Source: Eubacteriales bacterium | GTDB lineage: Bacteria > Bacillota > Clostridia > Tissierellales > Dethiosulfatibacteraceae | Assembly (NCBI GenBank): GCA_030694905.1 | Contig: JAUYTY010000211.1 | Location: 3,652 to 67,651, forward strand | DNA length: 64,000 nucleotides | Direction of reading: 5' to 3' | In this document: positions 1-64,000 of the stretch, one piece after another | Position numbering within the stretch: the stretch's first letter is position 1 | Layout of the letters: every line of letters starts with the position of its first letter | Notes under the pieces: model-generated | What the model was told of the DNA's origin: nothing | The model's input: only the letters and a program-made list of their open reading frames with translations | Database searches by the model: none | Made by a program: the position numbers and the translations under genes

Positions 1-816
1 GGCGTCCTTCAAATGTCTTTGGAACCTTTCTTCCAATCCCTCTTCGTTGATGATTCTGACAGATTCTTTCAGCGCCCAGATCAGATTGATGGGTGGCGTT
101 CCATAGTACTTCATCGGGTCATTCATAATCGGAAGCCATTTTTCAAAATCCAGGTATGAATCCGCTATGGTTTTCAGATTTTTTCTTCTTTCGATTGCTT
201 TTGGACCTGCCCAAATAATCGCCAGGCCCGGTGATACGCCAAATGCCTTCTGTGATGCGGTAAACAGTATATCTATCCCCATCTTTTTCAGGCTTTCTTT
301 TTCACCGGCTGTTGAACAGACGCCATCGACGATATATAGCGTGTCTTGAAACTGATTCAGCATCTCACCTATTTTTGCAATATCAGAGCGTGTGCCTGTG
401 GAGGTGTCAACATGTGTGACTGTTATGGCGTGGTAATGCTTTTCCTTTAGCTTTGCTTCAATTTGATCTATAGGAACTGCTTTGCCCCATTCAGATGACA
501 ATACATCTGTGTTGATTCCTCTTCTTTCAAATATATCTATGAATCTGTCTCCAAAATATCCGTGAGACACAACCAAAACATTATCGCCGCTCTTGACTGA
601 ATTGGCAACTGCCACTTCCATGGCCATAGTGCCTGTTCCTGATAGGACAAAGCACTCTTCGGCCTGCCACATATCTTTAAGATCTAGTACCAGCCCTTTG
701 AAATCCTTGACAAAATCAGCATCTTTAAAGGATACTGTCTCTCTTCCCATCTGGACCATGATACTGTTGACAGTAGGTGTCGGACCCGGTATCATGACTA
801 ATTTCTTGTTTTTCAT
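1..816 (-). CDS. Class V PLP aminotransferase (alanine-glyoxylate / serine-pyruvate aminotransferase family); 3' end cut by the window edge
   Basis: Hand translation from ATG (rc of 814..816): MKNKKLVMIPGPTPTVNSIMVQMGRETVSF... It continues without a stop to position 1 and contains the PLP-lysine context TASQKAF. It is absent from the ORF track because it is open-ended. Confidence 0.8.
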   Translation of the reverse strand, partial: MKNKKLVMIPGPTPTVNSIMVQMGRETVSFKDADFVKDFKGLVLDLKDMWQAEECFVLSGTGTMAMEVAVANSVKSGDNVLVVSHGYFGDRFIDIFERRGINTDVLSSEWGKAVPIDQIEAKLKEKHYHAITVTHVDTSTGTRSDIAKIGEMLNQFQDTLYIVDGVCSTAGEKESLKKMGIDILFTASQKAFGVSPGLAIIWAGPKAIERRKNLKTIADSYLDFEKWLPIMNDPMKYYGTPPINLIWALKESVRIINEEGLEERFQRHLKDA

Positions 817-866
817 TTTTTCTCCCTTCATGACGTATTCGCAAATATTCGCTTAAGCTCAGTTTT

Positions 867-906
867 TATCCGATGACCAACAGTGCTAAGACTCCCACTT
901 CTGTTG
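867..906 (-). repeat. Dispersed repeat copy A (core AAGTGGGAGTCTTAGCACTGTT read on the minus strand)
   Basis: The 22-nt core at 879..900 is identical to 43847..43868. The extended roughly 40 nt aligns with 58116..58151 on the opposite strand. Confidence 0.8.
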
Positions 907-1779
907 ATCGTATTCTTCTATGATTTTCAGTAAAGCTTCTTTTTTACCCTGTTCCAATGGAAGCAGTGGTCTTCTTGGAAAACCGCCTTTATAGCCCTTT
1001 TGATCAAGTGCTACCTTCAATCCGGGTATCCCATAGACACCAGTGACCATCTTATTGATCTCTATCATCTTCAGTTGAAGCGCTATCGCTTCCGCCAATT
1101 TGTTTTCTCGGTGCAGTTGCACAAGCTTGCAGCAGTCTTCAGGCAAACAATTTGCCAATGCCAAGGTAGCGCCTTTTGCTCCCAGACACAAGGCGGGTAA
1201 AAGATAGCCTGCATTTCCGACAAATACTGTGAAGTCCTTATCCACATCACGAATCATCTCACCAATGTGAACAATGTCGCCCGATGTATCCTTGATACCA
1301 ATGATATTCTTATTTTTTGATAATCGTGCAATCACTGATGATGTCATACTGATACCTGTGTTTCCAGGCATATTGTAAATCATTAGCGGTACATTGACAT
1401 TGTCGGCAACCTCTGTGAAGTATGTGAACAACACCTCATCATTCATAGCTTTCTTAAAATAGTTCGGTGGTAAAACAAGTACTGCGTCGGCTCCAGCCTG
1501 TGCTGCCTGATTGCTGAATTTGATGGTCTCTCTGGTTGACTCGCAGCTTGTTCCAACGATGATTTTTTTTCTCTTGTCAACTTTTTTTATAACATGGATC
1601 ATCAGCTCTATCTTTTCTTCCTGTGATAGAAATACAAACTCTCCATTTGACCCAAGCACCACCAGACCATCTAAATCGGTTGCAATCCATTTTTCAAGAT
1701 TATAGTCCATACTCTCGTAATCAATATCACCATTTTCTTTAAATGGTGTGATAATAGGTGTGTAGATACCTTTTAACAT
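886..1779 (-). CDS. DapA/DHDPS-NAL family pyruvate-dependent lyase (dihydrodipicolinate synthase-like aldolase)
   Basis: 297 aa. N-terminus GIYTPIITPF...DGLVVLGSNGEF is typical of the DHDPS/N-acetylneuraminate lyase family. It sits 19 nt downstream of the preceding gene. Confidence 0.8.
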   Translation of the reverse strand: MLKGIYTPIITPFKENGDIDYESMDYNLEKWIATDLDGLVVLGSNGEFVFLSQEEKIELMIHVIKKVDKRKKIIVGTSCESTRETIKFSNQAAQAGADAVLVLPPNYFKKAMNDEVLFTYFTEVADNVNVPLMIYNMPGNTGISMTSSVIARLSKNKNIIGIKDTSGDIVHIGEMIRDVDKDFTVFVGNAGYLLPALCLGAKGATLALANCLPEDCCKLVQLHRENKLAEAIALQLKMIEINKMVTGVYGIPGLKVALDQKGYKGGFPRRPLLPLEQGKKEALLKIIEEYDQQKWES

Positions 1780-1797
1780 GCAGTCCCTCCTTCATGA

Positions 1798-2988
1798 TTA
1801 TTTGATTTCTTTAAAAATTTTATCCATTCTATTTGCGGCTTCCTCTATTTTATCGTATGAATTTGAATAAGACAAGCGAATGCTGTCCGGTGACTCGAAT
1901 GCATCACCTGGAACTGTTGCCACAAGACCTTCTTCCAACAAAAGATTGGCCAGATCCATGGAGTCTTTTATGGTTTTTCCATTATAGGACTTCTGATAAA
2001 GCTTCGAGACATTGGGCAACAAATAAAACGCGCCTTCAGAGTTGATGCATGATACCCCGTTCATTTGATTTAACCGCCCCAACAGAAGATTTCTTCTCTT
2101 TTCAAATTCATCTCTCATGATATCAAGACTTTCTTGAGGACCTTCCAGCGCCTCTATGGCCGCCTTTTGAGTGATTGAATTCGCCGCATGGGTCATATGC
2201 CCCTGAATGGCGCTCATCGCTTTGATGATTTTTTCCGGGCCCGCCGCGTATCCAATTCGCCATCCCGTCATCGCATAGGCTTTGGAGAATCCATTTATTG
2301 TAATGGTTCTTTGATAGATATCGTCCGACAGGGAAGCAATCGATACATGCACAGCATCGTCATAAACCAATTTCTCATAAATCTCATCTGAAAAAATCAG
2401 AAAATCATTTTCAACCGCCAACCGTCCAAGCGCCTCCAGGGATTCTCTGCTGTAGACTGCTCCTGTGGGATTATTGGGCGTGTTAAGCATTATGCCTTTT
2501 GTCCTAGGACTCAAGGCTTTCTTAATATTGTCGATGTTTAGCTGATAACCATCTCTTTCATCGGTTTTAACGAAAACAGGAACTGCTCCAGATAATCTGA
2601 TGATTTCCTCGTAGCTTACCCAGCAAGGTGTCGGTAGAATTATTTCGTCACCTTCATTGCAAACTGTTAGCACAGCATTGTTCAAGCATTGCTTTGCTCC
2701 TGTTGAGACGATGATATTTTCCGGCCAATATTCAATCCCATTGTCATCTTTAAGTTTTTTGCATATGGATTGTCTCAACTCCAAAATGCCGTTTACCGTG
2801 ACGTATTTGGTAAACCCTTCATTGATGGCCTGTATAGCTGCTTCACATATGTTTCTCGGGGTTTCAAAATCAGGCTCGCCGACATTCAGGTCAATGACAT
2901 CTTTTCCTGATTTTTTCATTTTTGCCACTTTTGCTGTAAGCTCCACAGTGGCGGATGGCTTCATGTTTGCGGATCTTTGACTTAGCAT
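1798..2988 (-). CDS. Class I/II aminotransferase, aspartate-aminotransferase-like (paralog of 32086..33276)
   Basis: 396 aa with NVGEPDF, NTPNNPTGAVY and SKAYAMTGWRIGY motifs. The start overlaps the AOR stop (ATGCTAA). Confidence 0.85.
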   Translation of the reverse strand: MLSQRSANMKPSATVELTAKVAKMKKSGKDVIDLNVGEPDFETPRNICEAAIQAINEGFTKYVTVNGILELRQSICKKLKDDNGIEYWPENIIVSTGAKQCLNNAVLTVCNEGDEIILPTPCWVSYEEIIRLSGAVPVFVKTDERDGYQLNIDNIKKALSPRTKGIMLNTPNNPTGAVYSRESLEALGRLAVENDFLIFSDEIYEKLVYDDAVHVSIASLSDDIYQRTITINGFSKAYAMTGWRIGYAAGPEKIIKAMSAIQGHMTHAANSITQKAAIEALEGPQESLDIMRDEFEKRRNLLLGRLNQMNGVSCINSEGAFYLLPNVSKLYQKSYNGKTIKDSMDLANLLLEEGLVATVPGDAFESPDSIRLSYSNSYDKIEEAANRMDKIFKEIK

Positions 2989-5162
2989 AGATGTTTATTG
3001 ACGACTTCCAATACTTCCGGATAGTCTATTCCAAGTCTTTGAAGTGTTTCAGGCATTGGAACCGCGTTATTGGTCCAGCCTCGTCTATTGTACACCGCAT
3101 CCAAAAGCATCTCGTATTGGTTTTCTCTGTGTTTTCTTAGGATTCCCATTTTTTCTTCTATGGTTTTTCCCTTTATATCAAACCCAAGTTCCTTTAGCTG
3201 TTTGTCGTATCTTTCCATTCTTGATCTGTACTCAACTATCGTCACAGGTCCCACAGATCGATAAGGTATGGCATCATCTCTTCTAAGGCCTTTGCCCATT
3301 TTCAGATTGAAAACCTTCTGAAGGTTGTACACCCTCTCAGATTGAAGAACCAACTCGCTGACATGTTGCACATTTGCTCCAGTGACGCCATTGTATAGAT
3401 TGATATAGTTCTCTATATGCTCAGGTACCTTTGCCGGTTCATCGGTTTCCGCATTGTTGGCAGGTTCTATGTCATTCCAGGGCAGCTTGCACAGACCTAC
3501 CAGACTGAACCATGTCCTGAATAGAGGATAGAAATATAGCGCTTCCGCCTTATCCTCAAATGTCGGAATCTGGTTGTTTACCATATCCATGAATATCAGC
3601 CAGTTTTCATCATGCTGAGCCCCTTTGTTGGCTGTTCCATATCCGGCCTGTTGTGCGAGTGATTCCTTTGTGACGTACTCCGAATATTCCAATCCTTTGC
3701 ATTCCATTCCAATATCATTGAGATAATCGGCATCGATGCCGTATTGATCGACAAAAATCTCTTTCAGTTTCTTGACGCCCAATCCCGCCACTGTTCCAAA
3801 GCCTTCTCCTCTTGACATCTGATGAAGCAATTCAAGCTGTGCGGTCCAATTGCCAAAGTGAAGCTCAAGTCCTCCTGTAATGGCAACATCTATCAGATTT
3901 TCCTCAAAGCATTCCATAAGGAAGGCACAGGTGGTTCCAAACGAAATGGTATCAATGCCGTAGGTATCGCAGTAGAAATTGCATTCAAGAACCGCATGGG
4001 GATCATAAATACCGCAGTTGGTTCCAACACCGGCAGCCGTCTCATACTCCGGACCATCTATCAATACCTTGTGCCCTTTGTATGGACCTGTTTTTAGCTC
4101 GACATTGCTAACGCTTTTAGAGCATTGCATAGTACAGCCGTACCAGCATCCATCTGGAATTCCCTGTGTAAAGGTTTCCTGCCAATACTGTTGCCTCATT
4201 TTATAGGCATCCGGATGATAGCCATATCTGAAATTGTTAACCGGAACCAGATCATAATCATTCATCGCTTCCACAAGTCTTGTGGTTCCATTCAGCCTCA
4301 TGTTGGCCTGGCTGCCGTCGTTATCATGTAATTCTCTGTGAAGCCTTATGCCCGTTCTGGCTACCTTGTCATAATCGGCAACGTTGTTCATGTCTCCAGT
4401 CATACCGGGTTTTCTGACAACAACAGCCTTGATATTTTTATCCACAAAAACTGTCCCTATGCCACCTCTGCCTGCCTGCTTTAGTTTTGTGTGTTTTCTG
4501 TGTATATCGTAATATGAGAAGTTCAATATGCCAAAATTTGTATTGCCCGCCGCACTGCCTGCCGATATGATTGAAACATTCTTCTTATCATCTTCACTGA
4601 TTGAAAAAACATCCGTCAACACCTCTGCTAAAATATGACTGTCCTCGCAATCCCCCAAGTATTTTTCAAAGCTGATCATCCCATTTTCACCATCTATGAA
4701 GATGACAAGCTGAGTCTCTGATTTACCCTGTATTTCCAATGCATCAAATCCACATAGCTTGAAAAGGGGTCCAAAGTGACCGCCTACATTGCTGTCAATG
4801 GGAATATCTGTCAATGGCGATATGGTTGCCACATATGTTTTGCCTGATCCCGGATACTGCGTAATTCCGCCTATGGGTCCCTGGGCAATGACTATTTCGT
4901 TCTCTGGACTGTTCCATTTGGTGTCACTGTTTACAGCGTCCCAGAGCAGCTTCATGCCATATCCCCTACCGCCGGTGAACTTCTCTCGCATGTCAGAACT
5001 GACGGTTTTTATTTCAGCTTTTTTCTCACCGATATTAATGTATAATGTGCGATCGGCATAGCCTTTATCGATTTTTTTGGACTCAAATGGCGATTGTGCG
5101 ATCTGTTCTCTTTTATAGTCTTTTATTTGTGTCTCCAGTATTTCTTTATACTTGCAATCCAT
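2982..5162 (-). CDS. Aldehyde:ferredoxin oxidoreductase family protein (tungsten/molybdenum pterin enzyme), long form of about 726 aa
   Basis: AOR N-domain (FTGGRGYGMKLLWD), Cys cluster GCWYGCTMQCSK and YGIDTISFG motif. Start moved to the ATG at 5162, which follows CAGGAGGAAAAC; the track start at 5183 overlaps the ferredoxin gene. Confidence 0.85.
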   Translation of the reverse strand: MDCKYKEILETQIKDYKREQIAQSPFESKKIDKGYADRTLYINIGEKKAEIKTVSSDMREKFTGGRGYGMKLLWDAVNSDTKWNSPENEIVIAQGPIGGITQYPGSGKTYVATISPLTDIPIDSNVGGHFGPLFKLCGFDALEIQGKSETQLVIFIDGENGMISFEKYLGDCEDSHILAEVLTDVFSISEDDKKNVSIISAGSAAGNTNFGILNFSYYDIHRKHTKLKQAGRGGIGTVFVDKNIKAVVVRKPGMTGDMNNVADYDKVARTGIRLHRELHDNDGSQANMRLNGTTRLVEAMNDYDLVPVNNFRYGYHPDAYKMRQQYWQETFTQGIPDGCWYGCTMQCSKSVSNVELKTGPYKGHKVLIDGPEYETAAGVGTNCGIYDPHAVLECNFYCDTYGIDTISFGTTCAFLMECFEENLIDVAITGGLELHFGNWTAQLELLHQMSRGEGFGTVAGLGVKKLKEIFVDQYGIDADYLNDIGMECKGLEYSEYVTKESLAQQAGYGTANKGAQHDENWLIFMDMVNNQIPTFEDKAEALYFYPLFRTWFSLVGLCKLPWNDIEPANNAETDEPAKVPEHIENYINLYNGVTGANVQHVSELVLQSERVYNLQKVFNLKMGKGLRRDDAIPYRSVGPVTIVEYRSRMERYDKQLKELGFDIKGKTIEEKMGILRKHRENQYEMLLDAVYNRRGWTNNAVPMPETLQRLGIDYPEVLEVVNKHLC

Positions 5163-5175
5163 GTTTTCCTCCTGT

Positions 5176-5565
5176 CTACTCAAGATTTTCTATAAATATC
5201 GCGCTGGTCGGACAAACTGCGGCGCATTTTCCACAGGCAATGCATTTGCTTGGTTTTCTCTCACCTGTGAAGTAATGGATGGACAATGTGTCGCAAAAGC
5301 CAACGCAGGCATAACATTCTACGCATTTTTTTCTATTCAATGTTATGACGCCGTTTTTCGATATTGTCAAGGCTTGTGTGGGACATATGGTTGTACAATA
5401 ACCACATTGATTGCATACGTTAATATCGAATTTATCATTAGTGCTTTCTGTTATTCTGATAACCGATTTGTCTCCTGTTTCATCCTTGTAATAGGTTGTC
5501 GCGCATTCTACCATGCATTTTTTACAACCGATACAAAGCGCTTCATTCTTACTTAATACTTTCAT
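5176..5565 (-). CDS. Poly-[4Fe-4S] ferredoxin (four Cys-cluster motifs)
   Basis: 129 aa with CIGCKKCMVEC, CNQCGYCTTICP, CVECYACVGFC and CIACGKCAAVCP. It lies immediately upstream of the AOR gene. Confidence 0.85.
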   Translation of the reverse strand: MKVLSKNEALCIGCKKCMVECATTYYKDETGDKSVIRITESTNDKFDINVCNQCGYCTTICPTQALTISKNGVITLNRKKCVECYACVGFCDTLSIHYFTGERKPSKCIACGKCAAVCPTSAIFIENLE

Positions 5566-5598
5566 ATTCGAATCTCCTCGTAAATTGTCTTTTTTAAA

Positions 5599-6591
5599 TC
5601 ACAATTGCTGCAGTGCGGCTTCTCTTTCCAGGGACAAACCATATGATTGAGCTCCGTCAATTCCCTGGTGCCACGAAATACCGATTGCATCGGCAATATA
5701 ATAAGGATCTTCTTGATTGTACATGACATTTCTACCAAGCAATATCCCTCGGATATTGGTATTGATGCCGCGTTCCTTGACATACTCTTCCACGACTTCT
5801 ATGGCCTTGGTTTTTGCCTCATCGGGAACAACCAGAATTGAACAGGTTGTGGCATCGGTCACGGCTTTGTAATCATTGTTCAAAGGCACTTCAAGCCATT
5901 TTCGAGCTGATGTGTTTCCAAGTGCTGCAGCAACTCCGATCGTCTGCACCAATCTCTCTGTTGAGACTTCCAATGCGTATCCATTTTCAGTCTTTTTAAC
6001 GAACAGGCTTTCTATGAATATCGGCAGCTTGTTTTTTTCAGCGATATTGATTGTTTCGGAGCAGTATCTGATTGTTTTACCACTATCTTTGTCATCAGGA
6101 TCGATCCTGAACATGAATTTGACGCCATCCAGGTTCATTTCACTTAGCTTTTCCACAGTATAGCAGGTACACATATCATCCATTTCCCATGATGTGTTTT
6201 TAAGTCCACCACGGTTGACAGTCCCTATTAAAAGCTTGTTTTCAAGCATATCAACATTGTGCCTTTCTTTCATTATGCTATTTAGAATAAGCAGGTCTTC
6301 AATGATGTCGGCAGTCGCCTCTATTCCATCAACAAAAGAACTCATCAGCATCCTTGCAACCCTAGACAGATATTCGTGTCTGTTTCCCAACCCGATATTG
6401 TTGCCGTTATAGGCTGTTATCATCCTGGCATTATGATCCGCCGCCACCAGCACCAATTGGTTTTTGAACACTGGTTTTATCCTGGACTTAAGCTCTCTTG
6501 CGATTATTTCCGGTTCAAATGTCTTGATTTGGTTGATTTTATCATAACTATCCCTTGGTAAAAATTGCTTATAGTCAAATACCGACATCAA
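5599..6591 (-). CDS. TIM-barrel protein resembling class I aldolases (DeoC/LacD/FbaB-like); exact family uncertain
   Basis: 330 aa. LVLVAADHNARM and the later beta/alpha periodicity resemble DhnA/LacD-type aldolase-like barrels. Recognition is by eye only. Confidence 0.4.
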   Translation of the reverse strand: MMSVFDYKQFLPRDSYDKINQIKTFEPEIIARELKSRIKPVFKNQLVLVAADHNARMITAYNGNNIGLGNRHEYLSRVARMLMSSFVDGIEATADIIEDLLILNSIMKERHNVDMLENKLLIGTVNRGGLKNTSWEMDDMCTCYTVEKLSEMNLDGVKFMFRIDPDDKDSGKTIRYCSETINIAEKNKLPIFIESLFVKKTENGYALEVSTERLVQTIGVAAALGNTSARKWLEVPLNNDYKAVTDATTCSILVVPDEAKTKAIEVVEEYVKERGINTNIRGILLGRNVMYNQEDPYYIADAIGISWHQGIDGAQSYGLSLEREAALQQL

Positions 6592-6605
6592 CGGCCTCCC
6601 TTTAA

Positions 6606-7310
6606 TTATATTTTTCTTTTCAGTCCTCTTTTTTCATAATAGGCATCGGGAATATCTTTAGGATCCTTGTACAATGTCATCACGCATTTGCCGTCACTTC
6701 CCACTCCGGGCACATCCATGATGAAAAGGGGCCATCCAAACCACTCATACCATCCGAATTCCCACATTGTCGTGCAATTCAGGCAGTAGCACTGGAATCC
6801 TTTTTTATCATAACACCAGGTATGTGCCTCATCCGTTACCGCTACCGGGTCAGGCTGCTCTTTCACAAGATAGCCGCCGCTGTTGCATTTATCAAGGATG
6901 AAGGTGATCTTTTCATCGTCCTCTTCCCAGATTTGCTCATTGTCGTGAACCATCTGCCACAGGTTTGCCCTATTTTCCAAAAATCCTTCCAGCGGAAAAT
7001 CCTTGTAGGTTGCTTTTCCTGCGTCATAGGCACTGATCCAATCCTTAATGACAGGCGGATAAAATGTGGTCGCATATTCCTTCATGCATTCGAATATGGC
7101 TTCATCTGATGCGTTTTTCTTAAAGTGCGACAGTGTCAGATTAACCCATCTGACTGCAAAGTCGTGAAAATTTTGCTTGCCCGTCACATTCTTGCGATGT
7201 AGTTCGAGTGCTTTCTCCATATCACCCGCTTTGATAGCCGCTTCTAATTCATCAATGGTTCTTTTTGCATTGACATTGACAATCTGTTCCATTATAGGTG
7301 TTCGTTTCAT
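6606..7310 (-). CDS. Hypothetical protein with a Cys/Trp-rich C-terminal half; no family recognised
   Basis: Start set to MKRTPIMEQ (ATG rc of 7308..7310), preceded by GGAGGGAATACT. C-terminus: KCNSGG...WCYDKKGFQCYCLNCTTMWEFGWYEWFGWP...GKC. Confidence 0.6.
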   Translation of the reverse strand: MKRTPIMEQIVNVNAKRTIDELEAAIKAGDMEKALELHRKNVTGKQNFHDFAVRWVNLTLSHFKKNASDEAIFECMKEYATTFYPPVIKDWISAYDAGKATYKDFPLEGFLENRANLWQMVHDNEQIWEEDDEKITFILDKCNSGGYLVKEQPDPVAVTDEAHTWCYDKKGFQCYCLNCTTMWEFGWYEWFGWPLFIMDVPGVGSDGKCVMTLYKDPKDIPDAYYEKRGLKRKI

Positions 7311-7326
7311 AGTATTCCCTCCGTAT

Positions 7327-8403
7327 TTATGATAAGCTTTTTTTATATGTTTTCCCGTCGTCTTCAACAGGGAATTGCACTTTTTTTCCTGTCATGCCTG
7401 AGATATAAATCGCCCTAATAAACTCAAGGGCTCTTCTGCCTTCGTGTCCGTCAATTTTTGGTTTTCTGTTGTTCTGGATTGCCTCAATGAAATCCTCAAT
7501 CTGCAGCTTATGCAGCTCGTAATTGACATAACCGGCCTTAGTGGCGGTATCTCCCGAATCGATTATCTCTTTTGTCAAATAATCATCCTCGTTCATTCCC
7601 TCGATTTTCCATTGGATTATCTTTTCCTCTTCCAGAATGATGGTTCCTTTTTCGCCATGTATCTCCAGTCTTCTAGGATATCCGGGCTTAATGGCTGTAG
7701 AGCTTACCACACTGCCGATAGCACCGTTCTTAAACTTGAAGATCGCATTAGCCATATCATCCACTTCAATATCATCGTGTATTGTGGTCATGTAGTCGCC
7801 GGACAGGCTTTCCACATCACCAGCAATAAACAGCATCAGATCTATAAAATGCACCGTTTGGCTGATCAGTGACCCGCCACCCTCGCCGGACCATGTACCC
7901 CGCCATTTTCCTGAGGCGTAGTACTCATCGCTTCTAAAGCTCTTCCCGATACAATCCACTGATAGAAGTCGACCTATTTTTCCGGAATCAATAGCGTCTT
8001 TAATGGTTAAAGCCTGTTTCATAAATCTATACATGAATATGACGCCAAGTGTAATCCCTTCTTTTTCACAAACGGCAATCATATTATCCGCTTCGATGAG
8101 ATTTGTTGCGATGGGTTTTTCGCAGATAATGTGCTTTTTCGACTTTGCAATATCCTTGACCATCTGTTCATGAAGGAAAGGTGGTGTGATGACGCACACG
8201 ACGTCAATGTCATCATTTTTCAACATTTCTTTATAGTCTGTGTAGACATACGGAATCTGGTATTCTTTTTTATATTGTTGGCATACGGCTTCATTCACAT
8301 CGCAGAATGCTATAATCTCTGCATTGTCTATGCTCTTTATTGCATTTGCACTCAAGGGGCCTGCCATTCCCCCGCCTATTAATGCAAATCTAGTTTTACC
8401 CAT
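7327..8403 (-). CDS. Gfo/Idh/MocA family NAD(P)-dependent oxidoreductase
   Basis: 358 aa with an N-terminal Rossmann motif (RFALIGGGMAG) and the EKP motif (ICEKPIA). Confidence 0.85.
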   Translation of the reverse strand: MGKTRFALIGGGMAGPLSANAIKSIDNAEIIAFCDVNEAVCQQYKKEYQIPYVYTDYKEMLKNDDIDVVCVITPPFLHEQMVKDIAKSKKHIICEKPIATNLIEADNMIAVCEKEGITLGVIFMYRFMKQALTIKDAIDSGKIGRLLSVDCIGKSFRSDEYYASGKWRGTWSGEGGGSLISQTVHFIDLMLFIAGDVESLSGDYMTTIHDDIEVDDMANAIFKFKNGAIGSVVSSTAIKPGYPRRLEIHGEKGTIILEEEKIIQWKIEGMNEDDYLTKEIIDSGDTATKAGYVNYELHKLQIEDFIEAIQNNRKPKIDGHEGRRALEFIRAIYISGMTGKKVQFPVEDDGKTYKKSLS

Positions 8404-8434
8404 TTTTATCTCCCTTCAGATTTAATATTGCAAA

Positions 8435-10027
8435 TCAATCTATGTGTTTTTTTAATACAATACCCTTATATGCACCTGAATGGCAATCATCTCGAATGAC
8501 TATCCCACCGCCAATGATTACCAGCTTGATGCCCGAGGCGAACTGATTGTATCCTGTCGTCGAAGGACTCTCTTTGAAATCCTCTTTCGAGAAGACGGTA
8601 ATATCTGCTTTGAAGTCTTTTTTCAGAAGACCGCGTTTTTTAAGACCCAGCCGTTTGGCCGGCAATCCGGTGATTCGGTGGATTGCTTCCTGTAACGTCA
8701 ACAGTCCGGTATTGGATACATACTCGTCAAGAAACCTTGGAACCCATCCGTAGCAACCAGGTGACCACCTGATGTGTCTTAAAGGACCCTTGTCCGATAA
8801 CGACACCCCGTCGGATATCACACCTGCTTGCCCGAGTTTCAAAAAACTCGCAATGTTCTTTTTAGATTTTATTTTGCCCATCATCAATGCGCCAAACATA
8901 TCTGACCCTTCGGCAATCAACAAATCCATCATGGCATCAAAGGGATCAATATGCAGTGCGTTGCCTATTTTCTGGAAAGTCATTCCCTTGAACTCAGGTG
9001 ATTTTACCGTATGATACAATAGAATCTCATCCCATTTGTCATCTCTTATTAGCAGCCAAAATGGCTTTTTCTGGTTTCTGACACTGTCCCTGACAGACTT
9101 ATCCCTCAATAGCTTAGCAATCTGATCGGGTCTGTTCCTAAGTAGCTCATTGGGCAGTATGGCGGTCATGGTAGTCGGTCCCCACTCATACGGGATGACA
9201 TCACATGCCATATCCAGACTGCTGCCATAATGATGCATTCTGTCCAAAACCCATTCGGTAGCCTCTTCAGGGGCGCCATATTTTGGCACCGCATGAGATA
9301 TCTGTAGCCTGACACCTGTTTTATTTGCCGTGTCGAAAGCCTCTCCATAGCCCTTCTGATATTGCTCATCCCTATTTCTGACATGGGTGGCGTATAGGCC
9401 ATCATATCTTTTGACGATATCACATAGCCCGAAAATCTCTTTCCTGTCCGCACTATTCCCTGGGAAATACTCGAGCCCGGTGGAGAAACCAAATGATCCG
9501 CATTCCATGCTTTCTTCCAGTAGCCTTTTCATGCTTTGTATTTCGCTGCTTGAGGCTTCCCTATTCTCGAATCCCATCACATAGCTTCTGATGGCAGCAT
9601 GACCCGTTAGAGGAACTACATTGATGCCCAATGGTCTGTTCTGAAGATCATCAAAGTAGTCTTTCGAATTTTTCCATTCAGGCCTGTATCCTTCAACATG
9701 GCAGAAAACATTTCGCTTCAGGTGTTCCAGGCTTTTAAAAGGGGTGCAGGATAATCCGCAATTTCCAATTACCTCTGTTGTGACACCTTGTCTGACAAAG
9801 CTTTCAGCTTTTCCATCCAAAAGAAGCGTATAATCTGAATGGCTGTGCATATCAATAAAGCCAGGCGTGACGTATAAACCTTCCGCATCGAATGCTTCCT
9901 TGCTGATGGCATCGCCTAATAAACCGATTTCAACTATTCTGCCATCCTTGACAGCAATATCCAGTTTCTGTTCTGGTGAACCGGTGCCATCTATCACTTT
10001 CCCATTTAGAATAATCAGATCAAACAT
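8435..10027 (-). CDS. D-aminoacylase / N-acyl-D-amino-acid deacylase family amidohydrolase
   Basis: 530 aa. MFDLIILNGKVIDGTG...VTPGFIDMHSHSD is the typical N-terminus of the D-aminoacylase branch of the amidohydrolase superfamily. Confidence 0.75.
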   Translation of the reverse strand: MFDLIILNGKVIDGTGSPEQKLDIAVKDGRIVEIGLLGDAISKEAFDAEGLYVTPGFIDMHSHSDYTLLLDGKAESFVRQGVTTEVIGNCGLSCTPFKSLEHLKRNVFCHVEGYRPEWKNSKDYFDDLQNRPLGINVVPLTGHAAIRSYVMGFENREASSSEIQSMKRLLEESMECGSFGFSTGLEYFPGNSADRKEIFGLCDIVKRYDGLYATHVRNRDEQYQKGYGEAFDTANKTGVRLQISHAVPKYGAPEEATEWVLDRMHHYGSSLDMACDVIPYEWGPTTMTAILPNELLRNRPDQIAKLLRDKSVRDSVRNQKKPFWLLIRDDKWDEILLYHTVKSPEFKGMTFQKIGNALHIDPFDAMMDLLIAEGSDMFGALMMGKIKSKKNIASFLKLGQAGVISDGVSLSDKGPLRHIRWSPGCYGWVPRFLDEYVSNTGLLTLQEAIHRITGLPAKRLGLKKRGLLKKDFKADITVFSKEDFKESPSTTGYNQFASGIKLVIIGGGIVIRDDCHSGAYKGIVLKKHID

Positions 10028-10051
10028 ACCAATTCCCTTGTATTAAGCTGT

Positions 10052-11347
10052 TTATTTATCGGTTAGACACCAGTCGATTATAATGGAAGCCAGCATCTTT
10101 ATGCCGTCAACAAATTCCTTTTCATCGACCCACTCTGTCCAATCCGCACCGTAAAGCCCGCCGCATAAGGGGCCGATTCCTGCAGTCGGTGTATTGCCGT
10201 AAACGATTGGATGGCGTATATCGCTTGCACCGTGATATTGATAGATGAAGCTTTCAACGCCATTGACGCTTGAAATGTTTTTTTCTATTGTCCTGACAAT
10301 ATCCGAATCCTTCGATACCATTGCAGGTGTCGCTCTAAGGTTGAGTATCTCGATTTCAGGAGGATTGACGGACAGCCAGTCGTCACCGGCAAAACGCTTA
10401 TGAAAATAATCCTTTAATTCTTCCAGTACCGAATATATTGTTTCTTCTTCACCAAAATACAGTCTTGATTTGATTGTGTATGTCATGGGATCCCTGCCAA
10501 CTTTGATACCGGCTTCAGCTGTGCTGATATTCAGCTTGGTCTTAGGTGTGCCGGCATAAGTTCCCTCTGTGAACAGAATTCTTTCTCTTCTAGCCTTGTC
10601 CCAATCCGACATGGCTTCTACCACCATTGAACCTTTTTTGATGGCGTTGACTTCACTGTTATCCAGTTCGTCATTCTCCCTGCCTTCAGATCCTTTTATT
10701 GTGACTGAAAAATCAACGGTACCCATGGAATAGATTTTAACCTCTGTGTAGCCATGGCCGGTTTCAGCAGGATGCAGATAGATACCGCCATCCGCCTTAT
10801 AACCTTTGGCTATGGCACTCAACGTTCCAGCCGAGCCGCCTCGTTTTCCAAGAACACTCATCACTATCAGGTCTCCGTCAAGGTCTGTCTCTTTTAAAAC
10901 GGCCTCTACTGCCAGCATGATGGTTGCCATCCCTGATTTGTCGTCAGCTATTCCATGGCCGTATAGCCTGTTGTTTACTCTCTTGAGATCGTATACACTC
11001 GCAATATCAGCTGATTCGCAGGTTTCAGTATCAATATGGGCAAACAGCATCAGTGATTTGCCCTGTCCCTTGCCTGATTTTATACCCACAAGATTATAGG
11101 CTCTCTCATCCACTTTTTCCCCTTCATTCAATGGGCAATAGTCTGCGTAATCCTCGACTCCTGCCGTGTTTCCGGAGAATTTATCTATATTCAAGCCAAG
11201 CTCTTCCATCTTTTGCAATATCAATTCCTGGGCAAGCGTGGGTTGACCGTTCTCGCTAGGAAGTCTCACCAAGGAACCTAAAAATTTGATTGCTTTATCA
11301 TTGTCTATTTTGGAACTGACTTTTTCTTTCAATTTTTCTTTATTCAT
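10052..11347 (-). CDS. M20 family metallopeptidase (ArgE/DapE/ACY1/CPG2-like)
   Basis: HIDTE and GHGIADDKSG motifs. Start moved to MNKEKLKEK (ATG rc of 11345..11347). Confidence 0.8.
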   Translation of the reverse strand: MNKEKLKEKVSSKIDNDKAIKFLGSLVRLPSENGQPTLAQELILQKMEELGLNIDKFSGNTAGVEDYADYCPLNEGEKVDERAYNLVGIKSGKGQGKSLMLFAHIDTETCESADIASVYDLKRVNNRLYGHGIADDKSGMATIMLAVEAVLKETDLDGDLIVMSVLGKRGGSAGTLSAIAKGYKADGGIYLHPAETGHGYTEVKIYSMGTVDFSVTIKGSEGRENDELDNSEVNAIKKGSMVVEAMSDWDKARRERILFTEGTYAGTPKTKLNISTAEAGIKVGRDPMTYTIKSRLYFGEEETIYSVLEELKDYFHKRFAGDDWLSVNPPEIEILNLRATPAMVSKDSDIVRTIEKNISSVNGVESFIYQYHGASDIRHPIVYGNTPTAGIGPLCGGLYGADWTEWVDEKEFVDGIKMLASIIIDWCLTDK

Positions 11348-11470
11348 TCTATTCCAGTCCTTCCTTATTGTAATCGTGCTAAAATCAAAATCATATCTGC
11401 GCATCATTTATCAAACCTGTCCTGCGACAGTTCTTGGAACTTTTAATCCGTTCTCATTTCTGTTATTAAC

Positions 11471-11522
11471 AGTCAGGGCATAGACAAGGTTTGGGTGGAT
11501 AGTATGCCTATGCCCCGACTGA
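11471..11522 (-). terminator. Long stem-loop (13 of 14 bp) between the binding-protein gene and the M20 gene; weak terminator or mRNA stabiliser
   Basis: CAGTCAGGGCATAG ... CTATGCCCCGACTG inverted repeat. No clear U-tract follows it on the minus strand. Confidence 0.4.
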
Positions 11523-11563
11523 AATCAACAGGGTTTATCGTTTAATTAACTAAAAAAAACTTA

Positions 11564-13261
11564 TTATTCTGCGAAGTCTGCGAATATAAAGTCAGGATCC
11601 GGCGATCTGATTCCACCTTTAAAAATGTTGATCAGGTCATCTCTCTTGGCCCAGGCACCACCTGCGTTGTAAACAGGTACGAGTGGTCCTTCATCCATCA
11701 GACGCACTAAAGCCTCATATAAGAGTTCTGCTCTCTTCTCTGGATCTACTTCTGAATCTGATGCTGCAATCAGCGCATCATATTCTGCTGAAGCGTATCT
11801 TGTGTCATTCAATCCGTTTTCCGAAGTCAATCTTGTCAAGTATCCTATTGGATCAGGATTGGATGATGCAATACCTGCAAACACGATGTCATAATCTCCG
11901 GCTGTCATCATGTCCCATCTTTGTCTTGACTGTACCAATGTAATATCGAGGTTCAATCCCAGATTTGTGAACAGCATGTCCTGAATAATCTCACCCATCA
12001 ATCTTCTATCCGGTCTGTCATCAGTCAGGTACTTGATTGTTGGGATATCTGCTCTTGCCACGCCAAGCTCTTCGAGTGCTTTGGCAAGATATTCCTCAGC
12101 TTTGACCAAATCTGCGGTTTTCGGATAGAATTCATTGTTGAATTTCTCTCCCCACAATTCCCCATTGGTTACCATAGCTTTTGGAACGTAGCTAAGCGCT
12201 GGTATGGATCCATCATTAAGAGCTGCTTTGATAAATAGTTCTCTGTCTATTGCATGGCCGATTGCTTTTCTGAAATTGGCATTTGCTAGAAACTTGGCTG
12301 CGGGACTAGTGCTATCAAGATTAAACTCCATCCACATAGTGGTACCAGAGGTTGTATAAATAGCTCTTCCCAATCCATCCATTGCAGGAATCAAGTCCTT
12401 AGGTATATCAGCATAGTCAAGCTCGCCATTTTGGAACATCAGGATTGCTGTGTTTCCGTCTCCTATGACATAAAGCTCTATTCTGTCAAGCTTTATAGCA
12501 TCCTTATTCCAGTAGTTTTCATTCTTTTCAAAGATAAATCTGTCTTCCGGTTTCCACTCAACCAGAACAAAAGGTCCGTTACCGATAAGCTTGTCTGTAG
12601 AAGTAGCAAATTCCACACCATATTTTTCAGTGAAGTCTTTTCTGTTTGGATTGAACAGATTTGATGAAACATAGTCTAGAAAATATGGATAAGGTTTTTC
12701 CAAGGTGTATTCTACTGTGTAGTCATCGAGTGCTTTAACGCCTACCATAGTGGGATCCGTCACTTCGCCTTTGTTGAATGCCTCACCGTTTTTCAGGACA
12801 AATCCATAAAACGCCATGCTTCCGTTAGGAGCCGGTGGGGTAGGGTCAATCAGCCTGATTGCGCCATATACATAATCATGGGCTGTCAAAGGTTGTCCAT
12901 CTGACCATTTCGCATCCTTTCTCATGTGGAAAGTGTAGACCAGTCCATCTGCTGAGACTTCCCAGGTTTCAGCGCCACCAGGTATAAACTCAAAATTATG
13001 ATTTCTGATGATCGGATCATATATCAATGATCTTACCTGTGAAGCATTGACGTCCTGACCGGCTTGCGTGTCAAGACTGGCTGGCTCGGCAGCTAATCGA
13101 CCTCTAAGGACTTTTGGCTCTGCCGGCGGCGCTTGCGTTTCCGTCGGACCTGCTGTTGTAGCAGGAGCTGCCGTAGTTTGTTGACCCGGTGTCGTGCATG
13201 CGGAAAGCACAAATGCCAGTACCAGAATCAACACTAGAATTGATTTCAGATTCTTTTTCAT
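11564..13261 (-). CDS. ABC transporter substrate-binding lipoprotein, family 5 (peptide/nickel; OppA/DppA-like)
   Basis: Start set to MKKNLKSILVLILVLAFVLSAC (lipobox LSAC), preceded by AAGAGGAGAA. Pro/Thr/Ala-rich linker followed by a family-5 SBP body. Confidence 0.85.
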   Translation of the reverse strand: MKKNLKSILVLILVLAFVLSACTTPGQQTTAAPATTAGPTETQAPPAEPKVLRGRLAAEPASLDTQAGQDVNASQVRSLIYDPIIRNHNFEFIPGGAETWEVSADGLVYTFHMRKDAKWSDGQPLTAHDYVYGAIRLIDPTPPAPNGSMAFYGFVLKNGEAFNKGEVTDPTMVGVKALDDYTVEYTLEKPYPYFLDYVSSNLFNPNRKDFTEKYGVEFATSTDKLIGNGPFVLVEWKPEDRFIFEKNENYWNKDAIKLDRIELYVIGDGNTAILMFQNGELDYADIPKDLIPAMDGLGRAIYTTSGTTMWMEFNLDSTSPAAKFLANANFRKAIGHAIDRELFIKAALNDGSIPALSYVPKAMVTNGELWGEKFNNEFYPKTADLVKAEEYLAKALEELGVARADIPTIKYLTDDRPDRRLMGEIIQDMLFTNLGLNLDITLVQSRQRWDMMTAGDYDIVFAGIASSNPDPIGYLTRLTSENGLNDTRYASAEYDALIAASDSEVDPEKRAELLYEALVRLMDEGPLVPVYNAGGAWAKRDDLINIFKGGIRSPDPDFIFADFAE

Positions 13262-13315
13262 AAATTTTCTCCTCTTAATTATTTTTTTTATGATCAAATG
13301 TTGTTTTTTCAACAT

Positions 13316-14293
13316 CTAATTAACTAGGTGACATGCCACAAAATGGCCAGGACTTACCTCTCTCAATATAGGTGCTTCTTCCGAGCAATCACCGGACGCA
13401 TGAGGGCATCTGTTCTTGAATTTGCAGCCCGGAGGCGTGTTGATCGGGCTGGGTACTTCTCCTTGCAGCAGCATCCTTTGTCTATTGGCTGATAGAATTG
13501 GATCTGCAATCGGTATGGCAGAAAGCAAGGACTGTGTGTATGGATGCAGTGGATTTTTATACAAATCGTTGCTCTCAGTCAGTTCCACCACAGAACCTAG
13601 ATACATTACCGCAACTCTGTCTGAAATATGCTTCACCATACTCAAATCATGGGCGATAAACAGATAGGTCAAGCCAAACTCCCTTTGCAGCCTCATCAGC
13701 AGATTGACAATCTGTGACTGCACCGAGACATCCAGAGCTGAAATAGGCTCATCACAGACGATGAATTTTGGCTCGATGGCCAATGCTCTGGCAATTCCGA
13801 TTCTCTGTCGCTGCCCCCCTGAGAATTCGTGGGGAAACCGATTTATATGCTCTTTGTTCAATCCTACCAGGTTCAGAAGCTCAAAAACCCGATTGGTTCT
13901 ATCCTTTTGTTTGTATAGATTATGGATTACCATGCCCTCGGCTATGATTTCTCCTGTTGTCATCCGTGCATCAAGGGATGTGTAGGGATCTTGAAATATC
14001 ATTTGCATTTCTCTTGTTATCCCCTTGTAATCCTTTTTACTGTAATGAGAGATGTCTTTGCCTTCAAAAATGACTTGACCTTCTGTCTGTTGATAAATCC
14101 TATTCACAACACGACCAAGCGTGGTCTTGCCGCAGCCTGATTCTCCTACCAATCCCAAGGTTTCACCTTTATTGATGTAGAAGCTTACGTCATCAACTGC
14201 CTTTAGAATTCTACCCCTGCTCATGGAAAAATACTTTTTAATGTTGTTGATTTCAACCAATTTCTCAAAATTATTCAAGGGTTTCACCTCCAT
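13316..14293 (-). CDS. Peptide ABC transporter ATP-binding protein (OppF/DppF-like)
   Basis: Walker A GESGCGKTT, signature SGGQRQR and the C-terminal oligopeptide-type extension. Start chosen at MEVKPLNN. Confidence 0.85.
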   Translation of the reverse strand: MEVKPLNNFEKLVEINNIKKYFSMSRGRILKAVDDVSFYINKGETLGLVGESGCGKTTLGRVVNRIYQQTEGQVIFEGKDISHYSKKDYKGITREMQMIFQDPYTSLDARMTTGEIIAEGMVIHNLYKQKDRTNRVFELLNLVGLNKEHINRFPHEFSGGQRQRIGIARALAIEPKFIVCDEPISALDVSVQSQIVNLLMRLQREFGLTYLFIAHDLSMVKHISDRVAVMYLGSVVELTESNDLYKNPLHPYTQSLLSAIPIADPILSANRQRMLLQGEVPSPINTPPGCKFKNRCPHASGDCSEEAPILREVSPGHFVACHLVN

Positions 14294-15302
14294 GTCTACC
14301 CGGTCTTGTGACTGCAGGTGCATTTTCGTGTTTTAGCCAGCAGGCGCTCTTGTGAATGCCCCCACAATCAAATAAAGGAGGCTGCTGCTTATAGCAAATT
14401 TTCATGGCATATTCACATCTTGCCGCAAAGCCGCAACCAACCGGTGGTTTAAACAGATCCGGAGGTGTACCTGTGATGGCTTTCAAATCGGTTTTGTTGG
14501 TGTCTGTCAATTTGGGAATCGAGTTCAGCAATCCCCAAGTATAAGGATGTCCGGATTCATAAAAAATCTCATTTACTGTCCCAATCTCAACAATTTTCCC
14601 TGCATACATGACTGCTATGCGATTGGCCATATCCACCACTACGCCAAGGTCATGGGTGATCAATACGATTGAGGTGTTAAGCTTGTTCTTTAAGTCTCTA
14701 AGCAGATCAAGAATCTGTGCCTGAATGGTCACGTCCAACGCTGTGGTCGGTTCGTCGGCTATCAGCAATTTCGGGTTGCAGGACAAGGCTATGGCGATGC
14801 ATACCCTTTGCCGCATCCCGCCACTGAACTCGTGAGGGTACTGCTTCATCCTTCCCGATGCATTCGGTATGCCGCAGAGCTCCAAAATATCCACAGCTTT
14901 CTTATATGCCTCTGACCTGCTGACACTGGTATGTTTTACGATGCTCTCAATAATCTGATTGCCGATTTGCATGGTGGGATTCAAGGATGTCATAGGATCC
15001 TGCAATATGACTGCGATTTCTGAGCCTCTTATATTTTCCATTTGCCTTTGTGTGAAATCGATCAGATTCTTGTCTTCGTATATTATTTTACCGCCTTTGT
15101 AGACTGCTGGTGGAGAGGGCAGCAATTTGACTGTGGAGAGAAAGGATACACTCTTGCCGCAGCCTGACTCACCGACGATCGCGAGAACCTCGCCCTTGTA
15201 CAATTCAATGCTGATGTCCCGTACCGCTTCTATCTCGCCTTCATAGGTTGCAAAGGATATGGATAAATTTTGTATAGATAGTATAGTTTCTTTATTATTC
15301 AT
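14271..15302 (-). CDS. Peptide ABC transporter ATP-binding protein (OppD/DppD-like)
   Basis: Walker A GESGCGKS, signature SGGMRQR and Walker [13 protein letters not shown]. Confidence 0.85.
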
Positions 15303-15310
15303 CGATATAC

Positions 15311-16258
15311 CTACTTTCTTAATTTAGGGTCTAAGGCATCTCTCAATCCATCACCAAACAATTGCAGCGCTAGCATCATGGTGCTGATGAAGAATGCCGG
15401 TATCAATAGCTGATAAGGGTGTACCTGCATGACTTGTCCTCCTGCATTTGCCAACTGCCCCCAGCTGGTCATCGGTGGCTTGACTCCCAAGCCTATGTAG
15501 CTCAGAAAAGCCTCTGTGAATATAGCCTGCGGTATTCTCATGGTCAATGTAACGATTATGACTCCTGACATATTAGGAATAAGATGCTTTAGGATCAGCC
15601 TTGATGAACTCGCTCCCATTGCTTTTGCGGCAGTCATAAAATCCTGCTCCTTCAACTGAAGAACCTGACCCCTGACCAGCCTTGCCATTCCAAGCCATCC
15701 GGTAATTGCAAATGTGATAATGATAGGAAAGAGTCCCGATCCGATTACCATCATAATCAATATGACAAATATTAAAAAGGGTATGCCGCTTAATATATCA
15801 ACAATTCTCATTATGACCAAATCCAGGTTTCCTCCGAAATAACCCGCTACGCCTCCGATCAGAATTCCCAAAAATGTTTGAACGAGGGCTGCTACCAAAC
15901 CTATAAAAAGTGAAATCCTCGCACCTACCCACACTCTTGCCCATAAATCTCTACCTAACACATCTGTTCCGAACCAGTGCTGGGCATTTGGCCTGATATT
16001 GGTCTCCATCAGATAATTTGTCCGATAGCTGAAAGATGTCATCCATGGACCGATGATTGCCATTATCGTATAAATAATGATGATACATAGACCTATCATT
16101 GCAAGCTTGTTTTTTCTCAATCTCCTCCAGGCATCCTTCCAATAACCTACACTAGGTCTGTTGACAACCTCACTGACATACTCGTCTTTACCTAAAACGC
16201 CAAATTCCTCTAACGGAATATCCACCAAACCTAAAACGTCACTCATGATATCACTCAT
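15311..16258 (-). CDS. Peptide ABC transporter permease (OppC/DppC-like)
   Basis: 315 aa multi-pass membrane protein with the N-terminal OppC-type extension and an EAA-loop region. Confidence 0.8.
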   Translation of the reverse strand: MSDIMSDVLGLVDIPLEEFGVLGKDEYVSEVVNRPSVGYWKDAWRRLRKNKLAMIGLCIIIIYTIMAIIGPWMTSFSYRTNYLMETNIRPNAQHWFGTDVLGRDLWARVWVGARISLFIGLVAALVQTFLGILIGGVAGYFGGNLDLVIMRIVDILSGIPFLIFVILIMMVIGSGLFPIIITFAITGWLGMARLVRGQVLQLKEQDFMTAAKAMGASSSRLILKHLIPNMSGVIIVTLTMRIPQAIFTEAFLSYIGLGVKPPMTSWGQLANAGGQVMQVHPYQLLIPAFFISTMMLALQLFGDGLRDALDPKLRK

Positions 16259-16275
16259 GTTTTTTCACCTCAAAA

Positions 16276-17199
16276 TCAATTTTTTTTGTCTACTCTTATT
16301 CTAGGGTCTATGAAGCCATATAGAATATCTACTAAGAATTGGCTAAAAACCAGGAAGGTGCCATAAACTATGGTCAACCCTGAAATCATGGGATAATCCA
16401 AGTTCTGTATCCCCATAACATAGTGCTTGCCCATGCCAGGGATTGCGAATATGTTTTCAATAACAAATGTCCCTGTCAATAAGCTTGCAACAGTCATTCC
16501 TAAAATTGTAACAATCGGCAATATGGCATTCCGGATCTGATGTTTCCATGTGATTTGAAACTGGCTTAATCCTTTTGCCTTGGCATTTTTAATATAATCC
16601 ATTCCCACAACATCCAGCATGCTTGTTCTCATCAATCTGGCCAATACAGCCAGTGTCCCTAAAGACAGGGCAAAGGTGGGCAGAATCGTATGCATGAAGG
16701 ATCTATATTGCGCTACCGGAAATAGTCCAAGTTTAAAAGACAAGAAGTACTGAAGCAGGCTGGCCATGATAAAGCTGGGAACTGAAACCCCTACAATGGC
16801 AATAAGCATTGTCAGACCATCCCATTTTTTATCCTTGTTTAGAGCAGAGGTGATCCCCAGAAATAATCCAGCAAAAGCTGCTGTGAAGAGTGCCCTTAGA
16901 CCTAAATCCAACGAATAAGGAAACGAGTCTGCAATTATTCTGTTAACAGTCCTGCCTTTAAAACGCAAAGAGTATCCCAGATCGCCTTGCATCAAATTTT
17001 TCATATAGAGTCCATACTGCTCCAGCACCGGTCTATCTAATCCGTAATAGGACAGCATCCTCAATCTGATCTCATCGGGAACCAACGGATCACTAAAGGG
17101 ATCCCCAGGCAATAAGCGGACCAAAACAAAGACAATCGTTATGAGTACCAATATTGTTACAACTGATATGAAGAATCTTTTTACTATATATTTACCCAT
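16276..17199 (-). CDS. Peptide ABC transporter permease (OppB/DppB-like)
   Basis: MGKYIVKRFF... is the typical OppB N-terminus. Start set to the ATG 8 nt after GGAG. Confidence 0.8.
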   Translation of the reverse strand: MGKYIVKRFFISVVTILVLITIVFVLVRLLPGDPFSDPLVPDEIRLRMLSYYGLDRPVLEQYGLYMKNLMQGDLGYSLRFKGRTVNRIIADSFPYSLDLGLRALFTAAFAGLFLGITSALNKDKKWDGLTMLIAIVGVSVPSFIMASLLQYFLSFKLGLFPVAQYRSFMHTILPTFALSLGTLAVLARLMRTSMLDVVGMDYIKNAKAKGLSQFQITWKHQIRNAILPIVTILGMTVASLLTGTFVIENIFAIPGMGKHYVMGIQNLDYPMISGLTIVYGTFLVFSQFLVDILYGFIDPRIRVDKKN

Positions 17200-17225
17200 G
17201 TTCACATCTCCTGAAATTCAACGTA

Positions 17226-18536
17226 TTATTTGATCAGATAAAATTCTGTTTGCCTGCCACCTATAAAATATGTCTTATCATCTACAAATGCAATTTGCTC
17301 TTCCAATGCCAGAATGACCTCTTGATCCCATTCGGGCACGTAGTATCTGTTGTTCAGCTCCAACGCGTAGCATGTGTTGTTATAAATCGGATAATCCCCT
17401 TTACCGTCAATCCACTCCTGATTGTCCCAGAGTCCTATAGTCGGCCCCGCGCCATGGTCCTCAAGGCCTATGGGATGGGCATAAATGCTAGGCTTAAGCC
17501 CTTCTTCAATGGCTCTCTTCCTGGCTCTTTGAAGGACTTCGTTGCCTGTGACCCCTTCCTTGAATTCCTCACATACAATATCCTGAAGTCTGTTGGCTGC
17601 CTTCATTGCATCCTTAAGACCCTCGGGTGCATCAGTCTCGCCGTTTCTTAAAATATAGGCGTTTTGCTGTATGTCGGTGAATAGTCCCAGATACTGCATG
17701 CCACAATCGCATCTGACCAAATCTCCAGGCAGGATCACAGTGTTCTTTAAAGGCTCTGTGTTCTGACCTTCTTTAGGTTTCCATTCAGAATCGACAAAGC
17801 AACCGCCTGACGGAGAAAAATATCCCTTTCTCTGTACTTTTATATACCCTATTCCAAAATAGACGGAATAATCCCTGAACCATTTCAAAATATCAACGTC
17901 TTTTGTGACGCCTGGGTGGAGAACTCTTTCGGAAAAACCCTCGGCTATTATGCCCTTGGTCATTGACGATATGCCTTCATAGATAGCAAGCTCCCGCTCT
18001 ATTCTCTTCTCCATGTAGCCAACTACCAATTTGCCAGCGCTTGTAATCCTTTCTGATAACTCTGGACCGAGTGCAGCCACCGTTTTCTTGTAGAGGGAAT
18101 GGCTGATGCCATCACCAAATGAAAAGTGATCCGAATAATTCAACCCAATTACCTTTGGATTGATTTCCTTGACGATTTTGCTCAGGCATTGCCATTGGTC
18201 CTCTCCGCTTTCAGCATTCCACAGCATTTCATAATGGCCCTCAATTTCGATTTCATATCTGCATATGCAGCCAGTCCAAAGCTTTTCATCTCTGATCCCT
18301 ATCAGCAAAATACTTGTTCTTCTGGCTAGCTTATTGCCTGTCAGAGATTCCCATACAGGATCATTGTTGCATTCATTGGCTGGTATGATCCACAGATCTA
18401 TTACTTCTCTCTTAAGCAAGTCCAATAATAAACCATCCAATCTGTCCTTAACGATGCTTCTTGTTATCATATCCTGTTGCGCTTTTCCCAAAATCTTCTT
18501 GTTCCAGTCATAAACCGTTGTGTATTTGCCTTCCAT
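17226..18536 (-). CDS. M24 family metallopeptidase (creatinase/prolidase fold), paralog A
   Basis: 436 aa. C-terminal pita-bread motifs (LVRCDCG..., HPIGLEDHGAGP). Similar along its length to 19970..21220. Confidence 0.7.
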   Translation of the reverse strand: MEGKYTTVYDWNKKILGKAQQDMITRSIVKDRLDGLLLDLLKREVIDLWIIPANECNNDPVWESLTGNKLARRTSILLIGIRDEKLWTGCICRYEIEIEGHYEMLWNAESGEDQWQCLSKIVKEINPKVIGLNYSDHFSFGDGISHSLYKKTVAALGPELSERITSAGKLVVGYMEKRIERELAIYEGISSMTKGIIAEGFSERVLHPGVTKDVDILKWFRDYSVYFGIGYIKVQRKGYFSPSGGCFVDSEWKPKEGQNTEPLKNTVILPGDLVRCDCGMQYLGLFTDIQQNAYILRNGETDAPEGLKDAMKAANRLQDIVCEEFKEGVTGNEVLQRARKRAIEEGLKPSIYAHPIGLEDHGAGPTIGLWDNQEWIDGKGDYPIYNNTCYALELNNRYYVPEWDQEVILALEEQIAFVDDKTYFIGGRQTEFYLIK

Positions 18537-18560
18537 TTCGCATTCTCCTTTTTTATTTGC

Positions 18561-19958
18561 CTATTTGGCCAATTCGTAGATAGCCTTAGCGTATATTTTG
18601 GTTGCTTTTATGATGCTGTCGATGTTGACATACTCATCGGCATCATGTGCCACCTGCCTCTCTCCTGGAAACAATGGACCAAACGCCACCGCATTGCTAA
18701 GTGTTCTGGCATAGGTGCCTCCCGTCATGGTAACCGGCTCTGCGGTTATGTCGCCTGTTTCTTCTTTATAGACGCTCATAAGTTTCTTTACCAAAAAGCT
18801 GTCCTTATCAATATAATGTGCCTTGGAATGATTGCTGATTCGTATTGAAGCATCATGGTCACTGAAATTTTCTCTTATCTTATCTATTATGTTGGTGTGG
18901 CAAACTGTTATCGGATATCTGATATGTACTTTCATCTCCAATGTGTTGTTCTCATAATTGATGATTCCCGGATTGAATGTCAGTGGTGTTGATATGGAAT
19001 CAGTAAAATCGCACCCTAGTCTTTCACCGCTGTAATCCTCGCCTATCTTTTTATTGTACTCGTCAATAAATATCTTAAGCTCCTCTTCCAATCCATCAAT
19101 GCCGCCTAAAACGGACAGCATTCCGGCAATTGCATTCTTTCCATCTTGAGGGTTTGTCGCATACGCTTCCTTGCCCACTATCTCGATCTTCAGCAATCCT
19201 TCTTTCTTGTCAAAGGAGTAGGATGAACTGAATGCGCTATCCAGATTTTTCATTTCGTTCAGTATAGCCTCTTTGATGTGATCATTGACAGAAAGTACCG
19301 CTTCGCACTGGTGAGCAACTTTTTTGACTAAAGTGCCTCCCTTAATGCTTTTTAGGATATCGCTTCCCAGCGGAGCGCTGATTGTTTTTTCAAATGACAG
19401 CTCAAGAATTCCTTTCTCTCCATAGACAACCGGGAATGGCGCATCGGGAGAAAAAGCCACGTCCGGTTCTTTTTCTTTAGTCAGGTAGTATGGAATGTCT
19501 TTCATACCCGTTTCTTCGTTGGCCCCGAATATTATCCTGACCTTCTTGTTTGTTTTAAGTCCGGATTCTTTAAGTGCCTTCAATGCGTAAAGAGAACCAA
19601 TGCAAGCTCCTTTGTCATCGTATGAACCCCTTCCGTATATCTTACCGTCCACGATTTCGCCTGAATAGGGCGGATAGGTCCAGCCACTGCCTTCGGGGAC
19701 GACATCCACATGTACGAGTACGCCGACGATCTCATCGCCATTGCCATATTCGACATGTCCTGCGTAGCCATCGAAATTTTTTGATTCAAAGCCCAAGCTT
19801 TTAGCTAGTTCCAACACATATTCCAGCGCTCTGTACGGACCCTCTCCAAATGGCTTTCCCGTTTTGGGCTCCTCTTGAACGCTTTTGATCTGAACCAGCT
19901 TTTGGATATGGCGTATTATCTCATTCTTATCATTATCAATTGATTGCTTAAAAACCAT
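18561..19958 (-). CDS. pepV: M20 dipeptidase, PepV-like
   Basis: 465 aa. VLVHVDVVPEG...WTYPPY...GKIYGRGSYDDKG is characteristic of PepV/Sapep-type dipeptidases. Confidence 0.75.
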   Translation of the reverse strand: MVFKQSIDNDKNEIIRHIQKLVQIKSVQEEPKTGKPFGEGPYRALEYVLELAKSLGFESKNFDGYAGHVEYGNGDEIVGVLVHVDVVPEGSGWTYPPYSGEIVDGKIYGRGSYDDKGACIGSLYALKALKESGLKTNKKVRIIFGANEETGMKDIPYYLTKEKEPDVAFSPDAPFPVVYGEKGILELSFEKTISAPLGSDILKSIKGGTLVKKVAHQCEAVLSVNDHIKEAILNEMKNLDSAFSSSYSFDKKEGLLKIEIVGKEAYATNPQDGKNAIAGMLSVLGGIDGLEEELKIFIDEYNKKIGEDYSGERLGCDFTDSISTPLTFNPGIINYENNTLEMKVHIRYPITVCHTNIIDKIRENFSDHDASIRISNHSKAHYIDKDSFLVKKLMSVYKEETGDITAEPVTMTGGTYARTLSNAVAFGPLFPGERQVAHDADEYVNIDSIIKATKIYAKAIYELAK

Positions 19959-19969
19959 ATTATACTCCT

Positions 19970-21220
19970 TTATCTGATAACTATGATCTCCGTTTGCCTG
20001 CCATCGAGAAAATCAACCCTGCCTTGAGTGAATGCGACTGTCTGCTCCAGAAACATATAGACATCTTGTTGGTCCCATTCCGGAACTTTTCTGGAGATGT
20101 TTAGCTCCAATGCATAGCATGTGTCTGCATATAGCTTGTAATGGCCTCTTTCAGGCAGTATGTCCTGCTGGTCCCACATGCCGATGATAGTCCCGGCACC
20201 ATGACCGTGAAACCCTATGGGGTGTGTGTATAATCTGGCGTCGATGTTTTCCGATTTCGCTTGTTCTATGGAAGCGGTAAATATCTCATTTCCGGATCTG
20301 CCTTCCCTGAAATTTTCACAGACTATATCCTGAAATCTGTTGCCTGTTTTCATGGCTTCCTGGATTCCCTCTGGTATTTTGTCCTCACCCGGCTTCAGCA
20401 CATAGGCCATTCTTTGGGTGTCAGTCTTCAACCCCAGATAATCCAGCCCCACATCACATCTCAGCAGATCGCCAGGTTCTATGACAGCCTTATTGAGTCT
20501 ATTGTTGGGCTCTCCTTGTCTCTGAAGATCGACATCGAATGGAAACCATGGCCTCAGGCCCAACGATTTGACCTTTTCCATCATCCACCATTCCACATCG
20601 GTTGTGGTCGTAATGCCTGGTTTAACAATCTTACCCGAAAAAGCTTCCTCGATAATGCTGTGAATGATATGGTTTATCTCGGGATAGATTTCAAGTTCTT
20701 TTTGTGATCTTTTTTCCAGCCATCCAATTGCCAGATCCTGAGCACTGACAATTTTTTCTTTGATATCATCCTCAATGCTGTTGAACAGCTCTTCATGCAG
20801 ATATTGGGTCAGTCCATCAGCAAGGGCAATGTTTTTAGAAGTGTTGATTCCAATTCTTTTTGGATTTCTTTCTTTTATGATGCGGTTGATGCATTCCCAT
20901 TGCGTTTCATTTGCCTTGTCCCACATAGGCTGATAATAGGGCGTAAAAGCTGAGCTGATAGAAGGAAATAAACTAAGACAATCCACTTCTTTGTCATCCT
21001 TTAAAATAAATAGGATTCCCGTCAGTCTTGATGCGTTCATGGCTGGTGCCGGGAAAAGACTTTCCATGACAGGATCCTCATTGTATTCCCTGCCAAGTAT
21101 GATCCACATATCGATTTCGGTCTTTTGCATCAATTCGGGCAATATGTGTTTAAGTCTGTGCTGTAACCAATCATTCTTCATGTCTGCTTGTTTTGAAAGT
21201 GGCAGTATTTTATTCTTCAT
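19970..21220 (-). CDS. M24 family metallopeptidase (creatinase/prolidase fold), paralog B
   Basis: 416 aa with LLRCDVGLDYLGLKTD and HPIGFHGHGAG motifs. Confidence 0.7.
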   Translation of the reverse strand: MKNKILPLSKQADMKNDWLQHRLKHILPELMQKTEIDMWIILGREYNEDPVMESLFPAPAMNASRLTGILFILKDDKEVDCLSLFPSISSAFTPYYQPMWDKANETQWECINRIIKERNPKRIGINTSKNIALADGLTQYLHEELFNSIEDDIKEKIVSAQDLAIGWLEKRSQKELEIYPEINHIIHSIIEEAFSGKIVKPGITTTTDVEWWMMEKVKSLGLRPWFPFDVDLQRQGEPNNRLNKAVIEPGDLLRCDVGLDYLGLKTDTQRMAYVLKPGEDKIPEGIQEAMKTGNRFQDIVCENFREGRSGNEIFTASIEQAKSENIDARLYTHPIGFHGHGAGTIIGMWDQQDILPERGHYKLYADTCYALELNISRKVPEWDQQDVYMFLEQTVAFTQGRVDFLDGRQTEIIVIR

Positions 21221-21242
21221 GGCATCATCGACTCACCTTTCA

Positions 21243-21264
21243 TTATTATATTGTAATTATATTA
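21243..21264. promoter_or_regulatory. AT-rich 22-nt motif copy 1 (TTATTATATTGTAATTATATTA), upstream of the peptidase/transporter operon
   Basis: Near-identical to 22057..22078, which lies upstream of the GntR gene. Candidate shared promoter or GntR operator. Confidence 0.35.
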
Positions 21265-21399
21265 TTGATATATCACATAATGGCATAAATGCTGTTGATT
21301 ATTTTCTCACGACTTGATCTTATTATTGTGTCGAAGTGCATGAGTTTATATCTGTTTGTTTTATTTTTAACAAGTTAATGCATAAAAAATTATCTTATA

Positions 21400-22023
21400 T
21401 CAGATTTGAACCTTCAGGAATTTGTCTCTAAATGTCTCCACATGATGTCTCAACAATTCTGAAGTGGTTTGTTCGTCCTGATCCTGTATCGCTTCATATA
21501 TTTTTTCATATTCTTCAGTTATATGATCATCGATGCTATTGATTTCTTCTCTGTTTAAAAAGAGCAACCTTATGCTTAAATCCAGCGTTCGGTTCATTGT
21601 TTCTTCCAAAAATCTGTTCTTCGTCATTTTTGATACTGCTAAGTGAAACTCTCTGTCCATCATTATTCTTTCTTCGTCATGTTCTTCATTTTTGATTCGA
21701 TTGATGATGTCAGACAGTTGATTCAGCTCATTAATTGTCCTTCTTTTGGATGCCAGTTCACCTTCAAGTGTTGATAACGAGTATCTGATTTGAAATATCG
21801 ATTCCATGTCCTTGATCGACAGTTCGCTAACCATGATACATTGTCTAGGTATGATCCTTACTTGTCCTTCCCATGACAGTTTGATAAGCGCTTCCCTAAT
21901 AGGCGTTCTGCCAATATTCAGCTTTTTCATCAGATCGTTGTCAAATATAACCTCTCCCGGTTTTAGCTCGGTTCTAATTATCATCTGTTTTATTTGTTTA
22001 TAGACAATCTCGCTATTTTTCAA
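21400..22023 (-). CDS. GntR family transcriptional regulator (FadR/FCD-type C-terminal domain)
   Basis: 207 aa with an N-terminal wHTH (GRTPIREALIKL). TTG start 5 nt after GGAGAA. Confidence 0.8.
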   Translation of the reverse strand: MKNSEIVYKQIKQMIIRTELKPGEVIFDNDLMKKLNIGRTPIREALIKLSWEGQVRIIPRQCIMVSELSIKDMESIFQIRYSLSTLEGELASKRRTINELNQLSDIINRIKNEEHDEERIMMDREFHLAVSKMTKNRFLEETMNRTLDLSIRLLFLNREEINSIDDHITEEYEKIYEAIQDQDEQTTSELLRHHVETFRDKFLKVQI

Positions 22024-22056
22024 GGTTATTCTCCTAAAACTTTTATAGTTATACTG

Positions 22057-22078
22057 TTATTATATTTGTAATATATTA
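22057..22078. promoter_or_regulatory. AT-rich 22-nt motif copy 2 (TTATTATATTTGTAATATATTA), upstream of the GntR gene
   Basis: See 21243..21264. Confidence 0.35.
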
Positions 22079-22135
22079 CTAATATAATAAACTAAATAAT
22101 ATTTAATTTCAATCTATTTTTAAAAAATAATCAAT

Positions 22136-22184
22136 AAAAAAAAGGTGCATTTTATAGCCTGTTGATTGAGCTATTAAATGCACC
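22136..22184 (-). terminator. Rho-independent terminator of trpB
   Basis: Minus strand reads GGTGCATTTAATAGC-loop-GCTATAAAATGCACC followed by TTTTTTTT. Confidence 0.8.
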
Positions 22185-22193
22185 CATATGGGT

Positions 22194-23369
22194 CTAAGCA
22201 CCCATCATATCCCTAACCTGAGCCACGTCCTTGTCGCCTCTGCCTGATAAGTTGACAATAATAATTTGATCCTTTTCTGTTTGTTTAGCCAGCTTCATGG
22301 CATGTGCTACGGCATGTGCGCTTTCAAGAGCCGGTATGATTCCCTCAACCTTAGATAGTTCATAGAATGCTTCCAGCGCCTCGTCATCTGTCACTGATGT
22401 ATATTGTCCCCTTCCGCTCTCATTGTAGAATGAGTGCTCAGGTCCAACCCCAGGATAATCCAAACCGGCAGCGATTGAATGTACCGGCAATGGTTCACCG
22501 TTTTTATCCTGTAGGGTATAGCATTTGAAGCCGTGAATGATTCCCGGAGATCCAAGGGTGATGGATGCCGCGTGATCCGGTGTGTCCAATCCCTTTCCCG
22601 CAGGCTCGACGCCCACTATTTTCACGCCTTTGTCTTCATAGAATGGGTGAAACAATCCAATGGCATTGCTGCCGCCACCGACACATGCCACCAAATAATC
22701 AGGCAGTCTGCCTTCCTGTTCCAATATCTGAGCCCTCGCTTCTATTCCGATGATACTTTGAAACTCTCTAACCATAACCGGGTAGGGATGAGGACCGACT
22801 GCAGATCCCAGCAGATAATAAGTATCATCGGCGTGTTGCACAAAGTCCATAAGTGCTGCGTCCACAGCATCCTTGAGTGTTTTCGTTCCTGTGGTGACAG
22901 GAACAACCTCGGCTCCCAACAGATTCATCCTGAATACATTCAGCTCCTGTCTTTTTGTATCGATTTCTCCCATGTAGATGATGCATTCCATACCGAACAT
23001 GGCACAGACAGTAGCTGTCGCCACGCCGTGCTGGCCTGCTCCAGTCTCAGCGATAATCCTTTTCTTGCCCATTCTTTTAGCCAGCAGCACCTGGCCGATT
23101 GTGTTGTTGATCTTATGTGCCCCTGTGTGGTTCAAGTCTTCTCGTTTCAAATAGATCTTTGCACCGCCGATCTTATCTGACAACCTCTCTGCAAAATAAA
23201 GCGGATTGGGCCTTCCAGTGTATTGTCTGTGGTAGTACATAAGTTCCTCTTTAAACTCAGGCTCTTCTATATAGCGATAGAAGTTGTCTGCCACCTCATC
23301 CAAAACCGCCTTCAAAACCTCTGGTACATACGTACCACCAAATTGACCAAAAAACTCTTTTCTTTCCAT
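22194..23369 (-). CDS. trpB: Tryptophan synthase beta chain
   Basis: 391 aa. [17 protein letters not shown] (PLP lysine) and GGGSNAIG motifs. Confidence 0.95.
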
Positions 23370-23414
23370 TTTTGTTTCCTCCTTAGATTTAAGCGGAGAG
23401 TCGAGAAAGGGACA

Positions 23415-23690
23415 TTAAAAAATCCCCTATCCATAGAAACTATGGATAGAGGACGAATAATCGCGGTGCCACCTCTTTTAATCTTATAAAAAGATTATCT
23501 CTTTCAGATACGGGAAAATTCCGATATCCTATCTCTGTAACGGGAGAATCCCGGGCTTTCCTACTGTTACTTCAGAAGCCGCTCATAAGTCCATTCAATT
23601 ATTCTCGAACCATCGGATTTCCACCAGTACCGACTCTCTATCAATTCTCCGAACAATCTACTACTCTTACTCAACGCTTTTTGTTTGATT
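23415..23690 (-). promoter_or_regulatory. T-box riboswitch leader, tryptophan-specific (specifier UGG)
   Basis: Read on the minus strand. AGAGA box, GAAUGGA specifier loop (UGG = rc of 23591..23593), T-box sequence AGAGGTGGCACCGCG (rc of about 23461..23476). Terminator CCTCTATCCATAG-TTT-CTATGGATAGGGG plus TTTTTT at 23417..23453. Confidence 0.9.
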
Positions 23691-23697
23691 GTAACAG

Positions 23698-23726
23698 ATT
23701 ATAGTGAATAATCAAGCAGTTGTCAA
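23698..23726 (-). promoter_or_regulatory. Consensus sigma-A promoter for the T-box/trpB transcript
   Basis: Minus strand: TTGACA - 17 nt - TATAAT. Confidence 0.7.
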
Positions 23727-23764
23727 GTAGAAACTTGGTGATATGTTGTTAACTTGTGATAAAT

Positions 23765-23792
23765 TTGACTTTTATGTCAATTAATCTATAAT
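23765..23792 (+). promoter_or_regulatory. Sigma-A-like promoter for the corrinoid activase operon
   Basis: TTGACT - 16 nt - TATAAT, about 40 nt upstream of the ATG at 23834. Confidence 0.55.
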
Positions 23793-23833
23793 CTAAATAG
23801 AAACCACCATTTTGATTTGATAGGGAGTAAATT

Positions 23834-25591
23834 ATGAAACCTTGCGAAATATTTTTTAACCACAGCAACAGCATATGGACCGTTCCGGAGAACACCCTTA
23901 TATCTGAAGCGTGCTCGAGGGCTGGCTATCCGCTTGATCTGGTATGTGGCGGGAAAGGTACCTGTGGAAAATGTATGGTTACAATCAGAAGAGATGGCAT
24001 AAAAGAAAACGTGCTTGCCTGCACCACAAGAATTATAGAGGACATTTCCATTTATCTGACTGATGAGCAGATCAGCAAGGAGGCCCAGATCCTTGGTTCG
24101 GGAGGGAAATCATTTTATTTCAGCCCTGCTATCCGTAAAATCCATCTTAATCAAGAGCAGTTGATTCCACAAAGCTATGGATCATTCATGGAACAGATCG
24201 GGAGTAAATTGGATATGACTTTCAACTATGAAGCCGTGAGTAAAATCGCAGAGATAATAGCAGAAAACCTATCAGAAGGGTTGACGCTAATAGTGGACAG
24301 TGAAACTGCATTAGATGTGCAGATCGGTGACACCTCTTCTTCTCTATATGGATTGGCTGTTGATATAGGCACAACTTCAGTCGTCGGATACCTTTATGAT
24401 CTGACCAATGGCATACTGCTGGGAACCTACTCCAGTCTTAATGACCAGATCGAGAGAGGGGCTGATGTCATCAGTCGAATCATGCATTGCAACCTATCCG
24501 ATAACGGAACCCAAGAGCTACATGATAAGATTATCAACACAATCAACCGTCTGATTGACAAGGCGGAAAATGAACATCATGATGTGAAATCAAATTTGTT
24601 CAATATTGTCTTATGTGGCAACAGCACCATGCAGCATCTCTTTCATGGATTCAACCCCGGTTCTCTAGGGCAATATCCCTTTGTCTCGATTCACGGAGAC
24701 GCATTGAAATCCAAGGGCGCTGACTATGGACTTAAGTGCCCTGCTACCTGCAGTATTGTTTTTTTGCCATTGCTGGGCGGTTTTGTCGGCGCTGATACAT
24801 TGGCGGTTTTACTGACAACCAACAAGGATAGGAAAAAAAGACTAGTGATTGATTTAGGCACAAATGGCGAAATTGCCGTCGGCAATACCGATTTGTACTA
24901 TGTGGCCTCTACAGCCTGCGGACCTGCATTGGAAGGTGCGGGAATAACTTTTGGCATGAGAGGTACGCTCGGTGCCATCGAACGCTTTGAAATGTTAAAT
25001 GACGGGATTCATTACAATGTTGTCGGAAATAGCAAACCGGCTGGGATATGTGGCTCAGGCATAGTTGATATTGTTGCTGAATTATTGAGACAGGGACTGA
25101 TTGACAAAACCGGTAAAATGAACAAAAAATCAGATCTGATTTCAGATTTTAATGGCATTGCCGCTTTCATGGTGGTGTCATCGGAAAATAGTCTTAATGG
25201 CATAGGTATTTATGTTACACAAAAGGACATCAGACAGATACAACTGGCCAAGAGCGCCATCAAGACGGGTTGCCTGATGCTGCTGGAGAAATATGGAATT
25301 GAGGGGCATGAACTGGATGAAATACTGCTTTCCGGTGCCTTTGGCAATTATATCAACGTCAAGAATGCGGAGTATATTGGCCTGATTCCAAAATTTGAGG
25401 GCGTGCCGGTTATTTCGATAGGCAACGGTGCCGGAACAGGTGTCCAGAAGTATCTGCTGGATAAGGACCAATCATCTGTCAGCCAAGTGGTCAAGAAAAA
25501 TACAAGGCACGTGGAGCTTGCCTCAGATCCGCAGTTCCAGACCATATACATCGCAAACATGTCTTTTGGAGGTTCTGGCAATGAAAGCTAG
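23834..25591 (+). CDS. Reductive activator of corrinoid proteins (RACo/AcsV/RamA-like; 2Fe-2S ferredoxin domain plus ASKHA ATPase, DUF4445)
   Basis: 585 aa. N-terminal plant-type ferredoxin motif CGGKGTCGKCMV...C, then ASKHA-type DIGTTS and DLGTNGE motifs. Confidence 0.8.
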   Translation: MKPCEIFFNHSNSIWTVPENTLISEACSRAGYPLDLVCGGKGTCGKCMVTIRRDGIKENVLACTTRIIEDISIYLTDEQISKEAQILGSGGKSFYFSPAIRKIHLNQEQLIPQSYGSFMEQIGSKLDMTFNYEAVSKIAEIIAENLSEGLTLIVDSETALDVQIGDTSSSLYGLAVDIGTTSVVGYLYDLTNGILLGTYSSLNDQIERGADVISRIMHCNLSDNGTQELHDKIINTINRLIDKAENEHHDVKSNLFNIVLCGNSTMQHLFHGFNPGSLGQYPFVSIHGDALKSKGADYGLKCPATCSIVFLPLLGGFVGADTLAVLLTTNKDRKKRLVIDLGTNGEIAVGNTDLYYVASTACGPALEGAGITFGMRGTLGAIERFEMLNDGIHYNVVGNSKPAGICGSGIVDIVAELLRQGLIDKTGKMNKKSDLISDFNGIAAFMVVSSENSLNGIGIYVTQKDIRQIQLAKSAIKTGCLMLLEKYGIEGHELDEILLSGAFGNYINVKNAEYIGLIPKFEGVPVISIGNGAGTGVQKYLLDKDQSSVSQVVKKNTRHVELASDPQFQTIYIANMSFGGSGNES

Positions 25592-26213
25592 TTTTATTCC
25601 CGTTCTGCAAATCAACAAGCCTCTGGTTCTTGAGAGAATACGGGTTAATGAATCATCACGGATTTATAAGAAAGTGAATGAGCTTTATGATGGATTGATT
25701 CCTTTGATTGAAAAGTTGGTTGATTATCAGGCGGTATTTGCAGTTGAGGACAATTGTTTTGGATTTGAGCAACCGCCACTTTCGGATTGTGATAAGATTG
25801 TCTTTTGCTATGTTACCATAGGCGATAAGGTTTGCCTGGAGGTTAGTCGAATGTTTGAAAATGGCCAGTTGTTGGAGGGATATCTTCTGAATGAAATGAC
25901 TAATGAGGTTGTCATGGATGCCACCAATCAGCTATACAGGCAGATAAAAAGCCTATTGAAACCAATAGGCCTTAATTTGAGCAAGCGGTTTTCTCCGGGA
26001 GAATGCACATTGGATATGACTTACCAATCACTGATCATGGATGAGCTAAAAAAGTCATTTGAAATCAGAGGCACTCTAACCAGCGCTTATATGATCGATC
26101 CCGAAAAATCCACTCTCTATGTGTATGGAGCTGATCCGAAACAACCTGACTCTGATGTGGATTTTGACTGTTCATCCTGTCCGTCGGAAAACTGTCCTTA
26201 TAGACGCAAGTGA
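25581..26213 (+). CDS. Methionine-synthase (MetH) activation-domain-like protein
   Basis: Start set to ATG 25581 (MKASFIPVLQ), which overlaps the activase stop. An FSPGE motif lies in the position of the SPGYG motif of Met_synt_B12-type domains. C-terminal CSSCPSENCPY. Confidence 0.55.
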   Translation: MKASFIPVLQINKPLVLERIRVNESSRIYKKVNELYDGLIPLIEKLVDYQAVFAVEDNCFGFEQPPLSDCDKIVFCYVTIGDKVCLEVSRMFENGQLLEGYLLNEMTNEVVMDATNQLYRQIKSLLKPIGLNLSKRFSPGECTLDMTYQSLIMDELKKSFEIRGTLTSAYMIDPEKSTLYVYGADPKQPDSDVDFDCSSCPSENCPYRRK

Positions 26214-26217
26214 TTCT

Positions 26218-26859
26218 CTAACCAAAATAGGTATTGAATAGTTTCTTGACATAGACAGAGTCGAAGTACTCTGTCTCTTTATATGCGGTTTCCGCATCTT
26301 TGTTTTTGATTGACATTGCTATGCTGTTTAATGACTGGGCATGCCACTTGGGGTTCTCGCAGACATATTGTATATATCTTAGGAATCGGACGATAATGTT
26401 GTTCCAGTCTTCCAGTGTATCTCTTAGCAGCTCATTTCTGCAGTTATCCCTGATGATTCTAAAAAATTCATAATCGGCTTCGATATACTTGAGATAATCG
26501 CTGCTGCCCAGATAGGTGTCCATTTCTGCGGAGATTTCTAAAAGCCTTTCGACTTCCTTTTCTGAGGCAAACTCAGCCGTCAGCTCAGCCGCAAATGCCT
26601 CTAGCTTCTTTTTAACCTGATAGGCGTTTTTAACTTCTTTGATGTCAATTTGTGTCACATAAGTGCCTATTCTGGGAATCATATTGATCATGGATTTATT
26701 GGATAATCGCAAAAGGGCTTCCCTAACAGGGGTTCTGCTGATATTGAACTCCTCTGCAATTTTCTTTTCTTCAATAATATCGCCGGGCTTGTATTCCAGA
26801 TTCAAAATTCTCTGGTTGATTATATTGTAGATTTTCTCATTTGTATTTGTGTTTTCCAT
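26218..26859 (-). CDS. GntR family transcriptional regulator (FCD domain)
   Basis: 213 aa with wHTH SRTPVREALLRL. Confidence 0.8.
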   Translation of the reverse strand: MENTNTNEKIYNIINQRILNLEYKPGDIIEEKKIAEEFNISRTPVREALLRLSNKSMINMIPRIGTYVTQIDIKEVKNAYQVKKKLEAFAAELTAEFASEKEVERLLEISAEMDTYLGSSDYLKYIEADYEFFRIIRDNCRNELLRDTLEDWNNIIVRFLRYIQYVCENPKWHAQSLNSIAMSIKNKDAETAYKETEYFDSVYVKKLFNTYFG

Positions 26860-27020
26860 CCCGCCTCCATGGTTTCGGTTGATATATTACTGCTATTAAT
26901 AGTATATAACGACGATATATTTATTACAATGATTTAGTTAAAGGAAATAAATTTGCATTGTCTATTATCGGATGCTAAGATTACTCTAAAGATAAGCGCG
27001 ATTTCAATAGGAGGGAATCC

Positions 27021-28184
27021 ATGAAACATAGATTTATTTCGAAGCGTTACTGGATTGACCAATCAACACCAATGGGCAAGGTGGACGAGCTGTCTAAAGG
27101 ATTCGACGATGTGATCAATCTGAGCCTTGGAGACCCTGACATCATTACAGACAATCTTATTATCGAGCATTCGTTCAAGGATGCAAAAGCGGGTCATACG
27201 AAATATACAGATTTCAGAGGCGATCCGGAGCTGCGTGCCGAGATTCTTAAAACATATAAAGAAGATCACGGTGTTGTATTGGACGATAGTGAAATAATGG
27301 TCGTTGCCAGCGGATGTCTGGCTATGTATCTTGTATTGGAGGCTATCCTTGATGATGGTGATGAGGTAATCATACACGCACCTTATTTTACACCTTATTT
27401 GCAGCAGATTGAACTGGCTCGAGGAATTCCAACAGTCCTGGATACACTGGAGGAAGAGGATTTTCAGATAAATGTTGAAAGATTGGAGCAGCTCATAACC
27501 GAAAGAACCAAGGCAATCATCGTCAACACGCCCAATAATCCTTCCGGAGCCTGCTTTACAAGAGACACTATGGAAAAGGTCGCTCGCTTGGCTATAAAGC
27601 ATGACTTGATCATTATTGCAGATGACATATATGGGTCATACAGCTTTTCCGAGCCATTCATCCCAATGATCACAAATGAAAGCGTAAGAGACCGGACCAT
27701 CACCATCAACAGTTTTTCCAAAGACTACGCCATGACAGGCTGGCGTATCGGCAATATAATTGCACCCGACTATATCATCCGCATCGTGCAACAAATCAAC
27801 GAAAATGTGGTTTTTACAGCCCCCTCTATATCACAAAGAGCTGCAATCTATGCTTTGCGCAATAGGCACAGCATCCAGCCTGGGTTGGTAGAGGAGTATA
27901 GAAAGAGAGTCATGTATGCTGCTGAAAGAATCAACAGCATTCCAAACATGTCTGTCTTGCTGCCAAAGGGGACTTTCTATCTGTTTGTCAACATCAAAAA
28001 AACCGATCTGACATCAATGGCGGCTTCCGATGCGATTTTAAGGGAAGCTCATGTATTGACCATTCCGGGTAACGCTTTTGGCGATTGTGGGGAAGGCTAT
28101 ATAAGAATTGCCTGCACCGTCGGTGTTGAAAAGTTGAAATTGGCTTTTGACCGCATTTCCAAGATGTCCCTGTTCTCAAAATAA
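27021..28184 (+). CDS. Class I/II PLP-dependent aminotransferase
   Basis: 387 aa with NTPNNPSGA and SFSKDYAMTGWRIG motifs. It lies upstream of aroF-tyrA, so an aromatic substrate is possible but unproven. Confidence 0.8.
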   Translation: MKHRFISKRYWIDQSTPMGKVDELSKGFDDVINLSLGDPDIITDNLIIEHSFKDAKAGHTKYTDFRGDPELRAEILKTYKEDHGVVLDDSEIMVVASGCLAMYLVLEAILDDGDEVIIHAPYFTPYLQQIELARGIPTVLDTLEEEDFQINVERLEQLITERTKAIIVNTPNNPSGACFTRDTMEKVARLAIKHDLIIIADDIYGSYSFSEPFIPMITNESVRDRTITINSFSKDYAMTGWRIGNIIAPDYIIRIVQQINENVVFTAPSISQRAAIYALRNRHSIQPGLVEEYRKRVMYAAERINSIPNMSVLLPKGTFYLFVNIKKTDLTSMAASDAILREAHVLTIPGNAFGDCGEGYIRIACTVGVEKLKLAFDRISKMSLFSK

Positions 28185-28216
28185 TGTGGATTAATATGGA
28201 ATTAACAAAATAATGA

Positions 28217-28244
28217 TTGACTATCATTTCAGTTGTGTTATAAT
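28217..28244 (+). promoter_or_regulatory. Strong sigma-A promoter with an extended -10
   Basis: TTGACT - 16 nt - (TGt)TATAAT. It sits between the aminotransferase stop and the mini-ORF. Confidence 0.65.
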
Positions 28245-28271
28245 TCTTTTAATAATGTTAGGGAGAATACA

Positions 28272-28361
28272 ATGATTAATCGACAATCACAACTTAACAA
28301 TTGCACATATTATGCTTATTATCTTGGCTATCGTAGCGAAGATGAATTAAGGTGCAATTGA
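28272..28361 (+). CDS. Candidate Tyr-rich leader peptide (29 aa: MINRQSQLNNCTYYAYYLGYRSEDELRCN)
   Basis: GGGAG RBS 6 nt upstream of the ATG. Five Tyr within 8 consecutive codons. It lies between a promoter and a terminator, directly upstream of the DAHP synthase and prephenate dehydrogenase genes. Confidence 0.5.
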   Translation: MINRQSQLNNCTYYAYYLGYRSEDELRCN

Positions 28362-28420
28362 ATAGAAGGTTGTTAGGATTAATGGGTTAGTTGTATCATC
28401 TCGATAGAAATATTGATTTT

Positions 28421-28448
28421 AGAGGACTCGTTAAGAGTCCTTTTTTTT
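28421..28448 (+). terminator. Rho-independent terminator/attenuator 25 nt upstream of the aroF start
   Basis: AGAGGACTC-GTTAA-GAGTCCTTT stem-loop followed by a T8 run. Confidence 0.65.
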
Positions 28449-28472
28449 AATCGAAAACAGGAGGGTAAGAAA

Positions 28473-29489
28473 ATGATAGTTGTTTTTAAGAAAAATGCGG
28501 ATATCAAAGAAATTGAATTATTGAGAAAGTCGTTGGAGCAAAAGGGATTTCATATTCACGAGTCTCTTGGTGAAAACCATTATCTTTTCGGACTTGTAGG
28601 TGATACGTCAATACTTGATCCGGGAATACTGAGAGCCCAGCCCATTGTCGACAAGGTCGTTTTTGTTCAGGAGCCCTATAAGAAAGCCAATCGCCGGTTT
28701 AATCCCGAAGATCTGGTAGTGGATGTTGATGGCCATAAATTGGGTGGCGGCTTTTTTTCAGTGATTGCAGGTCCCTGTTCTGTGGAAAGCAGAGATCAGA
28801 TGACTTCAATAGCCCGTAGCGTCAAGGCTTCAGGTGCTGGAATGATGAGAGGCGGCGCCTTTAAGCCTAGGTCTTCACCTTACAGCTTCCAAGGAATGGG
28901 ACCTGAGGCTCTCGATATTCTTATCGAGGCGAAAAAAGAGACGGGTCTTCCTATTGTGACGGAAATCATGTCTGTCAATCAATTGGAAAAGTATCATGAA
29001 ATGATTGATGTCATCCAAATAGGCGCTAGAAATATGCAAAACTTCGACTTGCTCAAAGAAGTTGGCAGGCTGAGAAAACCTGTCCTGTTGAAGCGGGGCA
29101 TGTCCGCTACCTTGGAAGAGCTGCTGATGTCCGCAGAATATATATTGGCAGGAGGAAACAGCAATGTCATCCTTTGCGAAAGAGGTATAAGAAGCTACCA
29201 GGGCGAGACCAGAAACCTGCTTGACCTGAGTGCGGTTCCAATTCTCAAGAGCAAGACTCATCTGCCGGTCATCGTTGACCCAAGTCATGCCACAGGCATA
29301 TGGTCGCTGGTTGAACCCATGTCGAAGGCGGCAGTCGCTGCTGGAGCGGATGGTCTTATTATCGAGGTCCACAATGATCCTAACAATGCTTTGTGCGATG
29401 GCGACCAGTCAATCAAGCCTGAAAAATTTGATTGTCTGATGAAAAAACTGGAAAAATACCTAGTATTAGAAAACAAGATATTAAACTAA
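28473..29489 (+). CDS. aroF: 3-deoxy-7-phosphoheptulonate (DAHP) synthase, type I-beta with an N-terminal ferredoxin-like regulatory domain
   Basis: Start at MIVVFKKNADIKEI after GGAGGG. The regulatory N-domain resembles the Thermotoga-type enzyme. Catalytic KPRSSPYSFQG motif is present. Confidence 0.9.
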   Translation: MIVVFKKNADIKEIELLRKSLEQKGFHIHESLGENHYLFGLVGDTSILDPGILRAQPIVDKVVFVQEPYKKANRRFNPEDLVVDVDGHKLGGGFFSVIAGPCSVESRDQMTSIARSVKASGAGMMRGGAFKPRSSPYSFQGMGPEALDILIEAKKETGLPIVTEIMSVNQLEKYHEMIDVIQIGARNMQNFDLLKEVGRLRKPVLLKRGMSATLEELLMSAEYILAGGNSNVILCERGIRSYQGETRNLLDLSAVPILKSKTHLPVIVDPSHATGIWSLVEPMSKAAVAAGADGLIIEVHNDPNNALCDGDQSIKPEKFDCLMKKLEKYLVLENKILN

Positions 29490-29498
29490 GGTGAAGCC

Positions 29499-30365
29499 AT
29501 GAATTTTAACGATATGAACATAACCATTGTCGGACTGGGTATGGAGGGTGGTTCCTATGCTATAGCAATCAACCATTACATCAGGCCCAAAAATCTCTTT
29601 GCCATCGATATAAATGAAAATATACTGATAGCCGCTGAAAAGTTGGGTGTTATACAGAAAGGAAGCACCGAGCCCAAAGACATTTTACCCCAATCGGATT
29701 TGGTGATCATGTGCATATACCCCTCTGATATCATCGATTTTATCAGAGATCACATGGCATTGTTCAAGCCTGGAAGCATCATCACCGATGCCGCAGGTGT
29801 GAAGAGAAACATTGTCAACGAAATCGTCGCTATTATACGAGACGACTTGGATTTTGTCCCGGGTCATCCTATGGCTGGAAATGAATTCAAGGGATTTCTA
29901 TACGCAGATCAAAAGATATTTCATGGCAACAGCTATCTTATAACGCCTACCCCAAAGAATAAGGAAGAAAATATAGAATTGATCGAACAGATGGCAAAAC
30001 GCTTTGGATGCTCAAAGGTGTATAGGACAGATATCGAAACCCATGATTCAATGATTGCCTATGCCAGCCAGCTGATGCACGTGATTGCTGTTTCAATCGT
30101 CAACAACGAAAATTTTTCGAATGATATCAACCAATTTATTGGTGGATCCTTCAAGAGTGCAACAAGGGTTGCTAATATCAACCCTGACTTATGGACTGAC
30201 GCCTTCATGCAAAACAGGGATTTTCTAATCAGCCAGATCACTGCTTTCAATGATAACATGGAGCTGGTGAAGAAAGCATTGGTTGAGAAGGATTCTGATA
30301 CGATTTACCAATTCCTTGAAAATAGCAGAATTAAAAGCAACGAATATGTTAGCCGGTTTGAGTGA
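29499..30365 (+). CDS. tyrA: Prephenate dehydrogenase
   Basis: 288 aa with Rossmann motif IVGLGMEGGS and a GHPMAG motif. Confidence 0.85.
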   Translation: MNFNDMNITIVGLGMEGGSYAIAINHYIRPKNLFAIDINENILIAAEKLGVIQKGSTEPKDILPQSDLVIMCIYPSDIIDFIRDHMALFKPGSIITDAAGVKRNIVNEIVAIIRDDLDFVPGHPMAGNEFKGFLYADQKIFHGNSYLITPTPKNKEENIELIEQMAKRFGCSKVYRTDIETHDSMIAYASQLMHVIAVSIVNNENFSNDINQFIGGSFKSATRVANINPDLWTDAFMQNRDFLISQITAFNDNMELVKKALVEKDSDTIYQFLENSRIKSNEYVSRFE

Positions 30366-30385
30366 TGAGAATCAATTGGAAATAG

Positions 30386-30415
30386 CTTGACATACCCCCA
30401 TGGGGTATGTTATAT
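30386..30415 (+). promoter_or_regulatory. Promoter of the ccdA operon, with an embedded 9-3-9 palindrome ACATACCCC-CAT-GGGGTATGT
   Basis: TTGACA (30386..30391) and TTATAT/TATATT (about 30409..30415). A perfect inverted repeat at 30389..30409 fills the spacer. Confidence 0.6.
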
Positions 30416-30437
30416 TTTTAAGAAGGATGGTGACCAT

Positions 30438-31124
30438 ATGACAGATGTATCTTTAATAATAGCATTCTGGGCAGGTATTGTATCATTTTTTTCGCCTTGC
30501 ATCATACCAATGATTCCTGCTTATCTATCATTTATTTCAGGATCTATTTCCGGTGAAAAGCATATGTCATGGCTTAAACCATTTTATCGGACCACTGGAT
30601 TCATTCTTGGATTCAGCATTGTCTTCGTTTTATTGGGTGCTTCCGCAACAACTATTGGCAGGTTTTTATCGTTTAATTTCCTGGTCTTTAGACGAATCAG
30701 CGGTATTGTTATCATCCTATTTGGCCTCTTCATGCTAGATATCCTGAAGATTGATTTTTTAAGAAGAGAAAAAAGACTGAAGGTTCCAAGAATTGTAGAC
30801 AGTTATTTTGGTTCGATTCTTCTAGGAATTGCATTTGGCGCTGGATGGACACCATGTATTGGCGCTATACTGGGATCGATTCTAGTATTTGCAGGTACCC
30901 AACAGACATTAGGCCAAGGCGTGATATTGCTTGTAGCGTATTCAGCAGGTTTATCCGTCCCATTCCTTACAGCCTCATTGTTTATAGGAAAGTTCACAAG
31001 TCATTTGGAGAAAATTGAAAAATTTTCTGGTGTATTGAATAAAATCGGCGGTATCATGCTCATTGTATTAGGCGTATTGATCTATACCAATAGATTGGTC
31101 TCTCTAATCGGATACTTATTATAG
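30438..31124 (+). CDS. ccdA: Cytochrome c biogenesis / thiol-disulfide electron transporter CcdA (DsbD family)
   Basis: Start at MTDVSLIIAFWAG. SPC...P motifs (FFSPCIIPMIPAY; GWTPCIG). Six predicted TM segments. Confidence 0.85.
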   Translation: MTDVSLIIAFWAGIVSFFSPCIIPMIPAYLSFISGSISGEKHMSWLKPFYRTTGFILGFSIVFVLLGASATTIGRFLSFNFLVFRRISGIVIILFGLFMLDILKIDFLRREKRLKVPRIVDSYFGSILLGIAFGAGWTPCIGAILGSILVFAGTQQTLGQGVILLVAYSAGLSVPFLTASLFIGKFTSHLEKIEKFSGVLNKIGGIMLIVLGVLIYTNRLVSLIGYLL

Positions 31125-31135
31125 GTGGTGAAAAA

Positions 31136-31717
31136 ATGAAAAAAAGAAACAAACTGATTTTTTTAATATTGATTCTTATATTGTCGTTGGCGCTTGCATC
31201 GTGCACAACCCCGTCGCCTGCCAATACAACGGCTCCATCACCATCAACCAGCGGAGCGACAAGCGAAGAATCAGAAACAGAGGAACCGGTAAGAGAAGTC
31301 GTTTACGCTCCCGAATTTGAATTGGAGGATCTGGACGGCAATATAGTCAGACTGGTTGATCTCAAGGGGAAAAATATTCTGGTGAACTTCTGGGCCACAT
31401 GGTGTCCCTTCTGCGTAGATGAAATGCCGGATCTGCAATTGCTTTATGAAAAGTACAAAGATGATGACTTTATCGTTTTGGCAATCAATGTTCAGGAAAG
31501 TGCGGAAAAAGCCAGGGGCTACTTGGAAGAAGCCGGTATTGAACTTCCCGTCTTATTGGATAAGGATTCCAGAATTGCGGCATTATATGGTGCCAATTCC
31601 ATTCCTTTGACAATAGCTGTCAACAAAGACGGTGTCGCAGTAACAGGATACAGAGGAAAATTGACCTTTGAACAGATGGAAACCATGTATAACATGCTAG
31701 TGGATAGCAATAACTAA
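31136..31717 (+). CDS. TlpA/ResA-like thioredoxin-fold thiol-disulfide oxidoreductase, lipoprotein
   Basis: Lipobox LALASC. Active site WATWCPFC. Confidence 0.85.
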   Translation: MKKRNKLIFLILILILSLALASCTTPSPANTTAPSPSTSGATSEESETEEPVREVVYAPEFELEDLDGNIVRLVDLKGKNILVNFWATWCPFCVDEMPDLQLLYEKYKDDDFIVLAINVQESAEKARGYLEEAGIELPVLLDKDSRIAALYGANSIPLTIAVNKDGVAVTGYRGKLTFEQMETMYNMLVDSNN

Positions 31718-31731
31718 GGAGGAGATTTATA

Positions 31732-32031
31732 ATGAATTTAAAGGTGTCACAGGAAGCAGTAGATGCTTTGAAAGCAGTACTTAAAGAAAAAGAAGAAACT
31801 ACCAAATCAGTTCGTGTCAATATCGCAGGTTTTGGCTGAGGCGGCCCTAGATTAGGGCTTGTTCTGGACGAACAAAAAGAAACTGATAAAGTATTTGAAC
31901 AGGATGGCTTGAACTTCCTTGTGGGAGAAGAGCTGATGAGTTACCCTGGTTTTACCGTTGATTATACCAGTTCATTCCTGAGAAAAGGATTTACTGTGGA
32001 TGTCATGGGTTATGCCGGTGGCAGATGCTAG
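31732..32031 (+). CDS. HesB/IscA-like small protein with an in-frame UGA (candidate selenocysteine at codon 36), 99 aa
   Basis: GGAGG RBS, then ATG at 31732. The frame reads ...SVRVNIAGFG-TGA-GGPRLGLVLDEQKETDKVFEQDGLNFLV...GGRC and ends at TAG 32029..32031. TGA at 31837..31839 occupies the position of the first Cys of the HesB/IscA motif. Two hairpins follow the TGA. Confidence 0.65.
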
Positions 32032-32050
32032 TTATTTAAGCAAATATTTA

Positions 32051-32080
32051 GGGCTCTGAATTTCAGAGCCCTTTTATTTT
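32051..32080. terminator. Bidirectional Rho-independent terminator
   Basis: GGGCTCTG-AATTT-CAGAGCCC followed by TTTTATTTT. It lies between convergent genes. Confidence 0.8.
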
Positions 32081-32085
32081 GCTAT

Positions 32086-33276
32086 TTATTTAAGCTTGCT
32101 TAACGCCACTTCCAAGCGGTTCATTCCTTCTATGATATTATCCATAGAATTGGAGTAGGATATGCGTATATTCTCTGGTGCTTCGAATGCCGCACCTGTA
32201 ACGACAGCGATTTTAGCTTCCTCCAAAAGATAGTTTGCCATGTCCAGAGAATTATTGACTGTGAAATTCTTGTATTTTCTGCCATAGAAATAGCTGACAT
32301 TGGGCATCACATAAAAGGCGCCCTTAGGTGTGCTGCAGTGGATATTTTCTATTGCATTTATTCTATCAATAATGTATTTTCTTCTTCTGTAAAACTCGAG
32401 TCTCATAATCTCCACAGACCCTTCGGAATTTGCCAGTGCCTCTATAGAGGCATATTGGGCCGGTGTGTTGGGACTTGTTGTTGTGTTGCCCTGATAATCG
32501 GTCATGGCTTTTATGATTTGTGCCGGTCCGACTGCGTAGCCTATTCTCCAGCCAGTCATGGCATAGGCCTTGGACATGCCATTAATCGTGATGGTTTTAG
32601 CCTTGATTGCAGGTGATAGTGCAGCTACACAGATATTTCTCTCCCCGTCATATATTAGTTTTTCGTATATTTCATCTGAAATGATATAGAAGTCATGCTC
32701 AACAGCCAGCTGGCCCAGTTGTCTCAGGTCTTCCTCGCTGTAAACCGCACCGGTCGGGTTATTGGGTGAATTGATGATGATGGCTTTTGTCTTCTCTGTG
32801 ATGCTTTTTCTTATCTTGTCAACATCCAGTCTGAAGCCGTCCTTTTCATCCAGAGAAACCAAAACAGGTATGCCTTCAGCCAGCTTGATCATTTCCACAT
32901 AACTGACCCAGCAGGGTGTAGGTACGATGACTTCTTCACCCGGGTCTATGATCGCCATGAAAACATTTGTCAGGGATTGCTTGGCACCTGAAGAGACCAC
33001 CACGTCTTTGGGTGTGTAATCAAGGCCATAATCCTTCTTGAATTTTTTGCAGATTTCTTCTCTAAGCTCTATCATGCCGGCTGCTGGTGTGTACCGTGTC
33101 AGTCCCAGTTGATATGCCTCTTCCGCCTTTTGGATGATGTTTATCGGTGTGTTGAAGTCAGGCTCACCAACGTTGAACCCTATGACTTGAATGCCTTGTT
33201 TTTTTAATTCGGCCATTTTCGCAGATTGCTCCAATGTTGCCGAAGGGGTCATGTTTTTGATTCTTTTGCTTATCAT
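32086..33276 (-). CDS. Aspartate aminotransferase (class I/II)
   Basis: 396 aa with NVGEPDF, NSPNNPTGAVY and SKAYAMTGWRIGY motifs. Translationally coupled (ATGA) to hom. Confidence 0.85.
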   Translation of the reverse strand: MISKRIKNMTPSATLEQSAKMAELKKQGIQVIGFNVGEPDFNTPINIIQKAEEAYQLGLTRYTPAAGMIELREEICKKFKKDYGLDYTPKDVVVSSGAKQSLTNVFMAIIDPGEEVIVPTPCWVSYVEMIKLAEGIPVLVSLDEKDGFRLDVDKIRKSITEKTKAIIINSPNNPTGAVYSEEDLRQLGQLAVEHDFYIISDEIYEKLIYDGERNICVAALSPAIKAKTITINGMSKAYAMTGWRIGYAVGPAQIIKAMTDYQGNTTTSPNTPAQYASIEALANSEGSVEIMRLEFYRRRKYIIDRINAIENIHCSTPKGAFYVMPNVSYFYGRKYKNFTVNNSLDMANYLLEEAKIAVVTGAAFEAPENIRISYSNSMDNIIEGMNRLEVALSKLK

Positions 33277-34553
33277 AGTGATTTCTCCACTGTTATTATG
33301 CTGGCAATCTTTAGGACATTACCGTATGTTCTGACTTCCTGCAAGGCTTCATTAATATTCTTTCTTTCAACTTCATGGGTGATAAAAACCAATGGCGCCA
33401 CCAGATCATGCTTATATCTTTGTACGACGGATGCCAGGCTGATGTTGTTTTTCCCGAATATATTGGATATGTAACCCAGAACACCGGGCTTGTCGACGAC
33501 ATCCATCCTTATGTAATATTGACTATAGCCCTTGTTAACAACCTGGTATCTCTTCGTTAAGGGTTGAATCGCTTCTTTAGCTTCGCTGGATATCCCCTTG
33601 GCAATCGCTATAATATCCCCCAACACGGCGCTTCCTGTAGGCATTGCACCGGCTCCCTTTCCATAAAGCATCACTTCACCGACAGCGTTTCCTCTCAACA
33701 TTACTGCATTGTATTCATTTTTCACTGTTGCCAGAGGGTGTGTTTTAGGTATGAATGTGGGATGGACTCTCAGCTCTATCTCATTCTCCCTTTTTTGAGA
33801 AGATGCAATCAGTTTAATAACATATCCAAGCTCATCTGCATATTTTATATCTTCTCTGGAGATATGGGTTATGCCTTCCTTTGGCACTTCGTTCAGGCCA
33901 ATCCTCTGACCGAATCCGATATATGAGAGGATCGCTATTTTATAAGCCGCATCATCACCCTCAATATCCGAGGATGGATCAGCCTCTGCAAATCCCATTT
34001 CCTGAGCTTCCTTGACAGCTTCATCCAGCTCAATACCTCTTTCTGTCATCTGGGTCAGTATGTAATTGGTTGTGCCGTTTACAATGCCGGATATTTCGGT
34101 AAAATCATTTGCCGATAGATTATTGGTCATCGTATTTATAATTGGGATTCCGCCTCCCACACTAGCCTCATACATCAGTCTAACACCGTTCTCAACCGCA
34201 ATGCCTTCAAGCTCTTCGCCATGAGTGGCAATCAAGGCTTTATTGGCTGTTACCACGTGTTTTTTGTTCAACAGCGCGTCTCTCACATATTCAAAGGCAG
34301 GCTCTATTCCCCCCATTAGTTCTACCACAATATCAACATTCTCGTTATTGATGATCTCGTTTGCATCCGTTGTGAATTTAGATTGATCCAGGTCGACATC
34401 TCTGTTTTTATGAAGATTTTTAACCAATACCTTATCTATCTCTAAAATCTTACCCGTTCTACTATGGATTATATCCCGGTTCATTGACATGATGTTAACC
34501 AACCCGGACGCTACAGTCCCCATTCCTAAAATACCTATTCTGACTTTTTCCAT
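33273..34553 (-). CDS. hom: Homoserine dehydrogenase with a C-terminal ACT domain
   Basis: Start at MEKVRIGILGMGTVASG after GGGAGGGAAT. NAD-binding and catalytic domains are recognisable. Confidence 0.9.
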   Translation of the reverse strand: MEKVRIGILGMGTVASGLVNIMSMNRDIIHSRTGKILEIDKVLVKNLHKNRDVDLDQSKFTTDANEIINNENVDIVVELMGGIEPAFEYVRDALLNKKHVVTANKALIATHGEELEGIAVENGVRLMYEASVGGGIPIINTMTNNLSANDFTEISGIVNGTTNYILTQMTERGIELDEAVKEAQEMGFAEADPSSDIEGDDAAYKIAILSYIGFGQRIGLNEVPKEGITHISREDIKYADELGYVIKLIASSQKRENEIELRVHPTFIPKTHPLATVKNEYNAVMLRGNAVGEVMLYGKGAGAMPTGSAVLGDIIAIAKGISSEAKEAIQPLTKRYQVVNKGYSQYYIRMDVVDKPGVLGYISNIFGKNNISLASVVQRYKHDLVAPLVFITHEVERKNINEALQEVRTYGNVLKIASIITVEKSL

Positions 34554-34668
34554 ATTCCCTCCCATTGAATTAATCAACTATTTGTTTTTAATTCGTAGAC
34601 AACTGTTTTTTATTTTAACATCTTAAGAATATATCATAATTTTTCAGACTGTTCAACCACTTAATTAT

Positions 34669-34709
34669 AAAAAAACAAAAAAATCTAGCCGCATAAGACG
34701 TCTAGATTT
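34669..34709 (-). terminator. Rho-independent terminator after the M50 protease gene
   Basis: Minus strand: AAATCTAGACG...CGGCTAGATTT followed by TTTTTTGTTTTTT. Confidence 0.6.
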
Positions 34710-34722
34710 CGAAGTATCAGAA

Positions 34723-35358
34723 CTAAAAAACATTGAATATTGAGAATAGGAAATTGGTGATGCCAAAAACCGGTGGCCCAATAATCCTGCCGATATAGCC
34801 GGTGACCAATAACAGGATCATTCCTATTCTGATTGCCTGCTCGTATTGTCTGAAGAAATTATAGACTCTCCATCCCCCTATGCTTTGAGCGATGTGATGT
34901 CCGTCCAGTGGTGGTATGGGCAGCAGATTGAATATCATAAGGACAATGTTGATCTGAACCACGGCATAAAGCATGGTGATGGCATATTGCCCAGTTTCAG
35001 TAATAAGGAAACTATAGAAATTATTGACCACGAATTTGATAATCAGCACAAAAGCAATGGCTGTCAGGAGATTCATGGTGACACCTGCTAAAGATACGAT
35101 AATATCATCTCTTCTAGGGTTTTTAAAATTTTTGGGGTTAATCATGACTGGCTTGGCCCATCCGAATCCAACAATCATAAGAAACAAAAATCCCATAGGA
35201 TCCAGATGCTTAATAGGATTTAGAGTCAATCTTCCCTGAAGTAGCGGTGTGTCATCTCCCAGCTTGACCGCCGCCAATGCATGTCCATATTCGTGGATGG
35301 ATATGGCAATAAGGATCGCCGGTATGATAAGAAGTTTGGGTAAAAGATTTTGTAGCAT
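34723..35358 (-). CDS. Site-2 protease (M50) family membrane zinc metalloprotease
   Basis: 211 aa with HEYGHAL (HExxH) in the first TM region and a later LLPIPPLDG motif. Confidence 0.8.
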   Translation of the reverse strand: MLQNLLPKLLIIPAILIAISIHEYGHALAAVKLGDDTPLLQGRLTLNPIKHLDPMGFLFLMIVGFGWAKPVMINPKNFKNPRRDDIIVSLAGVTMNLLTAIAFVLIIKFVVNNFYSFLITETGQYAITMLYAVVQINIVLMIFNLLPIPPLDGHHIAQSIGGWRVYNFFRQYEQAIRIGMILLLVTGYIGRIIGPPVFGITNFLFSIFNVF

Positions 35359-35502
35359 ACGTTGCTCCCTTCTTTCTATTGCAATATATAGTCTATCAAC
35401 TTTTTTTTTACTTATTTTTCAAGTATAACAAGTATATCAACCATATCTTAACTTATTATTAAGCGGCAAAAAACAAAAGGACCCGTCCCTTTTGTTTTTT
35501 GA

Positions 35503-37002
35503 TCAGACGATGATCATCTTGAGCTTGAAGGCGTTTTCGAAGTCGTTCTCCAATGTTCGCAGATAGGCGATCTCCAATGAAATGTCATCGTAATTGATGG
35601 TCTTGATGATGACATATTTGTCGACACACCTACACATGATATCCTTGACCTTCGAAGACAAGCCTCTGTCCAGTCCTTCTGCCAGCTTCATAAGAATGCT
35701 GAGCCTGTCTACTGTTTGGAGCTCTTCTTTTGTCAATAATTTGGTGTACATGTCTAGGCTGTTCTTCAGCTTGCTGTCGGTATGGTTGCCTGCCACTATG
35801 GCGGACATGAGCTGTTTTTTGTGGCTGATGCCGCTGAGAAGTGAATTGAGCATGATGTAGAATGTGTGCTCGTGATGATTCTTGTAGTCTAGCAGCTTAC
35901 CGACGTCATGTAGCATACTGGCTGTGTATATGATTTCATCCACGTCTTCTTTAATCAGGTGAATCTCCTGGAGCTCTGCAAAAAGCTTGCGAAATAGAAA
36001 CAATACCTGTGAGGCATGGCCATGGTCTATGTTATATACCTTTAACATATTTTCCACTGATAGTTCCAAGGGATTTGCCGTCACATTGCCTATGCCATAG
36101 CCCATCTTCTCGTAGAGAAGACCCTCTCTCAAACCATCCCTGCTGATGATGAGGCCGTCGCTGTCCAGATAATCCACCAGTTGTCTGACTGCACCACACG
36201 AACCCACAAATATGTCAGCTCTGTCCTTTCCCAGCCCGTTTATACCGCATCTTTCCTTAAAGCTGAAGGTCGACACGGCTTTGTATATATCATCCAGCTC
36301 CTGTGGCTTGACCACATAGTTGTGTATAGCGCTTAGAGGATAGTCGGCCTTTCGCTTTTGTATCTTTCCAATCTCCCTGATTGTTCCGCCAATTCCCACC
36401 AGTGGCAGTTTTTTAGCTTCCTTCAGCCAACCAAGACTTTTGTATTGATCAGTTAGAAACTTCTCAAGTTTTTTGATGTCTTTGTCATCCGGCTTGTCTT
36501 TAAGATTAAACTTTTCTGCCAAATCGACGGCCCCGAATGGCAAGCTGATGCTCTCAGTTAATTGTCTGCCAAATATTAGTCCCAGTTCAGTAGAACCTCC
36601 ACCTATATCCATAAACAGATAGTCATTTAGGCTGATGGAATTGATGGATCCCACGTAGCCGTATTCGGCCTCCATCTCTCCAGTAAGCAGCTCAACAGTT
36701 ATATCAATATCTCTTTTAGCATTCTGTATGAAGACGTCTCTGTTGTTGGCCTTTCTCAATGCGGCCGTACCCACAACCCTGATTTCCTCACAACCGCTCA
36801 GCCTGCAGTAGTTGACAAGCATTTTCAATGTCTTTAATCCATAAGCCATTTTTTCCTCATTCAGCATGCTGTCGCTGTCCAAACCTTCCGAAAGCCTCAC
36901 GCCTTCCTTGAAGCCGTCAACGATAAAGTAAGAGTCGTTCTTGATTTCAGCAATGATCAATCTGAATGTGTTTGACCCTATATCTATTATTCCATATTTC
37001 AT
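35503..37002 (-). CDS. ppx: Exopolyphosphatase (Ppx/GppA family) with an HD domain
   Basis: 499 aa. Canonical DIGSNTFRL, GTAALR, DIGGGSTE and LHDVGK motifs. The start overlaps the ppk stop (ATGA). Confidence 0.85.
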   Translation of the reverse strand: MKYGIIDIGSNTFRLIIAEIKNDSYFIVDGFKEGVRLSEGLDSDSMLNEEKMAYGLKTLKMLVNYCRLSGCEEIRVVGTAALRKANNRDVFIQNAKRDIDITVELLTGEMEAEYGYVGSINSISLNDYLFMDIGGGSTELGLIFGRQLTESISLPFGAVDLAEKFNLKDKPDDKDIKKLEKFLTDQYKSLGWLKEAKKLPLVGIGGTIREIGKIQKRKADYPLSAIHNYVVKPQELDDIYKAVSTFSFKERCGINGLGKDRADIFVGSCGAVRQLVDYLDSDGLIISRDGLREGLLYEKMGYGIGNVTANPLELSVENMLKVYNIDHGHASQVLFLFRKLFAELQEIHLIKEDVDEIIYTASMLHDVGKLLDYKNHHEHTFYIMLNSLLSGISHKKQLMSAIVAGNHTDSKLKNSLDMYTKLLTKEELQTVDRLSILMKLAEGLDRGLSSKVKDIMCRCVDKYVIIKTINYDDISLEIAYLRTLENDFENAFKLKMIIV

Positions 37003-39077
37003 AATCCTATCATATCCTTTTTGGCTTTTTTGATAGCTTCCGTTGCCTTATGATGCATCAGCATCTGCGCGTTGACAGGTTCCTTGCCTCTTCTGTCCAC
37101 GTCCTTATAGGTTCCATCTTCCAATTGTATCCTTGTTTTCTCAGTGTCTGCCAGCAAGATGTCCAGGAAATCGAGAAGTTTTCTTTTAATTTGTGGTTCC
37201 TCGACAGGAAATAGGATTTCTATTCTTCTGTCCAGGTTTCTCTCCATCCAATCCGCACTGGATAGAAACAGATCATCATCCCCACTGTTATAGAAATAGT
37301 AGATACGGCTGTGCTCCAGAAATGTTCCGACTATGCTTCTGACAGTAATGTTTTCGCTAAGGTCCATCACTTGTGACTTCAATCCGCACATGCCTCTGAT
37401 GATCAACTCGATTTTCACGCCTGCGCGGGATGCCTCATAGAGTTTGTCAATGATACCTTGATCTATCAAGGAGTTCAGCTTGGCGATGATATGTCCCTCA
37501 CCACCCGCTCTGACATTTCTGATTTCCCTGTCTATGTAGTATTCAAATCCGGCACGCAGATTGCCCGGTGCCACAAATATCTTCTTATAACGCAGCGCTT
37601 TTGTATAGCCGGTAATCATATTGAACATATTGGATACATCGATGCAAATATCCTCCCTGCAGGTGAACAGGCCTATGTCTTCATACAGTGTGGCTGTTGT
37701 GTCATTGTAGTTGCCTGTAGACAGATGCACGTAGCGGTGGATGCCGTCTTCTTCCCTTCTGACAATCAGGAGGGCTTTGCAATGAATCTTGAGTCCCGGC
37801 AATCCATAAACCACATGACATCCTGCCTGTTCAAGCTTTCTTGCCCACAGGATATTTTTTTCCTCTTCAAATCTGGCTTTCAGCTCCACCACCACGGTGA
37901 CCTGCTTGCCATTTTCAGCTGCCTTTATAAGCTTTGATATTATTGGGGAATTGTTGCTGACCCTGTATAGGGTCTGCTTGATTGCCAGAACCCTGGGGTC
38001 TTCAACTGCTTTTTCCACAAAATCCAACACTTTATAGAAGGATTCATAGGGATGATGCAACAATCTGTCTCTTTCTTTTATGGCTTCAAAAAGATCCTCC
38101 TGGCCGAAGAAATCTATGGAATCCTGGGGATTAGGCAACATATCCAACAGGTGTGCGAATTTTTTATTCTCTATAAATTCGAACCAGCAGGTAGGATCCA
38201 GCGGGCCATTGATTTCATATGTCTCCTCGTCCTTCACTTCCAGTTTTTTCTTGATGAATTTCCTTATTTTCTTATCGCCTTTGCTCTGTATCTCGAGCCT
38301 CACAGCAGCGCCCCATTTTCTTTTCTTGATGTTCTTTTCAATCTGAAGCAGCAGATCCTCGACATCGTCTCCATCAATTCCCAGGTCAGCGTCTCTTGTG
38401 ATCCTAAAAATCGATTTTTCCATGATTTCATAACCGGTAAAAAGCTTCTCCAGATTATTAAGAATCAACTCTTCCAGAAAGATGTATTCTGTTAAGCCTT
38501 CCTCGCTGTGAATCTCGACAAATCTTGGCAGCACAGTCGGAACTTTTACCACGGCGTAAAGCTCCTCCTCATCTGCCGATTTTAGCATGATGCCTATGTT
38601 GATGCCTTTTGTCTGAAGCAACGGAAATGGTCTGCCTGCGTCTATAGCGAGCGGGGTAAGGGCTGGAAAGCAAAATTCATCGAAGAAATCCCGTGCATAT
38701 GTGATTTGTCTTTCATTCAAGTCGCTGTATCTTTTAAATCGTATACCGGACTCCTCCAGCTTCGGCATCAATGATTTGTTCAAACAGCTATATATCTTTT
38801 TCATCATCAATTGGGTTTCCAGATAGATGGCGTTCAATTGCTCTTCAGGTGTTTTGCCGGAAATATCCTTCTTCCTGTATTTGGCTGCCATCTGCTGTTT
38901 TAGACCAGCCACCCTTACCATAAAGAACTCATCCAGATTGGAGGCTGCAATCGCCAGAAATTTTAGCCTGGTAAAGACTTTGCTGTCTTTGTCATAGGCC
39001 TCTTCCAGAACTCTATCATTGAACATGAGCCAGCTGAGCTCTCTGTTGATGTATTTTTGATCTTGATTGTGATCCAT
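36999..39077 (-). CDS. ppk: Polyphosphate kinase 1
   Basis: 692 aa. YINRELSWLMFNDRVLEEA N-terminus and two PLD-like HKD regions. Confidence 0.9.
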   Translation of the reverse strand: MDHNQDQKYINRELSWLMFNDRVLEEAYDKDSKVFTRLKFLAIAASNLDEFFMVRVAGLKQQMAAKYRKKDISGKTPEEQLNAIYLETQLMMKKIYSCLNKSLMPKLEESGIRFKRYSDLNERQITYARDFFDEFCFPALTPLAIDAGRPFPLLQTKGINIGIMLKSADEEELYAVVKVPTVLPRFVEIHSEEGLTEYIFLEELILNNLEKLFTGYEIMEKSIFRITRDADLGIDGDDVEDLLLQIEKNIKKRKWGAAVRLEIQSKGDKKIRKFIKKKLEVKDEETYEINGPLDPTCWFEFIENKKFAHLLDMLPNPQDSIDFFGQEDLFEAIKERDRLLHHPYESFYKVLDFVEKAVEDPRVLAIKQTLYRVSNNSPIISKLIKAAENGKQVTVVVELKARFEEEKNILWARKLEQAGCHVVYGLPGLKIHCKALLIVRREEDGIHRYVHLSTGNYNDTTATLYEDIGLFTCREDICIDVSNMFNMITGYTKALRYKKIFVAPGNLRAGFEYYIDREIRNVRAGGEGHIIAKLNSLIDQGIIDKLYEASRAGVKIELIIRGMCGLKSQVMDLSENITVRSIVGTFLEHSRIYYFYNSGDDDLFLSSADWMERNLDRRIEILFPVEEPQIKRKLLDFLDILLADTEKTRIQLEDGTYKDVDRRGKEPVNAQMLMHHKATEAIKKAKKDMIGL

Positions 39078-39080
39078 GGA

Positions 39081-40619
39081 TTAAATTCCCCTTTTTATCA
39101 CTAATTTCACTTCTATCCCAAATACTTCTTTGAAAAACTCACGATACTCGTTGAATTTGATCTGTTCGATATAGGTGTTGGTCTTGCTTTCAACCTCGAC
39201 TATCAGCAATCCTTTTTGTTGCTTGATACTGATGTTTTTGAACTTCTGGCTGTAGTTCTTATCCAGGGCATCTGCCATTCGCAGCACAGCCGATAGCTTT
39301 GAGACTGATATTTTCTCCACGGGGCTCAACTGCGCGTACTCCTCATCCTTTTCGCTCGGCAGCAAATAGGACTGATATTTGACAATGAGAGATATCATTT
39401 TTCTGTCCTCTTCGCTCAGGCCGATAATGTCTGTTTTTTTTATGATGTAGCTCGAATTCAAATAATGCTTATCTGGATTGATATACTTGCCGATATTGTG
39501 CAATATAACCGCAATTTTTAGGTAGATAATCTCTTTTTCCCTGAATCGGTTTGTTTTTGAAAGTTTTTTGAGTATGGCACTGGCCAACTCATCGACAAAC
39601 TCGATGTGTTTCCCATATGATTTGTACATCTGTGCCAGTTTCCTGGACGATTCAATGGCATAGCCATAAAACATGGTTCTTATTTCCTCGTATTGTTTTG
39701 GAAGCATCATCTCGTAAAACTCAATATCGAAGAAGAATATGTTTGGTACTACTATCGTTTCGGCTTCTGTCATTTCAAGGAGATTCTCTATAACTATGGT
39801 TGCAATGACCAGTTCATTGGCAAATTCCCGGTTTAGATTATATTTGATTGCGATGCTATCCGCATTCAACGCTACAATCTCATGGTAGAAATTTTCAAGC
39901 TTCGATTTTGATATGAAGCTGATTTCTCCCTTGTCCTCAGCCTCGCATAATATCTTGATGGTGTCAATGGTTCTACCTGTTACGATAAAATCCTTAATAT
40001 TGCTTTTTGGCAGAAAAGTCGGCAAGAAATTGAAATAGGTATTAAGCTGTTCTTTAACCATGATGTTCATTTTATCTGAATACTTGTCGGCATTTTTGGC
40101 TATCTCATAAAGCTTGATTGTACCAATGAGAATATTCTGCAAAAAATTGATGGACATGTCCTCATAAAATGCTATCCCCAAATTGCCACTTCCTATAAAG
40201 GTTATGATGGCATTGTTCTTCAGATAGTCCGCATCCTTTAACACCTTCAGATTGGACATAAAGATGATGTTCTTTAACTCGGAATCACTGATGACTTCAA
40301 GTACTATGCCTGTTTCCTGATAGAGTCTGTCCCTTATGTAGTATTTATTATCTGACTCCCTTATGGCCGTTGATGCAAAGAGAGCAATCCTCTCGGCACC
40401 GTACTCCAAAGAAAGCTGCTTGAAATTGGAAACAATCTCAACTATCCGGTCAACCTTTTCAGCTGATATCTTTCCTGTTTCAAAAGCCTCTTTGCCTATT
40501 GCTATGCTGTGACTCGCCCTTTCCACCATCTGCAGACTGTTTTTTTTGATCTGCTTGATGGTCACGGTGATTTCGGTAGACCCTATGTAAATGATTGATC
40601 CTATTTTCACACTGCTCAT
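39081..40619 (-). CDS. Ppx/GppA-like paralog with degenerate catalytic motifs
   Basis: 512 aa. It aligns by eye to Ppx/GppA, but has IYIGSTE in place of DIGSN, FIGSGNLG in place of DIGGGSTE, and LHNIGK in place of LHD.GK. Confidence 0.65.
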   Translation of the reverse strand: MSSVKIGSIIYIGSTEITVTIKQIKKNSLQMVERASHSIAIGKEAFETGKISAEKVDRIVEIVSNFKQLSLEYGAERIALFASTAIRESDNKYYIRDRLYQETGIVLEVISDSELKNIIFMSNLKVLKDADYLKNNAIITFIGSGNLGIAFYEDMSINFLQNILIGTIKLYEIAKNADKYSDKMNIMVKEQLNTYFNFLPTFLPKSNIKDFIVTGRTIDTIKILCEAEDKGEISFISKSKLENFYHEIVALNADSIAIKYNLNREFANELVIATIVIENLLEMTEAETIVVPNIFFFDIEFYEMMLPKQYEEIRTMFYGYAIESSRKLAQMYKSYGKHIEFVDELASAILKKLSKTNRFREKEIIYLKIAVILHNIGKYINPDKHYLNSSYIIKKTDIIGLSEEDRKMISLIVKYQSYLLPSEKDEEYAQLSPVEKISVSKLSAVLRMADALDKNYSQKFKNISIKQQKGLLIVEVESKTNTYIEQIKFNEYREFFKEVFGIEVKLVIKRGI

Positions 40620-40770
40620 CCTGCACCTCCTATCTCATTGATCATATTGTATAATGAATTGCATCTAAATTGGGTGTTTCTAGGTTAAATCTGTGTAAAA
40701 TCATTATATATCACATGGTAAAAAAAATAAACCCAAGTTCTGGGTTTGATATGACGGATCTATTATTCCA

Positions 40771-41739
40771 TTAATTGGTGCTTGCCTTTTCAAACGGAAT
40801 GTTGTATATCTCGTATATGATTTTTTGGATCTCCGTGCCGTTCATCATATAGAATGACACACCCTGCATATACTCGGCGTCACCAGGCAATGTGTAAAAA
40901 CTGATATCCTCTGTTTTGATTCCAATCGTCGAGGTTGCATAGGTTAGAGCCTCTGACAGTTTCACATCCGTATCCATGGCATCGAATACCTCTTTTACCA
41001 CCAGTGGAAATCTGATACCAAAGGCCTGCTTGGCCGCCTGTGCCAGAAACTTCTGCTGTTCCTCAATTCTCTGAATGTCGCCATAGGATATGGTCCCGTC
41101 ATTATTTTTTCTGAATCTCAAAAAGTCAACTGCATTCTCACCATCTAGCACCTGAAGACCTGCTTTCAGATCGATATGCAATGGCGGGCTGTCGTATATG
41201 TCATCGTACTTCATGTCAAATGGTACATCAAACTCCACACCACCCATTGCGTCCACGATTTTCGCGGCACCGGTCATGGTCACAGTGACATAATGATGTA
41301 TAGGAATATTTACGATATCTTCAACGGCTCTTATCAACCCTTCTATCCCGTCGCCGCTGAAGACCGCATTGATTTTATAATTTGCCACATATGTATAACC
41401 GCTTCTGAAACCTTCTTTATAGTAATAGGTGTCCCTTGGTATCGAAATCATATCCAGCTTTTTGCTCTTGATATTATAGCTGGCCAGTATGATCGTATCT
41501 GTCCTGACTTCTTCCAATCCAACTATCAGGACATTGATGCGATTGCCCCCTGATATGTATGCCTCGTATGTTTCCAGATTAATCAGTTCATTTTCATAGT
41601 CAGAGAGCCAATTCTCATCATATGAGGGAACCCGATTGTTGTATCCTAAAATGTTCTGATATATGCTATACACTTGAACACCGGCGATAACCATGAATAC
41701 GGCCATCGCGATGGAAAAGATCTTTAAGAATTGTTTCAT
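40771..41739 (-). CDS. LytR-CpsA-Psr (LCP) family cell-envelope phosphotransferase
   Basis: 322 aa. N-terminal TM anchor, then an LCP core (RTDTIILASYN...ISIPRDTY). Confidence 0.75.
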   Translation of the reverse strand: MKQFLKIFSIAMAVFMVIAGVQVYSIYQNILGYNNRVPSYDENWLSDYENELINLETYEAYISGGNRINVLIVGLEEVRTDTIILASYNIKSKKLDMISIPRDTYYYKEGFRSGYTYVANYKINAVFSGDGIEGLIRAVEDIVNIPIHHYVTVTMTGAAKIVDAMGGVEFDVPFDMKYDDIYDSPPLHIDLKAGLQVLDGENAVDFLRFRKNNDGTISYGDIQRIEEQQKFLAQAAKQAFGIRFPLVVKEVFDAMDTDVKLSEALTYATSTIGIKTEDISFYTLPGDAEYMQGVSFYMMNGTEIQKIIYEIYNIPFEKASTN

Positions 41740-41817
41740 ATTACCTCCACCTTTAACATGTCAATGATAGTATATATCTTAACAAATTACAATTAATATT
41801 TTCTTAACTTTAGAACA

Positions 41818-42213
41818 TTATCCTTTTCTCTGGTTTTCCTTGGTGACAACACAGGTGCCGCTTGCCTTGCAGACAATGATAGGCTCTTCCAATATGTCAC
41901 AGGCAGATTCGCTGATGTCGGTTCTTGGTACAATGACCTTTCTGGCCACAAACGCCATTTTCCTTGAGGTATTTCCTATTTTCGTGATCCATCCCTCAGC
42001 CTCAATGTACTCTCCTGCATAGACCGGCGCTGTGAATTCAACATTGTCATAGGCAACAAACAATCCCTCATCTCCGTCATTGATAATCAATAGCTCCGTG
42101 GCAATGTCGCCGAACAGGTTCAACATCCTGGCGCCATCCACCAAATGCCCTCCGTAATGGGCATCATGCGCGCTCATTCGCACTCTTATAAACGATTTGA
42201 TTTGCTTTTCCAT
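41818..42213 (-). CDS. Hotdog-fold protein resembling beta-alanyl-CoA / 3-aminobutyryl-CoA ammonia-lyases
   Basis: 131 aa. [17 protein letters not shown]...[19 protein letters not shown] matches my recollection of the Acl/Kal-type family. Not searchable here. Confidence 0.5.
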
Positions 42214-42455
42214 TTCTTTTCTCCTATATAGTTTTTTAATACTTCATATTCAATACTGAATCCATCTGATATTATATCAAATCTAAGTGGTTTATTAAAC
42301 CCTATTTAATTTTGCTATTTAATTTTGCTAGGATTTTGATCAATATTAAAAATTGATTAAATAATGATTATAAATTTCGTTCTCGGATGATTTATTATAC
42401 TGTCTGTAGTATAATGGGATTGATTTAAATGTTAATAGAAATTCTGGAGGATTTT

Positions 42456-43844
42456 ATGAAAAAAATAATAATAATGATGCTCTGCATACCGCTTATGTTT
42501 TCAATGGGATGTAGAAATCAAAACCCATCCACAACAGCAACCTCATCAGGAGAGACTGATCCGACAGAGGAGCTTGTCGTGGATGAGGCTTATCTAGCTC
42601 GCACAGGCTCCGCCTATCTGAAGAGTCTATTCAGTGGAGAATACGAGAAGGCTTATACTGTCTATCTGCATGATGAGGCTATGACCAAAGCCATCAACCC
42701 AGATTCCTACAAGGCTTTTTTCGATGACATGTATTCCAAAAACGGCGCTTTTAAGAAATTCGTCGGAGCTGAAACCCGGTTCCAGGGTGACTATGGCTTC
42801 TACACAACCGGTGTGATTCTAGAAACCACATCAATGAACGCCAATGTCGTATTTGATAAAAAAGGATTGATAGCCGGTTTCAATTTTACGCCCTTTACAT
42901 TCGACGATGAAATTGATTCAGAAAAACCAAGCGGTTTAGTGGAAATCGACGTCGAATTCGGTTTGAAAGACTGGCCGTTGAGGGGCAAAATAACCATACC
43001 ATCAAACGATGGCGAGAATCCACTTCCAGGCAAGCATCCGGTTCTGATTCTGGTCCATGGTTCAGGTCCTAATGATATGAATGAAACGGTCGGCGTGAAT
43101 CAACCCTTCAAGGATATCGCCTACTATATGGCCCAAAGAGGCATCAGTGTCCTCAGATATGACAAGAGAACCTTCACTTATGGCACACAGATGGCCGGGC
43201 TGAAAGATCTGACTGTATATGATGAAACCATCGATGATGCCTCTGAAGCGGTTGCCTATGTCTCAACTCTGGATTACATCGATAATGATAGGATATTCGT
43301 ACTAGGGCACAGCTTAGGTGGCTATCTGATACCAAGAATCGCGGAAATGACACCTGAAGCCAGGGGTTATATCATAGCTGCCGGTATTTTTTCAGGTCTG
43401 GGCGAAATCATTCCTTATCAGTTGGAGTATCTTGCAATGATAGATGGAGAAATATCTGAAGAGGAGCAGACCTACATAGACGACATGAAAATCCAGGCTG
43501 AGAAATCACTGAATCCAGGTTCTATAGGCGCTGATGAGGCCGTTATGGGTGCCTACAAAGCCTATTGGGAAGATCTAGCAAACTATGATCCGGCAGCAAT
43601 GGCCAGACAAATTGAAAAGCCTGTCTATGTTTTTCAGGGAGACAGGGACTATCAGGTACCGGTGAGTGAATTTGATATCATACATGAAGCGGTGAAGGAC
43701 AAGGAAAACTTCACGCTGCAAATATGGAGCGGCATGAATCATCTGATGATGCTCGGAGAGGGAAAACCGACACCGGAGGAATATTTCGTCAAGAATGAGG
43801 TGTATCCGTCTTTGCTGGACTATATTATAAACTTTATCCAATGA
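42456..43844 (+). CDS. Alpha/beta hydrolase lipoprotein
   Basis: Start at MKKIIIMMLCIPLMFSMGC (lipobox) after GGAGG. Nucleophile elbow GHSLGG. Confidence 0.75.
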   Translation: MKKIIIMMLCIPLMFSMGCRNQNPSTTATSSGETDPTEELVVDEAYLARTGSAYLKSLFSGEYEKAYTVYLHDEAMTKAINPDSYKAFFDDMYSKNGAFKKFVGAETRFQGDYGFYTTGVILETTSMNANVVFDKKGLIAGFNFTPFTFDDEIDSEKPSGLVEIDVEFGLKDWPLRGKITIPSNDGENPLPGKHPVLILVHGSGPNDMNETVGVNQPFKDIAYYMAQRGISVLRYDKRTFTYGTQMAGLKDLTVYDETIDDASEAVAYVSTLDYIDNDRIFVLGHSLGGYLIPRIAEMTPEARGYIIAAGIFSGLGEIIPYQLEYLAMIDGEISEEEQTYIDDMKIQAEKSLNPGSIGADEAVMGAYKAYWEDLANYDPAAMARQIEKPVYVFQGDRDYQVPVSEFDIIHEAVKDKENFTLQIWSGMNHLMMLGEGKPTPEEYFVKNEVYPSLLDYIINFIQ

Positions 43845-43868
43845 TTAACAGTGCTAAGACTCCCACTT
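43835..43868 (-). repeat. Dispersed repeat copy B
   Basis: Identical 22-mer, plus the flanking TCATYGGATAAA similarity. It overlaps the stop codon of the hydrolase gene. Confidence 0.8.
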
Positions 43869-44045
43869 ATAGAAGTTGAAGATAGGCACTGTAGAGTCCC
43901 TGGATAACGGTTTCTAAGGTTCTAATGGCGTTCCAAATGCCAACTGAATCCAAGAATCCTGTTGATGCTGCAAAATTAAGAAATCATAGGATCAGATAAA
44001 TGATAGTTTAAAATAAATACACTTAACCAATATTTGGAGGAAAAA

Positions 44046-44768
44046 ATGTTAAAAATTGAAAACCTGTCAAAATCATATTCAAAAGGAACCACAAAGGCTG
44101 TCGATAATATTTCATTTGAGGTGAAGCCTGGCGAGATATATGGTTTTTTGGGGCCAAACGGCGCAGGAAAAACCACTACTATAAAAATGATCGTTGGTCT
44201 GTTGAAGCAGGACAGCGGCGTGATTCTTGTGGATGGAATCGATATAGGCAAGGATAGCCTGAAAGCCAAGCTTAAGATGGGCTATGTTCCTGACAACCCC
44301 CAGATATACGACAAGCTGAGGGGTCTTGAGTATCTTAATTTTATGGCGGATGTCTATAGAGTATCCAAAGAGGACCGCACGCAAAGAATCGAAAAGTATC
44401 TGAAGCTTTTCAGTTTGGAAGACGCAGCCAACGACCTGATCAACTCCTATTCCCATGGTATGAAGCAGAAGATTGTACTGACCGGTGCTTTGATCAATGA
44501 TCCCGACTTGTTTGTATTGGACGAGCCTATGGTAGGGCTTGATCCGAAATCCGCCTTCAATATAAAGGAAGTCATGCGTGAAATGTGCGATCGTGGGAAA
44601 TCGGTGTTTTTCTCAACTCATGTCTTGGAAGTGGCAGAAAAGATATGCGACCGCATCAGTATCATCAACAATGGACAGATAATCGCCCAGGGTACAATGA
44701 CTGAGCTTAGGGCTAAAGCAGGCAGAGAGGAGTCCCTCGAGAAAATATTCCTGGAGGTGACACAATAA
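44046..44768 (+). CDS. ABC transporter ATP-binding protein (ABC-2 type)
   Basis: Start at MLKIENL after GGAGG. Walker A GPNGAGKTT, signature SHGMKQK, Walker B LFVLDEP. Confidence 0.85.
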   Translation: MLKIENLSKSYSKGTTKAVDNISFEVKPGEIYGFLGPNGAGKTTTIKMIVGLLKQDSGVILVDGIDIGKDSLKAKLKMGYVPDNPQIYDKLRGLEYLNFMADVYRVSKEDRTQRIEKYLKLFSLEDAANDLINSYSHGMKQKIVLTGALINDPDLFVLDEPMVGLDPKSAFNIKEVMREMCDRGKSVFFSTHVLEVAEKICDRISIINNGQIIAQGTMTELRAKAGREESLEKIFLEVTQ

Positions 44769-46459
44769 TGAGAGAAATTTTCATATTGACTAGAGCGAGC
44801 CTAATCAACAATTTTAATCTGCATTCGCTTAATCCGGCAAATTTCAATCAATATAGGAATATGAAGGAAGCAAGAAAGGTATTGCTGTTCATCTTTGTCG
44901 TCGTCGCCTTGATGCCGGCCTATGTTCTCTACATCAGGTTGATGAGGCAGATAGGGTTTTCTTTTCTGATGATTAATCAGGAATCCTATTTCATGGCACT
45001 GGCTCACTATGCATCTGTCATGATGGTGTTTTTTCTAGGATTGACTTATGTCCTTTCCTATTACTATTTTTCGAGAGATACTGATATGCTGATACCACTT
45101 CCTGTCAAAGGGAGGAGCATCATCATCTCAAAATTCATCTCTCTCCTGGTATTTGAGTATTTTGTGTTGGGTATCTTTATCATACCTGCAATCATCATAA
45201 ATCACAGTCTGGTTGGTGGTGGACTGGTCTACTATCTCAAGGCCATGCTGGTGTTTCTTCTGACACCTGTGGTGCCTTTGTCCCTTGCATCTGTCATCAT
45301 CATCACCATCATGAAGTTCACAAACATTAAAGGCAAAAAGGATCTGATTCGCGTTGTCTCCATGTTTCTGTTCCTGTTTGTGTTTCTAGGTCTTCAAATC
45401 GTTATACAAAGGGCCATGATGAATATCCCTTTTGGCAACGAGCAGGAATTCTTTTCGAAGCTTTTTACGGATAACCGGTATATGATTGATATGCTGGGAC
45501 GGTTTTATCCATTATCCAAATGGGCTGCTTTAGGCCTTGCTGACAACAGCATGGCCGCTTTAACCGGATTGGTGGGATTGTTGTTGACGAGCATTGTTTT
45601 TTTTACCGCAGTGGTTCTTTTCAGTGAAAAGATGTATCTTGGCGGGATTATAGGTGGCAACGAAACACAGTCCAAAAAGAAAGCTCTATCAAAGGAAGAA
45701 TTTGTAAAGGCGTCCGGAAAGGTTTCAAGCAGCTTTATGGCCATTTTCAGGGTTGATCTGATTACCCTGATCAAAACGCCAATCTATATGTTCAACTGTG
45801 TCAGCATAGTGGTGCTGGTTCCGTTCATATTCTTGGTCATGCCTGCCTTGACCGGTGTATCCTCGGACATGGATGTTTTTATTGGTATCTATGAGTCCAA
45901 CGTGAAGCTTTTTGCTTTCGGTCTTGCAGGAGCCTATATGCTTTTTGCAGCCCTCAATCCAACAGCTTCAACCACATTCTCAAGGGAAGGAAAAACCTTT
46001 TATATCACCCGAATCATCCCCGTTGCAGCGAAGGATCATATTGTTGGGAGGGCGCTAGCCCCTGTCCTGATGCAGATTTTTACAATAATAGTGGTTTCAT
46101 TCGGTATACGATTTTACATCCCATTAGACCTCAGCACAATGGTGATATCGGCTTTTCTTGGCTTTGCGGCATCCCTGCCTGTGATTCTGTCAGGCATACT
46201 CATCGATATCAGCCGTCCATTGCTTGATTGGGATAACCCACAGAGGGCAGTGAAGCAGAATATGAATGTCATTATCGCTATGGCTATCGGCGCCATCATG
46301 GCCTTAGCCATCGGTTTCCTGACCTATCTGATGATCAATATCAATTTGGCAACTTTGATCATTCTATTGATTGACCTGATTATTATTGTAGCACTCATCT
46401 ATGTCGTGTATAATTTACTTACCAGGCGTATAACCTACCAGCTAGCAAATATGGAATAG
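44768..46459 (+). CDS. Large polytopic membrane protein, putative ABC exporter permease partner
   Basis: 563 aa with many predicted TM segments. Start coupled to the ATPase stop (TAATG). Confidence 0.5.
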   Translation: MREIFILTRASLINNFNLHSLNPANFNQYRNMKEARKVLLFIFVVVALMPAYVLYIRLMRQIGFSFLMINQESYFMALAHYASVMMVFFLGLTYVLSYYYFSRDTDMLIPLPVKGRSIIISKFISLLVFEYFVLGIFIIPAIIINHSLVGGGLVYYLKAMLVFLLTPVVPLSLASVIIITIMKFTNIKGKKDLIRVVSMFLFLFVFLGLQIVIQRAMMNIPFGNEQEFFSKLFTDNRYMIDMLGRFYPLSKWAALGLADNSMAALTGLVGLLLTSIVFFTAVVLFSEKMYLGGIIGGNETQSKKKALSKEEFVKASGKVSSSFMAIFRVDLITLIKTPIYMFNCVSIVVLVPFIFLVMPALTGVSSDMDVFIGIYESNVKLFAFGLAGAYMLFAALNPTASTTFSREGKTFYITRIIPVAAKDHIVGRALAPVLMQIFTIIVVSFGIRFYIPLDLSTMVISAFLGFAASLPVILSGILIDISRPLLDWDNPQRAVKQNMNVIIAMAIGAIMALAIGFLTYLMININLATLIILLIDLIIIVALIYVVYNLLTRRITYQLANME

Positions 46460-46470
46460 AGGAGTTTTTC

Positions 46471-47613
46471 ATGATCGATCAGATTATAGCGTTATCAGCC
46501 AGCAAGAGAGAAGAAATTTTTAGGGTTTATAATGACTTGCACGCCATCCCCGAATTGGCCATGCAGGAATATAAGACCTCAGCCTATCTCGCTGAATACC
46601 TCATAAAAAATGGATTTGAAGTGATGTCCGGAATTGCGGGAACCGGTTTGACAGCTTCACTACAAGGGGTCGAGCCTGGTCCAGTGCTTTCCATCAGAGC
46701 CGACATGGATGCCCTTAACCACATCATTGACGGCAAGAAGGTAGCGATGCACTCCTGTGGTCATGATGCCCATTCTACTATGGGATTGTTCACCGGGATT
46801 TTAGCGAAGGAATTAGATATAGTGAAACGCGGAACCCTAAAATTGATTTTTCAACCTTCTGAGGAGCAGGAAACCACCAGCGGCGCTAGAGCCATGGCAA
46901 AGGCAGGTGTTTTGGATGATGTGGATATGTGCGTGGGAATACACCTTCGTCCCATTGAAGAGGCCAAGCTGGGTGAGGCTATCTCTGCCTTGAGACACGG
47001 TGCCCTTACGATTATTGTCGCATCCATCCATGGCGAGACCTCCCATTCAGGACGCCCTCACATGGGAAAAAACCCGATAGATGCCATGGCAGCCATCATC
47101 AATGCCATTAATGCCATCTGGATAGACCCCACCATCCCCACATCCGCCAAGCTGATTGCCATCAATGCAGGCGATGCCCGAACCACATCAATTCCTGAAT
47201 TGGGACAGCTTGCAGTAGATCTGAGAGCCAATACCAATGAGGCCATGTCTTTGCTGATCAATAAGGTCAAAAATGCCATTCTGACCGGCGCATCTACTGT
47301 AGGTTGCAGGGCAGAGATTACTGTAGTTCCCGGATTGCCTGCAGCGGTCTATGATGACAGCATGATTCAGATTGCCAGCCAGTCTATTGTTGAGATTCTG
47401 GGTGACAAGGGATTGCTGGGCGAAAGAACAACAACAGGGTCTGAGGATTTCCATGAATTTACAAAGGCAAAGCCCTCCCTAAAAACAACCTATCTGGGTC
47501 TGGGCTGTGATCTGGTTCCGGGGCTTCATAATCCGGAAATGACTTTTAACAAGGATGCGATGCTGAACGGAATTAATATTTTGGTCAATATGGCACATAA
47601 AATTCTTGGATAG
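46471..47613 (+). CDS. M20D family amidohydrolase (N-acyl-L-amino acid amidohydrolase / hippurate hydrolase-like)
   Basis: 380 aa with MHSCGHDAH and IFQPSEE motifs. Confidence 0.8.
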   Translation: MIDQIIALSASKREEIFRVYNDLHAIPELAMQEYKTSAYLAEYLIKNGFEVMSGIAGTGLTASLQGVEPGPVLSIRADMDALNHIIDGKKVAMHSCGHDAHSTMGLFTGILAKELDIVKRGTLKLIFQPSEEQETTSGARAMAKAGVLDDVDMCVGIHLRPIEEAKLGEAISALRHGALTIIVASIHGETSHSGRPHMGKNPIDAMAAIINAINAIWIDPTIPTSAKLIAINAGDARTTSIPELGQLAVDLRANTNEAMSLLINKVKNAILTGASTVGCRAEITVVPGLPAAVYDDSMIQIASQSIVEILGDKGLLGERTTTGSEDFHEFTKAKPSLKTTYLGLGCDLVPGLHNPEMTFNKDAMLNGINILVNMAHKILG

Positions 47614-47687
47614 GGATAATGGACTCCGAATCATCGGATAAAAGATCAGACTTGAATTATACTACATACTATCATACAACAATAAGA

Positions 47688-47720
47688 AAGCCTCAGCAGT
47701 CCTTAAAACAGCTGAGGCTT
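47688..47720. terminator. Stem-loop terminator between convergent genes (U-rich tail on the minus strand, serving msrAB)
   Basis: AAGCCTCAGC - 13 nt - GCTGAGGCTT. Confidence 0.65.
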
Positions 47721-47748
47721 AATCATGCTATTATGTTTTTATTGCTTG

Positions 47749-48846
47749 CTAATCAAATAGTCTCATCAGATCGCCATATCCCTCTTTTTCCATGTCCTCA
47801 TAAGCGATAAACTTCAGGGATGCGCCATTGATGCAGTATCTCAGTCCACCCAGCTCCTTAGGACCGTCTTCGAAAAGATGGCCCAGATGGGAGTCTCCTA
47901 CCCTGCTTCTGACCTCTGTCCTGATCATGTTGAATGTTGTATCCTTTTCATACTCAATGACTTCCGCCTCGATTGGTTTCGCGAAACTTGGCCATCCGCA
48001 ATCGGAGTCAAACTTGTCCAAAGATGTGAACAGTGGCTCTCCAGTGACGATATCCACATAAATTCCTTTTCCATTGAAGTTCCAATACTCATGGGTAAAA
48101 GGCCTCTCGGTGGCTGCATTTTGGGTAACCTGGTACTCCAAATCTGTCAGGTTTTGCTTGATGATTTCATCTTCCGGCTTGATGTATTTATCAGGATCTA
48201 TGATAATATCATCCGCCAGATTCAGATCGATGTGGCAGTAACCGTTTGGATTCTTTTTGAGATAGTCCTGGTGATACTCCTCTGCTAGATAGTAGTGTCT
48301 CAATGGTTCCACTTGAACCACTATGGGCTTGGTGTAATTGACTTGCTCGTCGGCGATGATTTTGTTGATGACAGCCAATTGGGCCTCATCTGTGTAGTAG
48401 ATGCCTGTCCTGTACTGAGTGCCCACGTCATTGCCCTGCTTGTTGACACTGGTGGGATCGATGACTCTGAAATAGTACAGCAGCAATGTCCTCAAGTCCA
48501 CTACCTCTGAATCATATCTAACATGTACCGTTTCGGCATGGCCGGTATTCTTGTAAAGAACGTCTTCATACTTGGGGTTTTCTGTCGTTCCGTTTGCATA
48601 GCCGGAAGTCACATCAAACACGCCTGGCAGCCTGTCCATGTATTCCTCCAAACCCCAGAAGCATCCTCCCGCTAGGTGGATTTCTTTCATCACGATTTCA
48701 CTTTCCTCCTTTGTTTGTTTTACTGTCACGGCTGTATTCTCATTGTTGGTTGTTTCCTGCTTTTTATTGGCATTTATATATTTTGGAATCAAAGCTAATC
48801 CAATCACTCCTAAAACCACAGCCAGTATAATCCCTTTACTTGGCAT
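47749..48846 (-). CDS. msrAB: Membrane-anchored bifunctional methionine sulfoxide reductase MsrA-MsrB
   Basis: 365 aa. N-terminal TM helix, MsrA GGCFWG motif and Msr[10 protein letters not shown] motif. Confidence 0.9.
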
Positions 48847-48938
48847 TCTATTCCTCCTTCATCATATTGATGACTTATTGCAAAAATTGTTTACATAATC
48901 ATTATAATACAAAATAATGATTTTGCAAATGATTTTCA

Positions 48939-49706
48939 TTAACAATAAGCGGAGATTTCTTTTTTATATGCCAAATACTTTTCCGAGTGCATGATAGACT
49001 TGTTCCTAGGTCTGTCAAAGTCAATCTTCAATTCATGCAGGACATGTCCAGGTCTTTCGCTTAAAACGTAAATACGGTCAGATAAAAATATAGCCTCATC
49101 AACGTCATGGGTAATAAACAGCACCGACTTCTGATAGGTTTGCCAGATATTCAGAAGCCACTCCTGCATTCCACCCCTGGTCATGGCATCCAATGCGCCG
49201 AATGGCTCGTCTAGGAGCATGATATTGCTGTCTACCAGAAATGTTCTCAATAATGCCGCTCGCTGTCTCATCCCTCCGGAAAGCTGGTTGGGATAGGCCT
49301 GTTCAAACCCTGTCAGCCCGAACTCGTCTATGTGCTCTGAAGCCAATTTCTGACTTTTCTCTCTTGAAAAGCCTTTAAGCTCCAAAGGCAGTATGACGTT
49401 ATCCATGATCTTCCTCCAGGGCATCAGGAGATCCTTTTGCTGCATATAGCTTATGGTTTCTCTTGAGTCTTTTACCGGCACATCATTGATCAGGATTTCT
49501 CCCTGAAATGAACCCTCAATCTTTGTGATGAGACGAAATATGGTGCTTTTCCCGCAACCGCTTGGTCCGACGATTGATACGAACTCCTTGTCATTCAATG
49601 CAAGGCTCACATCATCCAGGGTATCAAGTCTCTTCCCCTGATCCATCCTATAGGTTTTGGATACATTTTTCAGAACAACCCTAGATGCCATGTTATCACA
49701 CCCCAT
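48939..49706 (-). CDS. thiZ: ABC transporter ATP-binding protein, NitT/TauT family (ThiZ-like)
   Basis: Walker A GPSGCGKST, signature SGGMRQR. An alternative start is MASRVV at 49691. Confidence 0.7.
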   Translation of the reverse strand: MGCDNMASRVVLKNVSKTYRMDQGKRLDTLDDVSLALNDKEFVSIVGPSGCGKSTIFRLITKIEGSFQGEILINDVPVKDSRETISYMQQKDLLMPWRKIMDNVILPLELKGFSREKSQKLASEHIDEFGLTGFEQAYPNQLSGGMRQRAALLRTFLVDSNIMLLDEPFGALDAMTRGGMQEWLLNIWQTYQKSVLFITHDVDEAIFLSDRIYVLSERPGHVLHELKIDFDRPRNKSIMHSEKYLAYKKEISAYC

Positions 49707-50689
49707 TATTGCAGAAAGTCGTTGGTAAATGCCTTCTTCGATTCAACCCTGTTGGTTATGAATCCGTTCTCAAAAAGCCAGTCCGTGTATCTGTCCCAAG
49801 TTTCTTCATTTTGATATCCCCAGTATTCTGCATCGTCAATGTATTTTGTTGACAGAAATACCTGACTGGCCTTGACCAGGTCAGCATTCAGCTCAGGCGC
49901 GCTGTTGAGAAAGATCAGTGCTGATTTTTCGGGATTTTCCACAGCAAATTCATAGCCCCTTGCCAGGGCTCTCATGAATCTCTCCACCAGATCCTTGTTC
50001 TCTGCGATAAGCTTTTCACTGGTGATGATGACAGGCGTGTAGTAGTCAAACACTTCAGCCTCATGGCCTAGATCTATGTAATTGACATCAAAGCCTTTAA
50101 GCCCTGCTTCGATGACAGACCAACCCTCATAGACCCAGGCAAAATCCACCTGACCCGTCTGGCTGGCTGCAAAGAAATCTATATCGCCAATAGTCACTAT
50201 CTCGACTAGAGAGATATCCGCACCATCCTGTTCCATGAGATAGGCAAGAGTCGCTATCTCTATGGGAGATCCCCATCCGCCGTATTTTTTACCCTCAAAG
50301 TCCTTGGGAGATAGAATTCCCTTTTCTTTGAGAGACATGAATCCTGAGGTGTTGTGCTGGATGACCGAAGCAACTGAGACTACAGGAATCCCTTCTGATC
50401 TGGCGAAGGTCACGCTCTCCTGGTAGCTCACCCCAAACTGGGCCGATCCTGATGCCACAAGCTGCTCGGCGGTGCTTTCACCTGGTTGTATAATCTCTAT
50501 TTCTATGCCTTCCTCTTGAAAATAACCTTTATCCTTGGCGATATAGACACCTGTATGATTGGTATTCGGAAACCAGTCCAATGTGAAGATTACCTTGTCG
50601 GGTTCACCTTCGGACGGTGTTTTAGCTTGGCATCCTGCCATTGTCAATAAAATTGTTGCTATCAGTATCAATGTCGCTATTTTTTTCAT
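49706..50689 (-). CDS. thiY: NMT1/THI5-like substrate-binding lipoprotein (ThiY-like pyrimidine-precursor binding protein)
   Basis: Start set to MKKIATLILIATILLTMAGC (lipobox). This ATG overlaps the permease stop (ATGA). The track's longer N-terminus lies inside the permease gene. Confidence 0.7.
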   Translation of the reverse strand: MKKIATLILIATILLTMAGCQAKTPSEGEPDKVIFTLDWFPNTNHTGVYIAKDKGYFQEEGIEIEIIQPGESTAEQLVASGSAQFGVSYQESVTFARSEGIPVVSVASVIQHNTSGFMSLKEKGILSPKDFEGKKYGGWGSPIEIATLAYLMEQDGADISLVEIVTIGDIDFFAASQTGQVDFAWVYEGWSVIEAGLKGFDVNYIDLGHEAEVFDYYTPVIITSEKLIAENKDLVERFMRALARGYEFAVENPEKSALIFLNSAPELNADLVKASQVFLSTKYIDDAEYWGYQNEETWDRYTDWLFENGFITNRVESKKAFTNDFLQ

Positions 50690-51474
50690 CTTAAGCTCCT
50701 TCTTTCGTTTGTCCACGGCATGGCTTTTCTGCCTATGGCATCTATTACGGCTACAAATATCAATGTTATGGCAATGATGAATATGATGACGGCAAACAGA
50801 GCCGGTGTTCTGTAGGATTTCATAACCCTTGTCATGAATATGCCCAAACCTTCCTGGGCGCCAACCCACTCAGAGACCACCGCACCCATGACGCTGTAAG
50901 TGGCTGCTATCCTCAAGCCTGCAAAAAACGATGGCATGGAAGCCGGTAGCTTGCACTTTAAGAAAATCTGTGATTCGCTGGCGTCCATGGTCTTCATCAA
51001 ATCAATCAGCTCAGGATCCACAGATGAAAGGCCTTCTGTCAGGCTGACCGCTATGGGAAAAAAGCAAACAAGCACCACAACTATTATCTTTGGTGTCAAA
51101 CCAAAGCCAAACCAGATCATCATCAGCGGTGCGATTGCCATGATCGGCACAGTCTGTGTGATGACCATCATGGGGTAAAGCAGCTCCTTTATGTATTGAT
51201 ACCTGTCCATAGCGATGGATAAAAACACACTCAGAAACAGCGCGATAGAAAAACCCGCCAGAACTTCAATCACTGTAATCCTGGCATGCATCAACAGAAG
51301 CGGGAACGAATCGATCAGCTCCAGCCAGATCGCATAAGGTGAAGGCAATATATAGTTCGGTGTTTCGAGTATGGCTGTCACAAACTGCCATAGCAAAAGG
51401 ATCCCCACATAAAACAGAGATATCGATGCCCTGTTGATAAGCCTTCTATTATCTGTACTTGTAGGTTTTTTCAT
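50686..51474 (-). CDS. thiX: ABC transporter permease, NitT/TauT family (ThiX-like)
   Basis: 262 aa, six TM segments, binding-protein-dependent permease signature region. Confidence 0.7.
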   Translation of the reverse strand: MKKPTSTDNRRLINRASISLFYVGILLLWQFVTAILETPNYILPSPYAIWLELIDSFPLLLMHARITVIEVLAGFSIALFLSVFLSIAMDRYQYIKELLYPMMVITQTVPIMAIAPLMMIWFGFGLTPKIIVVVLVCFFPIAVSLTEGLSSVDPELIDLMKTMDASESQIFLKCKLPASMPSFFAGLRIAATYSVMGAVVSEWVGAQEGLGIFMTRVMKSYRTPALFAVIIFIIAITLIFVAVIDAIGRKAMPWTNERRSLR

Positions 51475-51739
51475 CCATGGTCACACCTTTCGGAGAATAG
51501 TCTATCTTCACAAAGGACAATACCCTGACAGCGCCCTCATTGACGCATATTTCCTGAGCCTTTTCCACAATTTTCAGCAACTCGGGCAACTCACCCTCCA
51601 TTGTTGTCTCCATAGGGCCGACCTCATGCTTGACACCTGTGCTTTGGATATATTCGATTACCTTATCCACTACGGGATATATGTCTTCCACGTTTGGAAT
51701 TTTTGGAACGATCTGCAAACTCAGATTGATTGTTGGCAT
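51449..51739 (-). CDS. MTH1187/YkoF family thiamine-binding protein (DUF77)
   Basis: Start at MPTINLSLQIVP after GGAGGCTAAA. Small ACT-like fold protein. First gene behind the TPP riboswitch. Confidence 0.7.
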   Translation of the reverse strand: MPTINLSLQIVPKIPNVEDIYPVVDKVIEYIQSTGVKHEVGPMETTMEGELPELLKIVEKAQEICVNEGAVRVLSFVKIDYSPKGVTMDEKTYKYR

Positions 51740-51761
51740 TTTTAGCCTCCTTATCTTTAGA

Positions 51762-51791
51762 CAAAAAAACAACTACCGGTCTGGTAGTTGT
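51762..51791 (-). terminator. Expression-platform terminator of the TPP riboswitch
   Basis: Minus strand: CAACTACC-AGAC-GGTAGTTG followed by TTTTTTT. Confidence 0.75.
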
Positions 51792-51827
51792 CGTTGTAGG
51801 TATTTGGTTGTTTTGGTTTGTTGTTGA

Positions 51828-51918
51828 AAGAAGCTCCCTACGCTGGCATTATCCAGATCAGGTAAATGGTCAGAATAGTATCAATTCGATCTCAGCCAAT
51901 CCTTTGGCTCCCATGTCC
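51828..51918 (-). promoter_or_regulatory. TPP (THI-box) riboswitch aptamer
   Basis: Minus strand reads ...GGGAGCCAAAGGATTGGCTGAGATCG...ACCTGATCTGGATAATGCCAGCGTAGGGA. This contains the conserved CTGAGA and ACCTGATCTGGATAATGCCAGCG blocks. Confidence 0.9.
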
Positions 51919-51925
51919 TGATTGA

Positions 51926-51955
51926 ATTATATAGCAGTAAGGATGAAGGTGTCAA
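51926..51955 (-). promoter_or_regulatory. Sigma-A promoter for the TPP-riboswitch transcript
   Basis: Minus strand: TTGACA - 16 to 18 nt - TATATAAT. Confidence 0.55.
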
Positions 51956-51964
51956 GACCAATTT

Positions 51965-53134
51965 CTATATTCTGGCGACTCCTGAGTCTCTAGCCGCCTG
52001 TCTGACAGCTTCAGCCACTTTCTCCATATATCCTTGGTCAAAAGCCAATGGAAGAATACAGTCAACACTTAGCTTGTCACCGACAGCATCCGCCAACGCC
52101 AACGCTGCGGCCATCTTCATAGGCTCATTGATGTCTGATGCCCTCACATCCAAGGCTCCTCTGAATATTCCCGGGAATGCCAATACGTTGTTGACCTGAT
52201 TAGGAAAATCGGAACGTCCAGTCCCAACGATAAATGCTCCCGCTTCTTTGGCAAGATCAGGCATGATTTCGGGTAATGGATTGGCCATCGGCAGAACAAT
52301 TGATTTTTCATTCATGGATGCCACCATCTCTTTTGTGACAACATCAGGCGCTGATACGCCTATGAATATATCCGCTCCAACCATAGCATCTGCCAGAGTA
52401 CCGTCTCTGTTGCTCTTGTTGGTAGTGTCTGCCAATCCCTGCTTGAATGGATCCAGATTTTTCCTGTTCTTGCTGATAATGCCTGTCCTGTCACACATGA
52501 AGATATCTTTTATCCCTAGGCTGATCAATAGTTTGGCTATCGAGTTTCCTGCCGCACCGGAGCCATTGATGACAGCTGTGACATCCTGAATCTTTTTATC
52601 CGCCAGTTTCAAAGCATTGATGATAGCGGCTGATGTGACAATGGCCGTTCCATGCTGGTCATCATGGAACACAGGTATGTTCATGATTTTCTTGAGCTTC
52701 TCTTCTATCTCGAAGCACCTTGGCGCTGCGATGTCCTCCAGATTGATACCGCCAAATACAGGCTCCATCATTTTTACAATCCTGACAATCTCATCCGGAT
52801 CTGTGGTATCCAGACAGATTGGGAACGCATCCACATTGCCAAACTCCTTGAACAAAACGCATTTGCCCTCCATTACGGGTATAGACGCAGCGGCTCCTAT
52901 ATCTCCAAGACCCAGTACCGCTGTGCCGTCTGATACAACGGCAATCAAATTTGACTTTGATGTGTAGTCATAAACCTTTGAGGGATCCTTGTGTATTTCA
53001 CGGCAAGGCTCAGCCACGCCTGGTGTGTATGCTATTGATAAGTCTTCCTTATTTTTAACCGGTACCTTACTGTTGACTGTTATCTTACCCACCAATCTCT
53101 TATGTAGATCCAATGCCATTTGATTATAGTCCAT
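51965..53134 (-). CDS. NAD(P)-dependent malic enzyme (short form)
   Basis: 389 aa. LSIAYTPGVA and VSDGTAVLGLGDIG motifs. Confidence 0.9.
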   Translation of the reverse strand: MDYNQMALDLHKRLVGKITVNSKVPVKNKEDLSIAYTPGVAEPCREIHKDPSKVYDYTSKSNLIAVVSDGTAVLGLGDIGAAASIPVMEGKCVLFKEFGNVDAFPICLDTTDPDEIVRIVKMMEPVFGGINLEDIAAPRCFEIEEKLKKIMNIPVFHDDQHGTAIVTSAAIINALKLADKKIQDVTAVINGSGAAGNSIAKLLISLGIKDIFMCDRTGIISKNRKNLDPFKQGLADTTNKSNRDGTLADAMVGADIFIGVSAPDVVTKEMVASMNEKSIVLPMANPLPEIMPDLAKEAGAFIVGTGRSDFPNQVNNVLAFPGIFRGALDVRASDINEPMKMAAALALADAVGDKLSVDCILPLAFDQGYMEKVAEAVRQAARDSGVARI

Positions 53135-53186
53135 TTTATAATCCTCCTATTTTATCCTTATTGACCGATAAATATCTTTACATATC

Positions 53187-53702
53187 TTATTGATCTGCCT
53201 TAAGCTTCCTCATTTTTTCTCGCATAAGGGGTTTGATGCCCCCAGCTTCCAATATACTCATGGCATAGTCGCCCAACTTGTCAGTTTTCAGAACTTCTCC
53301 AGTCTCTTTTACAGTCAATTCTCCTGCCTCAATATCCAGTTCGACCAGCTGACCATCCTTGACCTTCGAGCTGATTCCCTTGCATGTGATTAGGGGAAGT
53401 CCCAGATTGATTGCATTTCTGAAGAATATCCTGGCAAATGAGTCCGCCAGCACCACGCTGGAACCCATGTTGATGATGGCTATAGCGGCATGCTCCCTGC
53501 TTGATCCGCACCCGAAATTAGTTCCTGCCACTACGATATCGCCCTTTTGAAATTTTTCGGCGATTTCAGGACTGACACCACTCAGGCACCTCTTGCCTAT
53601 CTCCTCGGCGTTGGTGATTTCGAGAAATCTTCCGGGATAAATCTGGTCAGTATCAATATTGTTTCCTAGTACAATCACTTTTCCTGATATTTTAGTATCC
53701 AT
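53187..53702 (-). CDS. Aconitase-family dehydratase small subunit (LeuD/HacB-like)
   Basis: 171 aa with a GTNFGCGSSREHA motif. Confidence 0.8.
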   Translation of the reverse strand: MDTKISGKVIVLGNNIDTDQIYPGRFLEITNAEEIGKRCLSGVSPEIAEKFQKGDIVVAGTNFGCGSSREHAAIAIINMGSSVVLADSFARIFFRNAINLGLPLITCKGISSKVKDGQLVELDIEAGELTVKETGEVLKTDKLGDYAMSILEAGGIKPLMREKMRKLKADQ

Positions 53703-53703
53703 C

Positions 53704-54960
53704 TCATTTATCCCCCCTCTCTATCGGATTTGTCAGATAGCCCGTCAAGGCTGAAGCGGCAACAGTCGCTGGTGATGCCAAATATATCTTGGAATCCGTA
53801 CTACCCATCCTGCCCGGAAAATTTCTATTTGAGGTGGATACACAAACCTCTCCAGATGCTATGACCCCTTCATGAGCACTCAGACACGGTCCGCAACCAG
53901 GTGTTGATATAGTGGCACCGGCATCCATGAGTTCCTGCAAATAACCCTTCTTTATACTCTCCTGCATGACCTCGGTGGATGCGGGAATGACCAGCAGTCT
54001 GACCCACTTAGCTATCTTTTTATCTCTGAGTATATCCGCTGCCGCCTGAATATCTTCCAATCGTCCACCTGTACATGTGCCGACAAAGGCCTGATCTATT
54101 CTCACCTTTTCCACATCATCTAAATTAAAGACGTTGTCCACGCTTGATGGCGCTGCTACCTGAGGCTCAAGATCCGTCACTTCAAAATGATAGGTTTCGC
54201 TATATTGATAGCCATCGTCTGTAAAAACCACTTCAAAGGGTCTTACCGCTCTTTTTGATACATATTCCAGTACTTCGTCATTGGGTTGCATATAGGCTGT
54301 TTTTGCGCCCATCTCCACTGCCATATTGCAGATGACCATCCTACCGGCCACACCCAGCTGTTCAATATATGTTCCGGTAAAATCAATGGCCTTGTAGACA
54401 GCACCATCCGCTTTCAGCTTTCCAAGTACTAGCAGCACAACATCCTTGGGCATGACACCGTGCTTGGGTATTCCATCTATTCTGACCTCAATCACCTCAG
54501 GGACTCTGAACCAGAGCTCGCCTGTCATGAGTATTGTTGCCATATCGGTAGCCCCTACGCCCGTCCCAAGAGCACCAAATGCGCCGTGTGTGGTTGTGTG
54601 TGAATCAGTGGCTACCAGTATCATCCCGGGATAAACCAATCCTGCCTCAGGCATGACCTGATGGCAAACACCAGCATTGACGTCAAAATGATAGGTCAGG
54701 TCCTGCTCTCTTGCAAACTCCCGCATTTCCTTGTGAATCTGTGCCGATGCTATGGTCGGTGCTGGCGCGTAATGGTCGAATACAAAGGCCGCTCTGTCCT
54801 TATCCCATACCTTTTCGCCATCCATTTCGTAAAATGAATAAACTGTCTGGAGATACAGGTCGTTGATTTCTGCGAAGTCAACCTTTGCCATGACTATTTC
54901 TCCAGTCTCAACCAGTTCCCTGCCGCTATTTTTCGCTAAAATCTTTTCAATCGCATGCAT
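53704..54960 (-). CDS. Aconitase-family dehydratase large subunit (LeuC/HacA-like, short archaeal/clostridial type)
   Basis: 418 aa. VATDSHTTTHGAFGA and the Fe-S ligand region GTCTGG ... PGCGPC. Confidence 0.8.
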   Translation of the reverse strand: MHAIEKILAKNSGRELVETGEIVMAKVDFAEINDLYLQTVYSFYEMDGEKVWDKDRAAFVFDHYAPAPTIASAQIHKEMREFAREQDLTYHFDVNAGVCHQVMPEAGLVYPGMILVATDSHTTTHGAFGALGTGVGATDMATILMTGELWFRVPEVIEVRIDGIPKHGVMPKDVVLLVLGKLKADGAVYKAIDFTGTYIEQLGVAGRMVICNMAVEMGAKTAYMQPNDEVLEYVSKRAVRPFEVVFTDDGYQYSETYHFEVTDLEPQVAAPSSVDNVFNLDDVEKVRIDQAFVGTCTGGRLEDIQAAADILRDKKIAKWVRLLVIPASTEVMQESIKKGYLQELMDAGATISTPGCGPCLSAHEGVIASGEVCVSTSNRNFPGRMGSTDSKIYLASPATVAASALTGYLTNPIERGDK

Positions 54961-55072
54961 TGAAGTCCTCCTTTTTCCTCACTGAGATAACAAGCCGAGA
55001 ACAGACACTGCTGTCTGTTCTCGTCTTAACGTCTATCAAGTGTTATGAATCAATTCTATCACATCAGACACG

Positions 55073-56365
55073 CTATAAAAAGAGTCTTATGAGGAAACTG
55101 GCGAGGATCAGCATAAATGCCCCTCCGATACGTGATGATATCTGTGCAAAAGGCATCAGGTCCATTCTATTTGCTGCGGAAAGAACCGCAACGTCTCCAG
55201 TGCCACCCATGTTCGCCATGCACAATCCAGCTGTTATGGATGATTCTATCGGGTAGAATCCAACCAATCTTCCGACAACACCTGAACCGATGATTGCGCC
55301 TAATACTGTCACGCCCACCAGCAACACGTATTGCAGTGTGAAGGCGTCGATAACCTGTTGCAGGTTTGTATAGGCAACACCGATACCTACGAGTAGAGTT
55401 GGGGTAAGGTTCTTCATGATGAACTGGAACCATTGGTATGCGCTTTCCTCATACTCTGCAGGTACTATACCTGTTACCTTAGCGATAGCAACCGCTATGA
55501 TCATCCATGCGTATGAGTGGATAGCGGGAACAAATTTACCAATAATCCTTCCTAGCACAAAGAAGGTCACTGCAAACAATAATCCCTTGCCAAGCATCTC
55601 AAGACTGATTGCCGCTCTTGTTTCTTTTATGTCCGCTTTCTGCTCTCTATTTGAAGAGGCAATGATCAGTTCGCCTTCCCCTGTCATAGCAGGCCTTTTC
55701 TTGCCAAGTCTGTTCAACAATCCACCTGCCACTATTGCCATGGCATTACCCATTGCTACTGCAGGAATCATGACGGATAGCACTTCAGCGGGTTCTCTAC
55801 TGAGGGCCTCACCAAAGATATTTGATAGTGGAACCGCTCCAGCTCCCATACCGCCACCCATGATGGGCACGCCGATGTAAAGGATGGCTTCAGTTGCGCC
55901 ATAGCCAATCAATGCGCCAACAAGACCTACTGCACCGAGAGCCACCAATACGCCCCCGATGATTGCCGGCAGGTATCTGACCGCTGCCCTTATAAGCAAC
56001 TGTTTGTTCATACCAAGTATACTACCTGCTATCAAGGCTGCGATGTAGAAGTCCAAGAAACCCTCGCCGACCATAAAGTTTTTTATGATTTCGACAGTCG
56101 CTTCCGGCAACACGCTGTAGGTAGCCAGTGCTGCTGAGCCAAATATGATAACGATCGGACCACCGCCTAAATAACTCCTGACGATCGGTAATCTGCCACC
56201 AATTTCATTTAGTATAGCACCAATAATCATCATAATTGCAAAAGCGCCTATCATTCCTTTTGGCAACACACCCATGTAGGTACCAATCAGAACAACTGCT
56301 GTCAACGCTCCAAAAACAGGTAATTGAATACCCATAATTCTGTAGCCAGTTACTTCATTAGACAT
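55073..56365 (-). CDS. 2-hydroxycarboxylate transporter family permease (CitS/MleP/MaeP/CimH-like)
   Basis: 430 aa, polytopic. GGMGAGAVP and GGTGDVAVL reentrant-loop motifs are typical of the 2-HCT family. Confidence 0.75.
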   Translation of the reverse strand: MSNEVTGYRIMGIQLPVFGALTAVVLIGTYMGVLPKGMIGAFAIMMIIGAILNEIGGRLPIVRSYLGGGPIVIIFGSAALATYSVLPEATVEIIKNFMVGEGFLDFYIAALIAGSILGMNKQLLIRAAVRYLPAIIGGVLVALGAVGLVGALIGYGATEAILYIGVPIMGGGMGAGAVPLSNIFGEALSREPAEVLSVMIPAVAMGNAMAIVAGGLLNRLGKKRPAMTGEGELIIASSNREQKADIKETRAAISLEMLGKGLLFAVTFFVLGRIIGKFVPAIHSYAWMIIAVAIAKVTGIVPAEYEESAYQWFQFIMKNLTPTLLVGIGVAYTNLQQVIDAFTLQYVLLVGVTVLGAIIGSGVVGRLVGFYPIESSITAGLCMANMGGTGDVAVLSAANRMDLMPFAQISSRIGGAFMLILASFLIRLFL

Positions 56366-56708
56366 AAAAATCCTCCTTAAGGATATATTTTCAAGCCATA
56401 CTTATCCGACACCGTATAATCAACTAAAAATTTCGAAAAAACAATCGCATAACGCATTATGATATGGTGTTTTGGATTAGGCACGGCATGATTTCAATGG
56501 AAATCTTCGATATTGAAAATCTTTTCTTGATTATACTATTATTTATTACAGAATTGTCATTTTAGAATTAACTAAAATGTTTTTCAATTTTAATAAATAC
56601 TGACTATATTTTAACAATATATAGAAACTGTAGATTATTCGTCAAAAAGATTCTATAATGAGATGAATGCAATATGATCAAATCAATTGATACTAAGAGG
56701 TGGCAGGA

Positions 56709-57185
56709 ATGAACGAAGCAATTATACCTAAAAGCGACCATGAAAATGAATTGAGGGCGTTGAACGTGGAGAGCGTTCTTGAGCTCTGGTCCCAGACCTA
56801 CAACACCAAAGGAAAACCTGACTGGTCTCATATTTACCCTTATTATCACGAAAACATCGTTTTTCAGGATTCCATCCAGAAAATCGAGGGTAAGACTGAG
56901 TTTATCGACATGTGTGAACGCCTCACGGAAAGGTGCCAGGAACTGCACATGGACATACACTCAATCGCACAGGGCGCCAATTTCATTATTATGGATTGGA
57001 CCATGACCATGTCCTTCAACAAGTATCCCAGCACACCCATGTACGGATCCACCAAGCTCACCCTTCACGAGGACGGCAGAATCATCGGACAGAGAGATTA
57101 TTACGACCTTTGGGGTGACATCTTCAACGGGATACCTTATTTTAAAAAGACGTACAGAAAATTTATGCGCAAGAAATTCGGTTAA
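56709..57185 (+). CDS. SnoaL/NTF2-like fold protein
   Basis: About 158 aa. Start at MNEAIIPK, 8 nt after AAGAGG. Pattern is compatible with SnoaL-like polyketide-cyclase-fold proteins; weak recognition. Confidence 0.5.
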   Translation: MNEAIIPKSDHENELRALNVESVLELWSQTYNTKGKPDWSHIYPYYHENIVFQDSIQKIEGKTEFIDMCERLTERCQELHMDIHSIAQGANFIIMDWTMTMSFNKYPSTPMYGSTKLTLHEDGRIIGQRDYYDLWGDIFNGIPYFKKTYRKFMRKKFG

Positions 57186-57196
57186 CGGAGGAAGCT

Positions 57197-58111
57197 ATGG
57201 GATTTGAATTGCCTGATGAACTGATCTTTATGAAGAATAAAAAAGCTGAGCAAAAGAAGAGCGACGCCTCCATGGCCGGAAAAGTCTGTGTCATCACCGG
57301 TGCCACTTCCGGTGTCGGACTTGAAGCCTTGAAAAAGCTTGCCGAAGGAAAAGCCGATATCGTCATGGTGTGCAGAAATTTGGAGAAAGCCAAGCTTATA
57401 AAGGAAGATATTCAGAAAAAATGGCCAGTCAATATCGATCTATTTGAAGCGGATTTCAGTATATTATCCGATGTGAGAAGGGCAGCCGGGGAAATCCTAG
57501 CTAAATACAAACAGATACATGTGCTTATCAATAGCGCCGGCCTGCATTCCACCACAAAGGTGATGACAAGGGAGGGCTTCGAGATGGTCTTTTGCGTCAA
57601 TCACCTGGCGTCCTTTTTATTTACAAGGTTGCTTATGGATCGTTTGAAGGAAAGCGCACCAGCCCGAATCATCCAAGTCAACTCTGAGGGACATCGCTTC
57701 AATGGTCTAGACATCAATGACCTGAACTGGAATAAGCGGTTTTACACAGGGTTGAGAGGTTATGGCGCCTCTAAAACAGCCCAGCTGCTGACGGTATGGG
57801 AGGTTGCTGATGAGCTGAAGGGCTCCGGTGTGACTATCAATGCCCTGCATCCAGGGGATGTGAGAACCAATATCGGCAGCAACAACGGGTGGCTGTATAG
57901 ATGTTTTCTACACAATGTCACGTGGCACTCCCTAAAAGAACCAAGCATATCAGGAGAGGCCATCTATTATCTGGCAGCCGATCCGGATATGCTTGATGTA
58001 AGTGGAAAATTCTTTCATTTGACGATTGAGGAGAAGCCAGCCAAGCACGCCCTTGACCGTGAATTAGGTAAAAAAGTCTATGATCTCAGCATGCGTATGA
58101 CTGGTCTTTAA
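57197..58111 (+). CDS. Short-chain dehydrogenase/reductase (SDR)
   Basis: TGATSGVG cofactor motif, NSAG, and YGASK (YxxxK) catalytic motif. Confidence 0.85.
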   Translation: MGFELPDELIFMKNKKAEQKKSDASMAGKVCVITGATSGVGLEALKKLAEGKADIVMVCRNLEKAKLIKEDIQKKWPVNIDLFEADFSILSDVRRAAGEILAKYKQIHVLINSAGLHSTTKVMTREGFEMVFCVNHLASFLFTRLLMDRLKESAPARIIQVNSEGHRFNGLDINDLNWNKRFYTGLRGYGASKTAQLLTVWEVADELKGSGVTINALHPGDVRTNIGSNNGWLYRCFLHNVTWHSLKEPSISGEAIYYLAADPDMLDVSGKFFHLTIEEKPAKHALDRELGKKVYDLSMRMTGL

Positions 58112-58115
58112 TCAC

Positions 58116-58151
58116 CAACAGGGAGGTCCTAGCACTGTTAGTCATCGGATA
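58116..58151 (+). repeat. Dispersed repeat copy C (diverged, opposite orientation)
   Basis: CAACAGGGAGGTCCTAGCACTGTTAGTCATCGGATA compared with the rc of copy A, CAACAGAAGTGGGAGTCTTAGCACTGTTGGTCATCGGATA. Confidence 0.7.
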
Positions 58152-59754
58152 GCGTCTTATTAACTTTATCTGCCGCTATTTTCCCTGTCATAATTGATAT
58201 CGGCAGCCCGGCTGGACTATAGGTCCACTGTCCCGCCTGAAAAACATCCGGTATGGGTGTCAAAACCGAATCGGTCACACGAGGCATTTTATTGACAGCC
58301 GGAATGGGTCTGTTTGTAAAAGCCCAACCGGTAATACCGCCATCGGAGTTGCCTGTTATTCTTTCCAATGTCAAAGGCGTTGAGGAAAATCTGTCCATCT
58401 GATTTTCTTTAATGCCTTTATATATTGTCCTGTCCAACACATCAATGATATGCCCCTCACTGATTTGTTTAAACTCTTCGTACCATCCCATCTCTTTAAT
58501 ATGCTTGACCAGCGAATGCTCAAAAAGTGTGCTGATAATCAGACCTGTTTTTCCTTCAGGCGCCATTGTGGGGTCTCTGAGCACTGGAATCGAAATCTCA
58601 TAGGTCGTGAGATTGTAGTATCTCTCAAGCCAAGCCATTAATTTGGGTTTGTCCGCTATATATTTGTCCCCGTGGACTTGACCATCCTTAACCTCTATCT
58701 CTTCCATTGAAACATTGTACAGTCCGTCTTTGAAAGGCGTGTAGAAAAAATGCGGATTTGAGATTTTTTTAAAGTGCTCAGGATCCATATCCATAGTCAG
58801 ATAAAGGGTGTATACTGAGTCTCCACCTACCTTATCTTTAAGCAGATCCTTACGTTCAAGAATATTTTGCTTGATAGAATCATCATTTATTGAATCAATA
58901 TTTAAAGCATCATACAGCCGCTTTAGATCCGCAGCCCAGATCAGTTTCTTGTAACCGTACACATTTCCTTGTGAGTCGATAGCTTCTTTCTTATCAGCAT
59001 CAATTGACTGTATGGTTGTTTCCTTAAGAACGATGCCTTGGTTTGCAATGATAAACTCCGCCATTTTTTCTGTCAGCGTGCCCGTTCCCCCTTTTGGGTA
59101 TTGGTAGTCAAGATAGAGACTGAAGTAGCTTAGGGCAAAAAAAGCTGGTGTTTCTTTAAAGAAATGCTGGTCGATCATATTGATGAGGCTCTGATTGTCA
59201 GAGAATTTAGTCAGATATTCTTTTATAGGTTGGTCCAGCCTTATGATCTTTCTGATGGTTTTCAGATACTTGAACAACCAGGGCAATAGCGTCTTGAAAA
59301 GATATTTCTTGTCATTTTTCAGATCCATAAAGAGTGGATTGTCTATGCCATACAGCACATCCATATAATCCATTATGATACTGATCTCTTTTATTATTTT
59401 TTTAACGTCTTCCTTGTTTTCAGGAAATTGGTTTTCCAACATTTTCTGATAATCCGCCAGACTATCCTTGGTCTCCACGCTGACAACCACATCCTCCATA
59501 CCGACAGATACATAGCTTTTATTAAATTCTATATCCAATCCCAATCCTTTGACCATGGGAAGCAATACCCCGGAATTCTCCATGGCTCTTATGCCGCCAT
59601 CAAAGCGGAAGCCTTTATAATTAAATGAATTGACTAACCCGCCAATCCATTTTTCCTTTTCACAAATTAAAACCTTATGGCCTTCCTTACTGATAAAGGC
59701 CCCTGCTGTCAATCCTGCAATTCCGCCACCTACGATCACCACATCGTAAATCAT
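58138..59754 (-). CDS. FAD-dependent oxidoreductase of the phytoene-desaturase/amine-oxidase (CrtI-like) family
   Basis: Start set to MIYDVVIVGGGIAGLTAG (dinucleotide-binding GxGxxG). About 538 aa. Confidence 0.75.
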   Translation of the reverse strand: MIYDVVIVGGGIAGLTAGAFISKEGHKVLICEKEKWIGGLVNSFNYKGFRFDGGIRAMENSGVLLPMVKGLGLDIEFNKSYVSVGMEDVVVSVETKDSLADYQKMLENQFPENKEDVKKIIKEISIIMDYMDVLYGIDNPLFMDLKNDKKYLFKTLLPWLFKYLKTIRKIIRLDQPIKEYLTKFSDNQSLINMIDQHFFKETPAFFALSYFSLYLDYQYPKGGTGTLTEKMAEFIIANQGIVLKETTIQSIDADKKEAIDSQGNVYGYKKLIWAADLKRLYDALNIDSINDDSIKQNILERKDLLKDKVGGDSVYTLYLTMDMDPEHFKKISNPHFFYTPFKDGLYNVSMEEIEVKDGQVHGDKYIADKPKLMAWLERYYNLTTYEISIPVLRDPTMAPEGKTGLIISTLFEHSLVKHIKEMGWYEEFKQISEGHIIDVLDRTIYKGIKENQMDRFSSTPLTLERITGNSDGGITGWAFTNRPIPAVNKMPRVTDSVLTPIPDVFQAGQWTYSPAGLPISIMTGKIAADKVNKTLSDD

Positions 59755-59825
59755 GAAATACCCCCACTTTAGATAAATAGTGAAATAATAACCTGATAAA
59801 ATTCTAAACCAGATATGGTGTCTTG

Positions 59826-60608
59826 TCAATGATTGGAATGGGCCATTCTCTTTACCATCAAGTCAAAGAATTTCCCGATGATTTTTTTAATCGGATTGAT
59901 TTCAACGTCATAATAATAATCCGAATCAAGCCAGCCCTTCGCTTCATAATATCTTCTATCAGGCTCCAAAGCCTCATCGAAGTATTTCATTGACGAACGG
60001 GTCATTCTGAAGATCATGAACTTGAACAAGGATGGTTGAACAGGCTTTTCATTGTGAAGCGCTTTTGTGAACTGCTCCAAAGCCCTCATGATGGCTTTGC
60101 TGTTTTTCACTTTTATCTCATCTTTCAATCCAACTTTGGGGTATATGCCACCTGAAGCGACGACTCCCTTCACTTCTTTCATACCCCAAAAGCCCATGGC
60201 TTCATTGATATATTTTGCTACCTTTTTCCCGCCATATACCCCCTGCACAATCACTGGCAGGCAAACTCTTCCAAATAGCCTTGGGCGATGGAAAACATAT
60301 GCCAATCGGTCAAACAGATCTTTCAAGATGCCCGGCACTGATAAGGAATAATTAGGGACTACAAAAATCACACCATCGGACCATTCCAGTTTATCTAGAA
60401 TAAGTCTGACATCATCGTCTTTCAACGGGCAGCTTGAGCTTCCCACCGAAAAACAGGCACAGCATCCCTTACATCTTGTAATGTCGTAATCTCTCAATTC
60501 GATCAGCTCAACAGATGCCTTCTTGCTCATTTCATCCTTCATCTGAACCGCCACCTCGTGTGAAAAACCTTTCCGACTGCTTGCTTCAATAATCAACACT
60601 TTTTTCAT
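59826..60608 (-). CDS. Flavodoxin-like fold NAD(P)H-dependent reductase / iron-sulfur flavoprotein-like
   Basis: KKVLIIEASSRKG N-terminus and compact Cys cluster CKGCCACFSVGSSSCP. Confidence 0.65.
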   Translation of the reverse strand: MKKVLIIEASSRKGFSHEVAVQMKDEMSKKASVELIELRDYDITRCKGCCACFSVGSSSCPLKDDDVRLILDKLEWSDGVIFVVPNYSLSVPGILKDLFDRLAYVFHRPRLFGRVCLPVIVQGVYGGKKVAKYINEAMGFWGMKEVKGVVASGGIYPKVGLKDEIKVKNSKAIMRALEQFTKALHNEKPVQPSLFKFMIFRMTRSSMKYFDEALEPDRRYYEAKGWLDSDYYYDVEINPIKKIIGKFFDLMVKRMAHSNH

Positions 60609-60667
60609 AATAATCCTATTGATTTCTCCTCTTCTTAATTTATAGTTTGTTTAATGCTTTATAAAAC

Positions 60668-61477
60668 TTATATTGGCATTTTGGGAGTTTTTTTCAGTTT
60701 ATCACTGTTGAATAAAAAGATAAAGATGATAAATATTGACAAAACAATCAAAAAAATAACGGATGTCCTATTGTAACCGATCCTCATCAATACTACAGGG
60801 TCTATGGCATTTATAGCTGCGTTAACCGACGCATGAGCCAGGATCGCTAAAGTGATGGAACCTTTGGTGTTTTCATATATCCAGGACAGAAACAACGATA
60901 GCAAAACTGCGAAAATCATTATGACAATGAATGATTTAACATCGGTTGTCCCTTCCGAGAAAAGCTTGGGAAAATGCCATGCGCCCCAGATGACACCCAG
61001 CACAATGGAAGCCGTTAAAGGACTGAGCGTGTTTCTAAGTCTTGGTAGTGCAAAGCCCCGCCAGCCTACTTCCTCAAAAGTGGCAAACACCAAGAAAACA
61101 GGCATCATAGAGATATAATCACCAAATGAATAGTATTGAAATGTTTTTTCCAGTGCCCCATCCAATATAAAGTAAACCAGCAGGGTTGCTATGCTTATAC
61201 CAACAAAAGTGAGTGCGGCAAAAAAATACCATCTGAGTTGAACCTCCTTACAACCAAATCTAGAAACAAGATCCCTGACGCCTCTCCCGCCAAAGATCCT
61301 TAGCGACAATAAAGTGGAAACGGCAATCGGACCCAGAACACCGAGCCCGAAGGCAGAACTGAGAGAATCATTTTTATAGATGCCCCGAGACAAGAAAATC
61401 GGTATTGTCCAAAAGAACCATGAGAATACAAAAGTAAGCACAAAATATAAAATCAGTCGGTTGGTTTTGTTTTTCAT
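60668..61477 (-). CDS. CPBP family intramembrane glutamic endopeptidase (CAAX protease-like)
   Basis: EEVGWRGF and WGAWH motifs; polytopic. Start set to MKNKTNRL after GGAGAA. Confidence 0.8.
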   Translation of the reverse strand: MKNKTNRLILYFVLTFVFSWFFWTIPIFLSRGIYKNDSLSSAFGLGVLGPIAVSTLLSLRIFGGRGVRDLVSRFGCKEVQLRWYFFAALTFVGISIATLLVYFILDGALEKTFQYYSFGDYISMMPVFLVFATFEEVGWRGFALPRLRNTLSPLTASIVLGVIWGAWHFPKLFSEGTTDVKSFIVIMIFAVLLSLFLSWIYENTKGSITLAILAHASVNAAINAIDPVVLMRIGYNRTSVIFLIVLSIFIIFIFLFNSDKLKKTPKMPI

Positions 61478-61497
61478 TTTATTCTCCAAATTGCATA

Positions 61498-61935
61498 CTA
61501 TTTTATACTAACCTCAACTTGACACTTTTGCCCTTCCCATAATGTTTCGAAAACTGTATAGGTTGCATTTTCATCAATGCCATTTACCATTGCTTCCATA
61601 GGGTCCAGACAGTATATGTTGCATGGGCTCTGTGCGCCCATTCTTTTAGCAAGACTGCAAAGCATGCAGCCAGTCGCTTCAGCCTTAAAGCCATGATCTG
61701 AATCTGTGGTCTTCCAGTTGGCACAACCAAATATTTCGGGCAGCACTTCAAAGACTTCCTGGGGTTTGGTGATACCTAGCTGTGCGGCACGCATCTTGCC
61801 GCTTATGAACTGCTCAGCCCTTTTTTCCGCTGTAACCTTCTCGAGAATGCCTTCCCTCCCCATTCTCAATACCGAATCAGCAAGAGCGCCTGCATACATT
61901 CCCTGTAACAATTTAATCTTTTTTTCCATCTCCAT
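61498..61935 (-). CDS. Small Cys-rich protein, possibly L-2-amino-thiazoline-4-carboxylate (ATC) hydrolase-like family
   Basis: 145 aa with GCANW...GCMLCSLAK...CNIYCLDP...GQKC. Family assignment is from memory of the Cys pattern only. Confidence 0.35.
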   Translation of the reverse strand: MEMEKKIKLLQGMYAGALADSVLRMGREGILEKVTAEKRAEQFISGKMRAAQLGITKPQEVFEVLPEIFGCANWKTTDSDHGFKAEATGCMLCSLAKRMGAQSPCNIYCLDPMEAMVNGIDENATYTVFETLWEGQKCQVEVSIK

Positions 61936-61997
61936 TTTATTTAACTCCTCTTTATTTAATTTTTCTATCTATCGTTAGATATGTTTGGCGCAAATTT

Positions 61998-62567
61998 TTA
62001 CTTCGGTTTAACACTATTCATCATAAAATCAATTTCCTTTTTGATTTCTTCATCTGATATCTTCTCATCCAACAGAATAATCTTTTCCATCATGTTCTCT
62101 AGAATTCGGACCATAATACTTGAAAACACAGGCAGCACCTCAGGATCATCGCATGCTTTGGCTAGAATCCGTTTTGTCCTTTCAAGACGTTCATTCTCCC
62201 ATTTCACTATCTTATCTCTCACCTCTTTACTCCCATCGAAACCCAACCATACCTTCATTGACAGCTTATAGACACCCTTGTCATAATCATTCAGTTCCAT
62301 TCTCTGTTTCACAGCTTGATAATAAATATCCGCAAGGGGAACATTCAGGGTGATCGAAGCATTTAGCCTTTCTATCAGTAAAATAAACTCGTTGTAGGAA
62401 ACCTCTTCAAAAAGGCTGTTCTTATTATTGTAGTAGTAATAAAGCATGGGCACGGAGCATTCCGATTCCTTTGCAATTTCTCTGATGGTCGTTCCATGAA
62501 ATCCCTTCTGACTGAATATTTCAACCGCTTTCTTTTTTATGGTTTCCTTAATGTCTGGCTTTTCCAT
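61998..62567 (-). CDS. TetR/AcrR family transcriptional regulator
   Basis: 189 aa with an N-terminal HTH (FSQKGFHGTTIREIAKESECSVPMLYYYY). Confidence 0.85.
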   Translation of the reverse strand: MEKPDIKETIKKKAVEIFSQKGFHGTTIREIAKESECSVPMLYYYYNNKNSLFEEVSYNEFILLIERLNASITLNVPLADIYYQAVKQRMELNDYDKGVYKLSMKVWLGFDGSKEVRDKIVKWENERLERTKRILAKACDDPEVLPVFSSIMVRILENMMEKIILLDEKISDEEIKKEIDFMMNSVKPK

Positions 62568-62634
62568 GATTTCTCCTTATCTATCGTTCGTTAGAATCAT
62601 AATATACCTGTTTTTATTTTTTGTCAATAGGGGA

Positions 62635-63708
62635 TTATTTGTCCTGCTTAACCAAATCGTACAGCCTCTTGTTCTGATAAATCCGCTCCTTACCAATTTT
62701 CTCTGAAGTAAGAAAACCCTCTTCTTCAAGTGAGTTCAGATAACTGACTGCAGTCTTTCTTGTTACAGATAAACCCTTTTCAACATAATTGATCTTGGTA
62801 TAAAATTCATAGAACAATAAATCGATTAGTTCCTTGGAATATATTTTAGGGAGCTTTTCTTTAATCTCCGCTCTCATTGTTTCAACCTCAGAATTGATTC
62901 TCTTTACTAGCCTCAAAGCTTCTATTGCTGTTTCTTCAATACCTGTGAGAATATAAAGAATCCATTCCTCCCAGTTATTTCCGGTGCGAACCTCCTGAAG
63001 CAATCTGTAATATGCCGACTTGTTCTTGATTATATAGCTACTTAAATAGAGGATTGGGCTATCAAGCAAATCTTTTAATACAAAATAAAGGACATTTATT
63101 ATCCTCCCTGTCCTACCGTTGCCATCATAAAAGGGATGAATGCTTTCGAATTGATAGTGAATCACTGCAAGCTTAATTAATGGATCAATATCATTATCGT
63201 GATCTTCATTGATGTATTTCTCGAGATTACCTAAAAGATCTCTGATTTCGGCCTCCCCGGCAGGCGGTGTATAAACAGTTTCACCGGTTCTTTCATTTTT
63301 TGAGACAGTGCCCGGCAGCTTTCTGATACCTGCACGATTCTTTTCTATAATACCTTGAATCTCTATAATCATATTGGTTGTAAGCATTTCTCGAGCTTTA
63401 ACCAACTCATACCCTTGCCATAATGCAGTTCTGTAGCTCGCAACTTCCTTTGCTGCCGGACTTGCACCACTTGCTTCACTCATAGCCTTATATAGGTCAT
63501 CATGAGTTGTAATGATGTTTTCAATCGCTGAACTGTCCTTGGCTTCATTGATCATTACTGCATTTATCAGAATATGCTTATTGGGAATTGTGTCAGCGTA
63601 TCCTTTCAGTTCAGCCAAAGCGCGATTGGCTCTAGCCAGTTGCTTTAACACTGCTATTGTTTCCAACTCAAGTTCCGGTGGCAACATAGGTAATTTGTTA
63701 TCATTCAT
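62635..63708 (-). CDS. Fic family protein (class II, with N-terminal inhibitory helix and C-terminal wHTH)
   Basis: Catalytic HPFYDGNGRTGR. Inhibitory-motif-like SSAIEN upstream. Start at MNDNKLPML, 8 nt after GGAGG. Confidence 0.85.
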   Translation of the reverse strand: MNDNKLPMLPPELELETIAVLKQLARANRALAELKGYADTIPNKHILINAVMINEAKDSSAIENIITTHDDLYKAMSEASGASPAAKEVASYRTALWQGYELVKAREMLTTNMIIEIQGIIEKNRAGIRKLPGTVSKNERTGETVYTPPAGEAEIRDLLGNLEKYINEDHDNDIDPLIKLAVIHYQFESIHPFYDGNGRTGRIINVLYFVLKDLLDSPILYLSSYIIKNKSAYYRLLQEVRTGNNWEEWILYILTGIEETAIEALRLVKRINSEVETMRAEIKEKLPKIYSKELIDLLFYEFYTKINYVEKGLSVTRKTAVSYLNSLEEEGFLTSEKIGKERIYQNKRLYDLVKQDK

Positions 63709-63745
63709 TGTACACACCTCCATCATATAAGTATTATATTGCTAA

Positions 63746-63798
63746 AATTTACCTATGTCAACACAATATAGGTAAATTATTTAATTATTTACCTATGT
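63746..63798. promoter_or_regulatory. Operator-like repeats: 11-bp perfect inverted repeat AATTTACCTAT-N11-ATAGGTAAATT, plus a third direct copy ATTTACCTATGT
   Basis: Seen directly at 63746..63756, 63768..63778 and 63787..63798, immediately upstream of the Fic gene. Confidence 0.5.
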
Positions 63799-64000
63799 AA
63801 AGATATATATTTTGAACACTAAGTGAAGTTTATTGCGTGTGAAACGCCACCTGAACCCAATAACTCTGTTTATTAACAAGAATTTTACACCGACGCAACT
63901 CGCACTTAACAAATGAAAGATATACTGATGATGAACCAAGAACTCTTTACTAGGAGATGTGATAAATATGATTATCCATACCCATTCAGCTATAGGTCAT

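Follow-up and report, generated by a model that had tools for sequence, protein, structure and literature searches.

In the lower part of the mammalian mitochondrial hydroxyproline pathway, P5C dehydrogenase, an aspartate aminotransferase, HOGA1, the aldolase that cleaves 4-hydroxy-2-oxoglutarate (HOG), and an alanine-glyoxylate aminotransferase act in that order. Residues Ser77-Asn78, Tyr140, Tyr168 and Lys196 set HOGA1 apart from DHDPS, and Asn78 together with a hydroxyl residue at position 198 binds the distal carboxylate and the 4-hydroxyl of HOG. The DHDPS family also includes the pyrroline-4-hydroxy-2-carboxylate deaminase of the LhpC/LhpG pathway, the product of which is an aldehyde. 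The literature searched contains no mention of the system analysed here, a locus of ~22 kb in an uncultured anaerobe, lying at one end of the window (the whole 64-kb stretch of DNA under analysis), in which the predicted lower enzymes are encoded in the mammalian order with an aldehyde:ferredoxin oxidoreductase (AOR) instead of P5C dehydrogenase.

Layout and control elements of the locus

From gntR (21400-22023) to a gene truncated at position 1, 19 ORFs are co-directional on the minus strand. Neighbours overlap or lie 8-54 nt apart, except at two larger gaps, one of 156 nt at 11408-11563 and one of 179 nt at 21221-21399 that separates gntR from the first peptidase gene. The ORF map thus has the same layout as the first-pass annotation, which had counted 19 minus-strand genes from the GntR gene to the window edge and had rightly called the locus incomplete, its last gene being cut there; the same annotation had described gaps mostly under 35 nt and one of 156 nt, of which the latter was confirmed, while the 179-nt gap had been missed. 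Pfam and NCBIfam profiles, on which the family calls given here are based (structure-linked matches are from PDB sequences), bore out every one of its family assignments; among the locus enzymes, PepV alone passed an NCBIfam equivalog cut-off. The regulator, the non-coding elements and the flanking gene are as follows.

21400..22023, minus: GntR/FCD transcriptional regulator, head of the locus (Pfam GntR and FCD)
22057..22090: near-perfect 34-bp palindrome just upstream of gntR (17-nt arms, 94% complementary)
21237..21276: 40-nt element upstream of the first peptidase gene (direct repeat D1)
~11470..11521, minus: stable RNA hairpin with a 17-bp stem, after the binding-protein gene (fold, in the 156-nt gap)
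22194-23369, minus: trpB, a separate unit

The palindrome is a candidate operator; its half-site pattern matched at this one place (22057..22090) when the 64-kb window was scanned. The second copy of D1, upstream of gntR (22040-22079, 78% identity), suggests control elements common to gntR and the structural genes. The hairpin, previously reported with a stem of 13/14 bp, is real and longer; the whole 156-nt gap has a folding energy of -51 kcal/mol (z = -6.2 versus shuffles) and lacks a T-tract. The hairpin is probably a transcript-stabilising or processing element. A terminator scan of positions 1-20000 found no intergenic terminator-like site on the minus strand, and the enzyme half of the locus has neither a terminator nor a promoter-sized gap inside it. 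With 19 co-directional genes, short gaps or overlaps, no intergenic terminator, and the palindrome and shared 40-nt element at the two upstream regions, the locus is a real catabolic operon under GntR/FCD control. Although trpB lies on the same strand, it is a separate unit, since it has its own T-box leader and a hairpin and T-run terminator.

Importer, hydrolases and predicted lower-pathway enzymes

The upstream part of the operon encodes a peptide-type importer and amide-bond hydrolases, the last two of which lie beyond the hairpin.

19970..21220, minus: M24 metallopeptidase, paralogue a (Pfam Peptidase_M24)
18561..19958, minus: PepV-type M20 dipeptidase (NCBIfam PepV, 506 bits versus a cut-off of 435)
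17226..18536, minus: M24 metallopeptidase, paralogue b (Pfam Peptidase_M24)
16276-17205, minus: OppB, peptide-type ABC importer (Pfam and NCBIfam)
15311-16258, minus: OppC, peptide-type ABC importer (Pfam and NCBIfam)
14271-15302, minus: OppD, peptide-type ABC importer (Pfam and NCBIfam)
13316-14323, minus: OppF, peptide-type ABC importer (Pfam and NCBIfam)
11564..13261, minus: family-5 solute-binding lipoprotein of the importer (Pfam SBP_bac_5, 280 bits; start set by the 565-aa gene call in L001)
10052..11407, minus: M20b, an M20 ArgE/DapE-type deacylase/peptidase (Pfam/NCBIfam)
8435..10027, minus: D-aminoacylase-family amidohydrolase (Pfam Amidohydro_3)

The permeases and ATPases form a minus-strand OppBCDF block (13316..17205). 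The M24 paralogues are 39% identical to each other; paralogue a has no sequence match in NCBIfam or PDB. Several hydrolases recur in related loci (numbered L) beside the conserved core described below: homologues of M24 paralogue b (~50% identity) adjoin it in L013, L023 and L053-L055, M20b accompanies it in L013, L018, L022, L023, L028 and L053/54, and the amidohydrolase, which among PDB sequences best matches D-aminoacylase 1m7j, N-acyl-D-glutamate deacylase and OngB, a de-N-acetylase of sugar acids, does so in L017, L018 and L022. A PepV homologue (40% identical) adjoins the Cgl0159-like, ferredoxin and AOR genes of L027. Identity between the solute-binding lipoprotein and the binding proteins encoded in related loci reaches only 23-28%, and what is imported may therefore not be the same in every lineage.

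The genes at the downstream end follow the order of the pathway proposed below (Fdx-AOR-AspAT-HOGA-AGXT).

5176..5565, minus: ferredoxin, 129 aa, four [4Fe-4S]-type CxxCxxCxxxC motifs (Pfam and sequence reading)
2982..5162, minus: AOR, long form, 726 aa (Pfam AFOR_N and AFOR_C)
1798..2988, minus: class-I aminotransferase, aspartate-aminotransferase-like (NCBIfam aspartate aminotransferase, 428 bits, under the cut-off of 550)
886..1779, minus: DHDPS-family aldolase, HOGA1 (4-hydroxy-2-oxoglutarate aldolase) type (PDB match, residues)
1..831, minus: class-V aminotransferase, serine-pyruvate/alanine-glyoxylate type, truncated by the window edge (PDB, AGXT-type)

The long AOR matches AORs in the PDB (E 1e-52) and has homologues in L022 (64% identical) and L027 (61%), positioned after the Cgl0159-like and ferredoxin genes, with the four-motif ferredoxin kept ahead of it in both. 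The protein first labelled DapA is, to judge from its sequence, a HOGA1-type aldolase: in the PDB it scores highest against human HOGA1 (218 bits, versus 154 bits for the best DHDPS), with 39% identity and one gap, and it retains the signature residues (GSNGE, Tyr, Tyr, Lys), with Thr in place of Ser198. The L022 orthologue likewise has SNGE and K-x-S, and close relatives carry the name 4-hydroxy-2-oxoglutarate aldolase in other sources.

A conserved core with interchangeable attachments

Between the hydrolases and the ferredoxin lie three genes that, with gntR, make up a small GntR-GFO-unknown-Cgl0159 core, and this core is the rare conserved unit.

7327..8403, minus: Gfo/Idh/MocA (GFO) NAD-dependent dehydrogenase (Pfam/NCBIfam)
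6606..7310, minus: uncharacterised 234-aa protein with four invariant cysteines (no family match)
5599..6588, minus: Cgl0159-like (beta/alpha)8 barrel, class-I aldolase superfamily (Pfam PF22649, 189 bits)

All four occur together in 14 of 185,579 species genomes, and the core sorts into 17 lineages, in every one of which (17/17) the dehydrogenase gene adjoins that of the four-cysteine protein; gntR homologues (31-54% identity) adjoin the core in most related loci. The first-pass annotation had missed this core as the conserved unit. The dehydrogenase has as its nearest solved relatives sugar 3-dehydrogenases (3q2k; glucuronide-3-dehydrogenase 8tdi; DgpA) and inositol dehydrogenases. The 234-aa protein (identical to NCBI MDP3388170.1) represents a previously undescribed family: it has no Pfam or NCBIfam match, its family accounts for no more than 29 clusters in a set of 5.8 billion proteins, and its AlphaFold model (pLDDT 89) found no PDB match with Foldseek at E <= 0.001. 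Its invariant residues are C142, C176, C179 and C209, with H49, H122, D123 and N124. The barrel has 3fok as its sole PDB relative, and its K158 is invariant among the 25 family members compared.

On an independent contig, L022 has the four-cysteine protein (74% identity) together with the GFO dehydrogenase, the Cgl0159-like protein, GntR, an Opp system, the DHDPS-like protein, both aminotransferases, the D-aminoacylase-like and M20 hydrolases, the ferredoxin and the AOR, in a different gene order. Elsewhere the importer and the AOR module can be exchanged for others: according to locus, the core is paired with Opp or with TRAP in its stead, and ProC can take the place of AOR. AOR accompanies the core in five lineages and P5C reductase in seven, and none of the 17 has both, as would be expected if the core product were a semialdehyde/pyrroline. 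The Cgl0159-like gene is directly followed by an AOR gene in four independent contexts involving two unrelated AOR types, a short one (28% identity) taking this place in L025 and similar loci. Other neighbours of the core include Xaa-Pro peptidases, P5C reductases, an AcnX-type protein whose only NCBIfam match is cis-3-hydroxy-L-proline dehydratase, and a HpyG-like glycyl radical enzyme (1206 bits to 8id1), HpyG being reported as an N-methyl-hydroxyproline dehydratase (PMC13450708).

A proposed pathway and its alternatives

We propose, with a probability of about 0.5, that the operon serves the catabolism of an amino acid of the hydroxyproline type, which would reach the cell in small peptides or in acylated form. 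The conjugate would be imported by the Opp-type ABC importer with its family-5 binding protein; the two M24 peptidases, PepV, the M20 deacylase and the D-aminoacylase-family amidohydrolase would free the amino acid; and the core (dehydrogenase, four-cysteine protein and Schiff-base barrel) would oxidise a secondary alcohol with NAD+ and turn the resulting ketone into a compound that is an aldehyde and a cyclic imine at once, the simplest candidate route being 4-hydroxyproline to 4-oxoproline to 3-hydroxy-P5C, in equilibrium with 4-hydroxyglutamate semialdehyde. The aldehyde would then be oxidised to 4-hydroxyglutamate by AOR with the four-cluster ferredoxin, transaminated to 4-hydroxy-2-oxoglutarate by the AspAT-like enzyme, and cleaved by the HOGA1-like aldolase to pyruvate and glyoxylate, the latter becoming glycine through the AGXT-like enzyme. 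These last four steps would parallel the mammalian mitochondrial pathway, with AOR substituted for P5C dehydrogenase.

Several observations sit awkwardly with hydroxyproline: the nearest solved relatives of the dehydrogenase act on sugars and uronic acids; the sole contextual precedent for the Cgl0159 family is retro-aldol cleavage of a phosphorylated keto-sugar acid; 4-oxoproline lacks a beta-hydroxyl at which it could be cleaved, and the proposed isomerisation is not a reaction that one would readily assign to a Schiff-base enzyme; P5C reductase would simply reduce the product again, giving a hydroxyproline isomer to no evident purpose; and the amidohydrolase of a D-specific family has no explained role. 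A larger polyhydroxylated amino or sugar acid, such as a KDO-like 3-deoxy-ulosonic acid or its 2-amino analogue, would let each core enzyme perform its family's canonical chemistry, with the dehydrogenase yielding a ketone beside a terminal CH2OH, the barrel releasing, by retro-aldol cleavage, a C3 ketone and 4-hydroxyglutamate semialdehyde (or 4-hydroxy-2-oxoglutarate semialdehyde), AOR oxidising the aldehyde, and HOGA and AGXT completing the pathway. Besides the relatives of the dehydrogenase and the resemblance of the amidohydrolase to OngB, such a substrate would suit the distant Cgl0159-like protein at the IolJ aldolase position of an inositol (iol) cluster, K158 and several arginines invariant in both Cgl0159 subfamilies, sialic-acid binders among the best PDB relatives of the TRAP binding protein, and the Cgl0159-Fdx-AOR arrangement of L027, which lacks the dehydrogenase and the unknown protein. 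We nevertheless consider it unlikely: in roughly 60 loci there is no kinase, glycoside hydrolase or sugar transporter, and a pure sugar acid leaves unexplained the P5C reductase, Xaa-Pro peptidases, Opp, HpyG-like and AcnX neighbours, and the two aminotransferases. We know of no natural amino acid with the structure that this chemistry requires.

The presence of both AOR and a DHDPS-family gene could also indicate an anaerobic version of the aerobic-type hydroxyproline route known from bacteria, in which the core would supply a 2-imino acid, the DHDPS-family protein would be the aldehyde-forming deaminase of that family, and AOR would oxidise alpha-ketoglutarate semialdehyde to 2-oxoglutarate. 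This is improbable, as the protein matches HOGA1 specifically and retains Asn78 and a hydroxyl residue at 198, AOR precedes the aldolase in gene order rather than following it, the AspAT-like and AGXT-like enzymes are left without a role, and hydroxyproline 2-epimerase is absent. Slightly less credible again is a mosaic that serves no single pathway, in which an operon for the general uptake and cleavage of oligopeptides adjoins unrelated redox and aminotransferase genes that happen to share its direction; the variable peptidase and transporter sets, the poorly conserved binding proteins and the strong hairpin between the importer and enzyme halves might point to it. Against this, the enzyme half is uninterrupted, M20b and M24b recur beside the core in several lineages, and in L022 the hydrolases, the core, AOR, the aldolase and the two aminotransferases have stayed linked although rearranged. 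The earlier view of a single regulated, co-directional catabolic locus with a dedicated pathway, not generic peptide uptake, is supported. Recycling or degradation of peptidoglycan stem peptides or D-amino-acid peptides, one of two candidates put forward in the first-pass annotation and compatible with the D-aminoacylase-family amidohydrolase, the DapE/ArgE-like M20 enzymes and a DHDPS-family gene, is very improbable given that the supposed DapA-family lyase has HOGA1-type rather than DapA-like signature residues, that no LD-carboxypeptidase, amidase, DapF, Mpl, MurNAc or other murein-specific gene was seen here or in relatives, and that the neighbourhoods are proline-flavoured instead.

The other candidate for an unusual-peptide pathway, Pro/Hyp peptides, gains indirect support from the HOGA1-like protein flanked by AspAT-like and AGXT-like enzymes, and from the proline-related neighbours of the core elsewhere. 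On the observed gene content, operon structure, family and subfamily identities and module conservation, from which we infer substrate, core chemistry and direction of flux, the operon of this uncultured anaerobe is best read as encoding an anaerobic pathway in which a hydroxyproline-type amino acid derived from peptides undergoes ferredoxin-linked oxidation.

Gene order and control of the operon

Reading of the ORFs gives 19 consecutive genes, all on the minus strand between positions 1 and 22023, which bears out the first-pass annotation of 19 co-directional genes from a GntR regulator to the window edge; the families it had named were all reproduced by Pfam and NCBIfam. NCBIfam cut-offs were reached clearly only by PepV, and the DHDPS-family protein lies barely at the dapA cut-off (206.4 versus 206.15 bits). 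Four of the products, namely the 234-aa protein, the Cgl0159-like barrel, the AOR and the DHDPS-family protein, have identical counterparts among deposited NCBI proteins (MDP3388165-MDP3388170).

Genes and control elements of the operon (gene families by Pfam/NCBIfam unless noted)
22057-22090: 34-bp palindrome in front of gntR
21400-22023 (-): GntR/FCD regulator, first in transcription order
21237-21276: 40-nt element common to the gntR and peptidase upstream regions
19970-21220 (-): M24 peptidase a
18561-19958 (-): PepV (NCBIfam)
17226-18536 (-): M24 peptidase b
13316-17205 (-): OppB, OppC, OppD, OppF
11564-13261 (-): family-5 binding protein
10052-11407 (-): M20 deacylase (M20b, ArgE/DapE type)
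8435-10027 (-): D-aminoacylase-family amidohydrolase
7327-8403 (-): Gfo/Idh/MocA dehydrogenase
6606-7310 (-): 234-aa protein, no family match
5599-6588 (-): Cgl0159-like barrel (Pfam PF22649)
5176-5565 (-): four-cluster ferredoxin
2982-5162 (-): AOR (Pfam AFOR domains)
1798-2988 (-): class-I aminotransferase
886-1779 (-): DHDPS-family protein (also by HOGA1 alignment)
1-831 (-): class-V aminotransferase, incomplete at the window edge

Neighbouring genes overlap or are separated by at most about 54 nt, except for gaps of 156 nt 3' of the binding-protein gene and 179 nt 3' of gntR; no terminator-like site was found between the operon genes on the coding strand, and the operon leader matched no riboswitch in Rfam. 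The 156-nt gap (folding z = -6.2) holds a hairpin, as the first-pass annotation had noted, with a 17-bp stem rather than the 13/14 bp claimed and with no T-tract. Binding-protein genes are commonly followed by hairpins that increase the relative abundance of their product, and this one probably acts likewise. The position of the palindrome in front of gntR and the presence of the 40-nt element at both upstream regions suggest autoregulation of gntR and common control.

The next gene upstream, trpB (22194-23369, minus strand), encodes a tryptophan synthase beta chain by itself, outside the locus and under its own control, preceded by a T-box leader (23446-23683, minus strand; Rfam RF00230, 119.6 bits) and followed by a hairpin and T-run terminator (22144-22184). 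Divergent from it is a RACo-type reductive activator of corrinoid enzymes with 2Fe-2S and ASKHA domains (23834-25591, plus strand); no corrinoid methyltransferase was seen in the annotated part of the window. A second GntR/FCD regulator (26218-26859, minus strand) diverges from a plus-strand group (27021-30365) comprising a paralogue of the operon's class-I aminotransferase, DAHP synthase and prephenate dehydrogenase, and a TPP riboswitch (RF00059, 64.4 bits; 51817-51924, minus strand) lies upstream of minus-strand genes near 50-51 kb.

A HOGA1-type aldolase and its neighbours

The best solved relative of the DHDPS-family protein is human mitochondrial 4-hydroxy-2-oxoglutarate aldolase, HOGA1 (218 bits, E 1e-63; 39% identity over 282 columns with one gap), and the best DHDPS scores 154 bits. 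The catalytic residues of HOGA1 are Lys196, which forms the Schiff base, Tyr168 and Ser77, which relay protons, and Tyr140; Asn78 and Ser198 are unique to HOGA1, with Thr45 and Ala163 in E. coli DHDPS, and an S198T variant retains kcat (PMC3188589). Alignment to 3s5n indicates that the window protein keeps Lys196 (K in GIKD), Tyr168 (Y in MIYNMP) and Ser77 (S in GSNGE) as well as the HOGA1-specific Asn (GSNGE), with Thr at position 198 (K-D-T), so that all catalytic and HOGA-specific residues are present or conservatively replaced; by both residue sets it belongs to the HOGA1 type. The orthologue on contig L022, which carries a rearranged relative of the locus, reads SNGE and K-E-S, with Ser at 198, and close relatives are already called 4-hydroxy-2-oxoglutarate aldolase by other sources. 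It would be predicted to cleave 4-hydroxy-2-oxoglutarate to pyruvate and glyoxylate. Its identification as DapA was rejected: it has Ser-Asn instead of the Thr44-Thr45 motif, HOGA1 scores 64 bits above any DHDPS, and the NCBIfam dapA match is borderline.

Mammalian mitochondria degrade 4-hydroxyproline by means of PRODH2, ALDH4A1, GOT2, HOGA1 and AGXT. The class-I aminotransferase of the operon is aspartate-aminotransferase-like, and the truncated class-V enzyme best matches serine-pyruvate and alanine-glyoxylate aminotransferases; thus the window, like the mammalian pathway, has AspAT-like, HOGA1-like and AGXT-like enzymes, encoded consecutively in pathway order with an aldehyde-oxidising enzyme before them. 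Read by homology, the series ferredoxin-AOR-AspAT-HOGA-AGXT probably corresponds to the lower half of the mammalian pathway with AOR replacing P5C dehydrogenase: oxidation of 4-hydroxyglutamate semialdehyde to 4-hydroxyglutamate by AOR and ferredoxin, transamination to 4-hydroxy-2-oxoglutarate by the AspAT-like enzyme, cleavage to pyruvate and glyoxylate by the HOGA1-like aldolase, and conversion of glyoxylate to glycine by the AGXT-like enzyme would follow one another. These enzymes are assigned by homology, and the reactions are predicted from the assignments. Unlike the mammalian pathway, the window has no flavin-dependent hydroxyproline oxidase, in whose place the dehydrogenase, the 234-aa protein and the Cgl0159-like barrel would stand; AOR and ferredoxin replace the NAD-dependent P5C dehydrogenase; and the host is a Firmicute MAG of strict-anaerobe type.

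The AOR has AFOR N-terminal and domain 2 and 3 matches (Pfam E 5.7e-46 and 2.6e-93) and matches AORs in the PDB at E 1e-52 (9g7j/1aor). Like the AorAB and YdhV/YdhY pairs, its gene is preceded by that of a four-cluster ferredoxin; unlike them, it is a long form of 726 aa, distantly related to characterised AORs.

The conserved core and its variable attachments

The 234-aa protein is rare: it falls in only 29 clusters among 5.8 billion proteins and was found in 14 of 185,579 species scanned with one genome per species, which belong to the Lachnospiraceae (among them Otoolea muris DSM 111138 and Clostridium fessum), the Halanaerobiales and the Saccharofermentanales; metagenomes supplied a further 50 loci. 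Four of its cysteines are invariant, as are certain His, Asp and Asn residues. Its AlphaFold model, a confident one (pLDDT 89), gave no significant PDB match with Foldseek, and 24 family members gave no Pfam match even at E = 5. Its superfamily is thin: a profile search of 1.84 billion representatives gave 377 proteins at E <= 0.001, of which only 4 reach E <= 1e-30; ten distant members tested have no Pfam domain, barring sub-threshold TPR matches in one, and the nearest distant relative offers as context only a 1.7-kb contig.

When the loci are clustered at 90% identity into 17 lineages, a Gfo/Idh/MocA gene adjoins that of the four-cysteine protein in all 17 and a Cgl0159-like gene in 14, the other three being contigs of less than 5 kb; most lineages also have a GntR/FCD regulator. 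The window dehydrogenase has the Rossmann and C-terminal domains of its family (Pfam PF01408, PF22725 and PF02894), reaches no NCBIfam equivalog cut-off (IolG 150 bits versus 355) and resembles sugar and uronate 3-dehydrogenases. The barrel belongs to the Cgl0159 family (PF22649, 189 bits; 3fok, E 2e-38), and its K158, invariant in 25 sequences, is probably the Schiff-base lysine.

The downstream partner of this core varies, being AOR in five lineages and P5C reductase (ProC) in seven, never both; the reductases score at or near equivalog level, and AOR, where present, is always directly 3' of the Cgl0159-like gene. Two unrelated types of AOR occur there, the long form at 61-64% identity (contigs L022 and L027) and a short form at 28% in marine-sediment loci, with a ThiS/MoaD-like gene 3' of AOR in both L022 and the sediment contig L025; on contigs of the latter type an alanine-dehydrogenase-like gene also lies 3' of the short AOR. 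Because AOR and ProC exclude each other, the core product may be both an aldehyde and a cyclic imine, of the glutamate-semialdehyde/P5C type, which fits their distribution, and the HOGA and AGXT genes of the window point to a 4-hydroxylated version of it.

Importers and hydrolases vary equally. The importer is either of Opp-type ABC or TRAP type, with Opp binding proteins only 23-28% identical between lineages; that of the window comprises a family-5 binding protein, two permeases and two ATPases with the oligo_HPY C-terminal domain and is, by family, putatively a peptide importer. Hydrolases of the M24, M20, M29, D-aminoacylase and hydantoinase A/B families differ by locus, those of M20b and M24b type recur, and the M24 enzymes of other loci resemble Xaa-Pro dipeptidases or aminopeptidases. 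In the window, M24 paralogue a has no sequence match in the PDB, and the amidohydrolase falls in the N-acyl-D-amino-acid deacylase family (1m7j, E 2e-54; N-acyl-D-Glu deacylase, 8e-52; OngB, 3.5e-50), with putative D-specificity. In Saccharofermentanales-type loci (L002, 12898-17801; L005, 18454-20720), hydantoinase/oxoprolinase A and B and an Xaa-Pro-dipeptidase-like M24 gene adjoin the core.

L022, whose four-cysteine protein is 74% identical to that of the window, has the DHDPS-like gene, both aminotransferases, the amidohydrolase, M20b, the core, ferredoxin, AOR, a ThiS-like gene, GntR and Opp in rearranged order. Because the set is kept despite rearrangement, this is strong evidence that the enzymes of the window form one functional unit. 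The D-aminoacylase-family gene of L022 (3194-4764) is split into four small called genes, by frameshifts (a pseudogene) or by assembly errors. A partial relative, L027 (5556-13729), has PepV-like, Cgl0159-like, ferredoxin and long AOR genes without the dehydrogenase or the four-cysteine protein; it also encodes a PucR regulator, a NicX-like protein, a DUF819 membrane protein and a 216-aa protein that, considered as a homologue of the four-cysteine protein, proved unrelated on comparison.

Substrate, alternatives and significance

Anaerobic hydroxyproline routes through glycyl radical enzymes (HypD with ProC; HplG; HpyG/HpzG) are reductive and lead to proline. The window system would share their substrate class and habitat. 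In Lachnospiraceae and human-gut contigs (L007-L011, L015, L031-L046) the core adjoins an AraC regulator, an HpyG-like glycyl radical enzyme, a YbaK-like protein and an activase, as at L009 4446-8460 (1206 bits to 8id1), where these lie beside a GFO-four-cysteine protein-TRAP-Cgl0159-GntR-ProC unit (GFO, the dehydrogenase). The radical enzyme of C. fessum-type loci shares only 66% identity with that of L009 type, and L007 has a creatininase-family gene near it. Marine-sediment loci (L025, 2080-3751; L066, L069, L070) carry, upstream of the core, a DUF169 gene and a two-subunit AcnX whose only NCBIfam match is cis-3-hydroxy-L-proline dehydratase. Unlike the radical routes, the window has no glycyl radical enzyme or activase in positions 1-36000, these occurring only in the Lachnospiraceae relatives, and thus lies outside the HypD/HpyG-type pathways; its route would be oxidative, to pyruvate and glycine. 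On contig L028 the core and ProC are immediately followed by a complete urease operon (12532-17541), with a GrdB-family gene upstream; this may reflect a link to urea-releasing chemistry or may be chance.

We put at about one half the probability that the locus is a dedicated pathway from peptides to oxidation of a hydroxyproline-type amino acid, ending in pyruvate and glycine. How the core would act can be proposed only tentatively. The dehydrogenase would take 4-hydroxyproline to 4-oxoproline with NAD+; this alpha-amino ketone would be isomerised to 3-hydroxy-P5C, its alpha-hydroxy-imine tautomer, by a reverse intramolecular Amadori shift; the tautomer would open to 4-hydroxyglutamate semialdehyde, with AOR pulling the equilibrium. 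Where ProC is the partner, reduction of the same intermediate would yield an isomer of hydroxyproline, perhaps amounting to C4 epimerisation that feeds cis-specific radical enzymes. The odds are against this specific 4-oxoproline/3-hydroxy-P5C chemistry. Equally doubtful is the broader proposal that the trio activates hydroxyproline without oxygen or a radical enzyme, an anaerobic stand-in for hydroxyproline oxidase that would give full mammalian-type oxidation with AOR and a C4 epimerase with ProC, funnelling abundant trans isomers into cis-specific glycyl radical enzymes (HpyG, HplG).

Three difficulties bear on these proposals: the dehydrogenase is most like sugar and uronate 3-dehydrogenases, the sole contextual precedent for the Cgl0159 family is an IolJ-type retro-aldol reaction in an inositol cluster, and a Schiff-base barrel would be an unexpected catalyst of the isomerisation. 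For these reasons we retain the alternative of a larger substrate, a polyol amino acid or sugar acid, from which the barrel, as a true retro-aldolase, would release the semialdehyde. Inositol catabolism combines the same two families (IolG and a Cgl0159-type IolJ-analogue aldolase) with subsequent oxidation of a carboxy-aldehyde, but the window lacks IolB, C, D, E and a kinase, adds the four-cysteine protein and has a context of peptide and proline metabolism. The barrel as an IolJ-analogue DKGP aldolase was rejected, since those genes are absent from the window and every core locus and the member in iol context is only 38% identical. That distant member, at L029 (8111-18581), lies between PfkB (IolC-like) and a TPP enzyme (IolD-like), with KduI/IolB-like, Gfo/Idh/MocA and AP_endonuc_2 genes nearby; the cluster is a classical one for inositol, and the protein would be its IolJ analogue.

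Also retained is a route modelled on the bacterial aerobic hydroxyproline pathway (2-epimerase, D-Hyp dehydrogenase, DHDPS-family deaminase, KGSA dehydrogenase), with which the window shares a DHDPS-family enzyme and an aldehyde-oxidising step; unlike that pathway, it has no epimerase or flavoprotein dehydrogenase, its DHDPS member is HOGA1-type, and aminotransferases are present. Of the two substrate classes proposed by the first-pass annotation, hydroxyproline-type peptides gain indirect support from the HOGA1-type aldolase and proline-type neighbours, and muropeptides are poorly supported, as are the peptidoglycan reading generally and a 'mosaic' reading. Ectoine/hydroxyectoine degradation, considered for DoeA-like M24, DoeB2-like M20, aminotransferase and semialdehyde oxidation, was rejected: the window M24 proteins miss the DoeA models, the DoeB2-like score is far under cut-off, and HOGA and AGXT would be unexplained. 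A phosphonate route, considered for weak PhnW and PhnR matches, was likewise rejected: the scores are far under cut-offs, and C-P enzymes are absent.

Full-text searches, with the primary HpyG paper outside them, found no literature on Cgl0159-family function, an AOR-linked hydroxyproline route or this gene set, and no description of the system came from searches on 4-oxoproline in bacteria or on hydroxyproline betaine with glycyl radical enzymes. Each family is known individually; their combination appears undescribed, as do a HOGA1-type aldolase in a strict-anaerobe operon, the role of the AOR and the family of the four-cysteine protein. As an amino-acid catabolic operon, the locus has a moderate chance of harbouring new enzymology.

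In gut and sediment, the hydroxyproline of collagen and plant cell walls is a major nutrient, and to our knowledge all known anaerobic routes for it depend on glycyl radical enzymes. The locus indicates an oxidative, ferredoxin-yielding alternative that would make pyruvate and glycine, both good Stickland substrates. Three families become testable with few candidate substrates: a fold without known relatives, a divergent clade of M24 and the subfamily of Cgl0159 barrels. Experiments are feasible because the ProC variant of the core is carried by gut isolates in culture, Otoolea muris DSM 111138 and Clostridium fessum. If true, the pathway would give a physiological function to an AOR subfamily now without one.

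Follow-up and report, generated by a model that had tools for sequence, protein, structure and literature searches.

The last three steps of hydroxyproline catabolism in animals are carried out by an aspartate aminotransferase (AspAT), which converts 4-hydroxyglutamate to 4-hydroxy-2-oxoglutarate (HOG), by the DHDPS-family aldolase HOGA1, which releases pyruvate and glyoxylate, and by AGXT, which forms glycine. In archaea, a non-phosphorylative branch of the Entner-Doudoroff pathway has an AOR acting after KDG aldolase, a member of the DHDPS family. The residues that are specific to HOGA as opposed to DapA have been defined by Riedel et al. (PMC3188589). Genes of all these families are present in the 64,000-nucleotide stretch of contig JAUYTY010000211.1 (Eubacteriales bacterium) that was analysed here, referred to as the window.

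Organization of the operon

Five consecutive genes, all on the minus strand, are the last, promoter-distal genes of a co-directional nineteen-gene operon (~22 kb; window positions 1 to ~22,110) with a GntR gene at its head. In order of transcription, they encode the ferredoxin WorS (5176-5565; 129 aa, multiple Fer4 Pfam matches), the AOR-family large subunit WorL (2982-5162; 726 aa from its ATG, Pfam AFOR_N 157 bits and AFOR_C 314 bits), a class Ib AspAT (1798-2988; 396 aa, Pfam Aminotran_1_2 268 bits), a lyase of the DHDPS/NAL superfamily (886-1779; 297 aa, Pfam DHDPS 218 bits) and an AGXT/BhcA-type class V aminotransferase (1-816), which the window edge cuts to the N-terminal 272 of ~380 codons. 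These are the five genes listed in the first-pass annotation. They had been described there as partly overlapping, which is true of one pair, the AspAT start and the AOR stop (7 nt), while the remaining gaps are 13, 18 (AspAT to lyase) and 69 nt. A shorter 373-aa start of AspAT in public annotation would abolish this overlap; the alignment of the 396-aa form with its top solved relatives, which are AspATs (up to 363 bits), begins at residue 2. The mechanical ORF of the AOR extends to a TTG at 5183 (733 aa), and the exact 726-aa protein is already on record.

Gaps throughout the operon are 33 nt or less, except at three junctions: lyase to class V aminotransferase (the 69 nt above), GntR to first peptidase (179 nt) and binding protein to M20 gene (156-216 nt, according to which start is taken). 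Terminator prediction gave no intergenic site across the nineteen genes. The 5' boundary is marked by a trpB terminator hairpin and by a candidate operator, a 34-bp palindrome (22057-22090, no strand assigned) with two 17-nt arms that are 94% complementary and lack a spacer. This lies upstream of the first gene, which encodes a GntR/FCD-family regulator (21400-22023, minus strand; GntR and FCD Pfam domains), and a promoter-like site was identified at 22112-22084. A related 40-nt copy of the palindrome (a 40-nt direct repeat, 78% identical; 21237-21276) precedes the first peptidase gene.

The regulator gene is followed on the same strand by those of three peptidases (17226-21220), namely two divergent M24 proteins (19970-21220 and 17226-18536; Pfam Peptidase_M24, E ~1e-12 for both) flanking a dipeptidase PepV (18561-19958; 506 bits, cut-off 435). 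An Opp/Dpp-type ABC importer (11564-17205, minus strand) comes next, with two permeases (15311-17205), two ATPases (13316-15302) and a binding protein (11564-13315; SBP_bac_5 280 bits, OppA-like by NCBIfam); the identity of the permeases and ATPases was read off the translations of their four ORFs alone, outside the domain scan. We infer that the operon handles a peptide-like or N-acylated amino compound taken up by the cell, and the substrates, order of reactions and physiological inducer proposed for it are predictions of the same kind.

The lyase and the aminotransferases

The lyase is predicted to be a HOGA1-type 4-hydroxy-2-oxoglutarate aldolase and not DapA. Human HOGA1 is its closest solved relative (39% identity, 218 bits; best DapA, 154 bits), and its residues S44, N45, Y107, Y135, N140, K163 and T165 align with S77, N78, Y140, Y168, N173, K196 and S198 of HOGA1. 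The HOGA signature is thus present: Ser-Asn in GxxGE, Asn for Arg138 of DapA and Thr at the Ser198 position. The human enzyme differs in having Ser at this last position, where the substitution S198T raises the Km seven-fold (PMC3188589).

Three templates had been proposed for the locus from its sequence. The animal route gains support for the lyase and the aminotransferases from the HOGA1 score, the residues above and the AGXT neighbourhood described below. An LhpC-type deaminase is unsupported, with neither an epimerase nor a D-hydroxyproline dehydrogenase in the window and a low KdgD-type score (NCBIfam) for the lyase, and the reversed DapA reaction fails on Thr44-Thr45 and Arg138. It is accordingly most improbable that the lyase is a biosynthetic DapA (HTPA synthase) that is here by chance, or that a reversed diaminopimelate route feeds aspartate semialdehyde to the AOR. 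With TIGR00674, the NCBIfam dapA equivalog, the lyase does score 206.4 bits, just over the cut-off of 206.15, many of its homologues carry the source name HTPA synthase, and a homoserine-dehydrogenase-like gene, which falls outside the model proposed here, separates the lyase ortholog from the AGXT-like gene in one related locus (L102). However, Ser-Asn replaces Thr44-Thr45 and Asn replaces Arg138, the HOGA1 score exceeds that of any solved DapA by 64 bits, and dapB, asd and ddh are all absent nearby.

Since the lyase retains the residues that bind the 4-hydroxyl and 5-carboxylate groups of HOG, the aldehyde that it releases should be glyoxylate. The stable partner of the lyase is the AGXT-type aminotransferase: an AGXT/BhcA-like gene is adjacent to the lyase gene, or one gene off, in five of seven loci (the window, L003, L091, L094 and L102), so glyoxylate would be accounted for without the AOR. 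The window's class V aminotransferase has its top solved relatives among serine-pyruvate (157 bits) and alanine-glyoxylate (155 bits) aminotransferases; it matches Pfam Aminotran_5, its top NCBIfam match is BhcA (below cut-off), its translation contains an SQK lysine motif, and its full-length ortholog in L091 (380 aa) is 93% identical. AspAT possesses the motif SKAYAMTGWR. In L001, a degenerate remnant of the AspAT 3' end (~95 nt) persists upstream of the lyase gene, which indicates that the AspAT-lyase junction is ancestral and not a recent accident.

The AOR and its partners

WorL is predicted to be a pyranopterin (W or Mo) oxidoreductase and the large subunit of a Class II WOR, as defined in PMC13328260. 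It retains the aldehyde-oxidising residues, with T243, E313, Y427 and H448 conserved in the comparison with PfAOR. Three of its four [4Fe-4S] cysteines align with those of PfAOR, the first being offset by one residue (Cx3Cx3C versus Cx2Cx3C). WorS, with four [4Fe-4S] motifs (CxxCxxCxxxC), is its predicted electron-transfer subunit, and a homologue lies directly upstream of the AOR gene in at least 37 related loci. The earlier statement that the locus lacks an NAD-type aldehyde dehydrogenase holds for the operon proteins scanned (those other than the ABC permeases and ATPases), among which no Aldedh-family protein was found.

Across related loci, the stable partner of the AOR is a Cgl0159-type gene or an L-proline-dehydrogenase-like (ProDH-like) complex, not the lyase. 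Adjacent Cgl0159-type, ferredoxin and AOR genes are seen in four independent loci (the window, L005, L094 and L096/L097), and no lyase gene is present in L005 or L096. AORs that are 59-65% identical to that of the window (tblastn) trail a Fer2_4, Pyr_redox_2, Fe-S/BFD and DAO-family cluster in 22-23 loci from ~18 genomes; the closest solved relative of the DAO subunit is PDB 1Y56 chain B (309 bits, versus 169 bits for sarcosine oxidase beta). In a neighbour-joining tree the Cgl0159-linked and ProDH-linked AORs interleave and, given this exchange of partners, both partners probably deliver similar aldehydes, of the P5C/glutamate semialdehyde type. The GFO, Cys-rich and Cgl0159-type genes described below occur without an AOR in L098 and L100, where a P5C-reductase-family gene is found downstream instead, either right after the GntR gene (L098) or after genes of an activase and a glycyl radical enzyme resembling HpyG, an N-methyl-4-hydroxyproline dehydratase (L100). 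In these two loci, a pyrroline or semialdehyde would be disposed of in this alternative way. Orthologs of the GntR regulator (43-63% identical) adjoin Cgl0159 or AOR genes in L005, L094, L098 and L100.

These neighbourhoods bear on the first-pass proposal that an aminotransferase supplies a 4-hydroxy-2-oxo acid from which the lyase releases pyruvate together with an aldehyde, the latter being oxidised by the AOR with ferredoxin. The genes are adjacent and co-directional, lyase and AOR occur together again in L094, the scan disclosed no NAD-type competitor and the archaeal pair offers a precedent. Nevertheless, the proposal is highly doubtful: the expected aldehyde, glyoxylate, is already covered by the adjacent AGXT-type enzyme, the AOR subclade keeps other partners and is found without a lyase in L005, in L096 and in the ~18 ProDH-linked genomes, and the AOR precedes the aminotransferase and lyase in transcription order.

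The Cgl0159-type protein (5599-6588, minus strand; PF22649 189 bits, PDB 3FOK 136 bits) is an enzyme of class I (Schiff-base) aldolase fold. Its AlphaFold model (pLDDT 91.5) has as nearest folds, after 3FOK, the ADH synthase of M. jannaschii, which is its closest characterised fold, and archaeal class I FBP aldolases. Across 19 homologues, the residue K158 and seven arginines never vary. The substrates of ADH synthase include aspartate semialdehyde. Upstream, again on the minus strand, are genes of a conserved Cys-rich protein of unassigned function (6606-7310; 234 aa), a GFO/IDH/MocA NAD(P)-dependent dehydrogenase (7327-8403; three GFO_IDH_MocA Pfam domains), a D-aminoacylase-family amidohydrolase or deacylase (8435-10027; Pfam Amidohydro_3) and an M20 ArgE/DapE-family deacylase or peptidase (10052-11407; Pfam Peptidase_M20, with NCBIfam PRK06915 and PRK06837 below cut-off). 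The Cys-rich protein is encoded directly downstream of the GFO gene wherever it is found. It has no Pfam or NCBIfam match, and its single-sequence AlphaFold model (pLDDT 49) is unusable; its orthologs in L094, L098 and L100 are 64-75% identical, with conserved CNSGG and FQCYCLNCTTMWEFGWY motifs. The GFO protein is 63-72% identical in the same three loci, the amidohydrolase 52% identical in L094, and the M20 protein 37% (L094) and 46% (L098) identical.

An amino-sugar acid is a possible substrate because the amidohydrolase scores nearly equally with D-aminoacylase (188 bits) and the carbohydrate de-N-acetylase PpOngB (175 bits), with N-acyl-D-glutamate deacylase at 180 bits. An N-acylated amino-sugar acid or similar polyhydroxy amino acid would be deacylated, oxidised by the GFO enzyme to a keto compound and cleaved by the Cgl0159-type enzyme to a ketone fragment and an aldehyde for the AOR, the aminotransferases and lyase processing the leftover amino or oxo-acid fragment. 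The top NCBIfam matches of the GFO protein, each below cut-off, are IolG and sugar 3-dehydrogenases, the Cgl0159 fold comes closest to ADH synthase and the class I aldolases of sugar phosphates, its large number of invariant arginines points to an anionic substrate, and L100 has a sugar-type ABC transporter upstream. This route is still rather unlikely as a whole, as the operon encodes neither a kinase nor a glycosidase or sugar isomerase, its transporter is of peptide type, as are five hydrolases (PepV being above its cut-off), and it would be left unexplained why the AOR clade and the Cgl0159 set are associated with ProDH-like and P5C-reductase genes.

A candidate route to pyruvate and glycine

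We tentatively favour a model in which two conserved modules have been joined in one operon, one comprising the GFO, Cys-rich and Cgl0159-type proteins with WorS and WorL (module A), and the other AspAT, the HOGA1-type aldolase and the AGXT-type enzyme (module B). Module A would first form a carbonyl intermediate and next an aldehyde: the GFO dehydrogenase would oxidise a secondary alcohol to a ketone, the Cgl0159-type enzyme would be the source of the aldehyde, and WorL would convert this to an acid, passing two electrons through the four WorS clusters to ferredoxin. The AOR would thereby occupy the position of P5C dehydrogenase (ALDH4A1), oxidising an acidic amino-acid semialdehyde to the substrate of AspAT. 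The likeliest such substrate is 4-hydroxyglutamate semialdehyde (3-hydroxy-P5C), glutamate and aspartate semialdehyde being alternatives. The window encodes no proline or hydroxyproline dehydrogenase, which leaves the origin of any 4-hydroxyglutamate semialdehyde unexplained, and a counterpoint to the model is that the Cgl0159-type enzyme may be an aldolase proper, freeing an unrelated aldehyde.

On one transcript, the modules might also act independently with no metabolite passed between them, the Cgl0159-ferredoxin-AOR set with the GFO, Cys-rich and deacylase proteins degrading one compound while the AspAT, lyase and AGXT-type enzyme clear 4-hydroxyglutamate, HOG or glyoxylate. That the modules can work independently is indicated by loci with the A-type set alone (L005, L096), and by others with the lyase and AGXT-type gene but no AOR (L003, L091, L102); furthermore, L091 and L001, close relatives of the window, retain the lyase while the 20-kb block is absent. 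As a full account this is a serious possibility, though on balance an unlikely one, in view of the overlap of AOR stop and AspAT start, the mere 18 nt between AspAT and lyase, the old junction recorded by the AspAT remnant of L001 and the metagenomic locus L094. Eleven families are reclustered there in a different order (ten enzymes and the GntR regulator: HOGA-type lyase, AspAT-like, AGXT-like, amidohydrolase, M20, GFO, Cys-rich protein, Cgl0159, ferredoxin and AOR), which makes a functional link between the two modules probable. Identities to the window are uneven (31% to 73%), and the L094 aminotransferases, at 31-38%, are possibly not orthologs.

In the joined pathway that we favour, module B would do in a bacterium what the last three enzymes of hydroxyproline catabolism do in animals, with AspAT forming HOG from 4-hydroxyglutamate, the aldolase splitting it into pyruvate and glyoxylate, and the AGXT-type enzyme yielding glycine, possibly with 4-hydroxyglutamate as amino donor. 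In this anaerobe, a tungsten-type AOR probably stands in for the NAD-dependent aldehyde dehydrogenase of a hydroxyproline-like degradative pathway.

Identity of the five genes and of the lyase

Five consecutive genes were identified on the minus strand in the order ferredoxin, aldehyde oxidoreductase (AOR), aspartate aminotransferase (AspAT), DHDPS-family lyase and class V aminotransferase, as described in the first-pass annotation. The ferredoxin WorS (5176-5565; 129 aa) possesses four CxxCxxCxxxC [4Fe-4S] motifs, and its gene lies 13 nt upstream of that of WorL (2982-5162), an AOR of 726 aa from its ATG with AFOR_N and AFOR_C domains, for which an exact look-up returned an identical protein already on record. 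The stop of the AOR gene overlaps the start of the AspAT gene (1798-2988) by 7 nt, and the two gaps downstream are of 18 and 69 nt. The best solved relatives of the AspAT are AspATs (up to 363 bits), and the lyase (886-1779), whose exact sequence was not on record in the same type of look-up, matches the DHDPS Pfam family with 218 bits. The class V gene (1-816) is truncated by the window edge, leaving 272 residues; its orthologue in L091, the closest of the related loci, is of full length at 380 aa and is 93% identical. This protein is of AGXT/SGAT type: it shows the class V fold and, in its translation, an SQK motif with the PLP lysine, and serine-pyruvate and alanine-glyoxylate aminotransferases rank first among its solved relatives. 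The family assignments of the AOR, AspAT, class V enzyme and lyase, which are drawn from sequence comparison, are firm. The reported absence of an NAD-type aldehyde dehydrogenase was borne out for the operon proteins scanned, none of which belongs to the Aldedh family.

Human HOGA1 is the top solved relative of the lyase (39% identity, 218 bits), the best DapA scoring 154 bits, YagE 143 and NanA 105. The archaeal KDG-aldolase model is matched with 134 bits (cut-off 390), while the NCBIfam dapA model TIGR00674 is passed marginally (206.4 bits, cut-off 206.15) and below the score on the HOGA1 side; this marginal pass is why many homologues are named HTPA synthase. Residues separating HOGA from DapA have been described by Riedel et al. 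(PMC3188589): Ser77-Asn78 in the GxxGE loop of HOGA versus Thr44-Thr45 of DapA, Asn173 versus Arg138, which binds aspartate semialdehyde, and Ser198, which contacts the 4-hydroxyl, versus Ala163. Catalysis by HOGA1 employs the Schiff-base Lys196, the proton-relay Tyr168 and Tyr140 from the neighbouring subunit (PMC3188589). Inspection of the active site, as suggested in the first pass, showed that K163, Y135 and Y107 of the lyase align with K196, Y168 and Y140 of HOGA1. The motif GSNGE at residues 43-47, which is also present in the lyases of the related loci L001, L003, L091 and L092, provides Ser44-Asn45, the HOGA pair and not the Thr-Thr of DapA, and Asn140 of the motif YNMPGNTG corresponds to HOGA Asn173, replacing DapA Arg138. 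The position of HOGA1 Ser198 is occupied by Thr165 (KDT); in the human enzyme S198T keeps kcat and raises Km seven-fold (PMC3188589). Judged from the scores and the conserved residues, the lyase is a HOGA1-type aldolase and not DapA, and it is predicted to cleave 4-hydroxy-2-oxoglutarate (HOG) to pyruvate and glyoxylate.

Three known routes had been offered as templates for these genes. A diaminopimelate pathway with the DapA reaction reversed is not supported, given Ser-Asn and Asn in place of Thr44-Thr45 and Arg138. The bacterial LhpABCG pathway (epimerase, D-Hyp dehydrogenase, DHDPS-family Pyr4H2C deaminase and KGSA dehydrogenase) resembles the locus in that a DHDPS-superfamily enzyme is followed by aldehyde oxidation. 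However, the HOGA-specific residues of the lyase do not fit an LhpC-type deaminase, neither the epimerase nor the D-Hyp dehydrogenase was found in the window, and both aminotransferases would be left without a role. In the third, animal hydroxyproline catabolism (PRODH2, ALDH4A1, GOT2, HOGA1, AGXT), the likeness extends to gene order: the AspAT-, HOGA1- and AGXT-type genes are consecutive and in reaction order, and with the AOR included the order parallels that of ALDH4A1, GOT2, HOGA1 and AGXT. The host here is an anaerobic bacterium, and a flavoenzyme resembling PRODH2 was not found in the window. The NAD-dependent ALDH4A1 has no counterpart among the scanned operon proteins; by analogy, the AOR with its four-cluster subunit would take its place. 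The GFO dehydrogenase, Cys-rich protein and Cgl0159-type enzyme encoded upstream are without counterpart in the animal pathway.

The operon and its counterparts in other genomes

The five genes are the distal end of a long operon. Upstream of WorS, in the same orientation and for the most part closely spaced, are the genes for the Cgl0159-type enzyme, the Cys-rich protein and the GFO/IDH/MocA dehydrogenase, followed by those for a D-aminoacylase-family amidohydrolase, an M20 deacylase and an Opp-like ABC importer. Farthest upstream are a divergent M24 peptidase, PepV, a second divergent M24 protein and a GntR/FCD regulator. The amidohydrolase is almost as similar to a sugar-acid de-N-acetylase as to D-aminoacylase, and the two M24 proteins received no NCBIfam assignment. 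No intergenic terminator was predicted within the array, whose 5' boundary is marked by the hairpin terminator of trpB (22144-22184), a promoter-like site (22112-22084) and a 34-bp AT-rich palindrome (22057-22090). The palindrome precedes the GntR gene; a related 40-nt sequence at 21237-21276, 78% identical, stands before the first of the peptidase genes. A 17-mer of the palindrome is more frequent than in any of 100 shuffles, and the palindrome and its copy are candidate operators. Between the binding-protein and M20 genes, a strong stem-loop without a T-run was identified at 11470-11525 (CAGTCGGGGCATAGGCA...TGTCTATGCCCTGACTG), which may be an mRNA-stabilising or attenuating element. Rfam attached no riboswitch to the operon; elsewhere in the window it identified a T-box leader (23446-23683, minus strand) upstream of the stand-alone trpB (22194-23369) and a TPP riboswitch (51817-51924, minus strand) upstream of an NMT1/THI5-like ABC transporter. 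A RACo-type corrinoid reductive activase is encoded at 23834-25591 on the plus strand, with no recognisable corrinoid protein or methyltransferase adjoining; the neighbouring ORF (25428-26213) has no family match.

The context of the lyase was compared in few loci, a metagenome scan with this protein having given three. An AGXT/BhcA-like aminotransferase gene accompanies it in the window, L003, L091, L094 and L102, and no such gene was found with it in L001/L002 and L092. In L094, a HOGA-type lyase gene (48% identical to that of the window; motif YNMPANAG) is followed by AspAT-like (38%), AGXT-like (31%), amidohydrolase (52%), M20 (37%), GFO (72%), Cys-rich (73%), Cgl0159 (55%), ferredoxin (50%) and AOR (64%) genes; the last members of the array are a ThiS-like gene, a GntR gene (43%) and an ABC transporter of peptide type. 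The different gene order, together with the very uneven identities of these proteins, argues for selection on the gene set and not for one block inherited as such. The genes from the GFO dehydrogenase to WorL (module A) and those of the AspAT, lyase and AGXT-type enzyme (module B) are each also found alone.

A 20-kb block (window 1792-22195) is absent in L091 and in L001, the latter sharing 82% nucleotide identity with the window. That this block is a recent insertion was considered and rejected, as a degenerate stretch of about 95 nt from the 3' end of the AspAT gene persists in L001 ahead of the lyase gene (L001 9904-10000, window 1780-1876). Going by this remnant, the junction between AspAT and lyase is old in the lineage of the window. 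After the lyase gene, in place of the class V aminotransferase, L001 and L002 show homology to window 43841-43966; the lyase region is a rearrangement hot spot. In L091 (299-8609), where the lyase is 94% identical and is preceded by a terminator-like hairpin, other genes occupy the position of the 20-kb block, namely those for a sigma-54 activator, a 467-aa protein, an Fe-ADH, an HpaB/AbfD-like protein and an acetyl-CoA transferase, which look like a 4-hydroxybutyrate-type set. Clostridiaceae bacterium 35-E11 (L102, CP121688, 10001-13190) also encodes orthologues of both the lyase (63% identity) and the class V enzyme (66%), with a PucR regulator upstream and a homoserine-dehydrogenase-family gene between the two. 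This last gene is not accounted for by the model proposed below, which is a weakness of that model, as are the separate occurrence of each module, the absence of a proline or hydroxyproline dehydrogenase from the window, the likeness of the amidohydrolase to a de-N-acetylase and the small number of loci (two) behind the P5C-reductase link described below.

Partners of the aldehyde oxidoreductase and the Cgl0159-type enzyme

WorL retains Thr243, Glu313, Tyr427 and His448 of PfAOR as well as the [4Fe-4S] cysteines, the first of which is offset by one residue (Cx3Cx3C), and it carries an N-terminal extension and several insertions. From its sequence it is predicted to be a pyranopterin (W or Mo) enzyme, with ferredoxin as the expected acceptor, and WorL and WorS together fit the Class II WorLS type defined by Putumbaka et al. 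(2026). Two enzymes of this type have been characterised to date, and in the 2026 classification a physiological role is defined for 5 of 92 clades of tungsten-type oxidoreductases (PMC13328260). Like the Class II enzymes P. furiosus ASOR/WOR5 and C. bescii GOR, the pair consists of an AFOR_N/AFOR_C large subunit with conserved catalytic residues and an adjoining small subunit that holds four [4Fe-4S] clusters. WorL differs in being some 120 aa longer and in its low score of 119 bits with WOR5, compared with 177-180 bits with AORs; its context is amino-acid and peptide catabolism, whereas that of the characterised Class II enzymes is sulfonates or glycolysis.

A genome scan returned AOR relatives 57-63% identical to WorL, spread over 80 species from Firmicutes, Bacteroidales, Chloroflexi and further phyla, and the four-cluster ferredoxin gene is their only universal neighbour. 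In 22-23 loci (about 18 distinct genomes), genes for Fer2_4, Pyr_redox_2, Fe-S/BFD and DAO-family proteins lie directly upstream of the ferredoxin and AOR genes, often with a sigma-54 activator upstream. These units of 6-7 genes in about 18 Firmicutes genomes (L008-L035 and L086-L090, e.g. L086 6124-12178) have the order (sigma-54 activator), Fer2_4, Pyr_redox_2, Fe-S/BFD, (small BFD), DAO, four-cluster ferredoxin and AOR of about 720 aa. The DAO subunit scores 309 bits against chain B of PDB 1Y56 and 169 bits against sarcosine oxidase beta. The 1Y56 chain is labelled 'sarcosine oxidase' in the PDB entry; we take this structure to be the L-proline dehydrogenase of P. horikoshii. Subunits similar to the DAO, Pyr_redox_2, Fer2_4 and Fe-S/BFD components of that complex thus occur in the related genomes and not in the window, where tblastn with the ProDH-like subunits as queries found none and Pfam scans covering the majority of the large ORFs as far as about 53 kb gave no DAO, Pyr_redox_2 or Pro_dh. 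The composition of the unit suggests ferredoxin-linked oxidation of P5C/glutamate semialdehyde, a step that is perhaps electronically coupled to proline oxidation. No description of an AOR linked to the L-proline dehydrogenase complex was found in the searchable literature; a search for AOR with proline dehydrogenase returned one paper, which was unrelated, and none was found combining AOR with hydroxyproline.

The second recurrent partner is the Cgl0159-type enzyme, whose gene adjoins those of ferredoxin and AOR in four independent loci: the window, L005 (AOR 74% identical), L094 (64%) and L096/L097 (61%). No lyase gene was found beside this set in L005 and L096. Neighbour joining of 83 AORs put the Cgl0159-linked enzymes in two separate positions, each adjoining ProDH-linked AORs; therefore one AOR clade exchanges these two partners.

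The Cgl0159-type protein matches PF22649 with 189 bits (threshold 27). Its alignment-based AlphaFold model (pLDDT 91.5) shows a TIM-barrel fold and superimposes on 3FOK with TM 0.81/0.91, followed by M. jannaschii ADH synthase, archaeal class IA FBP aldolases, LsrF and LacD. For ADH synthase (MJ0400) and the class IA FBP aldolases, TM is about 0.62/0.75 at 15-16% sequence identity. Lys158 and seven arginines are invariant among 19 Cgl0159-type homologues, and Lys158 is the probable Schiff-base lysine. Given the aldolase-fold match and these invariant residues, the protein is probably a Schiff-base enzyme whose substrate is an anionic carbonyl compound. In the ADH synthase reaction a C-C bond is made to aspartate semialdehyde; the likeness lies in the fold and the probable Schiff-base lysine, and a shared type of substrate would be an analogy. 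A literature search found no mention of Cgl0159. A 73-aa ORF (5562-5783, minus strand), which overlaps the Cgl0159-type gene at its 3' end but in a different reading frame, has no family match and is probably not a gene.

The Cys-rich protein of 234 aa (6606-7310, minus strand) is highly conserved, with the motifs CNSGG and FQCYCLNCTTMWEFGWY.WFGWPLFIMDVP, and its gene is always directly downstream of the GFO gene (window, L094, L098 and L100). No Pfam or NCBIfam match was obtained even at E = 10, and its single-sequence AlphaFold model (pLDDT 49) was unusable. A 216-aa protein of L096 considered as a homologue was rejected, being unrelated on comparison. In L098 and L100 the GFO, Cys-rich and Cgl0159 genes occur without an AOR, in each case with a GntR orthologue and a P5C-reductase-family gene, which in L098 immediately follows GntR; this link to P5C reductase comes from these two loci. 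The glycyl radical enzyme of L100 was rejected as HypD, as HpyG (PDB 8ID1) scores 1221 bits against it as compared with 495, and this region (11832-16083) places the GFO/Cys-rich/Cgl0159 set beside hydroxyproline-derivative metabolism.

Proposed pathway and its significance

In the first-pass annotation the lyase was proposed to supply the aldehyde oxidised by the AOR. A comparable combination occurs in the archaeal non-phosphorylative Entner-Doudoroff branch, where a DHDPS/NAL KDG aldolase acts and glyceraldehyde is oxidised by an AOR; shared with the window are a DHDPS-superfamily pyruvate aldolase and an AOR instead of an NAD-dependent aldehyde dehydrogenase. The lyase of the window, however, is of HOGA type and not of KDG-aldolase type, its expected aldehyde is glyoxylate, and the conserved partner of the AOR is not the lyase. 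Of the earlier interpretation, the animal-type reading of the lyase and aminotransferases is therefore retained, and the oxidation of the lyase aldehyde is not; we think it rather probable that the AOR receives its aldehyde from the upstream module. Three observations suggest that the AOR substrate is a glutamate-family semialdehyde: the ProDH-like partners of the sister AORs, the P5C-reductase genes accompanying the Cgl0159 set where the AOR is lacking, and the fact that the AOR and AspAT genes are translationally coupled.

The following mechanism, leading from module A to module B, is put forward tentatively, as possible. Peptidases and deacylases would release an unusual amino compound, the GFO dehydrogenase would oxidise its alcohol to a ketone, and the Cgl0159-type enzyme would convert the ketone to an aldehyde, with the Cys-rich protein assisting it or acting before it. 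WorL would oxidise the aldehyde to an acid, passing electrons via WorS to ferredoxin. The acid, an acidic amino acid, would be converted by the AspAT to a 2-oxo acid and this by the HOGA-type lyase to pyruvate and glyoxylate, from which the AGXT-type enzyme would form glycine.

A flavin-independent, strictly anaerobic oxidation of hydroxyproline is a speculative version of this scheme and an unlikely one. Here the peptidases would release 4-hydroxyproline, and the GFO-family enzyme with NAD+ would oxidise the 4-hydroxyl to give 4-oxoproline. This compound is an alpha-amino ketone, and its 1,2-tautomer, 3-hydroxy-P5C, is what hydroxyproline dehydrogenase produces. Together, a 4-dehydrogenase of GFO type and a Schiff-base isomerase would therefore take over from the flavoenzyme, and no high-potential acceptor would be needed. 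The conversion of 4-oxoproline to 3-hydroxy-P5C (equivalent to 4-hydroxyglutamate semialdehyde), a 1,2-carbonyl shift of Heyns/Amadori type, would be carried out by the Cgl0159-type enzyme with or without the Cys-rich protein. WorLS would then oxidise the semialdehyde to 4-hydroxyglutamate with reduction of ferredoxin, and the AspAT, HOGA-type lyase and AGXT-type enzyme would yield pyruvate and glycine. A literature search found no precedent for a bacterial catabolic route through 4-oxoproline.

With its HOGA1/AGXT pair, WorLS clade and two further protein families, the locus is a candidate ferredoxin-linked version of a known pathway type that has not previously been characterised. The widespread clade of WorLS enzymes of about 720 aa (57-65% identical among Firmicutes, Bacteroidales and Chloroflexi) gains a testable role in amino-acid catabolism, which would be the oxidation of amino-acid semialdehydes with ferredoxin and not NAD. 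Functions are also indicated for bacterial HOGA1/AGXT pairs now mis-annotated as DapA, for the Cgl0159 family and for the conserved Cys-rich protein, which has no family. If the speculative hydroxyproline version is true, the AORs that many Firmicutes encode beside an L-proline-dehydrogenase-like complex would be ferredoxin-dependent P5C dehydrogenases, and this pairing could combine a high-potential with a low-potential step. The hydroxyproline reading, if true, would add a further anaerobic route for this very abundant collagen-derived amino acid beside the glycyl-radical HypD/HplG routes, one yielding reduced ferredoxin and glycine for Stickland metabolism.

What the first reader, a model, noticed from the sequence alone, without database searches (positions are those of the whole stretch)
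31732..32031. Unannotated HesB/IscA-like gene with an in-frame UGA: candidate selenoprotein missed by the ORF track
A 370-nt region (31718..32085) appears empty in the ORF track. It nevertheless contains a GGAGG RBS, an ATG at 31732 and a single reading frame that stays open for 99 codons apart from one TGA at codon 36 (31837..31839).

The context is VRVNIAGFG-U-GGPRLGLVLDE. This matches the HesB/IscA-type motif, in which a Cys normally follows the Gly-rich turn. The protein ends in GGRC.

Two hairpins follow the UGA:
- GCCCUA-GAU-UAGGGC at 31844..31858.
- UUGUUC-UGGAC-GAACAA at 31859..31875. Its G-containing apical loop lies 26-30 nt after the UGA, compatible with a bacterial SECIS.

A strong terminator follows the TAG. 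HesB-like selenoproteins have been predicted computationally in anaerobes, but as far as I know they lack experimental characterisation. This one is embedded in an extracytoplasmic thiol-redox operon.
Basis: partly seen in the sequence, partly recalled or inferred. Interest (0 to 1): 0.6.

Follow-up and report, generated by a model that had tools for sequence, protein, structure and literature searches.

The report
Missed HesB-like selenoprotein gene, CsoR-controlled
The "empty" 370-base gap holds a real gene for a small IscA/HesB-like protein whose in-frame UGA very probably encodes selenocysteine; the protein family is already known, but here the gene sits behind a copper-sensor-type (CsoR) operator, which gives a testable clue to its unknown function.

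Summary
ATG 31732 to TAG 32031 is one 99-codon frame with a single TGA at codon 36. It encodes an IscA/HesB-fold protein (Pfam PF01521; AlphaFold model matches IscA/SufA, TM 0.70-0.78).

The TGA is conserved in more than 20 orthologues (45-93% identical) from 24 Clostridia/Tissierellia species. It aligns with the invariant first Cys of A-type carriers. dN/dS is well below 1 on both sides. TGA is an ordinary stop elsewhere in the window.

Its codons are frozen in all Sec forms. They drift in the Cys paralogues that sit next to Sec copies in two Hathewaya genomes. Hairpin 1 is not conserved.

HesB-like selenoproteins (TIGR01911, motif UxGP) have been known for about 20 years and were 75Se-labelled in Methanococcus. 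This is therefore a new member of a known kind, routinely mis-called as 35-aa or 59-aa fragments.

New here: the ccdA-resA-hesB(Sec) promoter carries a CsoR-family operator. The same operator also precedes stand-alone hesB(Sec) genes in Clostridium, which suggests a role in copper or persulfide stress.

The parts
30387..30416 (+). Sigma-70-type promoter of the operon (TTGACA, 18 nt spacer, TATATT with TG extension)
   Evidence: 11 of 12 matches. It is conserved in all relatives with the operon. The TTG at 30387, listed as the ORF start of ccdA, is in fact the -35 hexamer.
30390..30410 (.). CsoR-family (type 2) operator ACATACCCC-CAT-GGGGTATGT, i.e. TAC-X9-GTA flanking C/G tracts, overlapping the -35 box and spacer
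   Evidence: It is the only exact TACCCCNNNGGGGTA in the 64 kb. The arms are conserved and the centre varies in relatives. It matches the experimentally defined CsoR and CstR operators (PMC3902906; bioRxiv 2021.07.25.453692). Across phyla the same 21-mer flanks csoR, copZ and copA genes.
30435..31124 (+). ccdA (DsbD_TM family membrane thiol-disulfide electron transporter)
   Evidence: Pfam PF02683, 63.2 bits. The two Cys motifs FSPC and TPC are seen. The start is placed at ATG 30435, after the promoter.
31136..31717 (+). ResA/TlpA-like thioredoxin-fold lipoprotein (lipobox LASC, active site WCPFC)
   Evidence: AhpC-TSA/Redoxin/Thioredoxin hits; NF002854 ResA 119.8 bits, below its cutoff of 170. 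Sequence.
31718..31722 (+). Ribosome-binding site GGAGG of the selenoprotein gene
   Evidence: Read from the sequence. It lies 9 nt before the ATG and is conserved in relatives.
31732..32031 (+). hesB-like selenoprotein gene (99 aa plus TAG stop); Sec36 and the C-terminal Cys99 are the two invariant Sec/Cys positions
31837..31839 (+). In-frame UGA (codon 36), read as selenocysteine
   Evidence: TGA in 21 of 21 distinct Sec-form orthologues; TGT/TGC in the Hathewaya Cys paralogues; aligned with the invariant Cys of the canonical IscA motif GGGCSG.
31843..31859 (+). Hairpin 1 (GGCCCUA-GAU-UAGGGCU): local structure in the closest relatives only, probably not the SelB-binding element
   Evidence: -9.1 kcal/mol. 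It is absent from the RNAalifold consensus. Its sequence varies freely in more distant Sec forms. The loop lies only 11 nt after the UGA, below the 16-37 nt range of the bSECIS model.
31859..31875 (+). SECIS core: 6-bp stem UUGUUC/GAACAA with apical loop UGGAC; the loop starts 25 nt after the UGA
   Evidence: The codons CTT GTT CTG GAY GAA CAA AAA are fixed in 19-21 of 21 Sec forms, whereas other invariant Gly/Pro/Leu columns use 3-6 codons. It is the only element in the consensus structure, and the only changes are U-A to U-G. It is degraded in the Cys paralogues of the same genomes.
32050..32080 (+). Intrinsic terminator closing the ccdA-resA-hesB unit
   Evidence: a 10-pair stem with 6 G-C pairs, followed by TTTATTTT. 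It is conserved in relatives.

Best explanation
31732-32031 is a genuine, translated gene for a 99-residue cytoplasmic IscA/HesB-fold selenoprotein.

How the UGA is read:
- The UGA at codon 36 is recoded to selenocysteine.
- As the ribosome reaches it, the 6-bp hairpin UUGUUC-UGGAC-GAACAA (31859-31875) lies 25 nt downstream within the coding sequence.
- That hairpin presents its GG-containing apical loop to SelB-GTP-Sec-tRNA(Sec), which outcompetes release factor 2.
- Sec36 replaces the first ligand Cys of A-type Fe-S carriers. Together with the invariant C-terminal Cys99 on a flexible tail, it forms the protein's reactive or metal-binding site.

Expression:
- The gene is the last cistron of a ccdA-resA-hesB transcription unit.
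- The unit's promoter is overlapped by a CsoR-family operator, so the unit is probably repressed until Cu(I) inactivates the repressor. Per/polysulfide, acting through a CstR-type paralogue, is less likely.

Shown versus inferred:
- Shown: the frame, homology, fold, conservation of the TGA, Sec/Cys pairing, selection on both sides, RNA-level constraint on the hairpin, operon anatomy, and conservation and identity of the operator type.
- Inferred: actual Sec insertion by SelB, the regulator and its inducer, and the biochemical role.
- My best guess for the role is a Cu(I)-binding or Cu-resistant A-type-carrier-like protein that protects or repairs Fe-S/thiol chemistry under copper stress. I put this at about 0.45.
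For: Family and fold:
- Pfam Fe-S_biosyn 28.1 bits (cutoff 26.3). Best NCBIfam hits are the two selenoprotein-subfamily models NF038090 (75.3 bits) and TIGR01911 (49.7 bits).
- AF2 model pLDDT 86.9. Foldseek top hits are HI1723, IscA (1x0g, 1r94, 1s98) and SufA (2d2a), TM 0.70-0.78.

The TGA is conserved and coding:
- It is conserved in L001/L002/L003 (87-93% identical), in a 47%-identical Logan contig, and in 21 distinct Sec forms overall.
- The TGA+SECIS pattern occurs in 24 species genomes.
- U36 aligns with the invariant Cys of canonical IscA and with the Cys of tandem paralogues in two Hathewaya genomes.
- dN/dS is 0.02-0.33 downstream and 0.06-0.12 upstream of the TGA in close relatives.
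- TGA ends 14 of 50 long ORFs in the window. It is also the stop codon of this very gene in L001 and L024. The genetic code is therefore standard.
- No start codon is conserved after the TGA. The window has TTA where L001 has TTG.

SECIS:
- Frozen synonymous sites and depressed pS.
- It is the only element in the consensus fold.
- It meets the loop, stem, G-position and spacing criteria of the published bSECIS model (PMC13188914).

Operator:
- for presence and conservation.
- for the match to CsoR/CstR sites.
- Searches show the same 21-mer next to PF02583 regulators, HMA chaperones and Cu-ATPases across phyla.
- The operator also sits 28-39 nt before stand-alone hesB(Sec) genes in unrelated neighbourhoods.
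- E. coli IscA binds copper in vivo (PMC6495748).
Against: - selA, selB, selC and selD were not found in the 64-kb window.
- The source is a groundwater metagenome, so there is no direct expression or protein evidence.
- The protein scores below the curated cutoffs of both NCBIfam selenoprotein models: 75.3 against 85 and 49.7 against 66.35.
- Hairpin 2 alone is weak (-4.7 kcal/mol, against the model's -7.5 kcal/mol or lower). Its stem shows no compensatory double changes because it never varies, so the support is constraint rather than covariation.
- The peptide LGLVLDEQK is itself conserved, also in Cys forms, so part of the nucleotide conservation is protein-level.
- No CsoR-family gene lies in the window or near the Clostridium genes.
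- The operator cannot distinguish Cu-sensing CsoR from persulfide-sensing CstR.
- The function is inference only.
Confidence: 0.88

Rival explanations
1. Translation simply stops at the UGA. The locus is then a decaying pseudogene or encodes only a 35-aa peptide, as the Logan gene call has it, and the downstream frame is not translated.
For: Gene callers produce exactly this: a 35-aa product in L046. Sec machinery was not demonstrated for this genome.
Against: - The frame after the TGA stays open and under purifying selection in more than 20 orthologues down to 45% identity.
- The C-terminal Cys is invariant.
- The full-length sequence folds confidently as one IscA domain whose strands come from both sides of the TGA.
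- Cys-codon paralogues and homologues exist at the same column.
Confidence: 0.03
2. The UGA is read through, but not as selenocysteine. Possible routes are near-cognate Trp or Cys insertion, or a local or global reassignment of UGA, as suggested by the 'W' in the Logan protein P0004.
For: P0004 was called with TGA=W. Without selenium or Sec machinery, low-level Trp/Cys insertion at UGA is known in bacteria (general knowledge).
Against: - TGA is a normal stop for 14 of 50 long ORFs here, and for this very gene in L001 and L024.
- The position is the redox/metal-ligand Cys of the family, so Trp would be non-functional.
- A hairpin with the bSECIS geometry is kept only where the codon is TGA, and decays where it is TGT/TGC.
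- The family is an established selenoprotein family with 75Se evidence in one member.
Confidence: 0.05
3. There are two separate small genes: an N-terminal 35-aa peptide and an independently initiated 59-aa C-terminal protein, as annotated in GenBank for the relatives (P0002, P0003, 'hypothetical protein').
For: The public annotations DCG34_11225 and XD91_1441 are 59-aa proteins starting at the Leu codon after ...GGPR.
Against: - The supposed start is TTG in L001 but TTA, which is not a start codon, in the window. No RBS precedes it.
- The longest post-TGA ORF in the window is 40 aa.
- Neither piece alone makes an IscA fold.
Confidence: 0.02
4. On function only: the operator is bound by a persulfide-sensing CstR-type repressor rather than by Cu(I)-CsoR. 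The operon would then deal with reactive sulfur species. The Sec/Cys protein would act as a (seleno)persulfide carrier or reductase, and CcdA-ResA would repair persulfidated envelope thiols.
For: - The S. mitis cst operator ATACCCTTATGGGGTAT is nearly the same site.
- The IscA-like DsrR of sulfur oxidisers is among the fold matches (rank 10).
- The carriers are sulfidic-habitat anaerobes (organism names).
Against: Across phyla the identical 21-mer mostly flanks regulators with the Cu-type C-H-C signature, together with CopZ and CopA genes. No rhodanese, persulfide dioxygenase or CoA-persulfide reductase lies next to any hesB(Sec) gene examined.
Confidence: 0.3

Closest known systems
HesB-like selenoprotein family (TIGR01911 HesB_rel_seleno; motif UxGP; e.g. 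Methanococcus maripaludis MMJJ_08070, Alkaliphilus metalliredigens, Geobacter and Desulfovibrio members)
   Same: A small IscA/HesB-fold protein of about 100 aa. Sec sits at the first conserved Cys in a G-U-x-G-P turn, with a Cys-bearing C-terminal tail. Sec/Cys homologue pairs exist, and Cys forms keep remnant SECIS structures, as reported for Desulfitobacterium hafniense (PMC1794560; PMC13188914).
   Different: The window's protein scores 49.7 bits, below the TIGR01911 cutoff of 66.35. The Hathewaya relatives pass at 81.9 and 92.9. It ends in a single terminal Cys (GGRC) rather than a Cys/Ser/Gly-rich tail. I found no published link to ccdA-resA or to a CsoR-type operator.
NCBIfam NF038090 IscA_HesB_Se
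   Same: It is the best-scoring curated model for this protein (75.3 bits, E 3.7e-21, aligned end to end over residues 3-97 of 99) and for its close relatives.
   Different: All members of the window's clade score below the cutoff of 85 (52-80 bits). NCBI's pipeline would therefore not name them from this model. Public records in fact carry 59-aa 'hypothetical protein' fragments.
A-type Fe-S carriers IscA / SufA / ErpA
   Same: The same fold (TM 0.70-0.78 to 1x0g, 1r94, 1s98, 2d2a). The first ligand position is conserved. The ligand-bearing C-terminus is flexible (pLDDT below 50 for residues 97-99). E. coli IscA's Cys pocket binds Fe, and also Cu in vivo.
   Different: The canonical C-terminal C-G-C pair is replaced by one terminal Cys, and the first Cys by Sec. 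No isc/suf/nif genes are nearby. The gene sits in an envelope thiol-redox operon instead.
Bacterial SECIS consensus (bSECISearch model; E. coli fdhF prototype)
   Same: An in-frame stem-loop just after the UGA: a 5-nt apical loop with G at position 2 followed by G, a 6-bp stem, and 25 nt between the UGA and the loop (the criteria are quoted).
   Different: The conserved hairpin alone is only -4.7 kcal/mol. The -7.5 threshold is reached only when the non-conserved hairpin 1 is included. The stem sequence is invariant rather than covarying.
CsoR/CstR regulons (Streptomyces lividans CsoR type-2 operator; Streptococcus mitis cst operator)
   Same: A TAC-X9-GTA inverted repeat around C/G tracts that overlaps the promoter. 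The identical 21-mer is found next to csoR, copZ and copA in many phyla.
   Different: The regulated genes here are ccdA, resA and a selenoprotein rather than a Cu exporter. The regulator gene is not linked.
CcdA-thioredoxin-like envelope reducing systems (B. subtilis CcdA-ResA/StoA; pneumococcal CcdA-Etrx-MsrAB; Salmonella ScsB/ScsC copper-tolerance system). The comparison rests on my own knowledge of the literature.
   Same: A membrane CcdA/DsbD-type electron conduit plus an extracytoplasmic CxxC thioredoxin-fold lipoprotein. The Scs system is linked to copper stress.
   Different: None of those systems is known to me to include a cytoplasmic IscA-like selenoprotein as a third cistron.

Membership tests
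HesB-like selenoprotein family (literature sense; TIGR01911-type) | IscA/HesB (Fe-S_biosyn) domain and fold | tested here: met
   PF01521 28.1 bits against a cutoff of 26.3. AF2 pLDDT 86.9. Foldseek hits to IscA/SufA/HI1723 with TM 0.70-0.78, E about 1e-6.
HesB-like selenoprotein family (literature sense; TIGR01911-type) | In-frame TGA in the motif U-x-G-P, aligned with the family's conserved first Cys, with Cys-containing homologues at that column | tested here: met
   The motif is GFG-U-GGP. It aligns to the Cys of GGGCSG in canonical IscA homologues and to TGT/TGC in the Hathewaya paralogues. The UxGP motif is given in PMC13188914.
HesB-like selenoprotein family (literature sense; TIGR01911-type) | Conservation of the TGA and of coding potential on both sides across species | tested here: met
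   21 distinct Sec forms and 24 species. dN/dS is well below 1 upstream and downstream.
HesB-like selenoprotein family (literature sense; TIGR01911-type) | The host has the Sec-decoding trait (selA, selB, selC/tRNA-Sec, selD) | not testable with these tools
None of these genes is in the 64-kb window. No tRNA was found in 50 related loci.
NCBIfam models TIGR01911 / NF038090 | Score at or above the curated cutoff | tested here: not met
   TIGR01911 49.7 against 66.35; NF038090 75.3 against 85. Close relatives are also below both. The Hathewaya subclade passes TIGR01911. The protein is therefore filed under the literature family as an outlying subclade, not as a trusted-cutoff member of either model.
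Bacterial SECIS (bSECIS consensus model, PMC13188914 Fig. 2 legend) | Apical loop of 3-9 nt on an upper stem of 4-16 bp | tested here: met
   A 5-nt loop (UGGAC) and a 6-bp stem.
Bacterial SECIS (bSECIS consensus model, PMC13188914 Fig. 2 legend) | G in one of the first two loop positions, usually followed by G or U | tested here: met
   The loop is U-G-G-A-Y in all 21 Sec forms. It changes to U-A-G-A-U in both Cys paralogues.
Bacterial SECIS (bSECIS consensus model, PMC13188914 Fig. 2 legend) | [quoted passage not shown] | tested here: met
   25 nt lie between them (UGA ends at 31839, loop starts at 31865). For hairpin 1 the spacing is 11 nt, which fails.
Bacterial SECIS (bSECIS consensus model, PMC13188914 Fig. 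2 legend) | Minimum free energy of -7.5 kcal/mol or lower | tested here: inconclusive
   The conserved hairpin alone gives -4.7 to -5.4. The region from the UGA to +48 gives -8.3 to -17.0 in Sec forms and -13.5 in the window. The result depends on what is counted as the element.
Bacterial SECIS (bSECIS consensus model, PMC13188914 Fig. 2 legend) | Binding by SelB and dependence of read-through on the element | not testable with these tools
   This needs a reporter or binding experiment.
Canonical A-type Fe-S carrier (IscA/SufA/ErpA) | Three ligand cysteines, C-X(n)-C-G-C | tested here: not met
   The first position is Sec. The C-terminus has a single terminal Cys (GGRC) and no C-x-C. TIGR00049 scores 49.4 against 58.8, and the IscA/SufA/ErpA equivalogs are far below their cutoffs.
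CsoR-family-regulated promoter | Type-2 operator: 5'-TAC-X9-GTA-3' inverted repeat flanking C/G tracts, overlapping the promoter | tested here: met
   TAC-CCCCATGGG-GTA at 30393-30407 overlaps the -35 box and spacer. The consensus comes from PMC3902906. The arms are conserved and the centre is variable in 19 or more species.
CsoR-family-regulated promoter | A CsoR-family repressor (PF02583) in the genome that binds the site and is released by its inducer | not testable with these tools
   No PF02583 gene is in the window or next to the Clostridium hesB genes. The whole genome was not searchable. Elsewhere the same 21-mer flanks PF02583 genes: 15 of 50 hand-picked flanking ORFs.

The most novel reading that the evidence does not exclude
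In Clostridia/Tissierellia the HesB-like selenoprotein is a dedicated target of a CsoR-family repressor. The operator travels with the gene both in the ccdA-resA-hesB operon and in stand-alone copies.

The long-orphan HesB-like selenoprotein would then be a copper-stress (or reactive-sulfur-stress) protein rather than a housekeeping Fe-S assembly factor. For example, it could be a Sec/Cys Cu(I) buffer, or a copper-proof A-type carrier that works alongside an envelope thiol-repair pair.

The tandem Sec/Cys paralogues in Hathewaya would then be a selenium-dependent isoform pair.
Probability: 0.45. Interest if true: 0.6.

Novelty: new member of a known kind. Interest (0 to 1): 0.4.

Why it matters
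As a gene call, this corrects a systematic annotation error. The clade is recorded in public databases as 35-aa stubs, as 59-aa 'hypothetical proteins', or as a TGA=Trp artefact. It also falls just below the cutoffs of the two NCBIfam models that are meant to catch it.

Biologically, the HesB-like selenoprotein is one of the more common prokaryotic selenoprotein families, and its function has been unknown for about 20 years. A knockout in Methanococcus was reported (as an unpublished observation) not to impair nitrogen fixation.

Two findings turn 'function unknown' into a concrete and cheap experiment in cultured carriers:
- The gene is tied to a CsoR-type operator in two independent genomic contexts.
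- It is tied to a CcdA/ResA envelope-reducing pair in one of them.

The experiment is to test induction by copper or sulfide, repressor binding, and Cu(I) binding by the Sec/Cys site. The frozen SECIS, with adjacent Cys paralogues as an internal control, is also a clean natural example for studying SelB recognition in Firmicutes.

Tried and rejected
1. Own-genome search for selA/selB/selD (TIGR00474/5/6), and laying the genome in the Python box. I found no workable detour. The remaining tools need a close-relative query sequence for the sel genes, which I could not obtain. Collection scans return at most about 80-120 loci and cannot be aimed at the relevant MAGs.
2. tRNA scans of the window and of 50 related loci found nothing, which is uninformative.
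3. Rfam at gathering thresholds gave only a T-box and a TPP riboswitch in the window. No bacterial SECIS family was hit.
4. Other selenoprotein genes in the window. A scan for frames with one or two in-frame TGAs gave only antisense or overlapping artefacts apart from this gene.
5. Hairpin 1 as the SECIS: rejected. It is not conserved, its spacing is 11 nt, and it is absent from the consensus fold.
6. Code 4/25 reassignment: rejected.
7. Simple Sec-to-Cys conversion in Hathewaya. I revised this reading, because the Cys genes are tandem paralogues of Sec genes.
8. A linked regulator. The small ORFs near the Clostridium hesB genes are AbrB/MazE-type, not CsoR. There is no CsoR-like ORF in the window's gaps.
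9. Literature link between CsoR and HesB-like proteins: none found. One apparent hit was the author name 'Csordas'.
10. Covariation support for the SECIS stem cannot be obtained, because the stem never varies. I used synonymous-site constraint and the Cys-paralogue contrast instead.
Full report
**1. Observation**

- A GGAGG ribosome-binding site (31718-31722) lies 9 nt before ATG 31732.
- The frame runs 99 sense codons to TAG 32029-32031, with a single TGA at 31837-31839 (codon 36).
- The product reads MNLKVSQEAVDALKAVLKEKEETTKSVRVNIAGFG-U-GGPRLGLVLDEQ...GYAGGRC.
- Under table 11 nothing longer than a 40-aa TTG ORF exists on this strand between 31718 and 32085, so the gap in an ORF track is real.
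- Both hairpins fold as stated. Together they give -13.5 kcal/mol, z = -2.16 against shuffles.
- A strong intrinsic terminator follows at 32050-32072 plus a T-run.

**2. What the protein is**

- Pfam places it in Fe-S_biosyn (PF01521), at 28.1 bits against a cutoff of 26.3.
- Its two best NCBIfam hits are the models built for the selenoprotein branch of the family. NF038090 IscA_HesB_Se scores 75.3 bits (cutoff 85). TIGR01911 HesB_rel_seleno scores 49.7 bits (cutoff 66.35).
- An AlphaFold2 model built on a 29-sequence alignment is confident (pLDDT 86.9, pTM 0.75), except for the last three residues.
- Foldseek matches the model to HI1723, IscA (1x0g, 1r94, 1s98) and SufA (2d2a) with TM 0.70-0.78.
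- In an alignment with canonical Cys-type IscA homologues, U36 falls on the invariant Cys of the GGGCSG turn.
- The canonical C-terminal C-G-C is replaced by one invariant terminal Cys.

**3. Is the UGA really read?**

Relatives were found in species genomes, metagenomes and Logan assemblies. They give 21 distinct genes with TGA at this codon, 45-93% identical in protein. Cultured carriers include:
- Dethiosulfatibacter aminovorans
- Clostridium frigidicarnis
- C. hydrogeniformans
- C. collagenovorans
- C. cadaveris
- C. tepidiprofundi
- Hathewaya limosa

The exact TGA+hairpin pattern occurs in 24 species genomes, all Clostridia/Tissierellia.

The frame is open and conserved on both sides. In pairwise comparisons with close relatives, dN/dS is 0.06-0.12 upstream and 0.02-0.33 downstream of the TGA. 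The C-terminal Cys is invariant.

The alternatives fail:
- **Reassigned code.** TGA ends 14 of 50 long ORFs in the window. It is also the stop codon of this very gene in L001 (TGC-TGA-TGA) and L024. A code-4/25 reading is excluded.
- **Separate C-terminal gene.** GenBank annotates a 59-aa C-terminal 'hypothetical protein' in relatives (P0002, P0003). That call starts at a TTG which is TTA in the window, and it has no RBS.
- **Other gene calls.** The Logan call in the source run is the 35-aa stub. One Logan protein was called with TGA=W. These are gene-caller artefacts of a recoded UGA.

**4. The SECIS**

Comparison across Sec forms shows that the nucleotides CTT GTT CTG GAY GAA CAA AAA (codons 44-50) are essentially frozen.
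- The codon counts are 21/21, 21/21, 21/21, GAC or GAT, 20/21, 20/21 and 19/21.
- Other invariant Gly, Pro and Leu columns use 3-6 codons each.
- A 47%-identical, much more AT-rich homologue has the identical 24-mer.
- Synonymous divergence is depressed over this segment (pS 0.10-0.38, against 0.25-0.83 in the flanks).
- RNAalifold on 16 sequences retains only this element: a 6-bp stem UUGUUC/GAACAA with loop UGGAY. The only two variants are both U-A to U-G.

The best control comes from Hathewaya massiliensis and H. proteolytica. Each carries a Sec gene and, directly downstream, a Cys paralogue.
- The Sec copies keep the hairpin exactly.
- The Cys copies encode nearly the same peptide but read CTT GTA TTA GAT GAG AAA and CTT GTT CTA GAT GAG CAA.
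- Both lose the first loop G (UGGAU becomes UAGAU), and one also loses the stem.

Against the published bSECIS model (PMC13188914):

| Criterion | Model | Hairpin 2 |
|---|---|---|
| Apical loop | 3-9 nt | 5 nt, met |
| Upper stem | 4-16 bp | 6 bp, met |
| G in loop position 1 or 2 | G followed by G or U | position 2, followed by G, met |
| UGA-to-loop spacing | 16-37 nt | 25 nt, met |
| Free energy | -7.5 kcal/mol or lower | -4.7 alone, not met; -13.5 with its surroundings |

Hairpin 1 (31843-31859) is stable at -9.1 kcal/mol. However, it is present only in the nearest relatives, and its loop lies 11 nt from the UGA. It is not the conserved element.

**5. Known or new?**

'HesB-like protein' is a long-established prokaryotic selenoprotein family.
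- It had 11 bacterial members in a 2006 survey, which reported two Sec-to-Cys conversions in the family and showed a remnant SECIS-like structure in the Cys-containing Desulfitobacterium hafniense member (PMC1794560).
- It is listed with TIGR01911 and the motif UxGP in a 2026 review (PMC13188914).
- In Methanococcus maripaludis it was identified as a selenoprotein by mutagenesis and 75Se labelling. Its function is unclear, and a disruption mutant was reported (unpublished observation) not to be impaired in nitrogen fixation (PMC11097638).

The finding is therefore a new member of a known kind. The window's subclade scores below both NCBIfam cutoffs, whereas the Hathewaya subclade passes TIGR01911. 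That may contribute to these genes being left as fragments in public records.

**6. Context and regulation**

The gene is the last of three tightly spaced cistrons.
- ccdA (30435-31124, DsbD_TM).
- A ResA/TlpA-like thioredoxin-fold lipoprotein (31136-31717; lipobox LASC, active site WCPFC).
- hesB(Sec).
- The selenoprotein has no signal peptide.
- The block DAHP synthase - prephenate dehydrogenase - ccdA - resA - hesB(Sec) is syntenic down to 45% HesB identity. In D. aminovorans and one MAG, ccdA is missing but resA-hesB remains.

A near-consensus promoter (TTGACA-18-TATATT, 30387-30416) precedes the unit. It is overlapped by a perfect palindrome, ACATACCCC-CAT-GGGGTATGT (30390-30410).
- This is the only exact TACCCCNNNGGGGTA in the 64 kb.
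- The arms are conserved and the three central bases vary freely in every relative with the operon, including an independently retrieved set.
- In D. aminovorans the site sits directly before resA.

Stand-alone hesB(Sec) genes of five Clostridium species and two metagenome contigs lie in unrelated neighbourhoods (MgtE, DUF1836, LytR). Each carries exactly one such site, 28-39 nt before the start codon and just after a TTGACA/TATAAT promoter.
- In 433 kb of fetched DNA, all 19 strict matches lie in promoters that drive a hesB(Sec) unit.
- None occurs around canonical Cys-type IscA genes.

The site matches the experimentally defined CsoR type-2 operator (5'-TAC-X9-GTA-3', consensus ATATACCCCTNAGGGGTATAT; PMC3902906). 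It also matches the CstR operator of S. mitis (ATACCCTTATGGGGTAT).

My own estimate of the chance expectation, from 596 Gb and 18 specified bases, is about 17.
- By motif, the ORFs beside these sites are CsoR-like in 23 of 79 loci, HMA in 15 and thioredoxin in 7.
- By Pfam, of 50 flanking ORFs that I picked by eye, 15 are PF02583, 11 are HMA and 3 are P-type ATPases. A few are thioredoxin, glutaredoxin, a pyridine nucleotide-disulphide oxidoreductase (thioredoxin-reductase-like) or MsrA/B.
- Most of the regulators show the Cu(I)-type Cys-His-Cys signature.

The operon is therefore very probably under a CsoR-family repressor, more likely copper-sensing than persulfide-sensing. The regulator gene is not in the window and is not linked in Clostridium.

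**7. Mechanism proposed**

- **Shown:** gene, fold, recoding signals, operon and operator.
- **Inferred, recoding:** SelB-dependent Sec insertion at codon 36, guided by the 31859-31875 hairpin. I put the probability that this is a true selenoprotein gene at about 0.88.
- **Inferred, regulation:** derepression by Cu(I), about 0.6 given that a CsoR-family protein binds. Per/polysulfide is the alternative.
- **Inferred, function:** a role for the Sec36/Cys99 pair in binding Cu(I), or in keeping A-type-carrier or thiol chemistry working under copper stress. It would act alongside CcdA-ResA, which would re-reduce copper-oxidised envelope thiols.
- **Support for the function:** E. coli IscA's Cys pocket is a documented in-vivo copper target, and copper binding there blocks Fe-S assembly (Tan et al. 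2014 and 2017, as cited in PMC6495748).
- **Possible client:** an MsrA/MsrB fusion lies 16 kb away (47749-48846). It is a plausible client of the envelope pair but is not linked.

**8. Limits**

- The window contains none of these genes and no tRNA.
- The DNA comes from a groundwater metagenome run, and no RNA or protein data were available.
- The SECIS evidence is constraint, not covariation.
- The 50 flanking ORFs sent to Pfam were chosen by eye from 147 crude ORF calls. Those proportions are therefore illustrative, not a census.
- Functional statements beyond recoding are hypotheses.

Noticed in passing
window 30390-30410 (promoter 30387-30416): A perfect 9-3-9 palindrome, ACATACCCC-CAT-GGGGTATGT, overlaps the -35 box and spacer of the ccdA promoter. 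It is a CsoR-family type-2 operator. It is conserved with a variable centre in all relatives with the operon, and it also sits in front of stand-alone hesB(Sec) genes in Clostridium.
   Followed up: yes
window 30387-30434: The mechanical ORF start of ccdA (TTG 30387) is the -35 hexamer of its own promoter. The real start is ATG 30435 (MTDVSL...).
   Followed up: yes
L035 3396 and 4097; L036 3556 and 4097 (Hathewaya massiliensis, H. proteolytica): Tandem Sec-form and Cys-form hesB-like paralogues lie a few hundred bases apart. This may be a selenium-dependent isoform pair, like the Sec/Cys isogenes of Methanococcus. The Cys copies have lost the SECIS loop G.
   Followed up: partly
L001 3727-3732; L024 4298-4300: In these relatives the selenoprotein gene ends in TGA (TGA-TGA in L001). 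One mRNA therefore has a UGA read as Sec and a UGA read as stop about 190 nt apart, which shows how local the SECIS effect is.
   Followed up: no
L050, L057, L066, L081, L092, L109, L114 (Dehalococcoidia/Chloroflexia MAGs): The same 21-bp operator lies between a CsoR-family regulator (motif DDR-x-C-E-x-h-h-TQ) and a divergently transcribed thioredoxin (WCGPC). This recurrent regulator-thioredoxin divergon may be a thiol- or redox-sensing branch of the family.
   Followed up: no
L048 4929-5990 (Verrucomicrobiota MAG): The operator directly precedes a 337-aa ORF that is probably the one MsrA/MsrB (PMSR+SelR) protein in the tally; that tally does not name which ORF matched. Together with the Trx, Grx and thioredoxin-reductase-like hits, it suggests that CsoR-type regulons often include thiol/methionine repair genes.
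   Followed up: no
window 47749-48846 (-): An MsrA-MsrB fusion protein (365 aa) with a 55-residue N-terminal extension. It may be an extracytoplasmic client of the CcdA/ResA-like pair 16 kb away.
   Followed up: no
P0002, P0003 (GenBank DCG34_11225, XD91_1441); L046 1597-1704; P0004: Public records of this gene are all truncated or mistranslated. They appear as 59-aa 'hypothetical proteins', a 35-aa stub, or a full-length call made only by reading TGA as Trp.
   Followed up: yes
window 23446-23683 (-) and 22194-23369 (-): A T-box leader (Rfam RF00230, 119.6 bits) lies upstream of the ORF at 22194-23369, which an earlier scan note identifies as a lone trpB. I did not verify that gene identity.
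   Followed up: no
window 51817-51924 (-), 48939-51772 (-): A TPP riboswitch lies upstream of a thiamine-binding protein (PF01910) and an NMT1/THI5-type ABC uptake system.
   Followed up: no
window 35503-40619 (-): Polyphosphate kinase flanked by two Ppx/GppA phosphatase paralogues in one apparent operon.
   Followed up: no
window 2982-5565 (-): An aldehyde:ferredoxin oxidoreductase (AFOR, tungsten/molybdopterin type) next to a poly-ferredoxin, within a block of peptidases and an oligopeptide ABC transporter. This is consistent with an amino-acid-fermenting anaerobe.
   Followed up: no
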